Shown piece by piece: positions 1 to 64,000 of a DNA stretch of 64,000 nucleotides (the stretch's first letter is position 1; every line of letters begins with the position of its first letter). The stretch covers positions 868,001 through 932,000 of the forward strand of contig RSEE01000003.1 in assembly GCA_003971905.1 (NCBI GenBank). The letters are read 5' to 3'. The position numbers and the translations under genes are program-made. The stretch comes from Moniliella sp. 'wahieum'. Taxonomy: Eukaryota. The notes beneath the pieces are model-generated. The model had not been told where the DNA came from, did not search any database, and saw nothing but the letters and a program-made list of their open reading frames with translations.

Positions 1-776
1 TGTAATGATCCAGGCCGAAGGCAAGGGTCCCCGCTCCACACGTTCGTTTTGCCTGGGATTCACTGCGGCGAGTCAGAAGAGCAGGCCCTCGTAGTATGAG
101 CCTCTAAATAGACTATACGGAGATTTACATTGTGCGCACCTTCCTCCTCGGTTCCGCAGTGGCAGGTGCCTACGAAAGGCGTGTGCTGAATGAGGTGGAG
201 AATAGGGAATGTGGTACTGAGGAGAGGTACAGGCTATGAGAAGGGTGGGGCCTTATATTGCCAATGAGGGTACCGGGGAACAGAAGAACGACTGGGGTGC
301 AGTGATAAGAGATGTGTGTCTAATAGATATTATCACGCAGGATGTGGCGTTTTGGGGTCATCGCCGCAACAGCCCACCAGGACTGGGTAGGGACGAGGCG
401 AAGAAGAAGAATGGGCACCAGCAGGGATGCCGTGGTCCGAGCAGAGTGTAACCCAGTCTTCATTCCTGGATCAACTTCTTTCTCTTCTCTCGCGCTTTTC
501 CCTTTTGCCATATATGTGGTCTGTGTTTGTCCGCCCCCGGAACAATCATGTGCAGAAAGACCGTAAACAGTAAATGTCTAGAAGTACATCTGCATGTATA
601 GTCTCACACCACTGCTACAATTGAAAACAAATACGGCAGAAGCCTCTACAACCACTTAAGTGCTTGTCTTTTAAGCATGTCCTGTGTGACATGTGACGTT
701 CGGTTCTATATGGTGCGAACAGGGCCAAGGAATGAGGCTTACGTTTAAGCTGTTTAAAAACCCTAAGACTCCCTAC

Positions 777-829
777 TAAGTACTAAGGCCTAAGGGGCCT
801 AAGGCCTAAGGGGCCTAAGGCCTAAGGCC
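777..829. repeat. TAA-GTAC-TAA / (TAA-GGCC)n array with GG interruptions
   Basis: TAAGTACTAAGGCCTAAGGGGCCTAAGGCCTAAGGGGCCTAAGGCCTAAGGCC read directly. Confidence 0.88.
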
Positions 830-2044
830 CGATGCTGATTTGAGGAGAAACGGCAGATTGTGGCAAAATTGTGGTTCGCGCGGGGATAAAGGAGAGAGAG
901 AAACCTTAATTGAGACATGTATACCCGGAATGAAGTCAAAGTGGAAGAGCGAGAAGCGGAAGGCACGAAGCGCGAGGCGCAGATGACTGTGTTGGAGTGT
1001 TGGAGGAAGGATGCAGCGAGGACGGGTTCAGATAAGGGAAAATGCCATGCAGAAGTGGGCGGGGAAACCATCAAGTGAGTCATGCGTGACGCGTATGACA
1101 TGGGAGCCAACTTCAAAGTCTGTGTGGTTCCAATAAGGAAAGTTCAACATGCCACCAGAGTTGGACAACATTCCTCTGATAGCGCTTCTCCTCAGGGGCC
1201 TCAGGGCCTTAGGCCTCTTCACTACACACACAACCCCCCAAAAAGTTGTTTCAATCTTAGCATGTTGTATCCGTTCAAAAAAGAACTTTGTGAAGATCTT
1301 TTTAGAAGCGCGAGAAAATAGAAAAGAGCATTGAGGAGACTGTGTTCGTCATATGGCCGTCGGTGATCGATGACGGTCACTAGGTCACTGACCGCCACAG
1401 TTCCATACACGCACAACCTCATATATGTCAGTGTTACTCTCTAGGTCTCTCTCAGAGTTTAGACGTCTCCGTCACTAGCTTCACTCCATAATCGGCACAC
1501 GCGGAACTTACGCACCGTGTCCGCCAAAAGTACATACATCTTTTGTGTTGTGTCCCGTGAGATTTTAGGCCTTAGATATGTGGAAGGTCGGCTGCCCTCT
1601 GTTGTGTTATGAGCGCAGAGCATGACATTGTTGTCGTTTTACCTGCCTGCCACTGCACAATTGAACAGGCGAGGCAGGTGGCACACTGCCCCCGTGCGAA
1701 GGTGGCGGAGCACGGGCAAATGCGTGATTATATAACAAGCAAGAAATAGTCTTGTCTCGTTATTTTCGCTTTATATATATTCCAGCGGTCCGCACGGACA
1801 TTGCTGTGGTTGCCGCCCCCCACCCCCCCGTGCAGCAGACCACCGCTGGTGTTGATGCGAACACCACTGCGCTCAACATGTCAACTGCCACCATCGCCAC
1901 CGCCCCCTACTCGCCCAGTTCCCTCACCCCCACGGCGGCCTCGTCCCTCCAACACCGTCGACTAGTAGTACTAGTACACCTGCCGGTACACCCAACCCTG
2001 GCACGCGTCCCGCTCATCGGCAGAGCGCTACGTCCCTGGCACAT

Positions 2045-4306
2045 ATGAGTCCCCCAAGCTCCCACACACCAAACAGTAGCCTCGCCGACTCGGCGATCAT
2101 TCATCTTGCCCCTGCTTGGGACGAGAGCAGCTTGGATCTGGCCTCATCCCAATCGCTTTCTGCTCCGCTGGAACCGCCACAGCGCATCCCCGAAGAGACC
2201 AGCATGCGCTCCACCCTCTCGTCATCCGAAAAAAGCACACACCAAAAAACAACATCCATTTCGCGAGGGATTGATGGGGGGATGTTGAACACAACAGCCG
2301 CTTGGCCGCTGCTGATGTGGCCGCCCAATTAGCCAAGCTTGACCTGACGGATCCTCGTATCCTTGCTTTGCTCACCCCCTCCCTTGCCCCGCTCAAACAA
2401 GACGAGGGAGAAAAGCTACCTCAGCCATTTGATGCGCCTCCTTCCGCCTGGCAGAGTCACGCGGCTCGTTCGTTGCCCCGTCGCCAGTCCTTGGCGTTCC
2501 TTCCGATTCTGAGGTGAACCCACATGGGAGACATGGCCTTAAGCAACCATATGAGGCTCAGGCCGGCAACACTACCGCCTCTACCAATTCTGAAATGGAG
2601 GCACTGCGAGCTCAAGTCCAGCACTTACAAAATGCGCTCAAGCAGAGAGAGTCGATTGATCTATCAACCTCGGTCTCTTCAGCGCCCCTCACGCCCCCTC
2701 TCTTTGGTCGTCCAGTTCGTCGACTGCGCCTGATCAGCCTCTTCCCCCTACCCCGATCAGAACATTGCAGCACTCTGTGGGCACACATGGAAGATCAAGT
2801 CAGCGGTCTGTCCACGAAAATGGCGAGGGTTCAAAGATCAAACACCATCCTGGCGGTCGAACGGGGACGTCCACTTCTTCCTCAGCAGTAGTGGGATCCA
2901 GTGCTATGGATGGTTTCAGTCCCCCGCGGCAAGTTCCAATTGGTACGGCAAAGGAAAAGGTGAGCGGAAACGCCCTCCACGCTTGAACATTGCGCCATAC
3001 CACGGTGAGCCAGATACACATGGGCACGCCGCCCTTTCCTCCTCCAAGAAGGATACACCGAGTTCCCTCAACATCCCGAAGAGTCCCAAGTTTGCTTTAC
3101 GTGCGTCGGATCAACGCTCTACTGCTCTCGGTTCTATCAACGAAGATGATCGGCAGCGGCACGGAGAAGATCAGGGACCAAGGGGTGCCATTCACAGCCC
3201 AGATCAACGGGACTCCCATCTTGGCCTCCGTCACCGTCTAAACCTTGGCCACTTCATAGTCAGGTGGACGATACCTACAGCAGCGTGGGAGGGCTGGATG
3301 AAGCGACGACTGTCATGGCGGAGCACGCTTCAAGTACGGGTCACTCTTCTTTTCACGAAGAACGCTTCAATGAACTTACCGGAAAGATTGGTTCGTTTAC
3401 ATTTCCCCTCCCACTTTCATTTGAAGACTGAAAAGATACTAACTTGTTGATGCAATCTCCTTTCCGATAGCTGCTTTGGAGGCAATGCTCGCTGCTCAGG
3501 CGCAGTACCAACAACCAACGAAAACCAACCCTGGTATGTTTTTACCGTCGTATCCCCCAAACCCCTCGGCCGATTCTACCAACGGGTTTATGATGGGCGA
3601 CACGTCGATGCAAGACTTGCAAATGCACGCCCAGATTCAAGCATTGGAAATGCAGTTGAACCTGTTGCGAGCTAAGCAACAATTCAAGAAGCAGCAAAAA
3701 TCGTCCCAGCAACAAATCGGAGGCACTTATCAGCACCCCCACCTTCCCTATGAACTGGACTTGAGCTCGCGTCTATCTACTTCAACGCAACCTTCAAGCT
3801 ATGGCCCGCCCACACCTACCGATGCTCATCCCACCGTTTCTTTTCGGAGCAAAAAACGCAGACACACCAGCTGCAGCCTGTCCGCCTTGGTGTGCACCCG
3901 GCACGGCGGACGAGAGCCATGAACCAAGTTGTATTGCTCGCGAGCTGCGTTCGCTCGGTGGAACTAAGCGGAGGATTGGGCCAAGGGAAGTGGCTCCAAC
4001 ACGACTCTGGATCGGAGAGCTGCACCTCCTCCGACAAGAGCTCTTCCCACGGATCAAGTACGCACCATCGTAAAGGTCTGACCGCGGCCCTGCGGGATCG
4101 GATGGGTAATGCATCGCGCCAAAGTTTCGAGCAGCGACCGTGTTGCCATTCCTTCTTTCGATGCTGGGGACAATGACTTACCGACAAGTAAGACCAAAAA
4201 AGAAGAGACCAACAAGCGCATTACCCGTCTCTTTCGGTCTACCGTCACAGCTCGACGAGCAGACTATGAGGACGCCCCCGTCTTGTTTATCCGGATCGCA
4301 ATCTAA
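2045..4306 (+). CDS. Hypothetical low-complexity Ser/Gln-rich protein with coiled-coil segments (frameshifted, ends approximate)
   Basis: Chain of overlapping + strand ORFs (2045-2332, 2302-2517, 2514-2891, 2983-3450, 3476-3922, 3892-4176) with protein-like content (EMEALRAQVQHLQNALKQRE; QIQALEMQLNLLRAKQQ). Intron-like GTTCGT..CTAAC..TAG at ~3391-3470. No family recognised. Confidence 0.5.
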
Positions 4307-4923
4307 AATTCAAGCAGGGTCCGGGACGGGGGCGATTGTACATCCAGAACTCGTCGGCGGGACGTCCTCCCTATCCAACCTAGGTGCTTCTATCTCTACC
4401 AGACGACGAAACCACACACGCTTTTTTTGCTTTGGATTTTTCTCCCAACTCTTACACTCTCATTTTGCTTCTACACTATTCCTCGTTTGCTTCTTCATTG
4501 GAAGCACGACCTTCTCTCCACAACTCTTCCAATCCGTCTTTCTGATCCCCCTGAGCGAGATATGCCCGGACTTCCTTCCGCTCTATCCTCCAACACACCT
4601 CATTCCTTAAGTAGCTTTAATACATCAGGCTTGGCCCTTCGGAAGACATCGATAACCGCCCATAACAGATTATGAGCTTCATATCATGCATGTCATGTCG
4701 ATGGTTTGGGAGCACGACTGTCAGCAAAGCGACGAGAGCGGTCTCTTGCGAGGATATACGTGATCCTGACCATCGAATCATGACCAAAACCGTCTACAGG
4801 AGGCTTGTGTGTTGGCTCTATGGGAATCATGCGAATGAAAAAACAGATCGGCATGTTTCATCATCATCATTGATATATAGAGGGGGGTATTGGAAACCAG
4901 AAGCTTGCACTACTGTGAGAGCA

Positions 4924-6063
4924 TTACTTGTCCACATCGAGGACGATGCGGCCAGCAAGCTTGCCTTCGTGCATCTCGGCATAGACCTCGTTCAGCTGGG
5001 AGAGACCACGGGTGTGGTAATGACACGGACCTTGCCCCGCTCGGCAAGACGGAGGGCCTCGATGGCATCCTCCGGTTGCCCACGATGGAGCCAACGATGC
5101 GCTTGGCCGTGACAGTTGTGTCAAACACGTCGGCTTGATGAACGTGCCGGGAGGCATACCGACAGCGACCAGGGTACCACGTGGGCGGAGGTAGGCCAGT
5201 CCTTGGGTGTACGCCGCCTCGGATGCGGCGGCCACTACGGCGGCATGGGCACCAAGTCCACCGGTGATCGCCTTGACTTCCGCAACAATGTCTTTGCACT
5301 CGCGGAAGTCGATCCAGGCGTCAGCCCCGAGCTGCTCCACCAGCGCTTTCTTCTCAGCGCCCGTGTCGATGCCAATCACACGGTAGCCCATTGCCGCGTA
5401 TTGTACACCCAAGTGGCCCAGTCCACCACCGGCACCGGGAAGGACCACCAGTCCCCCACCGAACAGCTTGGCCTCCAGCAGGGCACGGTAGATTGTCACG
5501 CCAGCGCATAGAATTGGCGCGGCATCAATGAGGCGGGAGCGCATCGGGGATGGGCGTGACGTACTTGGCAGGCGCCACGACGTATTGCTGGAACGTGCCA
5601 TCGACAGTGTACCCTGAGTTCTCGAGGTGAATGCAGTTCGGCTCAAAGCCCACGCGGCAGTACTCGCAGTTGAGGCACGCCGAGGCGACCCACTTGATAC
5701 CCACACGAGCACCCTTCTGGATCCACTCGTCCGAGCCCGTGCCAAGTTTGACCACCAACCGGCACCCTCGTGGCCGCCAACCAGCGGCTCCTGTCGCTTC
5801 GAGTTTGGTAGGCAAGGGCCAGTCGCCGGCATGGCATGCAAGTCACTAATAACCACGTCAGTTCGAATTCCTGATAGGACCTGATGAAAGGACGTACGTG
5901 TGGCAGACACCAGTGTAGGTAATGCGGACGAGCACCTCGCCAGGCTTGAGCTCAACTTGGCTCGGGTCGTACGTGACGAACTTGATCGGGCCACCGACTT
6001 TGTCAAGACGGCCTTGGTGGCCGTGGTAGGCACCTCGAGTTGTTGTTCGCGAATGTCGGTCAT
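4924..6063 (-). CDS. ADH: Zinc-dependent alcohol dehydrogenase (MDR family, fungal Adh1-like)
   Basis: GVCH(T/S)D catalytic Cys, GHEGAG motif, structural-Zn CLNCEYC..C, APILCAGVTIYRAL, GAGGGLGHLGVQYA Rossmann motif, C-terminal GRIVLD. Intron 5846-5897 (GTACGT..CTGAC..TAG). Several 1-bp frameshifts. Confidence 0.93.
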   Translation of the reverse strand: MTDIREQQLEVPTTATKAVLTKSVARSSSSRTTRAKLSSSLARCSSALPTLVSATRTSFHQVLSGIRTDVVISDLHAMPATGPCLPNSKRQEPLVGGHEGAGWWSNLARARTSGSRRVLVWVSSGSPRRASTASTAAWALSRTAFTSRTQGTLSMARSSNTSWRLPSTSRPSPMRSRLIDAAPILCAGVTIYRALLEAKLFGGGLVVLPGAGGGLGHLGVQYAAMGYRVIGIDTGAEKKALVEQLGADAWIDFRECKDIVAEVKAITGGLGAHAAVVAAASEAAYTQGLAYLRPRGTLVAVGMPPGTFIKPTCLTQLSRPSASLAPSWATGGCHRGPPSCRAGQGPCHYHTRGLSQLNEVYAEMHEGKLAGRIVLDVDK

Positions 6064-7713
6064 AGGGAGATAGGTTGGAGAGGCGGAGGAACGGTTGCAG
6101 AGAAAGAGGGGGAAGCAAAGCTGCTGGGGAGAAGAGTAACGATCTACAAAAACACCGCGATATATAGCCCCGTATTACAGTTGAGCCCGCACCTACAACC
6201 GAGCTCATGATGCATGACACCGATCCATGGCAGGTCCGTGCGTCTGCACGGCCCATTTCCACTGACGGAGGGCTGACACGCGACAGCGCCAACCAAACCG
6301 AATCTCACCTGAGAGCGCAGCTGCCTTCATGCTTCAGCCGCAAAAAGTGAGTCGGGGAAGAAGGATATCCCGACTGAGTATTGAAGCACAATGAGGGGGG
6401 GCTCCGCGAGGAGAGTGGTCCAAGATGGCGTGGCTGAACAGGTGCTCAAATTGGCGGTGGTTTGTGCCTCCGCCAGTCTCTGCTCTTCAGGCGTTTTGGC
6501 CAGAGGCGTGAATGTTAGGGGGCAGGCACGGGGGACGATCGGCCTGATCACTCAGTACAACATCCGCGCTCAGCCTCAGGGCCTCGTGGTGCGCTCATAT
6601 CCCAGCAGTAAGCCAATCATGTAATCATGCCCTGGGCTCATATCTCTGGCCTCTGGCCTCTGATCCAAACTATCGATCCGTAGGGGCTCATATCTCGCGC
6701 GACTACGATGGCGGCTAGCGCTTCGTTGCACTTGCTCCAGTCCCTGCGCCCACTTGCGCCCACACCAAGACCTGTGAGGCGTAGCGCGTAGGAGGGCGTA
6801 GGCCTAACGTCACATGGTGCGCCCAGCTTGAGAACGCTCAGGCGCTCAGGCTCGCTCAGCGCCGATATATCACTGTGGCGGCAGGGCGGTTGTGGCGCCG
6901 ACAGATGGTGGCGATGGTGATGAATTAGACCATGGAACCAAATCCCATACACCTCTAGAGAGCCCCCGTGCGCCACAGTGCATATTTTATCCACGCTGCA
7001 TTTGATTCGACTCGAAGAGTGGCTTCATGTTGCGCAGCGCTTCAATTTTTTACGCCGGCATCATTAAACTGACGACAGCCCTGGAAGTGTGATGTGATCC
7101 ATGTGATGTCCGACATGTGTCTCTGGGCCAAGCGCCCAGGGCTTGCTGCGGTCTGCTATCCAACTCTTCAGCCACAGTGCTGCTCTTCTGTGCTTGCTTT
7201 TTCAGCTTCAGCAGCTTCAGCTTGGGCACCTAGCCAAGCTTAGCTACCATCGATTCAAGAGTGGGTCAAGCATTATGGTACTGGGCAACTTGTGCGCTTC
7301 CCGCCTTTCCTTGTTTCCTTGGGCTTTTCCACTGGGGCACGAGTCTTAAACGTTACAAACGGGAGCCCTAAAGTAAAGTGACGAGTGACTAGTGACGTCA
7401 CCAGTCACTAGTCACTAGCCTCCGTTCCGCTGCATACGCGTGTGCCCCTATAATTCATCCAGTTCCGCCCCGTTCCTCTCCGCTTCCGTCGAGCGCTTCA
7501 TGCTTCAAGCCGGTCAGGCACCTGTGCATTCGGAATCGGCAGGACTCGGAGTACACGGCCATGCCATCCAGGTCATCTTTATCTCTTCTCTGGTGTGTAT
7601 ACGCGTACGCCTGGGTTGACCAGTAGCTAGTAGCCTCCGATGTGTGAAAGCCCCAAGATCATGCATCACCATATCACCAACCAACCAACCTCCCATCAAT
7701 GCATGGTCGATGA

Positions 7714-7740
7714 TGATCGATGATCGATGATCGATGATCT
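7714..7740. repeat. Heptamer array (TGATCGA)x3+
   Basis: Read directly. Confidence 0.88.
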
Positions 7741-8092
7741 GAGACGCTGCGATGGCTCCCAGGCAACACTGGGCTGGGCCATGGCACGGTCGCGCTGTGC
7801 CTTGGTGGCCGGGGGGCACTGTGTGGGGTTGCGGGCTATGACGTGCGTGCTGCTCCGGATCGCCTGCGCTGGCACAGGCGTCGCGCTGCGCTGCCGCATT
7901 CCGTGTTCCTTGGGGAGCAGCCGTCGTTCCAAGCCAGCCCCCGCGACCGCTGCGCTCGCTAGCACGACCCCCACGCGCCCCCGCCCCCGCCGTCTGCTCA
8001 TGCTCAGTTTTCCTCCTCCTCCTCCTCCTCCTCCTCTCCCTCCCCCCGCTCTCGCCCGCCATCTGCGAGGCCTGGGCCGCACCTCGCACCAC

Positions 8093-9698
8093 ATGTCTGC
8101 CTCTGCCATGCGCACCACCCTCCACCCGCTGCTCACCATGACCGCCGCCAGCACCCCCGACCGCGTCACCAGGCCCAGTTGAATGCCCGCCCGACTCGTC
8201 CACCACCCATCGCTCGACCGTCTGCGCGCCGAACCGAGTCCCGCTACCTCCAGCGGACAAGAAGAGGAGATAGCCGAGGGTATGAATGATGAACGCAAGC
8301 GTGGCGTTGAACGCACTTCGGTCCCCCATCTACTTGATCCACGCCGCCAGACGACCCCGTCCATTGTTTCTCCTGAGCGACACCCACTGCGAGTGCGCGG
8401 CGCACCCTCAGACCCAGTCACAGGGACACGGTGACAATGACCTCATCTGTCCTCTTGCTCCCACGGGCAGGGCCCTGTCGTTACGCCCAAGCACCACCTG
8501 GGCGTGGTCCAAAGTCCAGTCCATGAGCCTCCGTTGGCCAACGACCCGCCCGTGGCGGAACAAGTTTCGGACCCATCGTTGCCTAGGCCGGCATGCTCCA
8601 TTTGTGGGGAAACGCCCGAGGCGTATGGTTTGCTCCAAAACTGTGATCACCCCTTCTGTGTCTCCTGTCTGCGCCAATGGCGACAGCAGGGCACCACATC
8701 AGATCTGGACGAGCTCACTAGCAACTTCAAGTGCTGCCCCATGTGTCGTACTCCATCCCTTCTCTGCATCCGATCCCCCGACTTTGTCACAGACGATGCC
8801 AAGAAGGCCCAGATCGATGCGGTCATGGCACCCAAAAAGGGAATCCCTTGCCGCTACTTTGTCAAATCACTGCGTACATCTCAAGGTCCGTTTTGCCCCT
8901 TTGGCGACGACTGCTTTTATCTCCACAAGATGGGGCCCGGACAGTTTCGGTTTGGGCTGGACGCTGAACAGATGCAGGCCAAATCTTCAGCCCGACGGAG
9001 AGTGGCAGCCCACCGTTCCTACCCCCCTTCGGAGGATGAGGGATCGGACACCGAGTCAATGTCATCCCACACTTCGTCTTCTGTTTCCGTTCGGATAGCA
9101 CCTCGACGCTCGGGCTCGATTGGACGCGCACGTACTCGGTTTGGTGGATCGGGTCTCGGATTGACGCCGTTGACCCCGACGCCTCCGCTGTCTCCGAACG
9201 GGTCGTCACGGGCATCTCCTGTACCGGGCCAGGTGCCTTCCCGTCGAAGTGCTTCCTTTGGTGCATTGACAGCCGTGGTGCCCACTCCCAATGCCTGTTC
9301 TCCTTCCCCCCTCCTGTCACGAACAAGACCGAACGCCGTGGATCGATTGCTGCAGCTGCAGCGGCGGCCCGACGACAACGGGAGGCACGGGCAGCCTCCA
9401 TGTCGGCTGGTGGGAGCCGCGCGGTCGTTTCGGGACTGACACCTGCCTCGCCTCTGGGGCGATGGGGCTCGGAAGCCATGCGTTGGCGTACCGACGAAGC
9501 TCCTTGTCCGCTGCTGCGGCGGCAGCAGCCAATGCTAGTGCCGCCCGCACAGATTCGGTCAAGGACCCCCGTGCGATGGTGCGTAGTTTGCGACTTGACT
9601 GTTCCGAGTTGTCGGCGCCGCTGTCGTCGGCGATTGATTCCGAGTCGGACTGCTCCCGACCTACGTCCCCCTTTGCTCCTGCTGTCCAGACCGCCTAA
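8093..9698 (+). CDS. Makorin-like RING-finger / CCCH zinc-finger protein (putative E3 ubiquitin ligase)
   Basis: ORF 8504-9439 contains the C3HC4 RING CSICGE..YGLLQNCDHPFCVSCLRQWR..CPMCR followed by the CCCH finger PCRYF..CPFGDDCFYLH, the makorin C-terminal arrangement. Start and stop are approximate because of frameshifts. Confidence 0.8.
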
Positions 9699-10427
9699 TG
9701 CGGGGGAAATATGGTGGATGCCACGAATCGGTGTTAGGATCTTGCGAGCCCCTTTTCTCCCCTATATACCCTATGGTCAGGCCAGTGCTTCGGGGGGAGG
9801 CGTGGTGGTTGGTACCGCGGACGCCTTGGTGAACGGTTGGAGAGACCAACCTGTGCTGCACTCTGCATCCTCAGCGCCTCAGCGCTCATTTTCTCATTAT
9901 CGATTATCCATGCCTCATATGTTGCAGGTTATCTATATTCAGCTTACTGGCATACTGCATGATGATTTGGAAGAGTGTGTTAATGGCAGTGCTCCTACTG
10001 GGCCTCCGACTGATGTGGGCACCAACGATGTACAATCCATCAACAAATCTGGCCATGGCATGCAATATCTCGAGCGACGGGTTTGTCGCCAACAATCCGG
10101 GGGAACTGTAGTGGACATGATGACGAGCAGGGGGGGGGGGGTGTTACGGTGTGTTCGACAGTATGTAATAGTACTGTAGTAGTAGTATGCGATTGCTTTT
10201 GCCGTGCAGACATGAAAAGGGGACAATACGTTATGGTGGATCGGGTGCGTGGAGGCCACAGTAGGAGAAAGAGAACTGGCAGGTTGAAAGATGCGTAGTA
10301 GTACAGCCGAACGTGCACCGGGATCGTTGAACTCCGACCGTTGACGGTACGATGATAGTTGACGACGTTGACGAGAGACGCAACACTAAGCGCTGGGATT
10401 GGCGAGATGTGGGAATAGAACAGATCG

Positions 10428-13400
10428 TTATCCTTGCCACATCGCGGGCCAAGAGACAGCGAGTGAAGGGATTTCAATCAGGGTCGATTCCTCTGATTTG
10501 GACGAAGGCATCGTTGCGACTAAGGCATCATGGTCCTGCAGAGCAGAATAGTGAATACAGTCAGTAAACAGCGCTTCGTGCAACCCCCAAATGCAAGAAG
10601 AAACAAGGAAAAGCGGACTTGGACACATCATTAACGTACGAGGATCGTCTGATCGTATTCGCGCAATGCTTGGGTTGCGTACGGTTGCAGTCTCCGATCA
10701 AAGCCCATCTCCTCCACCTCGTCCAGACCAGTGAAGTCTACCGAAGAATCAGTCCTGCAACCCAGAGGACCTGAAGTGAATTCCGGGGCGGTGTAGGAAG
10801 CGGAAGGTACCAGACGAGCGGCGGTCTCTTCGGTAACTAAGCTGCCGCGGTGGAGGAAAGCGTTGGTGGCTGTGGCTGGACGGAGAAGTCGAGACCAGAC
10901 CGAGCCAGTGTCCTTGGACGACCAAGTTGTTTCCATTTCGGATCGAGCTGGAGTGGGGCGACCGGAGGCCTCGTCCGTGGGCGGTACCCGCGGATCAGGA
11001 ACAGGTGTGATGCAATGGAGGCGGTTGGTTTGGTAGGGAAGAGGAGCAGCGTCCGAACGGGAGCCGGCGCTAAAACGGTCCGTCTCTCGACACATTTGCT
11101 CGTATTGTTTCCGCACGTTTTCAAGCCTACGGTGTAGGAGGCGAAGAATATGCTGAGTGGAGTGACCGTCGGGATCGTCGTGGGGCAAGGCGAATTCAGG
11201 GAGATGGCCAAAACGGAAGATAAGAATGTGGACAAAATAGGAACGAATGGTAGGCGACCAAGAAAGAAAGAGTTTAGTGAACAGTTCGTGGGAGAGCAGC
11301 GTTTCATCCGCAGCCCATGCCGGTGGCGGCGGGTGGACATGAGTATGGCAAAATTGGTGTAGCAAAAGGCGATTGTCCGCATCAGTGCCACAAGGTGATC
11401 AGTCTCAAGAAGAATACGACGAACGACGGATTGGATAAAGTCCACATCCACAACGAGCGCAACGGGCAAACGCGCCTTACCCAGTGTCTCCATCAGCGTG
11501 TCAAGCCAGTCAAAGAGACAAAACACACCTTGCACATCATGAAGCGAAGTGCGTTTGATAAGCAGGGAAATCTGCCAGCGGATGCTAGCAAGAAACAGTG
11601 AGGAAGTGAGCGGGTTCGGTGACGGCAAGTCTCCAAAGGTAACCGCATCTACCACAGCTGAAACACAACGACTCGTTGCCATCTCTAGTTGTTGGGGCTT
11701 GCCTGAAGCACTGCCCAACAGGGCAATCGCTGTTGCTTCGCCGTTGGGGGCACTGGAAAACGGAATAACGTGTCAGTATAAAGTACCCTACAGGAGCATG
11801 ATGACATATGATACTCACAACACTCCACCATCGGATACTTGGTTCGTGACAACATATGTAAGCGAGCGATGCACCAACGCAAGGTTCTTTTGGTGGATCG
11901 CAGCGGTGACGTGGGCAATCCCCGGTGCTCCAAAGAAAAGGCAATGGCACTCGGGCGGCAAGTGACTGCGCACCAAACGGTCAATTTGACGATGAACATT
12001 GCGCAAAAAGGAAAAGACGACCTCCGAGTCGTCCGACTGGAATCGACGGAACCAGTTGCCCCATCGTAATTCGCTGACCATTGCGTTGAATCAAGTAGTC
12101 CACGGGCCTGTCGGAGGCATTGGGGAAACCAGACCCTTCTTCCTCGGGGTCTTGAGGACGGTGCAAAGGGTGTACACGGGACATGTAGGAACGAGCGTCA
12201 TCAAAGCAGACCGCATGCAGATGCTTCGGGAAGAACGCAAGGAACTCCTCCCAAGCTGCGTCCGATGGACAAAGTTCATCCCACTTGGCTTCCCTGGCCA
12301 CACGGTGCAGTAAGGGACGCGGGATGGGAAGCGCAGAAAGTAGCTTGCACGCCACACCGGGAAGGCGTACCAGAGCGAGCGATAACACTCGTCCACCAAA
12401 TACAAGGTTGGTGTGGTATACGCCCTTACCATTCATCTCGCCAATGGCATACTCCAAACAGTCGTAAAGTAGATCTTCATACCGCTCTCTCTCTCCCTGC
12501 TGCGTCTCTTGGCTTTGGAGTGCGTCAATGCTCAGATTACGGGCCTCCAGGAGGAGGTTGAGGCTTTCCAACATCGACACACGGTCAGCTGACGTTTGTG
12601 CAGTCTTAACCGACACCATCATTTCCGAAATCCAATCGAGCAGCAGAGCGCGCCGGGCACGGGGGTCTTTGTAGCGCACAAATGCCTGGTCAACTGAACG
12701 CTGCTCGGACGACTGAAGGGCAGTCGGGCTTGGTTTCCCTTCCGAATGCAGTGAGGGGCACGGATGGAAACGAGGCGAAATGGCCATGGCTGAACCTGAA
12801 GGGGAAGACGGTGTGCTGGAGGCAACCTCAGACCGACTTGCAGTCGTGCTCTTGGGAGTGGAGGGCGCGGGGGGTAAATCAGGATGAACCAACGGACGCT
12901 CTTGCTCCATGCGCAAAAAGGGCTGGAGTACGTGGCGCAAGAGCTTGGCTCGATCAAACGTAGCAAAACCCGCCTCTTTGCGCTGAGTAGCATAGTGGAA
13001 CTTGGGCAACGCTAGTTCAATTATTGTCCAGGCCATGGCAGGCAATGCATTCTCCTTCCCCGGAAGGACACCAGGGGAAAAGGGACTCCAGGTAGGTTTT
13101 CTGGGCCAAGGACTCTCATGTTCTGCCGCTGAAGAGTTGATTGAGCTGCAATGAAGGGAACCTTTTGTTGACGCCGAGTCGGAAGGGGCCGTTGAGGTGA
13201 TGGCCCGGCTAGAGGCTTGATCGAGGAGGATCGATGAAAGGCTGGGTAGAGATTGGGACGAGGGTGGAGACTCTTGCTCTTCACTGTTGCCAGATGAGAC
13301 AGATTGATGACTGTCCATTTGAGAAGCAGCGTTATTGTCCGGCCAGGTGGCAAGGGGTTCTGTCTGGTGGTTGCGAGTGGTGTGAGTCGGAGATTGCGAG

Positions 13401-13975
13401 CACGGCACGGCATCTTGTTTTGCCGCCCAACAAGTTGTCGGGGCCACTTCTGGAAGCACCAGAGGATCAGTGGCGGTCAATGACGAGAGGTTACTTTCGC
13501 TTGCCGAATGGTTCCAAGGGGGTAGAGGTGTACCACCATGACTGGAGGGATTGGAACGGATATAGGTTTCGCTGGCCGAGGCGGGCAGCTTGGTCGAGAA
13601 GGATAACCTGAGAGGCTCGGCTTGAGAGTGAGAGCGATCCCACCTGACAGAGGGCTCAGAGGCCAACGCCGATGAGGAAAGGAGGCAGAAAGAAGAGATT
13701 TGAGATGATGTGGGGGCGGGTTGGGTCACTGTGGTGGAGGTAGGCATAGTCAACAGCGAAGTTGTTTCGGTAGCGTCTTTGAGGGGCGACCGCTTTCGGA
13801 AGAGGGAACGGCGGCCCTTGCGAACTTGGACAGGGGCAGAGTCCGAGGCAAGTGGGGGTTCATCAGTGTGGGCAATGGACTTTTTGCGCCAGAAGCGAGA
13901 GAGGCCAGAAGTGCGGCGGAGGTGCGGTGGAGGGGGGTGAGATGAATCCGGCGACGACGAAGGGTTCAACACCAT
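10428..13975 (-). CDS. DUF1765 (UPF0592)-like fungal protein
   Basis: Long ORF 11981-13975 continues through 11815-12081, 10837-11718 and 10631-11365. Segments such as DHLVALMRTIAFCYTNF, LFTKLFLSWSPTIRSYFVHILIFRF, YATQALREY and terminal PSLAVSWP match my recollection of DUF1765 proteins. Intron near 10590-10638. Confidence 0.7.
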
Positions 13976-16900
13976 GGCGAATAGCGCAGCAACGATGGTG
14001 ACGGTGGTGGTGGTGTGGTCGAAGGGGAAGGCGATGCAGATAAGAGGAGAAGCCGGTAAATCATATGATAGCCAGCTGGCACTCTGCCAACACGGAGGTG
14101 CCGAATATAAGGAGAGACCCCAGATTTGCTTGGCAAATGTGAAGTAGCGCGTTTTTCTTGGACGGTGTGGCAGTGTGGGGAGTGCTGTGTGTCGTGGAGG
14201 CGGCGGGATTGAGTCTGAGATCTGAAACGATCTTTTTCACCATCATCGGGAACGGTGCTCCGAATGTCGATGGGATGATCGGTGGCCGGTGGACTGAGCT
14301 GGGCAGGCTGAGGCGCTCAGCGCTTACGCGCTTACGCTCAGTACTGGTGGACTGAGTGTGCCGTTGAAGTTCAAGATCGCTCAGCATCATATGTCGGCGT
14401 CCCGCACATCCATGGCACCATCACCAGTCCAGATCACCATCACCAGTACAGGTCACCATCACCTTTGTTCCCTCCCCATCAATATTCAATGCATCAAGAA
14501 GATGATCAATGGTCAATGACGCGGGTGACGCGTGGCAGGTGACCTGATGACGTAGCATGGAAGAGTAGTGCGAAACGCGTAACGCGTAACGAGCGTAACG
14601 CATCCGTGTTTGCCTCTGCCCTTCTGCACCTGAGACCGCTTCAGATCTCAAATCTCTGATCCATGCTTCTATGATTCGCTGTATTACCGGGTGCGTGTTT
14701 CGGCTACCACCACACCCAACTTCGACTGGACTGTCCAGCCATGTCCAGCCTCGCATGTCTCATGCACTACCTCATGTGTCACAGCGGGTGGAAGCGCCAC
14801 TTATCCTGACGCCTGAGGCCTGACGCTTCACACTTATGCAGCGCTTTTGAAGACTGTGAGGTACCCGTGCTCTTCGCCCACTCACCTTCTCTCCCGCGTC
14901 TGTCCATCAGAGTTCCATGATGCATGATGCATGCATGATGCATGACATACATGACGTATTGCCAAATCACACACTGCTGGTATCACACTGCCGCATCTGA
15001 GATGTTCGCAGGGCCGCTGTAGTGACTAGTGACGGGTGAACTCACCGTTGAACGGTTAATCACTTAATCACTACTGAGTCACGAGTACCTAGTACCTAGT
15101 AACCTCGGGCCCCTCTAGGCCTCGCTTTTTGGCTCGCCCTAGGCGGTTGATATGTAGTCCCCCCCTTCTCCCCTGCTAAGGTACCTGTATTCCCGACCTA
15201 CTTGTTTGCGTCTTACAATCGATAATCGTGCATACGACACCGCTTCATACACTCGTGCATCATATTGCACAGACGTAATTCGCATGCTGTGGGCGACGAG
15301 GCATCATATGGTGTGGGATGTTGGGTGTTTTACTCTCGCTTCATATCCTCTCTCTTCAAGCTTCAAGCAGGCATCAAACAATTGCCAACATGAATGCTGG
15401 ATGTATGTTTGTAGTGTCGTCATGAATCTGGGGTGTTCACTATAGTCACTATCATCTCGCACCTCAAGCAGTGTGAGGACACATCAGAGGGCACACCTCT
15501 CGGCACACACTCTCAACACGATCATATGTTGGCTGTATAAAGCAACAACCACATGATCGATGGAGGTGTGTGATGCAGGCGTGCAGCCGGTGTGACCAAT
15601 GACTTCATTAATGACCGGTGTCGTTGACCCCGTTAGCCATATATGGTGTTTGTTTGTCTTGCGCCAAAAAGGTCGATCGCAGTTCTGTACCATGATCTCG
15701 ATGACCTTGATGATCAAGCTTCAAGCCTCAATCTTCAAGCCACAACAGAAGTTGATATAGGGCGTAAGGGGGAGAAAGAAGAGGTGACATGTGACAAAGG
15801 ATGAGGGGTATTGCCACGGTCTTGTTCCTGTTATTAGGTAAAATCCGGGTAGAAAAAGAGTTGAGACGTATATATATAAGGGAAGGATTTGGATTCTCCA
15901 TCGAAACCCCAGCCGAAAGGGTCAAAAGCGACACCAACATCTGCCCTCATCCAGACCTAGTACAATGACATGCGCGTTGTACGGGACCTACTGTATACAC
16001 TGCAAGTCAAAACAAAAGTATAGACCAAGCTGTGAGATCGTGCGATTTTGGGGTAGATTATCCCACCGCTTCGTCCTTTGTAGAGAAGGGACGGGGCTGA
16101 CATCAGACCTCTTAATCTACACCCAGTTCAAGTGGAACGTATGGGCGGTCTTCCTCTTCCATGGGTACCAATCTGTGGAGGGGAATGTCGTGTGCGCCTG
16201 CGAATTTACCGAGTCCATGCAGTAGGGTGTTCAGTATTCTTATATAGTAGGTCATGGAGCATCCGCGTGGAAACCGGTAGTATGCCAGGCTCCTACTGTC
16301 CGGTTAAGTTGGGTCCTCTTCGGCGAGGAAGGTGGGAGGGGGGGGGGGGGGGGCACCAGCTTGAACATGCATTGTGGCATTCGAATGCAGTCGTGTCATA
16401 TGTTCAGCAGACAGCCGCTGTCACAGTCGGGGCTAAGGCGAGGGAGACCAGGATCGGACTAGGCCAAGGGGTGTAGCAATCGTTCGTGGGGAAGAAGCAA
16501 GAACAGAGGACATGGTGCGAAGTGGAAGGAACAGGGAAGGAGCGAGACGCTCGAGACGAAGAAATTGGAAATGGGAGCGAGATCAGCCAAACTATGACAG
16601 CCGCCCCAATTATAAGTTTAGAGGCGCTGCCCAGGTCGTATACCCATCCCAGGTCAATCAGCGTTCCAGCCACCCGTTTGTTCTTTCTTCTGTCGTTGTC
16701 GCATCGTCAACCCCCCATCCCCACCCCAATCCCCCGCACCGCATCTCGTACTGCGGCGGGAAAGGGAAGCTGCACCGTGGGAGAGGCATCCGTTAACAAA
16801 TCACCGTCGCAGAAGAACAATCTTGCCAATGAAAGGAAATGAAATGAGAGGGCGGCCTGTTGCACCGACATGTGGACACCGGAAGCCGGGGTCTTGGCCC

Positions 16901-17065
16901 AAGTTGCAATTGGGTCGGCACAGCAGCGCTGTGCCAGCGTGGCTGCGGCAAGCCCATCACGTCCCTCGCCAATTAGGGTTACCCCCTCGCCCCCACCGCT
17001 GACTTGGCCGGCCACTGAGCTGACCAGCGCGAAGGCCTCAACCAGCGTCTGCCTCCTTGCCCAGT

Positions 17066-17174
17066 GTACGTCTTGCCTTCTCCGCCGTGTGGCTGGCCAT
17101 GGGAATGGGATCCAACCAGGCCCGATACTGACAACGGCCACTGCTGCTGCTCCCGGACTGGTGCGACGTTGCAG
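17066..17174 (+). other. Probable 5'-UTR intron ending immediately before the RPS19 start codon
   Basis: GTACGT donor at 17066, ACTGAC branch site at 17127-17132, CAG acceptor at 17172-17174 directly followed by ATG. Confidence 0.6.
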
Positions 17175-17656
17175 ATGCCCAACGTTCGTGACGTGGCTGC
17201 CGACCTGTTCATCCAAGAGTACGCCGAGCACCTGCGTCGGTCGGGCAAGATTGAGTTGCCGACGTGGGTGGACATTGTGAAGACGGGGGCGTACAAGGAG
17301 CTGGCGCCGTACGACGAGACGTGGTTCTACGTCCGTGCGGCCGCGGTCGCGCGTCACATTTACCTGCGCAAGTCGGTGGGCATTGGCGCGTTGCAAAAGT
17401 ACCAGGGCGGTGCGCAAAACCGCGGGTACCGGCCTTCCAAGCACGCCGACGCTTCCGGCTCTGTCCAACGTAAAGTGGTCCAAGCGCTGGAGAGCATTGG
17501 GGTGCTCGAGAAGGATCCCAAGGGCGGACGCCGCATTTCGCAAGATGGTATGCGTGACTTGGACCGGATTGCGGTTGCTTGCTTGGAGAGCAGGCCGAGG
17601 AAGAGTCTGAGGAGGAGTCTGAGGAGGACGAGGACGAGGACGAGGACGAGGAGTAG
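17175..17656 (+). CDS. RPS19: 40S ribosomal protein S19 (eS19)
   Basis: MPNVRDVAAD..LRRSGKIELPTWVDIVKTGAYKELAPYD..WFYVRAAAVARHIYLRK..GGRRISQDGMRDLDRIA. A 1-bp shift near 17590 leads into an acidic tail (EEESEEESEEDEDEDEDEE) ending at TAG 17654-17656. Confidence 0.96.
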
Positions 17657-18149
17657 GCTTCCGCCCTGTTGATGCAGGACCAAAATCAAAATCGCTCGCA
17701 TGGCTCGTCGTGTGCCCGAAAGATACGTAGGCATACTCGATCCTTGTCCGCGCTAAGATTTAGGATGCTTCCGCAAAAACGGTTACAGGCACCGATTTAC
17801 TTGTCACATGACACTGAGCATGATAATAAGACCCTTTCACTCTGTATTGCGGCTACGCGATGGCACAATAGGTTGGCAGTGGGCATTGCAATAGGATGCT
17901 TAGCGCTTATGGGGGCGGAGGGGATATATTGTCGAACCAGCGAAGTACATATGTAGCCGAAGAATGGAACGGATATAGGGTGTCACATGCGTCAGGTGAC
18001 AAGCAGAAGGATCGTAAGCCATGGCCATGGCAGGCAACGGGGTGGGGTCGTAAGATAAGCAATGACGGGAATGAAGAATGAGAGTATGAGGCGTAGCTGG
18101 GAAAGGTCGAGAGGGGATGAAGGGATGTGGAAGAAGACAAAGACAAGGA

Positions 18150-21100
18150 AAGGTGCTTGACCGATGATCCAGTAGAGCCTTGTAGAGGCAATAAGAAAGC
18201 TCGGTCAGTGCAAAGGCACCGAAGAACCGAATGCACATGCTGATCGAAGGTAGTGAAGGGGGGCTCGGTCCCGCCACTGGAATCATCCAATGTGAGGGGC
18301 TGGACACATTAGGGATAGTAGGTACTGTGGAACAGGGCGACAGGGGCGCAAAGGGCGGGGGCGCGGTCCGTCGTGGTTCCAACTTTTGCGAGCGCTGATA
18401 CAGTAGATCACCAGCTTCTTGGCTTTCCTCAAGGTATGTTACGAGCCAGGTTTGGATCTCGGGCACGGCCTGGAGCGCATACAGCTGACCTTGGACCGTC
18501 ACCAAGTCGTCCACGAGCCGGGCTAGACGATCGTAGCGAACCCAATTGATCATATCTGAGTCGTTCACCATCTTTGACGCCTGACAACCCGGATGGCCGC
18601 CGGCTCGGGCCATTGCCCTGCAACGTAAATACAATGTCCCCTGCCGCAATGCCGACAAAGGGCAGAAACGGCGAGCGGGTTCGTAAGGCATCTTGGAATC
18701 GTTGCCGGTACTCGGTAAAGTTGTGGCCAGGGAGCGTCATGGCCTCGTACGCCTTGGCCCAGTCCTTGTATTTGGCCGGCAATGCTTGCCAAGTTTTGTG
18801 CAGCCGACGTACTGCCACCGCCCCGATCCCGCTCTGAAGCGAGAAGAAGGCATGCAGGTTTTGCAGCAGCAGACATTTCTGTAGCGGGGCAAGGTCAATA
18901 TCTTCCGTCGTCTCGCCGAGTATGGGCAGTAGTAGGAACTATAAATGCCAACAAGCGAGTGGAGTACATACGCGGGAGAGTTTGAGAAAATAGATCAGGG
19001 CATCTTTACGCTCCTTGACCGTATCGAGGGCCAAGATGGTGGCCTGGACCCAACTGGCAAGCTGGTTGCTGAGGTCCGAGAGCACCTTGATGGGCGCGGG
19101 CGTGCCTTCGTCCCCCACATCCAACCCCACCGTGTCCGACGAAGGGGTCTTCTTGGGGGCTACATATTTGCCCCAAAATTGCTCGGGTGTGATGGAGGCA
19201 TACACACGACTGACCAACACGGTCAACTGACGTGCCATCTCGCCCGTACTAACCTCTGTCACACTTGCTGTGCCCTCGCGCAACCGAGCCAGGAGCGAGC
19301 GGCTTAGGTTTGGGGTGGGGGCTCCCGAAGTGGACCAGCCAGGGGTATAGAGCGCGTCGGTGGATTGGCTCTGGTCAGGTGGCTCAATGGTTCGGACCAA
19401 GTCGGTTTGGATGCCATCACCCACAAGCCGCATTTGCACTGTTCCCCCTGCCGTTGTTCTGCGGGTGACAAGGGCCAGCACATCGGCTGCTCCTGTCATC
19501 GTAGCGAGCTTGGTCAGCGTGGGCAATAACAAGGCATCGTCCAAGTCTGGACGCCAGTATGCGTCCGACATCCACAACCGAACAAAGCTGATGATGTTGG
19601 TTCGTTGTTGCTCGCCGGCCTGGGTCCAGAGGTCGACAAGCAGTTCAGCCAACTGGCTTGCACGACAAAACAGCGGCAGCGTCAAACAAAACCGTTGCGC
19701 CAGCTTGGTCTTATCGGTCCGCGACCGGAAGCAGTGTGCGCACACCCTTGCAGACTGCCGCCCAGTAGAACGCCTTCGGAGTTGTACGTGACGCCTTCCT
19801 CAGATGGAGGCACTTCCGCCTCATTTTGAGTTGCCTCTGGCTCGTTTGACACTTTGAGTTCGCGTGAGGAAGGCTTGGGCATCTCAGAGGGAAAGCCGGA
19901 ACGTCGTCTCATCCGGTTTAACAGGTTTTCTACACTGGGCCCCCGAGACACAAGGGAAGAGGTGGTGGAGCTGGGCCGGGCATGGCGAATAGAGAGTTTA
20001 TGGCGAAGCGAGTTGATCGGGTCAAGGACAGTGGTGGAAGCCGTTCCACCTCCACTGACACTGAGAGAGGCGCTGGTACCAGAGGGCGATGCGAGAGGGC
20101 TGGAGCTCTGCGCCCGGGCAGAAAGGCGGTGCCGCAGCGGCGGCATGGTGAAACTTTTTGACCGGGGCTAGAGATCAACGACAGGCGCGACAGGCCACGG
20201 TCCCTTTTCATTCGATGATGCAGCCCGCCATCGTCCGACAGGGAGCTGGCCTCCCCGTCCCCCTTGGGCAGCGGTCGACGACGGACAGGTGACGAAACCG
20301 AACGGAGAGACGAGGGCGTATGGCACTTTTCCATCAGAGTCGACACTTGGATCACCACATCTTCCCTGTTGGCCTAGGGAGCCGGACGGGCAGAAGGATG
20401 AGGAGAAGGTGATGGATTGGAGCCAGAGTTGGGTCTGGGTACAGAGGCATCTAATAGGAGGCTGGACTAGGCACAGGGACAGTGAGTCACACAGGAGAGA
20501 GTGCAGGGCACAGGGACAGTGACACGCAGGGACGTCAGCGTGGAAGCCGATGGAACCGAGGCGAACCTGGTCTACCGACTGGGAGCCAGAGGATCACAGT
20601 CAACACCCCCTGGCCAGGGAACCCGGAGACATCGGTTGTGGGATGAGCTCCTGCCAGTGGATGTAGAGAGGGGAGGACTTGAGTGGCAACCGGGACGAAT
20701 GGCCTGGAGTTGTGCATGGCCACACGACTGGCCTACACCCCCGCTGTCCAGGATGACACCTGAACGAGCCGAGCGCTTGTGGTTGGTGTATTGTGCGACC
20801 GCCAGATGCTTGTAGAAGTCTTAGAAGTAAAAGTAGTAGGGGTTGCGCCCCGAAGCGATTTGGTGGGCAAAAGTAAAAAGCACCAGTTATAGGTGTAGTG
20901 AAGAAAATTGGAAACTTGGAGTAAATGCGGTCCAAGGTCGTTTGGCATCAAAATTGGATGCGTTTGGTAGTTGTTTGGTTCCGCATGCCTGGTGCCAGTG
21001 GGGTCCATTGGGCATGGAAATGAACGGGCGCTATGCGTCAACCGTCTTGATCTGTTTGGGTTCTCTTTGTTGTTGAAAAAGAGGAGTGGAAGAAGTTGGG

Positions 21101-22980
21101 TGACCACCCCCCCCCATCCTTTCCCCAGGTGCCCCGGATGAATTGGCAATCCGGGGCGTGTAGCCGTGGGTGGGGCACTTGATGAGCAGCCACCCCCGCT
21201 TTCTGCGATTCGCCTGCGCCGTTTTGTCGTTGGGGAGGAATTCGTCTCGTTGACGATACCCGACACGTTTTGTTCCGTCGTGTGTTGTCCCTAAAAATCA
21301 TTGCCCCATCTGTGGGGGACGAGTGTGCCGATTGTGGCGGTAGTATGCCGATTGTGGCGGTAGTATGCCGATTGTGGCGGTAAGGTGCCGATTGTGGCGG
21401 TGGTGTTGTTGGGCGGGAGGACGGGTGTGTCTTGTGGCTTGGCGGCTTAGCTTGGGCTTGTAGGCTTGGGGTGGCTTGCTTGAAGAGCGCTCCCTTCCGG
21501 GGGGATCAGATTGTAGCTCTGTTGGCCTAGGGAGCCGGACGGGCAGAAGGATGAGGAGAAGGTGATGGATTGGAGCCAGAGTTGGGTCTGGGTACAGAGG
21601 CATCTATATAGGAGGCTGGACTAGGCACAGGGACAGTGAGTCACACAGGAGAGAGTGCAGGGCACAGGGACAGTGACACGCAGGGACGTCAGCGTGGAAG
21701 CCGATGGAACCGAGGCGAACCTGGTCTACCGACTGGGAGCCAGAGGATCACAGTCAACATTCCCCAAGACGAGAAGGTCGGATGCTGCCGAGATAGCAGG
21801 TGCGGCCATGAGGGCGACACTGGGCGCTTTCACGTCGGAATCTTCAGAATCAGCCAAGGTCAGCTGGCGCACTGCGCTCAATAGCTTGGAGGAGGCTTGT
21901 AGAAAATCGGACCGAGTCAAACGGAGTGTGGTGAGTGCGCGGCTGTTGGCACGGCGAAGATAGGGATCGATACAGAGCTGGTCCAAGTCACGAATGATCA
22001 CGTTGATCGCATCGTACACGGCCAAGGTGGCCTCGACCACCGATTCGGACGAAGGGGAGGCAGCTTGTTCTGAGAGAGGTAGCTCGGACGAATCCGAACG
22101 GGAGTGCATAAGGGCCTGGACATGGGCGTGGATGGCACGATGAAAGTTGGGACAGGCAACCAGCAAATTCGTTTGTGCCTCCTTGATCCCCTGCACTCGC
22201 ATACTTGCTTCCTCCAGCCAAGTGTACGCGATGTTTCGTCAAACGCAAAGGAAACGGTATTAGCGCTTCTGGATCCATTGGAGGCAGGGGATTCCACGTC
22301 AGAAGGGGAGGAAAGCATTGGCTTGTCTCCCTCAACAGGCGTCACGTCCAGCATGTCCCCGATGGCAGAGATGATGTGGTAGGCACAGCTGATCAACTTG
22401 TTCTCCGATTCGGCTGGAGGAGCAAGTGGGGCGGTTGTCTCACCCAAGTCGGTAGCGAGGTCAAGCAGGCACTGGACGAAGGAAAGGAGCGTTTTGCGTC
22501 GGGCGGCGACGGTGGGGTTACTACACCACTGTCGTCGGCATGGAGGCAGTTGATGGAGGTGAGGGTGGCACGTACACCGGCACGGAGTAGGCGAGCATCG
22601 GCAAGGTAGAGGGAACGTTGCTGCGCACGGACGTGGGAGATGAGAAGGGTGGCGGCGGTTGTGATGTAGCTTGGAATGCGTATGTGGGCAGGCCGGGGAT
22701 GAGGGGAAGACGAAGGGCCAGGTGGGAGAGCATCTGGTCAAAAGAGGCTACGTGGTTGCTGGGAAACCACCCGCGCTGGCCATCCATCTCGCGTCCCACC
22801 AGCCACTGGGGTGGCGGTTGTACACGAGGATCTGGGCGCCAGCGACGATGGGCAGACAGTTGGCCTGCGTCGGGGAGGGGTGGTAGTCGTACAAAGCATA
22901 GACGAGGTCGGGTGCGCCGTCGCCCGGGCCGGGGCCGGGGGCTGGCCCAGGGTCAGGGGATCTGGGGGGCTGGACATGAT
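18150..22980 (-). CDS. CDC25: CDC25-like Ras guanine-nucleotide exchange factor (SH3 + REM + RasGEF), interrupted by an LTR element
   Basis: SH3: VYALYDYHP..SGWWD / QRGWFPSNHV (~22745-22905). REM: GVLLGGSL..FCLTLPLFC..SFVRLW (~19570-19790). Catalytic domain: EMARQLT..SNQLASWVQATIL, AVRRLHKTW, HNFTEYR, PFLPFVGI..DIVFTLQGN, INWVRY, LYQRSQKLEPR. Intron ~18879-18971. 3' end approximate. Confidence 0.85.
20367..21759 (-). mobile_element. Non-autonomous miniature LTR retrotransposon (TRIM-like), copy 1
   Basis: Direct repeats 20367-20605 and 21520-21759 differ by one indel that I could see, each with TGTTG..CAACA ends. TSD TTCCC at 20362-20366 and 21760-21764. G-rich PPT-like tract (GGCCAGGGGG on minus) next to the 20367-20605 LTR sets the orientation. 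~914-bp internal region has no recognisable RT/integrase. Confidence 0.93.
21322..21401 (-). repeat. 4 x 20-bp tandem repeat (ACCGCCACAATCGGCATACT-like) inside LTR element copy 1
   Basis: Read directly: four units of GCCGATTGTGGCGGTAGTAT with variation confined to a few bases. Confidence 0.92.
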
Positions 22981-24160
22981 GGCGGGGAAGAGGATGACGA
23001 GCGGCTGGAAGATGGGAGCAAGCGAGGGGACACGGCAGGCAGGGGCCAGACTGGAAGAGGAGCGGTATGAAGCTTGAAGACGCCGGGGGCGGGACCTGGT
23101 GGGACCCGGTTGGGCGCACAGGGCAGGCGAAGTGTCCGTAGGGTGCGTGCATTATGCATCAAATTGCAGCCGGCCCACCGTGACAGATGCAACCCCCGCC
23201 GTCCGTGGCGAAGGGCAAGACAGATGCGAAGACGGGCAATATGCTTTGTGCTGTTCTAAGGGCGATCGCAGAGGGGGCTGGTGCCCCGACGGCAACAATG
23301 CACATCTCAGCCCGATGATCGGTGATTGATCGATCAGATCGTCAGAACCGATCAGGCCCAGGGCCTCGCCGTGCTGCGCTCCGTACTCAGTCGGAGCGCT
23401 GCTCAGTCATTCGGTCTAGTAACGCTAGTAACTAGTGACTCAGTAGGCAGTCGGAGTACTGCTTCGTATCGCCAGTTAGTGCCCAGCGCCCAGGACGCAG
23501 TCTCTCAGTACTGAGACACCGTCCCCAGCGGAGTGTGGATTCGATGAATATGAGTACGAAATTTGAAGACGCGTTGCGGCTGCGACACGGCACAGCGCCT
23601 CCATGCCGCATTGTTCCCCCCAGGCACCCAAGACCCCAGCCAGGGCTGCTGCGTGGGCGACGTGCGGGCCATGGCGCTTTTCTTTTGATGACTTTCGATG
23701 GTCGCTGCCGGTGACTGGCCCGGCCTCTTTGGTCGCCTGCTTTGGAGCATGGTCCGGACATTGGCCGGTGCCGGGGACGGTCATGGGATGGGCCAGACGG
23801 CAGGCTTGCCTAGTAGCTACTAGCTCCGACTAGTTCCGCAGGAAAGCTACTGCCTGCTACTGCACGTCACATGTCACATCGCAGCGGAGCGCGAGCTAGG
23901 AGTGGGCAGCAGCTAAAAATGCGCTCACACCACCCACCCAAGACGCACAAAAGCTTGCCGCCATTGGTGTATGGCAGGCCTGCGTTAGAAGCAGATGTCT
24001 GATGTCTGATGCATGACATGAAGCAAGTGCGTACTTAGTTCTTGCTTACTAGGTACAGGGTACGTACACTGAGCGCGAGCCGAGCATTGAATATGACATG
24101 CTAGTACCGCGTTGCGGCCTGTTGCGGCCCGTTGTGCGTGTTGCGGCGGCTGGGGCTGCT

Positions 24161-24190
24161 GTGGCAGCCTGTGGCAGCCTGTGGCAGCCT
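24161..24190. repeat. 3 x 10-bp tandem repeat GTGGCAGCCT
   Basis: Three perfect units plus a degenerate fourth. Confidence 0.85.
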
Positions 24191-27100
24191 GTGACAGTCC
24201 TGCTGCCCAGCCACAGCGGGACAATCCACCAGCTGCTTTCAGATCCCAGGATCTCACATGTCGCATGTCACATGTCACACCTCTAAGCTTTGCAACTGCA
24301 CCCCGCCTTCCGCCTCTGCGTGGCTGGGGTGGAGCCAGTTGGGCGTGCTGGGCGTGCTATGACGTACCTTGCGCTGGGCCAGTCGGGTCCCTTGTTCTGT
24401 GGCTCCATGTCCCAGATGGCTTCCTTCAAGCTTCACGCAAATGCAGCACATGCGTCGCACGCCAACGACGTTGCCCGCCAAAAGCCAAATTGGGTTCATT
24501 ACAACGCCGAAGCGCAGCCAGGGCGCTCACTCGCCCCATTTCAATTGAAACCTTCGGAGCTTCGGCGTTTTTAGTACTTTCTCTGAGTACTGAGTACTAG
24601 CCCTGTTAGGGTGTTCACTGGTTCTTAGGCCTTGCGCTTGGGGCGTTATGCGTACGCGTTATGCGCTTCGCCTTACGCCCGTATAAACTTTTTATACATG
24701 CAACGGATTGCCACACCAAGTGATAATAGCCCTCTGCCGCCAGCGGGAGGAATGGGCCCACCCCGACAGCCTTCGGGTGGGTGGCGCCGGCTGAAGTTGG
24801 CGTGGGAACGTAGAGCTTGAAAGTTGCGGTTCTGTTCCAGATTTTATGTTGCCTCCATCAGCGAGTGCAACAACGCAGCACGTTGTGGTGGGTGTGTACA
24901 TTTTAACACTGGAATTCGAGCAGGGCCCATGCGGGGGGAGAAGGTGCGCTGGCCAGAGGCAGAGAATCGTAGTATGCAATGGCGGCCAATTCCGCGTTGG
25001 CATAGTCGGCCACAGACGGCGATTACCCAGCCGCGCCTCCACATTCTCCGTCAAATACACACCCCACCACCCCACCCCCTGCCCTCTCGTCCACGTTCTC
25101 ATCCAAGCAGTGCTTAATATTACATGGAACCCGTGTGCCGGTCTCCCACACAGCATCACACCGACATCCAATTGGACGGCAACAGGGAGTACCTCATGTC
25201 AAATTACATCTCTTCTTTTGCGTACTTCGACTATAGGTCGGGGGAATCCGGACAGCTTAATCTCCCCGTCATGCATCCCTCCGGCTCAGGCGCGAAGATC
25301 GCGACACGTTTTTAGCGATCTGTCCGCTCATTCCCACTGTCATCGCACATAAGTATGCGTCCCACAAACAAACTCTCTCTGTGTGGGTACACGACCGGCG
25401 GAAGCCGTAGTGCCTTGGCTCACACTCAGACCGTCACGGAATATTGATTGACTGCTCCACCAGCTCCACCTCTTTGCCTATAACCCCCCCCGCGCGCACA
25501 CACACCCACGCCATATATGCAGGACATGCACAGTGGTCTGTGCGCTGTAGTCGGTATTCAATAGCTCCCACCGCTCTCGCACGGGGCACAGCTCACACAG
25601 TATATTGTACCATTTCACCTTGTTCGGTACCGCCAGTCAGTCGGAATGCTTTTGCGTCTGACGGATCCGACCGACGTCCATGTCACATGTCATGGGTCGA
25701 TCACACACTGCGCAGTTGTCGCCTCTTTTTGCGTCGTTACTTTGGATATTTTGCCCTCATCGGCCTCATCCCAGGGACCTGTGAGCACCCTGAGAACCCT
25801 GAGCGGCCTGAGCCTCAGGCCCCAGGGAAAAAATCGCAGACCATCGAGATCCTCTCGTTTAGCGGACCATCAGCGTTCAAGCTGTGCATCGCTCCCCGGC
25901 GCCCCTGGTACCATTTCCAAGGAGATGCGAGAACATCTCCGAGTATTCTATAGTGTTCCTCTGAAGAGAGTTACCGATTACTGTTGGATACCATCGTCAC
26001 CGCGCGTCACCGTCAACGGCCTCTCGGCTCCACATTACACATTGGCAGCATATCTCCCCACTCAGCTCAGCTGAGCGATCAGGTTCCGCGCTCTGGATGT
26101 CTTTCCCTCGCTCGGCACCAAAATGCACATGTCCCCATCTTATTTCGACATACGAAAAGTACCATGAACATGTTAGGTGAAACCCTTTTACAACGTGAGT
26201 GTGGAGCATGTGGATCCTGGGAAACACGTCCCTATATAACCTTACTAATGTATTGGCACTGTGAGCATCTGGCAGAGTCCTCAATACTAACTTGCTACTA
26301 ATACTAGGCCGAAAGGGCAAATGGTTGCGCCTCTGCTCTTCGGCTTTCCTTTGTTCATAATCGTCTGGCCAATATTGTCTGACAGACCTTTTTCCCCCGC
26401 CCCCTCGCTTCTTTTCTTGTCTCATGCATTATGTCTTTTGCTCTCAACTAATATAAAAGTACGCGACATGTATCTCGCTCCCTCACGAAGACATTACAAA
26501 ATCAGCTCCCCTCATACCATACAGGCTTCTGTTCTTTCTCACACCTTATCTTGACTTTTGGGACAATGTTATACAATCCTTTTAGTAACAGGCTCCATGA
26601 CGATCAATGATCTCGATCATCATCTGACCCATTATGCATTATCTGATATCTCCTGTGGGGACCGCGACGCCTTTCCTTATGTGGCCCTACTACAGTAGAG
26701 TAATTGAACGAGGGCTCTGCCGCCCGTCTCGTGTGCCGAGCCCAGGACAAAGTCACCTAAGAGTACACACAGACTACAGAGGATTACCATAAACGAGGGG
26801 ACCACCGGGCTTACATCTGGGTCTGCTGCGGCTTCGCCCCAGTCTGTGTCCTCGTGCTGACGGCGACGGCCCACGGCTATCTTTACCTCCTTCGTCCGCC
26901 GTTCCATCGTCTACCGTTCCATCGCCCACGCTATCCACCGACCCAGCATGCAAAACATGGGTTATAAGATTCCATCCTATTTTCGCGACTGGTGGCATAT
27001 AGTATGCTGTTGCGGTGTCAGTAGGCAAAGAATGGCAATCAATAGCAGGAACGCGTGCCTGGAGTGATACTCACAGCCTCAGAGCGCATTTCGTACTTGA

Positions 27101-28907
27101 AGCTTAACGTGTGTCGTCAGGTGGAGAGGGAAGCCTGGGTTGTCGATGGATGGCAGGCCCTGACCCTTGGTTGCTCTCCTCCTTTCTGGGAGTCCCTTCT
27201 GGTGCTCCTCTTGGCCAGAATAGGCCGCCGTAGCTACCGTTCCATCGTTGCCAACACACCTTACTATCCATCGTTCCACAGTCCCCGTTGATATCTTCAT
27301 TAATCGAAGCCACCGCGAACGCAGGTGTGTGTATAGGCACACCGCTTTCCACTTGATGCATGAAAGGCGGCAACACCCTAGCTGTCAATTTATAACCGTC
27401 ATATATCGTAGTACCCCTCCGTGAAAGGTGTGCGATGTTGGGGCAACGCTCACGCAGCGAGATCGCCTATTGCTTTACGGAATACTATTCTGACAGCCCA
27501 TCCGAAGAGAGACCTCTCCATCACCTCTCACAAATGTCACATTCGTCTCAAGGAACAAGGAACACCCCCCCACACAAGAGGTACTGCACGATCAGAACAC
27601 CATCGGTCACACAGGCTCCAATCTCTGCACTGTTTCTGCTCTACTATTCACAGCACTCTTCACACAGCTGGTATGTGTTTGCGAAAGGATAACGACAGAG
27701 CGAGGATAGGCGCTAGGCCATGGAGATACATGTTGGTGAAACCTGCCCTACTTTGTGATCCATGTGATCCGTCGTATTGGTCATTGGTCACGACGGCGAG
27801 ATCTTTTTCGCTGGCAAAACTGTGTGCATATCTACCACCCACTCGCGTACATCTCAGCGATTTCGCAATTCAGTGTTTGCCTAGTCGTCCATCTCTGAGG
27901 TCCTGAGGGCTTTTGGCCCTCATCCACATCAGCGCTCAGCATACCCACTGCATACTCCGCAAGCGTGTTGTGGCCAGGACGAGGGGGTGACTAAAGGGCA
28001 TGGTCTAATACTTGACATACGATCCGCTCAACATTCTGTATTCACTCGAAAAGTAGACGGCCGGTGTTTGGACGGTTGTGGGGTGCCCCGGTTCCCACAT
28101 TTGAGCCATACTCGATCACACGGGGGTACGGTACAGCCTGGTGTAACTGCTGGGTAGAAGCCATCCGAATGTCGACTCGGAAGCCTCGCCCTTGCTCCCG
28201 CTTGCATCGGCACTGCTCACCTGGCTCGATGGCGCATATTAGTACTACCAGTGCATTTAGTGCATTATATACCCGGTGCCTCTCCTCGCTTCCCTCTTAA
28301 CATGACCTCGTGCTTCTCGTCGCGGACCGGACGCTGCTTCCGACGAGCAGCGTGTGTGCGTGGTGGACGCAAAGATTCCTTGCCTCCTCTGCCAACAGCC
28401 GTCTCCCATCAGGCTAGAAGAGTAGGATGGAAAGCAGGTAGAATAATTAACCGGTTCGCTCCATCAGTGCATCTGCATCAGCCTCGATGCCAATCTCGGT
28501 CTCGTGGCCACAGAGACCAGAGACACAATAGCCCATCGACCGCACAAACAACGCTAAGCCGGTATAGTACATTTATAGTAGTCCCCTTGTCCACCTAGCG
28601 CCCAAATACATTTGCGATGGGCACACCAAGGCAAGCCGGGATGTGGATTCCCTTTCGTTTTAGCGGCTCCTATTAGTACTTAGTGCTGGGCTGGAGTGAG
28701 GATGGAACTACGACTGCTCGGCTCGGTTCTGTGATTCAACGGTTGCTGCCCGCTCAAGTTGCTTCCAGCATCGACACCATTGCGCCTGCTATTAATCTCG
28801 GACCATGATCAATGCGTTTATGCATGCAAGAAAATCCCAGGGTGCCAAGTAACTTGGATGTCTCTCCCCCTCCCCTGCTCTCCCTGCGTCATCGACGTCA
28901 TCTGAGA

Positions 28908-31550
28908 TCAGCAGGATGCATCAGGGTGGGGGAGGGGAAGGGGAGGGGGCAAGGGAGTTTGGGCCATACGAGCGGGGGGGAGGGGGGGGGGCATGGGGTA
29001 CAGAACAACAAAGTGACGGCGGGCATGGCTTCGGGGGGTGGGGGGGAAACCATATTCGCCGCGGGGCAAAGAGGTAAGGTACGGGTGCAGAGGGCCGGGA
29101 AGAGGGGACGGGTTGGATTGGACCGAGTCCCCTGGAGTTAGAAACGGACAGGGGCCGGGAGGACGGGAGCAAAACCGACAGCCAAAGCGAAAGCGAAAGC
29201 GAAAACGAAAACGAAAAAGAAGCAAAGGGGAATACAAAAAATGGTTCAGTTCAATGACAAGGTCAGCCACACGTGAAGCGTGGGGTTTTGGTACAGAAAC
29301 AGTCCCCCCCCCCGCTCACAAACAAAGGGGACGGAAGGAATAGACAGAGCAGTCTTAGAGGGCGATAATGACAGGGCCTTGGGCGGCCGAAACGATGCTC
29401 TCGCCCCAGCCGGGTTCGTCCAGGCCATAGGGCGAACGTCCAGAGAGCCAAGCGCGACCAAACACAGGTTTGGCCCGCCGCTTGGACTTGAGCAGAGATC
29501 AGTCTTCCCATCTCCACGGCCGGGTGGAGGCAGCTCGCCAGGCGTCGGCAAAACCCCCGCGGCCAGCGCAGGAAGCGTGGGCGAATCTACTCGCCACTGC
29601 TTGGAACGCGGCGCGGAAATGCTCACGGCCTGGGTGGCGGTGAGGTTAAGTGCCCTTGGAACAGAGCGGGATGGGCAAGACTGACGGCCCCGCCTGTTGC
29701 CACGTACGAGCACAGCGGGACATCCGGTTTTTGGCCACGGTACCGCGCTGTGATGCGGCCAGTGTGGCTTGTGATGTGCACTTGGGCCCGACAGGGGCGG
29801 GCTGCTCATCCGACTCCTCCTGACTTACCTGCAAGAGGTCGAGATCAATGTCGGCGTCCAAGTCGCCTTGAAGGGTTTGAAGATACACTGGCCCGGTAGG
29901 TTTGAGCGCAACTTGGATGCGGCCTGAAGTGGCCGAGACGTCCGTCCTGTCCGCTTGCAGACGAGCAATGTGCAAGTCGGCCTCGCCACTCGTCACTGTG
30001 GCCGAGGCAGCGACGACATGGCCCAACGACATCAGCCCATACGGCGCATGGAGCAGCATCTCTGCCTCTGGAGCAAACAGGCGCCTGTCGAGGTTAAGGT
30101 GCCAAACCACGTTTGCGCCCACACCTGCTCCTGCACTTGGATCGAGTCGAGCAGGCTGATTGCTCCGTAGTACGAGGAGAGTCGAAGCGTACGCAGCAGC
30201 ATCGCCTCAGGCAATGGTGGCGCTGGATCCTGGTCATCGGAACCTTGCACGTCACCCTGAGGTGTCCCATGAAACGTCACACCCAACCGGGAGGACGCCA
30301 CATCAATGGCCATCATGGCATGGGATGCGGGTGATATTGAAGATTCTTCTCCGCTCCCGTCACCTCCTCCCTCGGGCGGGGAAGGAGCCCCACACTGTCG
30401 GCCTGGGTGGAGGGTAAGTTCTACATGGACCGTAATCGCGTTCCGCATGTCGAACCATGGCGTCACATCCGACGCCAGTGTCAGACCCAGGCGCCCATCC
30501 GAGGTGCGAACCTCAGCGAGAGCGAGGGAGAGGCGAGCTGGCTTCGATGCGGGCCGTAGGCATACAGTTGGGCCGTAGCACGAGGTCTGGTGTCGCACAC
30601 AGCCCATCCTTCGTGCTTGTCCTGCGTAGCTTTGGGGAGCACCATCTCTTCCTCGTCTGCATTGCCTGCGTCACTTCCGTCATGCGGACCTACCGGTTCG
30701 GAAGACGTGTGGACATGTACGTGCCCCCGGTGCCGGACTCCCACTGAATGGAAAAGGAGAAGCGTGTCGGCCTGGAAGTCCATCGCCAACGGTCCGGCAG
30801 GGGGTTCGAACTCGTACTGTGCTTCGATCCACCAGTCGTTCTTGGGAATGCGCCGAGACGGGTCTCCGGGCCAGATAAGCTTCCCATTCCTGTGGCCGAG
30901 AGGGGGGCGGAAAAGGGAAGGGTGCGGAGGACAGTCGCATTGTACGATGGCGGCAGCGCATACGGCTTGGGAACCACAATTTTTTCTACTGGCGGCGTTT
31001 CGAGCCAAAAGAGTTCACGCAGAAGAAATATGGTGAGCAGAAACAAATAGTGTCCCCGTCCCTAGAACCGAGAGCGCACGGCGACGCAGGTACTTGTCCT
31101 CTTGCATCTGCCATCTCGGATCCATCCGCCCGCCTGTGCTAACCCCCGAATCCATTTCGAGCAACAGCGTGCCGTAGCCACGCCAGCGCGCCTTGGACAT
31201 GGGAGCAAGTGTGAGCGGTGGTTGGGAGCACGGGCATGGCCGCTGCCCCCTTCTGTCTGTGGCTCAAAGGCAGGAGCAATGACACGGACCCGGCGGCCGA
31301 CGCTGACGCGGTTGGTGCGCCGGCGCTCATCGGACAACCAAGCAGGACGGAGACGGGGAGGAGACGGCGGGGGCGCAGCATCAGCCTTGAGGTCTCCTGG
31401 GAGGGCGAATCGGGAGCGTGAAGGAGGAAGGGACGGAGGTGTCGAAGGTCGAGTCGGATGCGGTGGCAAACAGAGACGAGCGTGCGGACGTGTGCAGGTC
31501 GGGGTGGCAGGCGCATGGTGGGAGGCGTGGCTGGGGGTGGGGAGTGGCAT
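28908..31550 (-). CDS. Hypothetical membrane-anchored protein: Pro-rich N-terminus, hydrophobic segment, beta-strand-rich C-terminal region (frameshifted)
   Basis: Tiled minus-strand ORFs 31062-31850, 31015-31200, 30690-31046, 30481-31008, 30032-30607, 29646-30122, 29246-29809, 28908-29270. Hydrophobic stretch after YLRRRALSVLG (LFLLTIFLLR). Repeating segments like TVTSGEADLHI, DVSATSGRIQV, LQTLQGDLDA suggest a beta-solenoid. Family assignment is tentative. Confidence 0.5.
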
Positions 31551-32718
31551 GGAAGGCGGGGGACTGGTCGGGGGATGGCGCGAGAGACGAGGGGGACGGG
31601 GACAGGGACGGGGAGGGGATAGGAGGGGGACGGAGACGGGGACGGGGAGATGGAGGGTGGTGGGAGAGCGGGGCGGGGCAGCAGGGTGGAGAGCGGGGCA
31701 GGGCAGCCGCACTAGCACCAATGGGCGGGTGCATGCAGTGGGATTGCGCGGGCGATGGCGCTGGGGAGGCGGATCAGGCGGAGGCAGAGGCGAGCGAGGG
31801 ACGGCGGGGCTGGGCAGCCTAAGAGTGCCGAGGACTGAGGACGGCTGCACGGGTGGGTGGTTGAGTTGAACGTTTGTTTATCAGACTCCGACTCATTTGC
31901 GCTTTCCAGCCACAGTCGTTGGCTTTCGCAGCGAGTGACTAGTGCCTGGAACACGGGCAACCTACTGTGCAACCCTAGCGCGCATCGGTGGCCCCACTTG
32001 AAACGTACACCCAGCAGATTGGCAGTGTGCTGGGCATGTCATGTGCATGTCATGCATGCAGCCTGTGCCTGGTGCACTGCCACTCCAGGCCTTGGCCTGG
32101 CATAGGCTCGGGGCCGCAGCAGGTGCGATTTCACATTGGAATGGCTGGCACTGAGTCCTGACAGGCCGACATGTGACACGTGACAGAGAGCATGCGGCCG
32201 CTCGCCAGGCCCCAGCACGCACCCGTCTGCACCAGCCCAGTCTGTCTTCGCCGGTACTCCGTTGGACGCTGCATCAATCATTAATCATTCATCATTCATC
32301 ATCCCATGTAGGACAGGGCACCTGCCGGTGTCCGGTCGCGCATTGCGCGTATGCACCGTGCAGAAATGCTGCCCGCCGGGCCAAAAGGCCAGCCGGCCCG
32401 GGGTACTGCGCACTGGTGCCTTGTCTTGGCACCGGCATCAATCATTAATCATTTAATCAAGCATCGTGCATCTTATCCGGCGCAACACTTATCGTCGGGC
32501 GAGGGACTACAGATCTCACACCATGCATCATGCATCACGTAATCGATACCCTCAGGCTAAGCGCGAAGGTGCGTAACCGCGTGATCGCACCCGGATCTGG
32601 CTTGACGTGTTCGACGGGGCCAGCAGGGGCCAGCAGGATTGGTTCACAGCAAGCAGGCAGGGCAGGCAGAGCAGGTGGGGTAGGGCGGTGGGCTGGTGGA
32701 GCTCGTATGTTCACACGC

Positions 32719-32907
32719 TCACATGTCACATGTCACATGTCACACGAACGCTGGAAGAGGCAAGGCAAGGCAAGGCAAAAGGCAAGTGAGTGGCAAGGCT
32801 CCCGCGATCGGCTCAACAACGCTCAACAACGAACGCTCAAGTTGAGCGCACTCAAGTTGAGTTCAACTTGACGTTCAAACTTCAAGCTTCAAGCTTCAAG
32901 CTTCAAG
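32719..32907. repeat. Heptamer palindrome arrays (TCACATG)x3+ and (TCAAGCT)x3+
   Basis: 32719-32744 and 32881-32907, read directly. Confidence 0.9.
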
Positions 32908-33498
32908 AGATGAGAATTCGGGCCGTGGCGCGTGGCAGCGTTTGCGCTGCCACAGGCTGAGGCTCAGTCACTCAGCCTCGCCTCAGCGCCAAACATGAAT
33001 CAACCTCATTGATCCTCAAGTCGAGGTAGGCCAATGCGCTGATGTGGTAGCCTGATATAGATGTTCGCCTAGCCTACACGCATGCATATGGGAAGCACGG
33101 CGCCAACCCACCCGTGCGCAGGGGCCATAGCGGTCACATGTCGCAGCGCGGCGGCCGGTGCGAATGGGGCGGCATTCGTCAAGTGCGGATGGTACTTCGG
33201 CTGAGCGCAGCAACGAAGATTGAAATTGATTGAACGTTGAATTGAACGTTTAACGTTCACTGTTCAATTTGAATGTCCAGCGCGTCCAGCTGGCTATGTT
33301 GAAATTGAATTGAAATCAGTGGAATGCAACTACGTGTAGCGATAGCTCGAACTCCCCTGTGGGAGTTTTGCGGACATATATAGAGCAGTCGCTCCCACGC
33401 TCGGAGCGACGCGAATCCAAAGGGAGACGAAGTGGCCAACCCCCGGGGCAATCTTCCAGGTGGTAATGTCGTAATCGGCGTAACCAGCAACCCCGCTG

Positions 33499-33536
33499 TA
33501 ACGCGTAACGCGTAACCGGTAACGGGTAACCGGTAA
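33499..33536. repeat. Heptamer array TAA-CGCG-TAA-CGCG-TAA-CCGG-TAA-CGGG-TAA-CCGG-TAA
   Basis: Read directly. Confidence 0.9.
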
Positions 33537-33802
33537 CCCAGCCTCGCCCGAACCTTTTCTGTACCCCAGGATTATACTGAGAACATGTCCAGGATTGAAA
33601 GGTTGAACGCGCAGCTGGAGTGTTGCTGTCATGTACGTACGCGGGCCAACAAGTCAATTGCTCATCAGAACTGCTGAACCCCAGACGCTCACGGCGCCAC
33701 AGCGAGCGGGGTTTCCAACACAAAAGAAACTTCCATTGGCACCCCAGTGCTGGCCGCCGCTGTCTATCCCCGCTCCTTCTACTCGACCGCCACCAGCACC
33801 TG

Positions 33803-34781
33803 ATGACCCCGACCTCGACCTCGACCTCGGCGGACGACAGGACACTGCTGGACATTGTGCGCGAAATTTACCCAGCGGTACAACCCTGTCTGCCGCTTGT
33901 CCCGGGCGCACCCCCTATCTGGGACCCCGACGCGCCGCCGGTTGACGAGACGAGTGCCAGAGCCACCACCCTGGATTCGTTGGTCGTCATCGTGCTTCCC
34001 GTGGCCGGCTACACGCTCACGTCGAACCGGGCAAGTGCAGAGGAATACGAGAAGATTGCAGAGATGATGAGTCACCCGATGGTCTATCCCACCCTGCGCG
34101 ACCCGCCCGTACCTTACCTCACTGATCATGCCATGGTCTGGTCCACTCTCGAACGCCGAAAGCAGCTCGCTGCCCTGCGTGCGCTCTCGTCCCGCGCAAC
34201 TCGGTTGATCCGCACCAGTTCCCGGGATACAGCCCGGTCGGCTCAGTTCGGTACAACGACCAGGTGGTAGGTACGGTGACTCTGAGTGGGAGTACCAAAG
34301 GCGCACCCTTTGCCGAACAAACATGGCACATCGGTACGTTTCTCACCTCATTCTTCTCGTTTTTCTGGCTGGGCGTGGTGTTGGGGGCATGGCTAACGGT
34401 GCCGTGGCTGTGTATAGGCTACTCGATCCACCCAGATCACGGAGGAAAGGGAGTCATGCAAGCGGCGCTTCGGGCACAAATGGACCTCTGATTCGCGCGA
34501 TACGTCAAGCATTAGGTCTTCCGCCTCAGCTCCCAGATTCCCCCTCGCATCCACGCCCGCTATTTTGCGGAGCAACAATGGAGCATAACCAAGCCAGTCG
34601 ACGGGTCATGCTCCTTGCCGGTCTCACCCCCATGCGTACGACAAGAGATCCTGATGGTCGGACGTATGGGGCACGCGCAACTGACCTCCCAAGCGGAGAG
34701 AATAAGGTGGTAATGGGTCTTCTGCCCCCCGAGGTTGTCGGTCAGCCCATACGGGATGTGGAGTTCGAATCGCTCACCTAG
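33803..34781 (+). CDS. GNAT N-acetyltransferase, RimJ/RimL (Acetyltransf_3)-like
   Basis: VVGTVTL..WHI|GYSIHPDHGGKGVM (acetyl-CoA-binding motif A) and HNQASRRVML.AG (motif B). Intron 34334-34417 (GTACGT..GCTAAC..TAG). Confidence 0.78.
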
Positions 34782-35248
34782 GCATCGATGGGACCTTGTA
34801 GTCTCCATCGATCTTGCTCCTGTGATCTGGGACTATCTATTTCGACATGATGCGGGTGCGTGGTGCATGGTGCATGGTGCATGGCGCTTGCTTTGAAAGG
34901 CACAGCATGAGCGATAAGCAATGGCTCTAAAACGAAGAAAAAATGTGCACAAAATCGACCGAGACAACATGATACAGGTTATGCACTGAGGGACGGCTCT
35001 TCAAAGGCAACAAAAGGTGCAAAGCAAGGCACCAACAGACGGCACAAGAGAGATGCGAAAGAGAGAGATAGCAAAAGGGATTAAGTGGGTTTCCAAAAGG
35101 GGCAAGCCGAAGAAAGGAAGCCGAAGAGGGCAAGTCGAATCAAGGAAGTCGAATAAAGTTGAACAAAGGAAGTCGAACAAAAAAGGCGTGGGAGGAAAGT
35201 ACTGAGATGGGGCGAGAAAATAGGTGGCTTTGCATAGAAGTTTCCGAC

Positions 35249-38200
35249 TCAACTGGACCCGCTCCCGGAAGACGACGAAGAGTCGGTGGAGGAAGAGGAG
35301 GAGCAACCGGTCAATTTGTTGCGAGGCCAAGGTTTGTTGAATGCTATGGGACCACAACAGTGAGGTTAGTAGCGCAGGGGCGGGGCGAATGAAGGCAATA
35401 GAAGAGTAACACACTAGTAATGTTGGGGTTGTTGTACAGGTCGGCGTGGCGCTCAATGTAAGCCGCGGTCGGATGGTCTGGCGGATCACAGGAAACACGG
35501 TTCGGTTGCCCATGTGGCTGGTACACACGCACGTAGTCAAAACGCATTTGAGCGGGGAAGACAACCTTGTCCTGGGAGGTCCAGTCGATCCATTGGAATC
35601 CAGAGGAGATGCTACACAATAAGGTACCCAATCAGTCAGTCAGTCAGAATACAAACAAATGGATGGACAAGATACGCACCCCAAGTTAAGTACGATCGAC
35701 ATGGGCTCGGTAGGAATTAAGCGTTGGCCAATGTCCATGGCTCCCTGGGGCCCGAGGGCGTCGCCATTGAGGCGCCAAGAAGGCTGACCGTCGTTCCACC
35801 ATTGAACATACCCATTGCCATTGCCGTCCCAATCGGGCGAGTACTCCAACCCATACCGGATATTGGCCGCCCGTCTCTTCAAAGTTATCGTCCGACACCC
35901 GAGTCACAACCGACGCTGACATTTGCAGTGGGCCCCGTGGTAGCTGTTGATCTCACTGGCGGTGCTGTTGTAGATCACGGTTTGTTGCGACGTATTTCCA
36001 GCATAGTAGTTCTCTGAAAAGGGGGCCACCTGGAGCGATTGAGACGCATAGGTGTGCTTGTTCTGCACTTGCACCTCAAAGACATCAATCTCACTGGCGC
36101 CTCTGCCGACATTGTTGGAGGGCCCAGGGTGGTCTTCGCCATCACAGGTGCAAGCGGGGCTACGCATACCAGGCAGTTTACTGATCTTGCCCTTGGCTGC
36201 ATACGGAGCCGTCGAGTGGAGCGCGCCTTGGGGGCCAGTGCCATTGACAAAGTGTTGACCTTTCAGAATGCCCGTGTCACATTGGTCGTAATTGTATGGC
36301 CACAGTCCATCGGTGGTACCCCGGTAGCCTGGGCGGCCCAGATTGCCCATCAGCCAGGCCGCGGGCCAGTAGCCCTTGCGAGCCGGCCCACCAGGAAGGA
36401 GCGTGCTAAACTCAATGTAGCCGCCTTGAAAGCAAAACTTGTTCCAGCTCTGAAGCATACCCGATTGGAAGTTGAGGTTGTGTGTTGCTTTTTGGGTCAG
36501 GGATAGAACCAAAGAACCTCCCGTCGTGTTAACTGCCTCGGGCGAGTACCACTCATAGTCGCCCGTCGCACCGTACCAAATGTTGGCTGCCTCCCAAAAA
36601 GGCTATACCCCGGCAGAGTCAGTGGAGTTCAGAAGAGAAAAAAAGTAGGAAGCAGGACTCACGTCATCACCAGGGTAGAAGGTGCGACCTTCAACGTTAA
36701 ACTCGTCGCTGAATACAAGATCGAACCGATCTCCCGCATCGTTCTTCCATTGCATAGCACTCTGCGGAGTATCCGAGTCGACCAATGCGCGCAAGGTACC
36801 AAGGAGGGGAACCTGTCCCGTCGCGTTCGTCCCCCCACCCCGAGACCATACTTGCCCCAATCCTTGTGTTTGGACAAGACCTGGTCAATGATGGGATAAC
36901 CTGCAAACAGCAAGCACAGCGCAACAACAATAAAAACCATTGTCCCAACGTTAAGCAACCCCTCCATTGAGATGCCGTGGTTCCGGTCCGTCTTCTTTTC
37001 CACTGTGTGCAAGTAATCATCCGGATCGTTATCAATGTCTCTCGGTACGAGGCTGGAGTGGACAGATGCCTTGGCAGCCGCCGATTTCTCCGTCTTGGGT
37101 TGTGTCGTGTTGCTGTACCAATCGTTCTGGTTGGGGTGCTTACGCGCCTCCACCAACGTGGTCTGGGACACTTGCGGCTCCATCGGTGTCGGGCCAGCCT
37201 GCCCGGAGCTTGCCAGAGGCTGTGCACCTGTTCTGACTCCGGCCCTTCCACCTGCGCCAATCAAGGATGCCCCGGATGCCGCTTGCAGACGCCGCTCCAT
37301 CGCTTGGGGGTCGTGATCCCACCACGTCGGGGATGCTGACATTGGAACCATAGGCTTTGTGACTCGGGCGCCATTGAGCCCCGGTACGGGAGAATGGGGC
37401 AGCAGACCCATTGAAGCGGGTGGGAGGGGGTTTGCGCTGCACGGCTTTCTTGGGGCTTGGCGAGCGATTGGCAGCGGACATGGGAATGTCGCTGTAGTGC
37501 TGCGAGGACAGGTGGGGCAGACATGTCGACCGAGCTAAAGCCCCGGGTGTGACCTTTCCTCTCGGGAGAAGGAAGAAGTGGGCGCTCGGACGAATCGCGC
37601 TCACTGCGCTCGGGGAAGAAAGCAGAGGACGCTCCGGGGATGAAAGCAAAGGGCGATCGGGCGAGTAGCCCTGGTTGCGCACAGGCGAATAGTGGCGAGG
37701 CGGAGTACGAGGTGCCTGATAGGGATTTGAACTGATCGCCCCGGGTAGTGGAGCCACAGGAACGAACGGATTAGCAGTTCCAGGGGGGGCTGGCTTGGGT
37801 GCTTGCACTGTTTCTTGAACCACGCCCACATATCCCCGGTTGGAGTTGGGATCGTGCGCGTAGGCGAGGAAGGGGTGGGGCGGATCGGGACTGGACGGCG
37901 CACGGGAGAAGAGGGGCGGGGAAGCAGAGCATGGGTGCGCGAAGATGTGGCCACGGGAGGAGCAATACGGGCAGAAGACCGGCTGGCAGCCGAGACGGGT
38001 GCCGGAGGCGGAGCAATGCGTGCGCCCGGAACCGCACCCGAACGCTTCCGGTCGGGGGAATGGGAAGAGCGCGACGAGGCTGGATTGAGGTGTGGGCGGG
38101 GCGTGGACAAGACGCGCACAGGTTCAGGTGGGGGTTGGCGGCCGCGAGGACGGGGAGGTGAGTATCCCATGGGTGGGGCCACCGACGACACATCGCTCCT

Positions 38201-38287
38201 GGTGGGGAGGACTGTGGATGCGGCGCTCGAGGGGGCGGGCGAGGGTGGGCGCACGGCCGGTGGGGGCCTGTGTGTGTTGCTCGGCAT
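35249..38287 (-). CDS. KRE6: Beta-glucan synthesis-associated protein KRE6/SKN1 (GH16, type II membrane protein)
   Basis: DPDDYLH, TM helix ..LCLLFAGYPI, TNATGQVP, LVFSDEFNVEGRTFYPGDD, SGMLQSWNKFCFQGG, WPAAWLMGNLGRPGY, GH16 motif EIDVFE, YGLEY, PTEPMSIVLNLG, DYVRVYQ, terminal WPRNKLTGC. At least four introns. Start approximate. Confidence 0.93.
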
Positions 38288-38976
38288 GGCGATGGCGGCG
38301 ACCAAGAGCGTGCACGGGAGGGGTGGTGGTGGTGGCGGGGAGGGCACGGGGCCTGGAGCTTCATTCAGCCTGGAGCCTGAAGCCGGAAGCCGATCCTTAC
38401 GTGCGGAGCGCACCACCGAGCGAGCTGGCGAGCACCGGTGGGCTGCGCCTCGTAGAAAATACACGAGCACCCCTCGCACTGGAGCAGCGTCCGCTCCGCC
38501 ACCCCGTGCTGCAAGTGGAACTAGCTCGCATGCATGCATCATGCGTCACGCATCACACGTCACGCTTCTTGCCGCCGCCCCAAGCAAGGCTCGGGGGCTG
38601 TATCTCGCCGAGTCGGATCGCCTCGCTGCCTTTTTCGACCCCTCGGAGTTACAGGTTGCCATCCCACGCGTTGGACTTGGACAGCGTTGCAACCTCTGTG
38701 ACCCATGTGACCCTGCTCGCTGGTCGATGATCTGCATATCAATCTACACCCACCAACCACCGCCACCACTGTCACATGTCAGGCTTGCCACGGCACATGC
38801 GCGCCAATCGGGCAAGCGGTACGCACTTCTATCGATTGTACTGAGTCCCGAGGCAGACAGCTTCCTCCGCACCTAACCAGCAGCGGAGTGATCTCTCGCG
38901 CGTTCTAAAAGAAGAGCCGGCCAGGACGCTCCTACTATACAGACCAAAACTCATGGATGCGTATGGCATGGCGTTC

Positions 38977-40690
38977 TCAGCGACTCCACTGGCCCTTGAC
39001 GCCGGAAGCCGGCTTGGGCTTGTAGTGTCCCGCCTTCTTGTCCGGCCCCTTATATCCCTGCGCCGAGCCACCCTAGCCCGTTTGGCCTCTTGCGCCTCCT
39101 CTTCTTCCTCGGCGTCAGCATCAGCATTGCCCTCGCTCTTGCGCTTGGGGGGACCCTTGAGCGCCGCACCAACAGAAATGTTGACTTTGGGTGGCACCTT
39201 GAACCCAAATGCCCGCCCTACCTTGGCAAGGTCGAGCTGGTGCACGTCAAAGATGCGCTTGAGCGAGTAGGAGGCATACGCGGACAGGTAGGCTCGGTAG
39301 CCCTCCTTGGCGCTCTCGTGCAAAAAGTAGTTCTTGGAAATAAGTTTCTCCAGTTGGCCTTGGACGTTGGCAATCTTGTTGGGTGGGAAGGTGTACTCGT
39401 TAAGCGGCACCTTGGCCAGCTTGAGGAAACGGAGGAAGCCCAGCTCCGATGGAAGAAGGAACAGAGGGATTTGCCGGCCTTACCCGCACGTGCCGTACGT
39501 CCGACGCGATGAATGTAGTCGCGCGGATCGTCAGGAGGATCGAACTGAATGATCCAATCGACCTTGGGGATATCGAGCCCCCGCGCTGCTACGTCTGTAC
39601 ACAGCAAAATGCCTTCGGGAGCATTGCAAAACTCGAAAAAGGTGTTGGTCCGCTTCTGCTGTTTCTGCTTGCCGTGCAGATCAAGCACAGGCACGTCAAT
39701 GTAATTGAGCAGCTCGGCGTGGTACTTGACGCTGTTGCAAGACGACATGAAACAATAGCTTCTTTCCCTTGTTCTTTTTCAAAAACGTAAAGAGCAGCAG
39801 GAAACGCTTGTCGCTATCGCATACCACGTAACCCTGCTCCAGGCCCGTCACGGTTGAAGCCAACTTGTCGGCGTGGACATTGATGTACAGCGGGCCAGGA
39901 CGCAGCGAAATGCGAGCCAAGTCCTGCACTTTGGTTGTCTGGGTCGCCGAAAAGAGCATCGTCTGCCGGTTTTCTGAGGCAAGACGGAGAAGGGCGTCAG
40001 TTTCAAGTGGGGATTGAACGTGTAAGGAGGAGAGTAACGTACCACTGGGAAGCAGATTGATAATCTGACGCATTTCGTCCTCAAACCCAATCTCGAGAAT
40101 GCGGTCGGCCTCGTCAATAACAAGTGCCTTGAGGTTGGACACGACGAAGCCCTTGGTATTCCTCAAATGATCCAGCAACCGCCCGGGGGTTGCAATGATC
40201 AGGTTGAGACCTTTTGTAACTTATCGGCCTCCTGTTTTCGGTTCGCACCGCCCATGATGATCCCAAACGTTTGGCTTAGGCCCCGCGGCCCATAATCTCC
40301 TTGGCCACACCAAAAATTTGCAGCGCCAGCTCACGGGTTGGCGAGAGGATGATGGCGCCCGTCCCATTACGGGGCTTGAACTTGAGCCGGTGCAACAGCT
40401 CAATGGCGGGAACAAGAAAGGCAAGTGTCTTTCCCACTGCCAGTCTGCGCTGCTCCCAATACGTCCCGCCCAGCCAGAAGCGGAGGGATGCAGCGCGATT
40501 GCACTTCCGTCATGGTCTTGAAACCCATCGCGTCCAACCCCTTGGCCGTGGCAGGCGTCAAATCGAGCGTGGAAAATGGAGGTCGCTCCTCGGAGGACTT
40601 TTCCCCCGTACTAGAGCTGCCCTGTTGACGTTCGTCCTCGGCAACATCGGCGGCCAGCTGGGCGGCCAATTGCTTCTCAGCGCTGTCCAT
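38977..40690 (-). CDS. HAS1: ATP-dependent DEAD-box RNA helicase HAS1 (DDX18)
   Basis: MTEVQ Q-motif, [92 protein letters not shown]-terminal QWSR*. Intron 39974-40042. Confidence 0.95.
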
Positions 40691-43468
40691 CTTGTTGCTG
40701 GTGGTGGGTGCAACGTCACGCTGGAGACTTGGTCCAGCTAAAGAAAATTAAAAGGGCTGGTCTCAGGTGCATTTTTTTGCACCGATGCACCACGAGAAAG
40801 GCTGAGCGCTGGCACATGACGGGTCACGTGCCACACTTGTCATGCCACATGTCACGTGTCACGATGGCGTAGCCAGCCGAACTTGAAGTTTCAAATATCC
40901 CACTATCGGCGCCATATCGGCTGGCGCTGGTCTTTACTATCTTCGCTACTGCACTTTTTTGCGGCTATATACATGCACCTGCTTCTATAACTAGGGGTGG
41001 TCCTCCGCACGAGTACTTGTACGCTGTCCACTAGTCACTAATGTTGGAGTGTGGTGGCATGTGGCACTTGATCAGCCATGTCGCTGTTGGCAAGCGGAAC
41101 TATCTACAGAGTTCATCCACGACTCTCGCCCGCTCTGGATTGGTTACCGTCGCGCCTCGTTCCCCTCCTTCCTCTTCTCCCTGTTGCATTCGAGGTCGAA
41201 CTAACGTGAGTAGCTTACGAGAAACAGTGCATTCGTCTTTAGCTGGTAAGGTAGCTACTTCTCAGTTGATGGACAACCGCGGTTCTGGGCTCTCTTCATT
41301 GGTGTGACCGATTTATCGCGCTCACCCATTGATCTCTCTCCAGTCTAGAGCTTCCCCCTATAGCCCTCATTCTTTCAACTAGTAGCTGGTACTGCGTCTG
41401 CTGTTGGCCTCGGAAACACATCCAAACGGACTCTGCAGCGGTGGCAGAGGAGAAGGGTGTGTATACTATAGCGTTTGACATATATATATGGCGTCTCTCT
41501 TCTCGGAGACAAAGGGCACGCCAGGGAAAACACCCTATAGGCGAAAATGAAGAAGCCATCAGTAGCATGATGTGGCGCTGTTCCCGGGCGACTCCGGAAA
41601 CTTGCATCGCATAGGAAGAAGGGGTAAGTCCGTGGGACTCCTTGCTGAAAGAGACAGAGTGTGGCACCCACTTTGAAGCATGTGTGGGCGTATATAGCTG
41701 TGGAGGGAGTAGTGTTCCATTGCACAATATAGTATTTGGCACCAAACGGAAGACGGATCGGAGAGAAACGAGACGGAGAATACGTGTGGTGTAGTAGGTA
41801 AGGTTCATGCGGGAGATACTTGAAGGCCACACTGGAGACTACAGGGACTGTCGGCGTCACGAAGATGTTATGCATTATGGGGGGTGGCGCGGGACACTTC
41901 TCTCATGGCTCTCGGCGGGCGAGGTTGAGGCGAGTGCCACTGGAAATGCCACGTATTTCCCAAAAGTGCCCTGATTCATGAGCAGAGTTTGCCTTCAAGT
42001 TGGGAGCCTTGCTATGTGCACTCCGGTGAACGTTAAAGGAGGGACTGGAAGAACTGAGGGATGGGTGGGCTTGCTCCACTTCGGTCTGGCAAATCACAGG
42101 CATCACGGTTTTTTCACATGCCCACATAGCGCGTCCACACAAAGATGGCGTGCGTGACAGAGCACACAGTGTAGTGTTCGCGAGTAAGTACTAAGTCAAC
42201 ATTGGAAGGATACTAGGAAGATCAGGCCGGTTAGATACCGGTCAGGCAAGATTGGTCCAGACCGTAGAGTACTGTGCGTCCCTTCCCCAATTTAGTGGCG
42301 ATCACAAGTAGAGATCTCTTGGTCCAGAGGGGTAAGCCGCAGGCTCTGATCTTTTCTGTCTAAGATCTAATGAGATCTGAGATCTGAGAGCACTTCAATA
42401 TTCAATGCAGCCACTTTTAACCACCACAATCATTCAAAGAACATCACAATGTGGGGAGATGCAGTTTTAACGTCAGATTTTGCAGATTCGGCTGTGCTCT
42501 AGCAAGCGCCGATTACATGTTACAAAGAGGACGATCATCAATCATCCCCCACACAGTATCACGGGGAGCACCCAAGGTCCGTTTTTTCGCCTCCGTCATA
42601 TGAAGAAGACTAGTAATATATGCAAGCTGCAGACACCACAGAACCCATAAAACTGTTAAGAATATGTCGGTGCCAATGCCGGACCGTAGCCTGATGGTGG
42701 TCCCCCCGTGGAGTTTATAGGAGGAGTATCTCAGCGAACAAAGGTCCGAACTGCGACAGTTACGTATACTTTAACTGGGTTTGGTGGTGAATCCGAGCGG
42801 GAATACGAAAAGAGAGGTCAAAAAAGAGGACTCGGACTATGGACTCCGCCAGGGGCTCGCGCGCTCATGATCACCTCCCGGTCCGTCTTGGGGGAACAGT
42901 TTGTACAGTGTGGCGGAAAAGACCTTGTTGTGGCGATGGCTCTCAGATCTCATCGTCATTCACATGCCCACTTTTTCACACGACCTTTTTGTTTGGAAAT
43001 GAGAGAATGGCGTGAGCCAAGAGAGAGGGTGTTGATATCTGTGTGTGCTGTTGGCGACGGAACGTCATTAAGATAATTGACATCCTGATCAGTGGGAGGG
43101 CGAAAGCTGACAGCAGACGCCGGATGAGCGACCCTAGTTTAGCAGAGTGAGCGATGGGCATCTTCGTCCCGGCGCTGTGGAGATTTTGCAGTAGATATGG
43201 TGCAGCTCTCCTCGTTTCGATCTTCTCAGACACCTCATTCATTGCCCGTAGTCGACGATAGAGAGGTGCGGTGTTGTACCTTCGCGGGGTAGTAACCACG
43301 CACAATGTATTATCAGGCCTCAGAGGCCTCAGATCTCAGATCTCAGAGCTTCACTTCCATGTTTTGTTCTCCGCGAGAGGCTGTTTTGTCAACGCTGGCA
43401 GAGCACATGTCAGCCGCTCAACAGCCCACCAGGTTCATATACCAACTGCGTTGATGGTATGTGCCATG

Positions 43469-43510
43469 TGCATGATGCATGATGCATGAACGTTGAACGT
43501 TGAACGTTCA
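43469..43510. repeat. Heptamer array (TGCA-TGA)x3 followed in phase by (ACGT-TGA)x2-ACGT-TCA
   Basis: Read directly. Confidence 0.9.
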
Positions 43511-44920
43511 AGTTGGACATCGACCGCATGCAGAAGACGCCCAAAACGGGGGGGGTGCCAAGGTTGATTGGATTCTAGGGGTGGGTGGGGGTAGGGAAGT
43601 CGGAAGGGTCAAATCTGAAAGCACGACTGTACAGCGGCGCCCCTCTCCACAGCCTTCCCCAGCTCGAAGGCTCAAACGTTCAAAAACGTCAAGCATCAAG
43701 TGCGTGGCCTGTTTCATGATGCATGATGGCATCATGATCGACATGATTGTGTGCGTTCCAGTGCGATGATGATCGATGATCAATGATAGGTTGGCGGACG
43801 GCGGCACAATCGACCACTATGCACTATTGCAAGTTGCCGTTTTTGCCTCCTCCTTGGTCTTGTGTCAGACAGGCACGCAAGCTTGAAGCTTGAGGCTTGA
43901 CTCCCCTAGTGCTGGGCATCGATTTGCCAAGAAAACGCGTGTACACTGCTCAGATGCCAGGCGTAGCCATGTGATGCATGTGACCTGTAACCCGGGTGCA
44001 CGTGACCAGCACCTCCAAGTACCTGCCCCCCCCCCTTTGACATTTGTGCAAATACGCTGCTGGCTCCTGTGTGGGTGGGGCTGTGGGATGTGGGCGCTCA
44101 GAATGTGAGGTCATTGACATTGACATGTTGGCATCATCCGCCATCTACCGGCCCTACTCCCTTCCTGTGATTGTCATGCCATCTAGTCAACAGCCTCTAA
44201 TGCAGCATTTTCACAATATTCCGCTCTGGCGCAAATCATGCGTTTTGCCATTGGTGACTAGGGTTTACAGTCTTGGCAAACGACGAGCTTACAGGTGGCA
44301 TCTTGGCGCAAGGCATCTCGGCAAAGTGTTTGTGTGCGTCTGAAAAAGTCGGTGGACGGCGCTCTGCGGCAGTCTTCCTCTTCCCTCCTTCCTACCCCAC
44401 ATGCTCCTCTCGGTTCCGGTGTGTGATAGATGGCGTTCGCTCCGTAGCTGTTGTGATCGATGATCGGAACGATGATCGATGCGACGATCTTTTCAGCTCC
44501 GAACGGGGGGGCGCAATTTGGGCAGGCACGCGGGCAGGATGTAGCTGCGAGATGCCCTGGGATGCTGTACTGGGATGTCTGCCGACCCATTTTTGTCGAT
44601 GAAGGTAGTCAACATTGAGTTCAACCTAGTCAGCACAGGCAGTTGCTAGTCAGATCCCAGATCCATTAATTGCCGTATATGGCCAGAGGTAACCAGGGTA
44701 CTAAGTACTAACCGGACTATAACTGCGGGAAGTAGAAGGCCGGTAACCGGGACACGGGATCCGCGTGTGCCGATGAGGTCGATGATCGATGTCGACGGGT
44801 CTTAAGCAGGTCGAACGAGGGTGCGTGCAGATCCTTAATGACAGGTGACATATGCGACAATCCAGGCCGTTTGAGGGGGGTTGGGGTGGCACTCTCAATG
44901 TGGTAATCGATAAATGATCA

Positions 44921-46305
44921 TGTTGACTGTGATCCTCTGGCTCCCAGTCGGTAGACCAGGTTCGCCTCGGTTCCATCGGCTTCCACGCTGACGTCCCTGC
45001 GTGTCACTGTCCCTGTGCCCTGCACTCTCTCCTGTGTGACTCACTGTCCCTGTGCCTAGTCCAGCCTCCTATATAGTGCTCTGTACCCAGACCCAACTCT
45101 GGCTCCAATCCATCACCTTCTCCTCATCCTTCTGCCCGTCCGGCTCCCTAGGCCAACAGAGCTACAATCTGATCCCCCCGGAAGGGGAGCGCTCTTCAAG
45201 CAAGCCCACCCCCAAGCCTACAAGCCCAAGCTAAGCGCCGCCAAGCCCACAAGACACACCTCCTCCCGCCCAACAACACCACCGCCACAATCGGCACCTT
45301 ACCGCCACAATCGGCATACTACCGCCACAATCGGCATACTACCGCCACAATCGGCACACTCGTCCCCCACAGATGGGGCAATGATTTTTAGGGACAACAC
45401 ACGACGGAACAAAACGTGTGGGTATCGTCAACGAGACGAAATTCCTCCAACGACAAAACGGCGCAGGCGAATCGCAGAAAGCGGGGGTGGCTGCTCATCA
45501 AGTGCCCCACCCACGGCTACACGCCCCGGATTGCCAATTCATCCGGGGCACCTGGGGAAAGGATGGGGGGGGTGGTCACCCAACTTCTTCCACTCCCTTT
45601 TTCAAAACAAAGAGAACCCAAACAGATCAAGACGGTTGACGCATAGCGCCCGTTCATTTCCCATGCCCAATGGACCCCACTGGCACCAGGCATGCGGAAC
45701 CAAACAACTACCCAAACGCATCCAATTTTGATGCCAAACGACCTTGGACCGCATTTACTCCAAGTTTCCAATTTTCTTTCACTACACCTATAACTGGTGC
45801 TTTTTACTTTTGCCCACAAATCGCTTCGGGGCGCAACCCCTACACTTTTACTTCTAAGACTTCTACAAGCATCTGGCGGTCGCACAATACACCAACCACA
45901 AGCGCTCGGCTCGTTCAGTGTCATCCTGGACAGCGGGGTGTAGGCCAGTGTGGCCATGCAACTCCAGGCCATTCGTCCGGTTGCCACTCAAGTCCTCCCC
46001 TCTCTACATCCACTGGCAGGAGCTCATCCCACAACCGATGTCTCCGGGTTCCCTGGCCAGCGGGGGTGTTGACTGTGATCCTCTGGCTCCCAGTCGGTAG
46101 ACCAGGTTCGCCTCGGTTCCATCGGCTTCCACGCTGACGTCCCTGCGTGTCACTGTCCCTGTGCCCTGCACTCTCTCCTGTGTGACTCACTGTCCCTGTG
46201 CCTAGTCCAGCCTCCTATATAGATGCCTCTGTACCCAGACCCAACTCTGGCTCCAATCCATCACCTTCTCCTCATCCTTCTGCCCGTCCGGCTCCCTAGG
46301 CCACA
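44921..46305 (+). mobile_element. Non-autonomous miniature LTR retrotransposon (TRIM-like), copy 2
   Basis: LTRs at 44921-45158 and 46067-46305 with TG..CA ends. TSD GATCA at 44916-44920 and 46306-46310. PPT-like GGCCAGCGGGGG at 46055-46066. Near-identical reverse complement of 20367-21759. Confidence 0.93.
45281..45360 (+). repeat. 4 x 20-bp tandem repeat inside LTR element copy 2
   Basis: ACCGCCACAATCGGCA + (CCTT, TACT, TACT, CACT). Confidence 0.92.
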
Positions 46306-46816
46306 GATCATGTGATGAAAGAGTGATGAACTTCAGGCCTGAGCGCCTGAGCCTCAGGCTTCAGGCAGGCCTTATATACTGAGTAAAAGAGAATTCGGGT
46401 GTGCTTTTGCATGCTGTGTGCAGATGGGATGGGTCGTTGAAAAGGGGGAAGGTGATCGTCACTACGTCACCTTCTTGAGACGGGTTGAAAGCCAAGAAAG
46501 GACTGAAATGTTTGCTGTTGGTTCTACCTACGGCCACATATGCATCCCCCTCGAAAAATTCGGATGTGATGATGATCGTGTGACCATATGCAGCACATCA
46601 ATCAAAGATGTACATTGGCCAACCCCCTTTTTTTTCTTCCGAAGATAGCATGTCGAAGTTAGTACACAGCAACATCCCTTCAGGAAGGACATTGCCTGGT
46701 CCAAACGTGTATATAGTCTACAGGGCTCCACCCACATGCCATTCTCCTCATCCCCACCTGCACACTTGGCCTCCTCCCTCCTTTGCCTTTGTCGCCTCTC
46801 TTTCCTCTCGTTCACC

Positions 46817-47299
46817 ATGCAGTTCTCTACCGCTTTCGTTACTGTGGCCGCCGCTGCCGCCTTCGTTTCCGCTGCTGTTATCCCTAAGGTTGACAACCGT
46901 GACGTTGAGGTTGTTCGTCGTGACTGGGGCATCAAGAACATTTTCACTCAGGGCTCCCTCACCTGGTACGCTGGCGAGTCCCTTGCCGCCCTTCTTGCGG
47001 TGGCCCTGCCCCCAACGACTCGGACCTGGTTGTCGCCGTCGCGTCCGACTCTCCCTTCTCGTGCAACGAGTGGGTCCATCTGTATGTTTCCCCCTTCTTG
47101 TTCCCCGCCAACCGTTTCCGTACTGACACACTGTCCGCTTGTTAGCCACTACAACGGCAAGATGATCCCTGCGCAAGTGCGGGACACTTGCGAGGGCTGC
47201 GGCCCGCTCCACTTGGACGCCACCAAGGGCGTGTTCCAGGCTCTCGACCTGCTTGATGTCGGTGTCCTGAGCGACGTGCACGTTGTCTCTTTCTTCTAA
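46817..47299 (+). CDS. Small secreted RlpA-like double-psi beta-barrel (expansin/barwin-like) protein
   Basis: Signal peptide MQFSTAFVTVAAAAAFVSAA, then GSLTWY..CGG..DSDLVVAV..C and HYNGKMIPAQVRDTCEGCGPLHLDATKGVFQAL. Intron 47082-47145. TATA-like TATATA near 46710. Confidence 0.82.
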   Translation: MQFSTAFVTVAAAAAFVSAAVIPKVDNRDVEVVRRDWGIKNIFTQGSLTWYAGESLAALLAVALPPTTRTWLSPSRPTLPSRATSGSICMFPPSCSPPTVSVLTHCPLVSHYNGKMIPAQVRDTCEGCGPLHLDATKGVFQALDLLDVGVLSDVHVVSFF

Positions 47300-50200
47300 G
47301 CTGAGACTTTTTCGTTTACATACCGCGTCCGGGTTCCTTTTCGGTTCTTCCTTGAGCTGAAGCATAACTGCTGGCTTTATCTTTTGCGTCTGGGGCCCTT
47401 CCCCTCTCTGGCATTTCCACCGAGAGGCAACAAAAGGGCTTCTTGGGCATTGCTTCGCGCTGCCCTTGAACCCCCCTACCTTTTGTATACTATGATTCGG
47501 TCTGGTGTTGACCGTATTGGTTTAAACAGTCCATTGTGCACATGCCTTCTCTTCTGTGCCGATTGAATGGGTATTATTCTTGCGACATGTATACTTTCTT
47601 TATAGTCCCTTTCTTTATAGTCCCCTTTTTCGCACACACTTCTGTTGAGTAAAGGAATGGGCACTGCTCTGGCTTTTCTCCCTCTCTTCTCTGTCGTATA
47701 ATTTCCTCTGCTGTGTGATATGTGAAGCCTACATCATATCCCTCATTCCCCTAGGGTTGTATGCGCTAAACTGAACAACAACGCATGCTAAATTCAGCAG
47801 AAAAATGGGATCCAAGTATCCGCCTTGCCTTTGTACTGTCGGCCATGACTCGATGTACCTTGCATATGCCATGGCTTGCTATACTATGGATCCTATGACA
47901 GAGGTCAAAGGTAGAAACCAAGATCAATTCATAGTCGAGACAGACCAAACAAGTATACAAAACAAACACAACAGACTGCTTTGCAACAACGAGATCTCAG
48001 CAAAAGGAACATTATGAAGGCCCGCCATGGTCGCATGGGCTCATCGGTACGATGCTTTGTGCCCATTGCACCCAGTCTTCCCAGAACCCTTCCTGCTGCG
48101 CCCGACTACGCAGCGTCAGCGCCTTTGAGAGCATGGGATGGTGTGCATTACTCTTTGCCGCTCTGGAAAGTGCCCTGCATTCATCTGTTTATATTTCCTG
48201 CCATAAGACACTTGAGGACTGATTCCTTCTGTTATATATAAGTAGCCGTGTCTCTAAGGCTTGCTAGCTGTGGTCCTGGTCGACCATCATGTCTTCGGTC
48301 TCCCGACTCCCCGGTCCTCTCTCGCCCTTCCACCTTCTACCGCCCTTATGCTTATGAATTTACGACTTACGTTGAGTACGCTACAAGCCGGGGTTGCTTT
48401 TATCATAGTGCTTGCTCTTCTTTAGGACTCTGTCTGTTCCCGCCTACTACAGCGTACCGAGTGTGGTAACGCTGCGAGGAACAGAGTAACTTCGGAGCTC
48501 CTAGACCCCTTCAACTGGTCTGACGACTTACGTACGCGGCTCCAACCTCGGAGGGTCTGAGCTGCATCTCGGCCTTTGCACACAGGGAGCCGCCCAAAGA
48601 AGTGGGTTCCTCCCTCGTCTCTAACCCTCTCAGTTCAATCAGCATCTGAAGCAGGACCTAACGTACGAGATACCGATTGGCCTGTCCAAGGGTTTATACC
48701 CCCCTAAACTACAGGGGGGGTCCCACCTCGGAACTCCCCCATGACAGACGAGAGGCACCTCGCCCTCTGCTCGACCGGCACACGGCGACGGGGCATTGGA
48801 GCGACAGAGATGCCGATGAGGCAACCGCATCAGCACCACACACATCGTCGTCGTACGATACACTGGAACGTTCATCGTTCTATACCTGATGACCCCTGGA
48901 GTCCTGATGGTCCTCGAGGGTGATGCAATCGCACTGGTGGTGGTGGTGGTGTGGCAACCAGCAATACCTACTGAGGAACATCAAGCAGCGAGTCGCCATC
49001 AGGGGCTATGCGGGGGGACAAGGAGGGAAAACAGGAGAGGGGAAACAGCGGAACTCCTATTAGGCCTGAGGAGGAACTGAAGGGACATTGGCCAAAGCAC
49101 GAGCCAACCCTATAGCTCAACATTACCATGCTAAGCGCTAACCCTCCCCCCATCCGCTGAACGTGAAGACGCGGCTTGACTATAATGTGTTGGGCATACC
49201 GCAAAGTCCCTTCCGACTGTGTTTTTACCGCTCCACCGTCGCAACCTGGGGATGTGACGATGACCATCCCGAGTATACCGCATTCGCTTTCAACAGCCAC
49301 ACAGGAGCGCTGAAGCGCATGTGCGTTTATACTCTCTGACTGCCAAAAGCCTCTTTTTCAGTTTATTGACGATGCATGGAGAACAGTACCTAGTAACTAG
49401 TAAACCCGCGCTATCCGTTATCAACCACCGCTTTGCCACCACAAAACGTGTGGCATATGACGTTGACCACATCAGGGTCCGTTCAGGCCGCAGGGACCAC
49501 CGTCCGTGCGGTTGTGTCCCTTCAAGCTTCAAGCTTCACCCCTTACTAGTTACTCGTTGGGTAAAAGCAAAAATTATAGGCGTTTCAGTACTATAGGCCC
49601 TGCGCCTCTCGACTAATATTCTCGCTGCCTTCAATCGGCTGCTGCTCACATGTCACACCGTTTGCTGTAGTATAGGAGTTTTGTGCTTCTCCACAGGCGA
49701 GCGAAGCAAAGACGACCACCCCTTTTGGCGTGCCGTTGATAGAGGTGACGAACCTATATAGATCCTATATTTCATACAACCTAGGACGACTCCTTGGGCT
49801 TGACCGGTGACCCTTCACCAGCAAAAGATCATCGAGATTGACGCAGCCGCGAGCTTCTGCGGCTGCGTCTATAGAATGAGGTTAACGAGGGAGGCGCATA
49901 GGTAAAGCTTATACTATTACTATATAGAACGGCAAAATGGGGCATATAGGAATGGCATATAGGAAAACGCTTTATCGCCCACACACTATATATATTGGTC
50001 TCGCTCGGCCGGAATTTTGTTGCAACGAGGACAAATGACTTGCCTATCGTGTGGTGTACCTCTGCCTGCAGTGAGGCGCGCGTGGCCACATATACGTCCC
50101 CTGCAGCTGCTCTCCCCCCGCAATCGATCGTTTGATATGCGTTTCGCTCCTGTTGTGTCTCTATATACGCTTTTTCAGAGTGTACAATCCATTACTTTCT

Positions 50201-51125
50201 CGCGGCTACCTAAAGCATGGCCAGCATAGGTGAACGTGTGGACGCGGTAGTCCAACACGGACAATCTCAGGCATGCATCTTTTGACACGGGGGGGTGTCG
50301 ACAGAGCTTGTTGCGCTTGGCCAGGGAGCGCTAAGTTGGCCTTATCGATCATCCACCGTTTGAACGAAGGGCATTAGGCGGTGACATTGACACCCGCTCA
50401 CGTCCTGCATAGACTGGGTACGCTACACATCACCCTTGCTCTTGCGGCGTGGAGAAGCACTGTTCCCGAGCGCGTCCTGCGACCCTTATGATATGCAGCG
50501 TGTCCGGCGGCCTTCGCAGGGGCTAGTTTGATGTTGATGACGACGATGGGGCCGTGCCCAACACTTGCCCATCTGCTGCATGTATGTAAGTGTGGCGTAC
50601 GGTGGAGGATGGGAGGACTGGATGGATGGGGTGCGCAAGGGATGGGAGAGCCGTCTGCCTGTCTGCGATGGGAGTGTGATTGCGGGGACGGCGGGGGCAG
50701 AGGGGCAGCTGCGCCGGGCGTCTGCGGTGTCCGTCTGCAGTGTCCCGCCATGCGTGCGGCGCTAATAAGCAATAAGCAGGCTGCAGTGAGGGCGATGGGT
50801 GATGGGATACTGCGCTGGCTCTCTTCGCGCTGCGACGCATCCAAGACATACATGCTCAGGAGGTCCGGCGACGCAGCCGAGCGCCCAGCTGGGAGGCCAG
50901 CAGCCCCACACGCAGCGCTCGTCAGGGGGCATCCGGAGCACAACATCCCTCCTCCCTCGTCCATCCGCACCATCATCGCCATCGCCACTGCCCCCCCCGC
51001 CCTCCCTCACCCTCACCACCCTCACCACCACCACGCCCCCCCGCCCGCACACCAGTTCGCTCTGCTGCACTGCTCCTGCGTGCTGCCTCTGCATCTGAGC
51101 TCTGAGCCGCCGCCACGCCGCCGCC

Positions 51126-54100
51126 ATGGGCTCCCGCTCGCACCAGCATCGTCCCACCCCGCCGCGGCCGCTGACCCTTCCGCGGCTCCTGCCCCTGCCT
51201 CCACTTCGGCTACCCCCGCTCTCCCCCCGCCGCTCCTCCAGCCTCCACGGCCGTGGCCCACAAGCACAGTGACCCCACTCTCGCCCCTCCGCGCCGCCGA
51301 CATGCCAAGGACCCGCCCCCGGACGCCCCAACGTCCTCTGGCAGCAAGATCAAAAACCGCATCATGGCCCTCTTTGAAGCTACCCGCACCGAGGCCACGA
51401 CGTACCCAGTACTTTGAGGCCCGCGCTCGCATTGACCGTTCCTACGCCGACCAGTGTTTGAGCTCAATCGCTGTACGTTTGAGCGACCCTCGTCCGACAC
51501 TAACTCCCAAGCGCCACCTAAATCAGCTTGTTCTCAGTTTCCCGACCGGCCCATCAGCGATTCGTCATTTGCGGTCCATCTGGACGCCGCTGCGCCAGCT
51601 TGATCTGACCGAGGCCAAACAGCACCGGGAGCGTGCCACACAACTGGAAGGAAGAAGTGAAGAATTCAAAATGGATTAGCGCCCAACACCAGCGCCATGG
51701 TGACACTGGTACCCGTATCGAGGACTCCATACTCAAGTACGCTGAGCACCTCGACCATGTTAAACAAGTGCGCCAACGGTACCTAGAGATCTGTCAAAAG
51801 TATGACTATCGCCAAGAAGAGAGCCCCAACCCCCCACACCATGACCTGCAGCCGCTCGACCCTTGTCCTCCTCCCCTCGCCGATCCCCTCCTGCATCCGA
51901 AGCTCGTCCGACAGGAGTTATGCCCGATGCCGAAACTTTGGTCGACGAGGGAGACCCGCGCTCTCGTAACATTTTGGATACCCTCCTCACCAAGGAGGGC
52001 CGTGACTCGGCCCGTCGCGAAGCGGCCAAGAAGACCAATCCGTTCTCTTGGGGTAAGGCCAAGCCGTCCGATTCTGGCATGGGAGCCACTTTGACTTCGT
52101 CTGCCATCGCTCCCACGGCGTTCGGCCTCAATTCCGATACCGCTAGTCTCTCCAATTCGGTCACTTCCCACGCGGCAGGAGAGCGGGGAGGATTGCCCGC
52201 ACGGGGCGGCGGGACTGGGGCGGAATTGCTAGATACACCGCTCATGAGGCAGGCGAAACGGCCCAACAAGGACCGTATCGATACGCTCTACCGCCGCGAG
52301 GTTTCGGAACTGGAGCTCTTTCGTCGGCAGCGGCAAAACGAGCTGATAACAGCCCGCGAGAAGTGCATTCTTTTCCACATTGACTGGGCAATTTCGTCGC
52401 CGCCTTGTGTCGCAGTACCGAACAGACGTCGCTTGACATGCTCTGCTTTCTATACAAAATGAGGCAGACGGGGCTTGAAAACGCCCAGAAGGCATGGATC
52501 GACTTGGTGGGCAGCCAACGCGCCAACCGCAAAGAACCCACATACCCTGTCGATGGTCGCACTCCATGGACGGATGATGACACGGATGCCGCTACGTTCC
52601 AAAGTAAGTTCCCTCAAGATTTGGACGTACCTCCTGTATACTACTCCAATTAGTACGTTTCTTCTTTCTGCTTTGCTGAAGCCCAAAGTACTTACATTAC
52701 CCTAGCTGGCACGGCGAGTATCGTGATTTGCAGTTTGGCGTGCCACTTGCCGACTATGCGTACAACCACAATGCGTTTGATCGACCGCCCGTGATGGTAC
52801 GCAAGTGCCTTGCCTTTCTCAACGAGCACGCGCTTGACACGCCTGGCCTCTACCGCACGGTGGGCAACCGCAAGGCGGTTGAAGCCATGGCTAGCGCAGT
52901 GGAACGAGATGAGCAGGCGTTCCAGTTTTACCCTTCTTCAGACAGTGGTCGTGGCGAGTTTGCTCAAGCTCTACCTACGGCAACTGCCCATTCCACTCGT
53001 TAGTTTGACGGCCAAGACAATCAAAGATTACAAGGAATACCGCTCGGCATCCAATGCTGAGAAGGTGGTTGCCGATTCTCTCAAAGAATCGCGCGATTTG
53101 TATCCTCACCTTACGCTTCTCAAGAAGAAGATTGACGACCTTTTGACTGTGCACAAAGTCACACTCCGCGCCGTCCTGGAGCATCTTGGCCTTGTCGCGG
53201 CCAATGCCGCCAAAACAAAATGGATGCTCACAATCTCGCTCGGATCTTTGGGCCGTGATTATTGGGATCAAGCCTGAAGCCACCAATAAACAGTCTGAAC
53301 GTTCGGATAACGGGTCTTCATATCAATTGCCAATAAACGAGCCGCCCACGGAAGTGGCTTCGAAACACGAGATGGTCAACCTTGATACGGCCAACAACAT
53401 CATGGAAGACATGATCTGCCACACCGAGTTTCTCTTTCCGGCTCTTCCACAATCCCTTGCAACGGCGCTACCGGCCCCTTCTCAGCCCAATGCCCCCTTG
53501 AGTGCCCAAGCACATATTTCCCCACAACCAAGCCGAATCAAAGGCAAACCTCAGCCTGCCCTGTCTGGTTTACCGCCATATGAAGCTCCCACGGGAGGAG
53601 CTGCTACCCCACCCACGGCTGGAGGAGCCGTTGCCGTGACGCAAAGGACCGCCGAATTATTACGCTCTTTCCGTCCCCGCCAATCGAGGGGGACCTTTGG
53701 TGGCCTCGGCCACCGTCGGCCCCGAGTCAAAGCATCTGCTATGTCTGTGCCTTCCAATCGCCGCGCACGGAGGACCCGAAGCACTCATTCGCACGGGGCA
53801 TGCCAAGACGCAATCGTTGCATGAAACTCCAGCCCGCATGATGGCAACCCGGGCGGCGCTCCCTCCGATGGGGGAGAAACCCGTCGATCCTCGGTGGATA
53901 TGATTGGAGAGGCAAAGGTTCGGCCTGCGCATCCCAAGGTGCTGACGCCCCCGTCCCCTCAGTGCAGCGGCAAGCTACCATAACCGATCTATTCACCCAT
54001 CCAACAGCGCACCGACACCACCTTTACTTGAAGGCACCCCGCCTGCCCCGATCCCGGCACCTAGAGTCAGCTCGACGACCCATTTAGTACACGGCGATCC

Positions 54101-54126
54101 CTGCGTTCCTCCCCTCCTGTGCCTAA
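51126..54126 (+). CDS. Rho GTPase-activating protein with probable N-terminal FCH/F-BAR region (Rgd1-like)
   Basis: RhoGAP motifs FGVPL..PVMVRKCLAFL..LDTPGLYR..GN, VASLLKLYLRQLPIPL, LRAVLEHL, M..HNLARIFGP. N-terminal YFEARARIDRSYA..EAKQH fits FCH/F-BAR. Several introns; ends approximate. Confidence 0.8.
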
Positions 54127-55285
54127 GGATGACATTCTGATGACCGTTCCTGAAACGTTTATGCCCCTCAGCCGGGACAAGGGACCTCGTCCATGCAACA
54201 GTCACCCGTCAGGGAAAGCCCCATCTCCCCTTCAGCCCGCCCCGTACGGGGCCTTCATCCGGCGGGTGCTCCGGTTCGTCAGGACACGATGCTTGGTCCA
54301 TGCTGGGGTCAAGCCGGGGTCGGGGGTATCGGGTGGGTCGGGCGGTTCTGCGGTTGCAGAAGTGGGTACGGGTACGGGTACGCGGACGACGGCTTCACCA
54401 CGCAACTCGATGCTGCCTCCCTCAACGTTACCATCCTTGTCATCTCAGCCTCCCCCGTTGCCGCCTTCGTTCCCGATGCCGGCTCCCCCTTCGGGCCCAC
54501 CTTATCGCCGTCAAAATGTGGCCGATTGGCCGGGCGGCCCTGTGGTGGAGCTGCACCCGCCTCGTGTGCCGCCGAGCCTTGTTGGTCGAAGACACGTGGG
54601 CCACAGGCAGCACCGAAGGCACCACCCTCCTTCGTTGTGTCCTGGGTCGAACGACCATGGAATGTGGACCATGTCTCGGACGTCGAGCACGACCCATTCG
54701 ATCGGCCATGAGTTTGGTGTGGGGCCCGCGGCGGGCGGGTGAGCGCGGGATGGGTTCTCCTTTGTTCTTTGTCTCTGTTCTGCGTCCTTGGGGTTGGTTG
54801 GTGGCGGGGGAGTGTTGGACCTCTTGTTTGGATCGCTCCATCTTGGGGGGAAGGAGCCACTACCCTGTTCTTCTTTCCTTCCCCCCTTTTTAACAGCCAC
54901 GATTTCGAACAATGGCTTCATCACGGGAGGGTTGGCTGCGCTGCCTGGTCCATAGCCTCAGAGCAGGCGGGGGGCGAGCAGGGGAGGTAGATCGGGGGCA
55001 GCGACAGACAGACCAGCGAGAGCCAGCGTGGTCTGCCGAAGGAAGGCAGGCCCGTGCGGCTGTTGGGAGCAGCGGGATGGACTGACTACACCTGCACGTG
55101 ACCCACTGGACGGCCTGCTGCGGGCCGAAGCAGGGCGAAACAGGCCCATACTCGCCTCGTGCGGGGTGGGGCAGCAACCCTCGCCCAGGCCGCTCGCCTA
55201 GCGTGCCCCCCAGCGATCGATGAGCTACAGCAACCAGCCGGCTCGGCGCGGCCTTGCTCCTCCCCCACCTCTGCCCCGCCCCGCC

Positions 55286-55910
55286 ATGGCTACCATCGAC
55301 AACGTTACCGCAGCGCTCCACGACGTGCACGTGTCGGAGGAGGTGGCCAACCGCGCCGAGCGCAAGAGCCGCAAAGCGCTCCAGGGCTTGGGCCTGGTGC
55401 GCGTGCCCGGTATTGCGCGCATTGCCATGCGGCGCAACCGCGGCCACCTGTACGTGATCAGCAACCCAGAGGTGTACAAGTCGCCCGTTGCCGACTCGTA
55501 TGTCATCTTTGGCGAGGGCAAGGTCGAGGACCCGAACCAGCAGCAGCTTGCGCTCCAGGCTGCCCAGCAGCAACAGCAGCAGCTCATGCAGATGCAGCAG
55601 GCCGCCGCTGCCGAGGGGGCTGGCGGTGACTTTTCGGCCCAAGCCGAGGCGCTGCTCCCCGATTCCAAGAAACCCGAGGCACCCGAGGATGATGAGGATC
55701 GAGGCCGGGGATGTGAACGAGACCGATATTGAGCTGGTTATGACTCAGGCTCATACGACGCGCAACCGTGCAATCAAGGCGTTGCAAGAGGCAGATGGTG
55801 ACCTGGTATGTTTTCCGTGCGCTCCCCCCCCCCCCCTTCTCCACCTTGGTTTGCTAACGAGGCTTGCTTGTATATGCCAGATCAATGCCATCATGAATGC
55901 CACCGCATAA
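55286..55910 (+). CDS. EGD2: Nascent polypeptide-associated complex alpha subunit
   Basis: [39 protein letters not shown] (NAC domain) and [29 protein letters not shown] (UBA-like). Intron 55806-55880. One frameshift near 55700. Confidence 0.93.
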
Positions 55911-57187
55911 AGTGTCTCCCTCTGGAGAGCACCTTACTTCCCTGGCCCTGTCCCACTGGGTGGCGCCCCTGGCGTGCCCGGCTAGGACCTGTGGCCGTCC
56001 ATGTTCTATGCCACGCAACCCCTTTCATATCGGTCTGTCGAGCTGAACGTTCATTCTGTTACCGCTGTGCTCGCAGTCCGCCCAGCATTTACCCTGACAT
56101 ACTTCCATAGTACCGCTCTACTCCCATCGGCTGGGACTTCCCACACAGGATATGACGTCTCCCTCCCCATCCCCCTCCCAAGCCATACAGGCCCTTTATG
56201 GAAAATGGGGGAAAGAGGACGGGTTGTTCGGTGGAAGTTCCCCACGTCTGTTGAATCAGGACCGAGTGGTCACCGCGGTTGTGGAGAGGCTACAGCAAAG
56301 AGGGACAGCGGGAGACAACTATGGAGAGCCTGAGACGATAGCCCAGGAGTGGCGACCCGGTCACGGAGGTGTGCGGGGCGCAGAAGCTGCTTGGCGATCA
56401 GTGTTTCTATCCCTTTGCGATTCCCCGCATCCCACCCGACTAGTTAGGACCAGCCTGCCCACCTACATGCATCTGGCCAACTTGTCTTGATTGAGAACCT
56501 GAGCTGATTGCGGATATACCTGGCAGGCCCGTCGGGGGGCCAAAGCCATGCCCCCAGTATATATCCCCACCCCCGTACGTCCCATATTCACTCCATCCAC
56601 CACCGCCCGGTCCCGGGCGTGCTTGGGCCCTTGGCCCTCCTTGGGTCGTTCACAGCTTCACAGAGCAAGTCTGAGGCCGCATTCGCCACCCGGCCCAACC
56701 CCGCTGTGGTTATATTGATTGCAGCCGAAGCTGAGTCAGAACGTGCTGAGTGGCGCAATGCGGAGAGAGCAGGCGAGTTACGAAGCTGGCAGCCCGCGTC
56801 GTCGACAATGAGCGACAGAACCCAACGGGGTGGGGGGAGAGGGAGACGGGGCGCAGCCATGCTGTTCGTGTTGAGGATGTCTGCCCAGTCTGTGGCGTAT
56901 CCCCTGGTGCAAGGCAAGTGCGAGCGCAGGTACAGGGGGTTGAACGGTGTTGGACGGGAATGGACACAGGAATTATACAGGTACCCGTGGGGTGGAGTGC
57001 AGCCTGGTGCCGCGCTGGGGTTGGCGGTTAGCGCGTGACGCGTGAGGCGCGAGTGCTGATATTTATAGCAGCCAGCCATGGCTGCAAGTTTAAATCGAGT
57101 TGGTTCGACGTGTTCAACGTTCAACTTGAACCTCCTGGCCGCCACCACCTCGCCCTAGCCCCTGGAGCGCCTCCACTTGTGCTGGGC

Positions 57188-58645
57188 ATGCCGCATGTCG
57201 TGGACGACGCGGAGCCTGGCTCTGCCCGCTCGACCACATCGTCTCAGTCCACCGTCACACTCCTCCCCACCACAGCGCATCCTTTCCCCTTCCACCTCGC
57301 GCGCCGTTGCCAGCCGCACTGCCCCAGCCCCCCTCAGCCTCGATGTGGACCTGCCACCGGTTGAGGAGCCTCGGCTGCCTCCTCCGCCCCCCCGTCCCCG
57401 CCCACAGGAAGGCCGTTCGCACCTCCCCGACCCGGTCAGCTACGGATCCAGTCTTCCCGGCTCGAGCATCTCTAGTTCGCTCCTCGAAACCGATACAGAA
57501 GCCGGGGAGAGCGGACTGACGTTCACGGGCTATTCCACCTTTCCAGTGTCGACGCCGAGTCGTCTGTCATGGGAGGCGCGCGGGCCGAGGGACGGAGAAA
57601 GAAGACCCGGAGAAGAAAACGCCCCCCGGAACCTGGAGTGCCATTTCCGAGCCAACCTGACCCTTCCAAGCCCCTGCGGCCAAGACACTACCGCAAACGC
57701 AAGGCCCAGCGCGGGTTGTCCGCTGGTTCCACCGCTCTGAAGGCATGTTCCTCTTTGCGCTGGCCCAAGTCTTTGTCGCAGCGTGCGTACCGCTCCTCGA
57801 TCTGGTGCAACTTAGTTTTCCCGAGATTGTTCTAGGAGAGATGAGTGTCGCCTCCTTTGGAGCCTTGCTGTTTCTTGTTGTAAGCCGGACCCCTGACCCG
57901 GTCTTGGGCCCTCCGGGGGTCCGTCTACTTCTCTTGCTTCGTGGGGCGCTGGGCGTAGTCACACTCTTTGGTCTGTCCCTCTCGCTCTCCTCGCTTCATA
58001 CCAGCGACACGGTAGCCCTTCTTTTTCTCGCGCCGGCCTTCACCTATTTCTCGGTGCCGCCCTGCTTGGCGAGCCCCTGTTTTTGCGCGAAGTACTGGGG
58101 TAAGTACGACGTTGGCCGGGGTGGTCTTGGTCACACACTTGGTCTTTATTCCATGAAGAGCCCGACCGGATTCCTGGGCTTCCTTGCCCTTGGTCCCTGG
58201 GGCCGTGGACGACGCCTTCAGGTCCCTGGGCCTCGCCTGAGGCGGGGATCGGTCTGGTTCTGCTCAGTACGCTCGGTTTGGCAGCAAGTTACATTACGGT
58301 ACGCAGGATTGGGACGCGTGCTTCGGCGGTTCAGAGCGTATGGTCCTACACCCTTCTAGCCACGGTTGTTCTGCTTCCATCCTTGGTGCTGGAATGCGCC
58401 TGCCCAGCGAAAAGGAAGCCGTCGTGCTCCTCCTCCTGGGCATCTTGACCTTGTCGTCAGAAACACTTATGGCGCTCGCGCTACAGCGCTCCAAGGCGGG
58501 TCGGGCCACCGCTGTTTTGCCCTTCCAATTGCTTTTTGTTCTTCTCATTCAGGCTGTACGCCTGCACCACTTCCCTCCCCTCGGTCTGCTAGGGGGGGCG
58601 CTGATCGTGCTTGGGGCCGGGTTGGTTTCCCTGGTGAAACAGTAA
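57188..58645 (+). CDS. EamA/DMT-superfamily membrane transporter
   Basis: Multiple TM segments; PVLGPPGVRLLLLLRGALG..SDTVALLFLAP and LALQRSKAGRAT..LGGALIV resemble fungal EamA-like transporters. Frameshifted; start approximate. Confidence 0.72.
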
Positions 58646-59399
58646 AACCTGGCCCGTGGATCGAATCGTGACCATCAAATTTTCCATGTGATCGCATGCA
58701 CCTGGCCATCCACTGCATCATTTCTCATCATTTTCAACTTTGTTTTTGCTTCAAGCTTCAAGCTTCCAACGCTCCATCCGCATTCCATTTGCCTGATCGG
58801 TCTGGTCTCTCTGCTCACTGTTACTTTATCTCCTCCATCCAATGGTTCTCCCCCTGCCCCATCCCCTCGGCTCAGCTCTGCCGCAGGACACAATTTGGCC
58901 GTCTGATCCTTTGGCGTTTTCCGGCTCTCTTTGCGTCCCCTCTTGGACTGCTTCATCCCACCCCACACGCCCCTTGGCCACAATTTCGGATTATAGGATT
59001 CAACAAGTGATGCATACGCGGTGGGACATTCCTCCTTCTATAATGTCAATCCATGACTTATGGCCGCCATCAACCGTTTGGCGACGAGACGATCAACCGA
59101 TTCCCTTTTGAGTGATCTACCCAGCCCACGACCAGACAGGGGTAGCTGCCCCCCAGCTCTGAGGGCAACCGCGAGAGACAGGCACGGTCTGCATACGAAG
59201 GTGTATCTCTGTATACACTAAGTACTCAGTGTGAGCTCCTATGTACCGGTTCGCTGCTAACTACGCAGTAGTGACTAGGGATTTCGGGTTTGACGCGAAC
59301 TGGGGCGGACGTAGGAATCGCAGCCCGCACTAAGTAGATTAATTTGCCCCAGGTAAAAGTATTGCTGGGATCAGCGGAAACACCAGCCTCGAAAAAAAA

Positions 59400-59471
59400 T
59401 GCCTCCTAGCCGAATCGAACGACTAATCTTCGCATTACGAGTGCGACGCCTTACCATTGAGCCAAAGAGGC
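59400..59471 (-). tRNA. tRNA-Thr(CGT)
   Basis: Minus strand GCCTCTTTGGCTCAATGGTAAGGCG-TCGCA-CTCGTAA-TGCGA-AGATTAGTCGTTCGATTCGGCTAGGAGGCA folds into a cloverleaf with anticodon CGT, followed by a T8 Pol III terminator (59392-59399). Confidence 0.93.
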
Positions 59472-59738
59472 GTGGATGCTGCACCAGCTCAGCCAAAGTC
59501 AGTTGATGTACAGCTCAGCCTCCCCAACTTTTAATGCCGAAACGAAGGTCGACGGCCTCCTGTCAGTTAATAGGCCGATCTCTCCTGCTTCTCATGGCCT
59601 TGGCATTCCATCCCATTCCGATCGATCTGAGGCATCTTGTCGAACACCAGCCTCATGGAGAGCTGGACCAGCTTGACGATCCTTCTCTTGCTGCCCACAA
59701 AATGAGTAAGGCAAGGCTCATTTCCACAGGCAAAAAAT

Positions 59739-59838
59739 TGTCGTGTCCCGGGATCGAACCGGGGACCTTGAGGAATCCGGAGGATTGGTTATTGAAGCAC
59801 ACTTCAATCTCACGCTCTCCCATCTGAGCTAACCCGAC
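59739..59838 (-). tRNA. tRNA-Phe(GAA) with ~27-nt intron
   Basis: GTCGGGTTAGCTCAGATGGGAGAGCG-TGAGA-TTGAAG-[intron]-CTCAAGGTCCCCGGTTCGATCCCGGGACACGACA with A and B boxes and a T6 terminator. Confidence 0.88.
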
Positions 59839-60067
59839 GTAATGTTTAGGTGGTATCAGTACGGTTCACCCGGCTACCAAGTGACACAGCTCCGTTACTT
59901 GATGCTCCACGTCCTCCGTTTGCCCAGTTGATAATCTGTTCGGTAGAGTGGCTTTCCCGAGTGCGTTTCTACCAGCCTGTCCTCCTTGCCACTCATGGGC
60001 GGCTACCTTTCCACACCGTCTCCCCAAGAGCAGGTCGAGCGCAAGTGCGCAAATCGACCACAGCCAA

Positions 60068-60924
60068 ATGGGCTGAGATTGATGCGCGCTACACGCCCGA
60101 GCAGGTGCGGGAGATGAGCCAGCTAGAACGCGTACGTTCCCCTCATCGATCGTCCTTCTTCCTAATCCCGCCCTCCGGCCCCCACTGCTTACTCCCCGTA
60201 CGGAATATCGGCGATGAGGCTGACTTTGCTGACTGCCTCATGGGACACAGTGCACTGCCGGCCTGCCCTATTTGGCCAATGAGCCGGCCTTGGTGCGGGG
60301 CCGCCTGCGCGCCCGGAGGATCTACCACCGCTTCAACCATTCTCTCCCCAATCCAACGGATCCACCTGACCTTCCTCCCGGGGTGGAGCCGTCCGGGATT
60401 GGAGGCAGCCAGGGCGGTGCGGCAGCCGAGGCGGGCTTGGACGTGATTGGGGCGGAACGACGGGGGATGCTGGCCGAACTGTTCGACGTGGCACCGGAAA
60501 AGATGCAAACGGTGGAGATTGAGCCGCCATTGTGGGTGGACTTTGGGACGAACATCAAGCTGGAGGGTGCGTTTTATGCCAACGGAACACCACCTTTGTC
60601 GATTCGGCCGAGATCCGGATCGGGAGTGGGACGCTGTTTGGGCCAAGTGTGCATGTCTATTCGGGTACCCACTCTATCAGTGCGGCGGAGCGGGCAAAGG
60701 GATGGGAACGCGCGGCACCTGTCAGCATTGGTCGCGATTGTTGGTTGGGCGGCGGCAACACGACGGTCATGCCAGGCGTGACGATTGGGGACAATGTCAC
60801 GATTGGCGCAGGGAGCGTGGTGACGACCGACATTCCTTCCTTTTCCGTCGCGGTTGGTGTGCCGGCCAAGGTGATCAAAACCTTGGCGCCGCATGAGCGC
60901 TCCGTCCCTTCGCCTCCCGCTTAG
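60068..60924 (+). CDS. Maltose/galactoside O-acetyltransferase family protein (hexapeptide-repeat, Maa/LacA-like)
   Basis: PYLANEPALVRGRLRARR, IEPPLWVDFGTNI, IGSGTLFGPSVHVYSGTH, PVSIGRDCWLGG..PGVTIGDNVTIGAGSVVTTDIP..VAVGVPAKVIK. Intron ~60132-60250. Confidence 0.9.
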
Positions 60925-61450
60925 GACAAAAGCAGGCGCGGTGCATCCTCCTCCTTTTCTAGCCTGGGGCTTCTCCCCCCTTGGGTCACTGATCATCTCT
61001 TCTAGATTGTCGAGACGCCCCCAGAGGGGATTAATTGTAGGCGGACTCAACCAACTTGTGCTCATTTTTGCTTCCTCCACCGCCCGGGGGCTCGCGCCTG
61101 GCAAGCAGCGTCTACGCATAAGAGGCCATGTTGGGGTGTGTTGGATTGCGGCGCAGATGGCCACCATGTGCGCGTGGGTTGGCATTGCCAGCATGCCGTA
61201 TGCTCGCCTACATCGACGGTCAGCCCCGCCGTGCTGGTTGGCCGGGGGGTGGTGGCAGGCATGGCTCCTAGAGGGCTCGTAACGCGACACGTGTCGCTTA
61301 CCGGCGCTTACCGCGGAGAGCATCCGATTTCAAATTGCACCACTGAATGTTGAATGTTGTAAGTGAAAGGGTGAAACGTTCAACTGCGCAGCCCTGGTAC
61401 TACTCTGGCCCGGCGAAGCCATGGGATGTCTGCTACATCATACCAGGGCC

Positions 61451-63988
61451 ATGGCAAGCACGCCAGACACGCCCGACACGCCCAGCACGCCAGCTCCGCC
61501 GCCGCCGCTGGCACCGGCTGTGCCGCCCAGCGGGCCAAGCGGAGGCGCCAGCGTGCACAGCTCTCTGCGACCTGTGCCGCATCGGCAAGCTCAAGTGCGA
61601 CCGCACGGCACCCTCTGCTCCTCCTGCCGCGCCCACGGCCGCCCAGAGCACGAGTGTACTCGCCACGGCGTCCCTGTCGCCGTAGCCCCCCCGCCACGGC
61701 CCCGGGCAGGAGGAGGCATCGCGCCGTCCAACTTCCACCCATCGCCGCCACCGCCACCGCCACCGCCGCCTCCACCGCCTCCACTCCATTGTTCCCACCC
61801 CTACCCCACCCGCCTCGCTCCACTCCCAATGCCCCCACCCCCTTCGCGCCTACTATCCCTGCCTTGTCCCCGCCCCCAATCTGCCCATCGTTCTCCTCTC
61901 CTTCCTCCAGTCTTTGGCACTGCATCCACTTGAATCCGTAGTGGAGGAACATTGCTGTCCGTCTGCGCCGCTTGGCCCGCTTTGCACTACCTCCACCCCG
62001 GACCGTGCACCGAGCTGGCTGGCCAGGCGGGGCCGCCCTTCCCAAGTGGGAGCAGATGGACCAGCTGCTTCAGATCTACTGGGACCAAGTGGCCGTTGTT
62101 TCCCATGGTACGACGCGGCGCAGGTACGGGGCAAGGCAGAGAGCACTGTACGGTTGCCCGACAAGCCACTCAACAGCCAGCAGGGCGGGATGCTGCCTTT
62201 GCTCGCCTTCCTCTGTGCCGTGGCAGCCAAAGTGTACAATCTGTCACCCTCCTCGCGCCTGCTTGAGTGGGAGTAGACACGGACGCGCCGGCCCGCCTCT
62301 CGGGGCTGGGAAGGCAGTGTTTCCACCAAGGTTTTCTCCAGGTAGAACAGAACGCGGTCCGATGCGCGGCTGTCCCATCGTCCAGCTTCTCATCACGGCC
62401 GGGATTGGGCTCAGCCTCGTGGCTGAGGTGGTTGTGTACTAGACACGTGTTTACGCGCTGCACGGCAGTCGCACATGGACGGACGGTTGGGCCCGGTGCA
62501 GAGGATGAACCGGAAGGAGGACATTGTCCAGGCTGCTTGCTTTCCATGCTGGTCTACCTAGACTGGTGGGTGTCGCTATCACAGGGATGCCATATGGTCT
62601 ATGAAAACACCTTCACCAGTCGTGGGAGGACGCACGTGTCCCAGAGCATATGGAGGCATTTTGCAGTGTGGGAGACCAACTGCGCATTGCCCGTCTCGCC
62701 CTTTGGCTCGAGGACGGGGAAGCGACGGGGCAGGCCGTGGCCAAGGAGGCGAGGGCGGTGCTGGACGGGCTGCCACTCGGGCTGAGAGGGACAAGTGTGC
62801 AAGCTGTGCAAGCTGTGCATGTGAAGAGCACACTCCACTTCTGCTGTTGGGGGTGCACATGCCCTTGTTTCCGGATGGTCGGGACCAAGCACGGGAGCAT
62901 GCGATGGCACTGGTCGACTTGGCGCAGGAAGCACGGCAGAGGAGGTACTGCTGCTGCGTAGCAAGCGTGCGGCGCGTCATGCACTGGTCAATGCGGGGCT
63001 GGTTCTGCTTGCGGATGCTGTGCGTGCGAGGGCGCGAAAGCACGCGCGAGAGAGGAGGCAAGGCGATGCTGGAGGCGGCGGAGAACCTGGCGGAGGCGAC
63101 CCTGGAGCGCGAGCCGGCGACGCGGGCTCTACCGGAGGGGCTGGAGGGGCTGCTGCGGATGGGCTGCTGCAGCTGGCCAGCGGGGAGGGCGATGATGCGG
63201 CGGCGGTGGCGGCGGGCAGGCGGTGCGGACGAGATGGGGGTAGGTGTGGGCGCCGTTCTGTCCGACCCGTCCTGCAGCGGGGGGGGTGCCGGCAGGGCCG
63301 TCGTAGCCGCGAAGGAGGGCTTTGTACATTTTACTCCAGGCGACGAGATAGGGTTACTCTAGCAGGTGTGGGTTGTGTTGCTGGACAGCCAGGCGGAACG
63401 CGGCGCCAAATGCAAACCCGCGCCGCATTCCGCCCCGGTGGGGCAGGCGGGGCATCCAAGCGCATCCAGCCTCCAGCGGGGCACAGCAGCACACAGCAGC
63501 CGCCGCAGCCGACCAGCCCCACGTGGAGGCCGCTGCCCCACCCCACCCTCCCCCCGAGCCCCACCGTCGCTGCGTCGCCGCCATGTCCATGCGCGAGCGC
63601 CACAGCCGCCGCCCCAGCAAGGCCTCCCGCCCCCCGCCGAGCACACCCCCCCCACCGGCGCCGCCGCCCCCGTCCCCCCGCGCTCATCACCTACGCCGGC
63701 AGCGAGCCCCTGCTCGCCAGCCCCTTCTGCGCCCATGTCCTCTCCAGCATCTCCACCCAGCTGCCCATCACCGGCATCGCCCCGCCCGCCGTCGCCCGCA
63801 CCGCGCCACCGCCCCCTGCCGCCGGCGTCTGGAGCCCCGCCCCCGCGGCCAGCGAGCTCCCGCCTCTCCACACCGAGCTCGTCGAGCTCGGCACCCACCT
63901 GACCCGCGTCCAAGCCAGCAGGATGCCTTCATCTCTCCTTCCACGCCCTCTCCTTCCCGCTCGCCCACCTCTACCTGCTGGTCTGTGA
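61451..63988 (+). CDS. Zn(II)2Cys6 fungal transcription factor
   Basis: CDLCRIGKLKCDRTAP + CSSCRAHGRPEHEC (frameshift between the halves) at ~61567-61657, then a Pro-rich linker and a middle-homology-like region (DQLLQIYWDQV, LPLLAFLCAVAA, LVYLDWWVSL). 3' end uncertain. Confidence 0.78.
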
Positions 63989-64000
63989 CGATGCCGAGCA

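Follow-up and report, generated by a model that had tools for sequence, protein, structure and literature searches.

What process could write a single 7-bp grammar in many different letters? In noncoding-like DNA of the 64-kb window (the whole stretch of DNA analysed, from a fungus of the Ustilaginomycotina related to Ustilago), short arrays follow one rule: a T-N-A triplet, a palindromic tetramer and a further T-N-A, with a period of 7 bp. This pattern of 7-base palindromic repeats is real and far from random. Most likely it is the record of one precise, recurring break-and-repair event, possibly the scars of transposon excision. In the literature searched we found no description of arrays of TNA plus palindromic tetramer, nor support for the Ustilago heptamer mentioned in the first-pass annotation.

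The grammar and where it occurs

All 21 positions at which the first-pass annotation placed the pattern carry TNA, the named palindromic tetramer and TNA. Its proposal that palindromic cores exceed a Markov background also holds in the window: with the same N on both sides the motif occurs 85 times, against 1.9 ± 1.5 in 100 order-3 Markov simulations, and with unlike N 19 times, against 4.8. By order-3 simulation of the window, same-N flanks of the form ANT are at background (2 versus 1.7), and those of the form CNG (4 versus 5.3) and GNC (4 versus 5.7) are not raised; across the 4×4 matrix of flanks T..A alone is enriched (85 versus 2.4), the runner-up being T..G (10 versus 4.3). The window has 49 perfect runs of period 7 that reach 14 nt or more, and 36 of them have a reverse-complement-symmetric unit (simulated expectation 3.35 and 0.25, respectively); T..A is present in 34 of these 36. 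No excess of symmetric units was found at other periods (18 of 94 runs at period 5, 3 of 49 at period 6, 0 of 8 at period 8 and 1 of 10 at period 9). By manual count, TNA occurs in 5 of 13 non-grammar period-7 runs, which is about chance.

Fifteen of the 16 palindromic cores are present. The initial tally was 14, with AATT and TATA missing: AATT indeed has no occurrence as a core in the window, whereas TATA is found once, with unlike N, at 48232. Core frequencies roughly follow those of background TNAxy, and C and G together make up 70% of N in runs as against 69.5% at background TNA sites; AT-only cores are scarce (4 of 73 runs versus 21% of background). The arrays catalogued are these (window coordinates, no strand assigned):

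685–697: TGACATG run, 13 nt
774–829: compound array, TAAGTAC x2, then TAAGGCC units interspersed with 9-mers TAAGGGGCC
1188–1217: period-8/9 variant (ccTGAGG cc ccTGAGG), two pre-TNA bases retained
7384–7418: TGACTAG run adjoining an inverted TCACTAG run, a near-palindrome
7712–7739: TGATCGA x4, 28 nt, among the two longest arrays
9869–9908: period-8 variant cTCAGC gc cTCAGC, plus TTATCGA run
14574–14591: TAACGCG run, 18 nt
14916–14945: TGATGCA runs, one TGCA core duplicated
15020–15033: TGACTAG x2
15354–15368: TCAAGCT x2
15714–15726: TCAAGCT run, then degenerate units
23866–23879: TCACATG x2
24264–24279: TCACATG run, 16 nt
24583–24598: TGAGTAC run, 16 nt
32276–32289: TCATTAA x2, a rare AT-only core; second copy at 32440–32453
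32522–32537: TCATGCA run, 16 nt
32719–32744: TCACATG x3.7, 26 nt = 5 + 3x7, canonical end phase
32880–32907: TCAAGCT x4, 28 nt
33498–33538: compound array, TAACGCG then TAACCGG, N identical throughout
42359–42389: TAAGATC run, then TGAGATC x2.7
43313–43347: TCAGGCC, 9-mer variant, then TCAGATC x2.9
43469–43508: TGATGCA x3 adjoining TGAACGT x3; all four core positions differ, TGA retained
43715–43781: TGATGCA x2 and TGATCGA x2
44698–44711: TAAGTAC x2
49390–49403: TAACTAG x2
49520–49554: TCAAGCT x2.7 (19 nt) plus TTACTAG 12-mer
57032–57045: TGACGCG x2
57112–57125: TCAACGT x2
58748–58766: TCAAGCT run, 19 nt

The arrays had been described as lying at gene flanks rather than in coding sequence, which is borne out by a crude proxy for coding DNA, a frame free of stops over 450 nt or more: 10 of 60 clusters have both flanks inside such a frame, whereas 58.5% of positions drawn at random do. 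Noncoding-like DNA alone has raised identity at lag 7 (0.295 versus ∼0.263 at adjacent lags); coding-like DNA has 3-periodicity without the lag-7 rise. Arrays concentrate 5′ of ORF starts and between divergent ORFs: that at 33498–33538 precedes an ORF starting near 33620, and one at 6206–6217 precedes an alcohol dehydrogenase gene.

Geometry of the basic event

As originally reported, two dyad axes run through each unit: the tetramer holds one, and the other lies on N. Neighbouring TNAs (n = 104) have the same N in 85 instances, complementary N in 7 and other combinations in 12. The repeats are therefore direct 7-bp repeats. Iterative fold-back copying of whole units, an early suggestion, would produce alternation between N and its complement and is excluded.

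Most often the motif stands alone as a 12-mer, TNAxy·y′x′·TNAxy, between random flanks, which means that the tetramer is built from the two bases after TNA and their complement. Among 73 runs, 20 have a length of 12 nt, 10 of 13 nt and 13 of 14 nt; 18 of the 20 12-mers read TNA-core-TNA-xy or its reverse complement (orientations 10 and 8). Runs under two units long with clean random flanks account for 39 of the 73, where ∼2 are expected by chance. Around isolated short runs (n = 30) the flanks agree with the period only at chance level (0.267 versus a background of 0.26–0.295), so short runs are not decayed long arrays; flanks of runs of at least 14 nt are partly periodic (0.384). In 64 of the 73 runs the tetramer matches the adjoining flank by at least two bases, and the bases copied as complement per event are two, at most three.

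An unforced search, in which a word W is followed by the complement of its own end and by W again with no sequence preset, returned period 7 only (k5m2, 75 and 76 versus 4.0 and 5.1), and T and A emerged from it unprompted (T in 101 and A in 113 of 121). Palindrome half-length is 2 throughout: in the window there is no enrichment of TNA with 2-, 6- or 8-nt palindromes, and P stretches 3 or 4 nt long are absent (0–2 hits).

Each basic event converts TNAxy to TNAxy-y′x′-TNAxy, a gain of 7 bp in which N and xy are whatever bases the site already held. Rarer forms of period 8 and 9 retain 1 or 2 bases ahead of TNA; loci with retained prefixes of 0 to 6 nt number 52, 6, 10, 2, 1, 0 and 0, and the drop after 2 nt is a prediction of a 7-bp duplicated target. 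In compound arrays the core switches at 2–4 positions together while TNA is retained, as if a new event had been seeded on the final TNA of an older array.

Proposed origin: hairpin-opened excision scars

Hairpin-intermediate repair, one of the mechanisms raised at the outset, is in our judgement a good fit. We tentatively favour, at somewhat less than even chances, the view that the arrays are repair scars of 7-bp-staggered breaks around TNA whose ends, closed as hairpins, were opened 2 nt from the tip; such scars are the expected remnant of the excision of a cut-and-paste transposon with an nnTNAnn 7-bp target duplication. A dimeric DDE-type enzyme, whose target preference would be T..A, would make cuts 7 bp apart on the two strands, centred on T-N-A, to give the nnTNAnn duplication. 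Departure of the element would leave both flanks as covalently closed hairpins (compare hAT, Mutator-like and Transib/RAG enzymes), each of which a host nuclease would open 2 nt from its tip, producing a self-complementary 4-nt 3′ overhang (xy y′x′) that arises just as the P nucleotides of V(D)J joints do. End joining that retained one overhang and trimmed the other flush to TNA would give period 7, and partial trimming of the second would give periods 8 and 9. Where the target already read y′x′TNAxy, for instance within an array, both overhangs would be identical and cohesive, so that each later visit would add one clean unit and arrays would grow yet stay homogeneous; slippage may also gain or lose units. 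Promoter DNA would be targeted because it is open. The scarcity of AT-only cores is accounted for only loosely, through weak cohesive ends.

The Transib target duplication is 5 bp, and we know of no described superfamily that combines a 7-bp duplication with flank hairpins. The duplication inferred for the window, 7 bp around T-N-A, is likewise unlike the 8 bp of hAT and the 8–10 bp of MULE elements given in passages of PMC5499845. Those passages describe hAT, Transib, RAG and MULE enzymes as forming hairpins of flanking DNA that are opened by host enzymes, and parts of PMC5873905 report palindromic P-nucleotide insertions after hairpin resolution in Ac/Ds excision in yeasts, with two predominant footprints. 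Like the hAT, Mutator-like and Transib/RAG footprints described there (PMC5873905, PMC5499845), the arrays have direct target repeats on either side of a joint in which a few bases are the complement of the end of the flank, a small number of products predominate and recur, and the sites are promoter-proximal.

Other comparisons count against excision. By the same parts of PMC5873905, hAT hairpins yield odd-centred palindromes and Ac/Ds in Candida leaves 28 footprint types, whereas the window joint has an even centre and holds exactly 2 P bases, and its scars are far more uniform, stacked in up to 4 units. At the density seen, ∼1 scar per kb, tens of thousands of fixed events would be implied across the genome. 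Plain duplication lacking P nucleotides is not enriched in the window either. A scan for inverted termini lying between identical nnTNAnn 7-mers gave one weak candidate (11/14), likely due to chance; no transposase family match was found among the 106 window ORF translations scanned, a set from which 22 overlapping ORFs 150 aa or longer were left out, and no element of the proposed type was seen in the 64 kb.

Competing explanations and related repeats

The chief rival, which we consider possible but rather unlikely, is a template switch anchored at TNA during replication, with no transposon. The nascent strand past TNAxy would turn and copy 2–3 bases of the complementary strand (y′x′, then T opposite A); the terminal T would re-pair at the T of TNA and NAxy would be copied a second time, adding 7 bp net; slippage would later alter unit number. 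The product is identical to that observed, one-base T microhomology accounts for the dominance of period 7, sites already reading y′x′TNAxy, with 3-nt microhomology, would give the 14-nt runs, of which 6 are seen against an estimated ∼1.5 by chance, and no element is required. Template-switch and quasi-palindrome mutations likewise copy a few complementary-strand bases and create or perfect small palindromes; in the portions of PMC5453318 and PMC13100816 consulted, short-range switches are an accepted cause of clustered changes and promoter-near inverted repeats, and are reported close to yeast promoters. However, microhomology alone predicts ANT, CNG and GNC flanks equally, and all three are at background; nothing sets the turn at exactly 2 nt past TNA, the bump at retained prefix 2 is unexplained, and template switches usually vary in length and lack a fixed anchor, whereas in the window the TNA anchor, 2-nt offset and 7-bp gain are invariant. 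Ordinary microsatellites are an improbable source: random 7-bp proto-repeats would arise anywhere, and only units forming mini-hairpins (a 2–5 bp stem with a TNA triloop) would expand and persist, escaping mismatch repair or slipping often. Predicted folds do place TNA as a triloop above a 5-bp stem, the longer runs have the partly periodic flanks noted above, and 7-bp gains and losses with concerted unit changes distinguish near-identical metagenome contigs carrying TCAAGCT arrays (L046/L074, L101/L121); as in heptanucleotide microsatellites, units are head-to-tail, low in copy number and noncoding. Yet the births of the many runs under two units are unexplained, and the hairpins predicted for single arrays are weak (−1.8 to −5 kcal/mol): of seven grammar arrays folded, two are more stable than dinucleotide shuffles (with as good a fold in no more than 6 of 200) and five are not (12–128 of 200). 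The microsatellite model would also favour longer palindromes, or GNA loops as the most stable triloops; neither is enriched (G..A 5 versus 4.1). What the window conserves, unlike microsatellites, is a grammar, T.A joined to any palindromic tetramer, common to 14–15 different units, with most loci under two full units and end phases fixed; the original argument that ordinary slippage from a single seed cannot produce this we judge to be right.

Cis-elements kept by selection, whether bound by a dimeric or multimeric protein at promoters or acting as insulators or three-frame stops in 5′ leaders, are a shade less probable still. The concentration upstream of ORF starts and between divergent ORFs suits them, and any TNA reads as a stop codon on one strand, but the grammar lacks TAG-type stops, the 14 different cores and N have background-like frequencies, and mismatches at N, 19 in 104, are suggestive of neutral decay. 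A direct repeat would give a dimer asymmetric half-sites, which, with background-like N and nearly arbitrary cores, makes the dimeric protein reading TSA-N4-TSA envisaged earlier unlikely. Very improbable is the other early proposal, an element with a 3-bp TNA duplication, in the form of PIF/Harbinger-type footprints with two terminal bases from each inverted end forming the tetramer. PIF/Harbinger and IS5-type elements do duplicate TNA at their targets, and inverted termini would yield a palindromic tetramer; but these elements prefer A or T at N, which in the window arrays is mostly C or G, 14–15 families with differing termini would be required, and TNATNA (TNA-TNA at lag 3) is not enriched in the window (48 versus 43). 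The match of core to host flank, which transposon ends would not produce, largely refutes this footprint reading; a 7-bp duplication centred on TNA fits the data better. That the arrays are an assembly or base-calling artefact is equally improbable. Many single-base homopolymer indels separate the two copies of an LTR element, a possible sign that a long-read assembly was left unpolished, but the same grammar with non-AGCT cores occurs on unrelated metagenome contigs (6 hits in 8.6 kb of L001, 5 in 20 kb of L072 and 3 in 4 kb of L068) against ∼0.05 per kb expected, and to our knowledge no known error mode creates sequence-specific 7-bp insertions limited to noncoding DNA.

Period 7 and intergenic location are shared with bacterial heptamers (AAGC-type in Pseudomonas and relatives; those of Xanthomonas/Nostoc, PMC4692102), and prokaryote genomes contain the unit TCAAGCT itself at over 121 sites. 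At 121 such loci, unlike in the window, the neighbouring units are AAGC-NNN variants, and the TNA-palindrome grammar with a non-AGCT core appears in 1 of 218 period-7 runs. Many of the bacterial arrays viewed also differ from those of the window in continuing, after a spacer, with complementary units able to pair as a hairpin.

Enrichment and position of the TNA repeats

The first-pass annotation described short intergenic arrays in which TNA triplets recur every 7 bp around palindromic tetramers (here termed cores), and all 21 of the coordinates it cited do carry TNA, the named tetramer and TNA. The window holds 104 such 10-mers in 74 clusters, which together use 15 of the 16 palindromic tetramers. 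AATT, one of two cores that the annotation had not found, is indeed missing; the other, TATA, occurs once, between TNAs of unlike N. The expected enrichment of palindromic cores over a Markov background is also borne out, at 85 occurrences against 1.9 where both TNAs share the same N.

Occurrences of flanked tetramers in the window, with expectations from 100 order-3 Markov simulations
TNA flanks, palindromic core, same N: observed 85, expected 1.9 ± 1.5
TNA flanks, palindromic core, unlike N: observed 19, expected 4.8 ± 2.3
ANT flanks, same N: observed 2, expected 1.7
CNG flanks, same N: observed 4, expected 5.3
GNC flanks, same N: observed 4, expected 5.7
TNA flanks, non-palindromic spacer, same N: observed 59, expected 28

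When all flanking letters are compared in a 4×4 matrix, T..A alone is enriched (85 against 2.4), the next being T..G (10 against 4.3). The excess of non-palindromic spacers is modest and, since it is equalled at other flanks, reflects general 7-bp repeats.

Perfect runs of period 7 that reach 14 nt or more number 49, with up to 4.0 copies of identical units head-to-tail; simulations give 3.35, of which 0.25 are symmetric. The unit is self-reverse-complementary save for its central base in 36 of the 49, and 34 of those 36 have T..A around that base: a share of 34/49 where chance would give about 3% of runs T.A and a palindromic tetramer. Symmetric units do not exceed chance at periods 5, 6, 8 and 9 (18/94, 3/49, 0/8 and 1/10, respectively). 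The remaining 13 period-7 runs, roughly fourfold over simulation, are general short-tandem-repeat background of the kind found at other periods; they include arrays of TGGTGCA (34861-34884), CTCTGGC (6644-6662) and GATGTCT (23994-24011).

In place of gene models, coding DNA was recognized by a proxy that combined the longest stop-free frame at each base with 3-periodicity of base composition; a self-trained codon model, which strayed into GC-rich frames of low complexity, was abandoned as a coding marker. By this proxy both flanks fall within a frame of 450 nt or longer at just 10 of 60 clusters, compared with 58.5% of random positions, in agreement with the earlier remark that no array was prominent in coding sequence. 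Noncoding-like DNA (23,387 bases) has a lag-7 identity of 0.295, against ∼0.263 at neighbouring lags, and about 4% of its positions stand in a 7-bp repeat relation; in coding-like DNA identity peaks at multiples of 3 only. Of the 1,030 bases that the runs occupy, 799 are noncoding-like. Judged by eye, many arrays lie between divergent ORFs or precede an ORF start by no more than a few hundred bases, for example:

6206-6217: array before the dehydrogenase gene
33498-33538: array before the ORF at ∼33620
57032-57125: arrays before the ORF at 57159

Arrays with the same core do not cluster locally: 13 pairs lie within 1 kb of one another, where 12.9 are expected, and local spread or copying of same-core arrays is thereby ruled out.

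A direct seven-base repeat with a two-base complement

Neighbouring TNAs have the same N in 85 of the 104 cases, complementary N in 7 and some other combination in 12. What repeats, directly and every 7 bp, is an odd palindrome, y'x'-T-N-A-x-y (y'x' being the complement of xy); the structure is not a 10-bp palindrome. Whole-unit fold-back, or 'rolling hairpin', copying, one of the origins suggested earlier, would alternate N with its complement and is contradicted by these counts. Longer palindromes between TNAs are rare (6 nt once in 72 pairs, 8 nt once in 51 pairs), and TNA at lag 5 is scarcely raised (39 against 28.3 expected).

Among 73 runs, 5 are of 10 nt, 4 of 11, 20 of 12, 10 of 13, 13 of 14 and 21 of 15–28 nt, the longer ones favouring 19 and 26 nt (5 + 7k). 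Eighteen of the 20 12-mers read TNA-xyy'x'-TNA-xy or its reverse complement (10 and 8): a word W (TNAxy), two bases that complement the end of W, and W again. The flanks of isolated short runs (n = 30) fit the period only at chance level (0.267), so these runs are not worn-down long arrays; those of longer runs (≥14 nt, n = 21) are partly periodic (0.384).

With no letters imposed, a search for any W followed by the complement of its end and by W again gave enrichment essentially confined to lengths summing to 7: 61 and 60 against 3.7 (k4m3), 75 and 76 against 4.0 and 5.1 (k5m2), and 76 and 77 against 4.5 and 5.2 (k6m1). T and A emerge unforced, in 101/121 and 113/121 cases. The spacer y'x' complements the preceding xy in 101 matches, against 0.24 expected; a complement of 3 or 4 bases is absent from the window (0–2 matches).

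Some loci also repeat bases that precede TNAxy. Retained prefixes of 0, 1, 2, 3, 4, 5 and 6 nt are found at 52, 6, 10, 2, 1, 0 and 0 loci, and the repeated target span (prefix plus TNAxy) comprises 5 to 7 bases on both sides of the joint. Two variants serve as examples:

cTCAGC-gc-cTCAGC: prefix of 1 nt, period 8
gcTGAAG-ct-gcTGAAG: prefix of 2 nt, period 9

Beyond the T and the A, composition follows the surroundings. N is C or G in 51/73 runs (70%), the figure for TNA sites in noncoding-like DNA being 69.5%, and the 14 cores present in runs roughly track the background dinucleotide after TNA, with AT-only cores scarce (4/73, against 21% in the background). Of roughly 2,200 TNAxy sites, about 73 carry a run (∼3%). 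A strand bias of N was considered and rejected: TAA outnumbers TTA by 8 to 0 in long runs but by 15 to 8 overall, and N tracks background.

Compound arrays keep TNA while the core is altered at two to four positions together:

43469-43508: TGATGCA three times, then TGAACGT three times
33498-33538: TAACGCG, then TAACCGG

It looks as if the final TNA of the older array, with the two flank bases after it, had served as the seed of a new event. Single arrays are predicted to fold, as single strands, into hairpins with a 5-bp stem and a TNA triloop (−1.8 to −5 kcal/mol), and two of the seven arrays folded did better than dinucleotide shuffles (at most 6/200 shuffles folding as well). With energies predicted to be this weak, strong hairpins are ruled out as the driver.

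Candidate origins of the arrays

A palindrome formed from arbitrary local sequence must have been made by copying. We tentatively interpret the arrays, at somewhat less than even confidence, as excision or repair scars that carry P nucleotides (bases complementary to the end of the flank, left by off-centre opening of a hairpin) at 7-bp, TNA-centred breaks. This reading rests on the invariant 2-base complement at the joint between direct repeats, the feature by which the hairpin-intermediate repair suggested in the first-pass annotation finds a match in the data. A cut-and-paste element would duplicate nnTNAnn on insertion and leave hairpin flanks on excision; if a broken end were sealed as a covalently closed hairpin and then nicked 2 nt short of the tip, a self-complementary 4-nt overhang would follow. 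The direct repeats would be the target-site duplication, put at 7 bp because the retained prefix falls off after 2 nt, with abTNAxy, symmetric about N, as the maximal retained form. Were one overhang kept and the other trimmed flush, period 7 would result; partial trimming would give periods 8 and 9. A target that already read y'x'TNAxy would produce cohesive ends and a gain of exactly 7, and since every TNA inside an array is already of this form, arrays would grow by clean units, scars stacking through repeated visits to their own palindromic products. The model expects both orientations, and these are seen about equally often.

Hairpin opening at +2 is favoured by Artemis-type nucleases. 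Passages of PMC5499845 describe flank hairpins formed by hAT, Transib, RAG and Mutator-like enzymes and opened by host enzymes, and passages of PMC5873905 report P-nucleotide palindromes and a few predominant footprints after Ac/Ds excision in Candida and yeast. The arrays share with hairpin-type footprints (hAT, MULE, Transib) both the direct target repeat on either side of the joint and the P bases complementary to the flank end. They differ in uniformity, which is above that of known excision footprints, and in duplication length, which is put at 7 bp here, is 5 bp in Transib elements and, according to PMC5499845, is 8 bp in hAT and 8–10 bp in MULE elements. The odd-centred hairpins of hAT elements, as they appear in part of PMC5873905, were counted against the scar reading. 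No described superfamily known to us has flank hairpins together with a duplication of 7 bp.

Known hairpin-type families comprise an element and a transposase with the same duplication, whereas the 64-kb window has no convincing one: a search of it for inverted termini with a 7-bp duplication gave one weak candidate only, and no transposase Pfam match was found in the 106 ORFs of the window that were scanned (22 overlapping ORFs fell outside the scan). Plain duplications lacking P bases are not enriched among the period-7 runs of the window. One 69-nt stretch (24499-24573), with 12-of-14 inverted ends and TTA on both sides, adjoins several arrays; it was rejected as an element, about one such chance match being estimated for the scan. 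The density of scars implies very many fixed events.

The principal rival is a replication template switch, in which synthesis would turn round after TNAxy, copy 2–3 bases and re-pair through the T. Such a switch yields the TNAxy-y'x'-TNAxy product and needs no element, and the arrays resemble short-range template switches in that the insert (y'x', possibly with T) is the reverse complement of the adjacent (A)xy. Template switches are, however, motif-independent with variable switch points, whereas the arrays show T..A only and a fixed offset and length; the T..A specificity, the fixed offset and the bump at prefix 2 are left unexplained, and we consider this origin rather unlikely. Slippage alone receives small weight. 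Slippage microsatellites also consist of identical head-to-tail units, but they expand any seed, and the arrays have a common grammar and period 7 only; the earlier judgement that slippage from one seed is insufficient holds (34/49 runs share the grammar). The copy number of slippage microsatellites differs between alleles, and a 7-bp indel was seen in arrays of other organisms only. Nor can slippage with selective expansion of foldable units account for births, because most loci have fewer than two units and clean flanks, where ∼2 would be expected by chance.

Small weight is likewise given to Harbinger-type footprints, to selected cis-elements and to an assembly artefact. PIF/Harbinger footprints comprise a 3-bp TNA duplication with terminal residues, and the arrays differ: TNATNA (lag 3) is unenriched (48 against 43.2), and in 64/73 runs core and host flank agree over at least 2 bases, as transposon termini would not. 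The earlier proposal of footprints with a 3-bp TNA target duplication fails on both points. Arrays of sites for a dimeric factor have conserved inverted half-sites, and the arbitrary cores, free N and direct arrangement seen here are hard to reconcile with the dimeric protein reading TSA-N4-TSA that was also suggested. What probability remains falls to explanations outside those listed.

Beyond the excision-scar reading itself lies a broader proposal that we regard as doubtful: that a so-far-undescribed cut-and-paste system makes 7-bp staggered, T-N-A-centred cuts in promoter DNA, leaves hairpin-capped ends, and by stacked scars has built a measurable intergenic share, scars and not slippage creating this class of microsatellite-like promoter repeat. 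Such a system might be either a new lineage of DNA transposons or a transposase-like nuclease that was domesticated. If the scars do come from a 7-bp, TNA-centred hairpin enzyme, it would be a new member or variant among RAG/hAT/Mutator-like enzymes, and in the arrays a fungus would have kept a clean natural record of hairpins opened at +2; short promoter 'microsatellites' would be born from repeated excision scars, which bears on the turnover of promoter DNA in compact fungal genomes. We know of no earlier template switch with a strict sequence anchor, and if that is the origin the present one would be the first known. Either way, TNAxy-y'x'-TNAxy offers a simple genome-wide marker with which to date and count events in smut-related fungi. 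A grammar of this description was absent from the literature searched as full text, subscription journals and supplements being outside that coverage. The arrays are grouped here with scars of the P-nucleotide or templated-insertion type, in this case building microsatellite-like arrays, and there is a fair chance that the enzyme or element behind them is new.

Source of the window and arrays in other genomes

The window has a G+C content of 57% and encodes eukaryotic proteins in genes split by introns, among them alcohol dehydrogenase, a RING protein, DUF1765, ribosomal protein S19e, RasGEF, KRE6/SKN1, a DEAD-box SPB4-type helicase, RhoGAP, NAC and a Mac-type acetyltransferase. For the KRE6 exon the highest identity among the matches listed is 68%, to Tilletiaria anomala; Sporisorium, Ustilago, Moesziomyces, Testicularia, Violaceomyces and other Ustilaginomycotina follow at 59–65%, and the alcohol dehydrogenase agrees with this placement. 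On these two similarities the source is placed in the Ustilaginomycotina, apparently with no close sequenced relative in the collection searched.

The window also contains a pair of repeats that looks like a small non-autonomous LTR (TRIM-like) retroelement:

20366-21764: copy 1, inverted relative to copy 2
44920-46303: copy 2, inverted relative to copy 1

Each is ∼1.4 kb long, with ∼245-bp direct terminal repeats, TG...CA ends, an internal 20-bp tandem repeat and its own 5-bp duplication (TTCCC and TGATC); the copies diverge mainly through single-base homopolymer indels.

A 19-mer of TCAAGCT (2.7 copies) matches at least 121 loci in metagenome contigs, mostly bacteria-like, and over 121 in prokaryote genomes, where Pseudomonas, Stutzerimonas, Halopseudomonas or Xanthomonas make up many of the records listed. 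The prokaryote arrays are a phenomenon distinct from the window grammar: their neighbouring heptamers are AAGC-NNN variants (121 loci among the matches listed), and of 218 period-7 runs, again among the matches listed, 1 combines the grammar with a non-AGCT core. In many of the 45 prokaryote arrays viewed, a spacer and then complementary units follow, with potential for hairpin pairing. Bacterial heptamer-array hairpins consist of an array and an inverted array, with one unit family per genome; the window arrays differ, having 14 cores, and a single abutting inverted pair (7384-7418) is present in the window.

Matches with other cores, pooled over the 121 listed metagenome loci, number 46 against 31.6 ± 6.3. 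Three eukaryote-like contigs, chosen after the fact from the metagenome matches, share the grammar with several cores: L001 (6 in 8.6 kb), L068 (3 in 4 kb) and L072 (5 in 20 kb). This is only suggestive, and the process may be wider in basidiomycetes at lower intensity. None of the 8 ORFs of L001 has a Pfam match. The basidiomycete-like L072 carries an ORF of Transposase_21 (CACTA/En-Spm) type at 18617-20017, the nearest Atlas clusters of which are mostly from Basidiomycota. Two pairs of near-identical metagenome contigs (L101 and L121, L046 and L074) between them show 7-bp indels in heptamer arrays and five successive units altered together, TCAAGCC against TCAAGCT.
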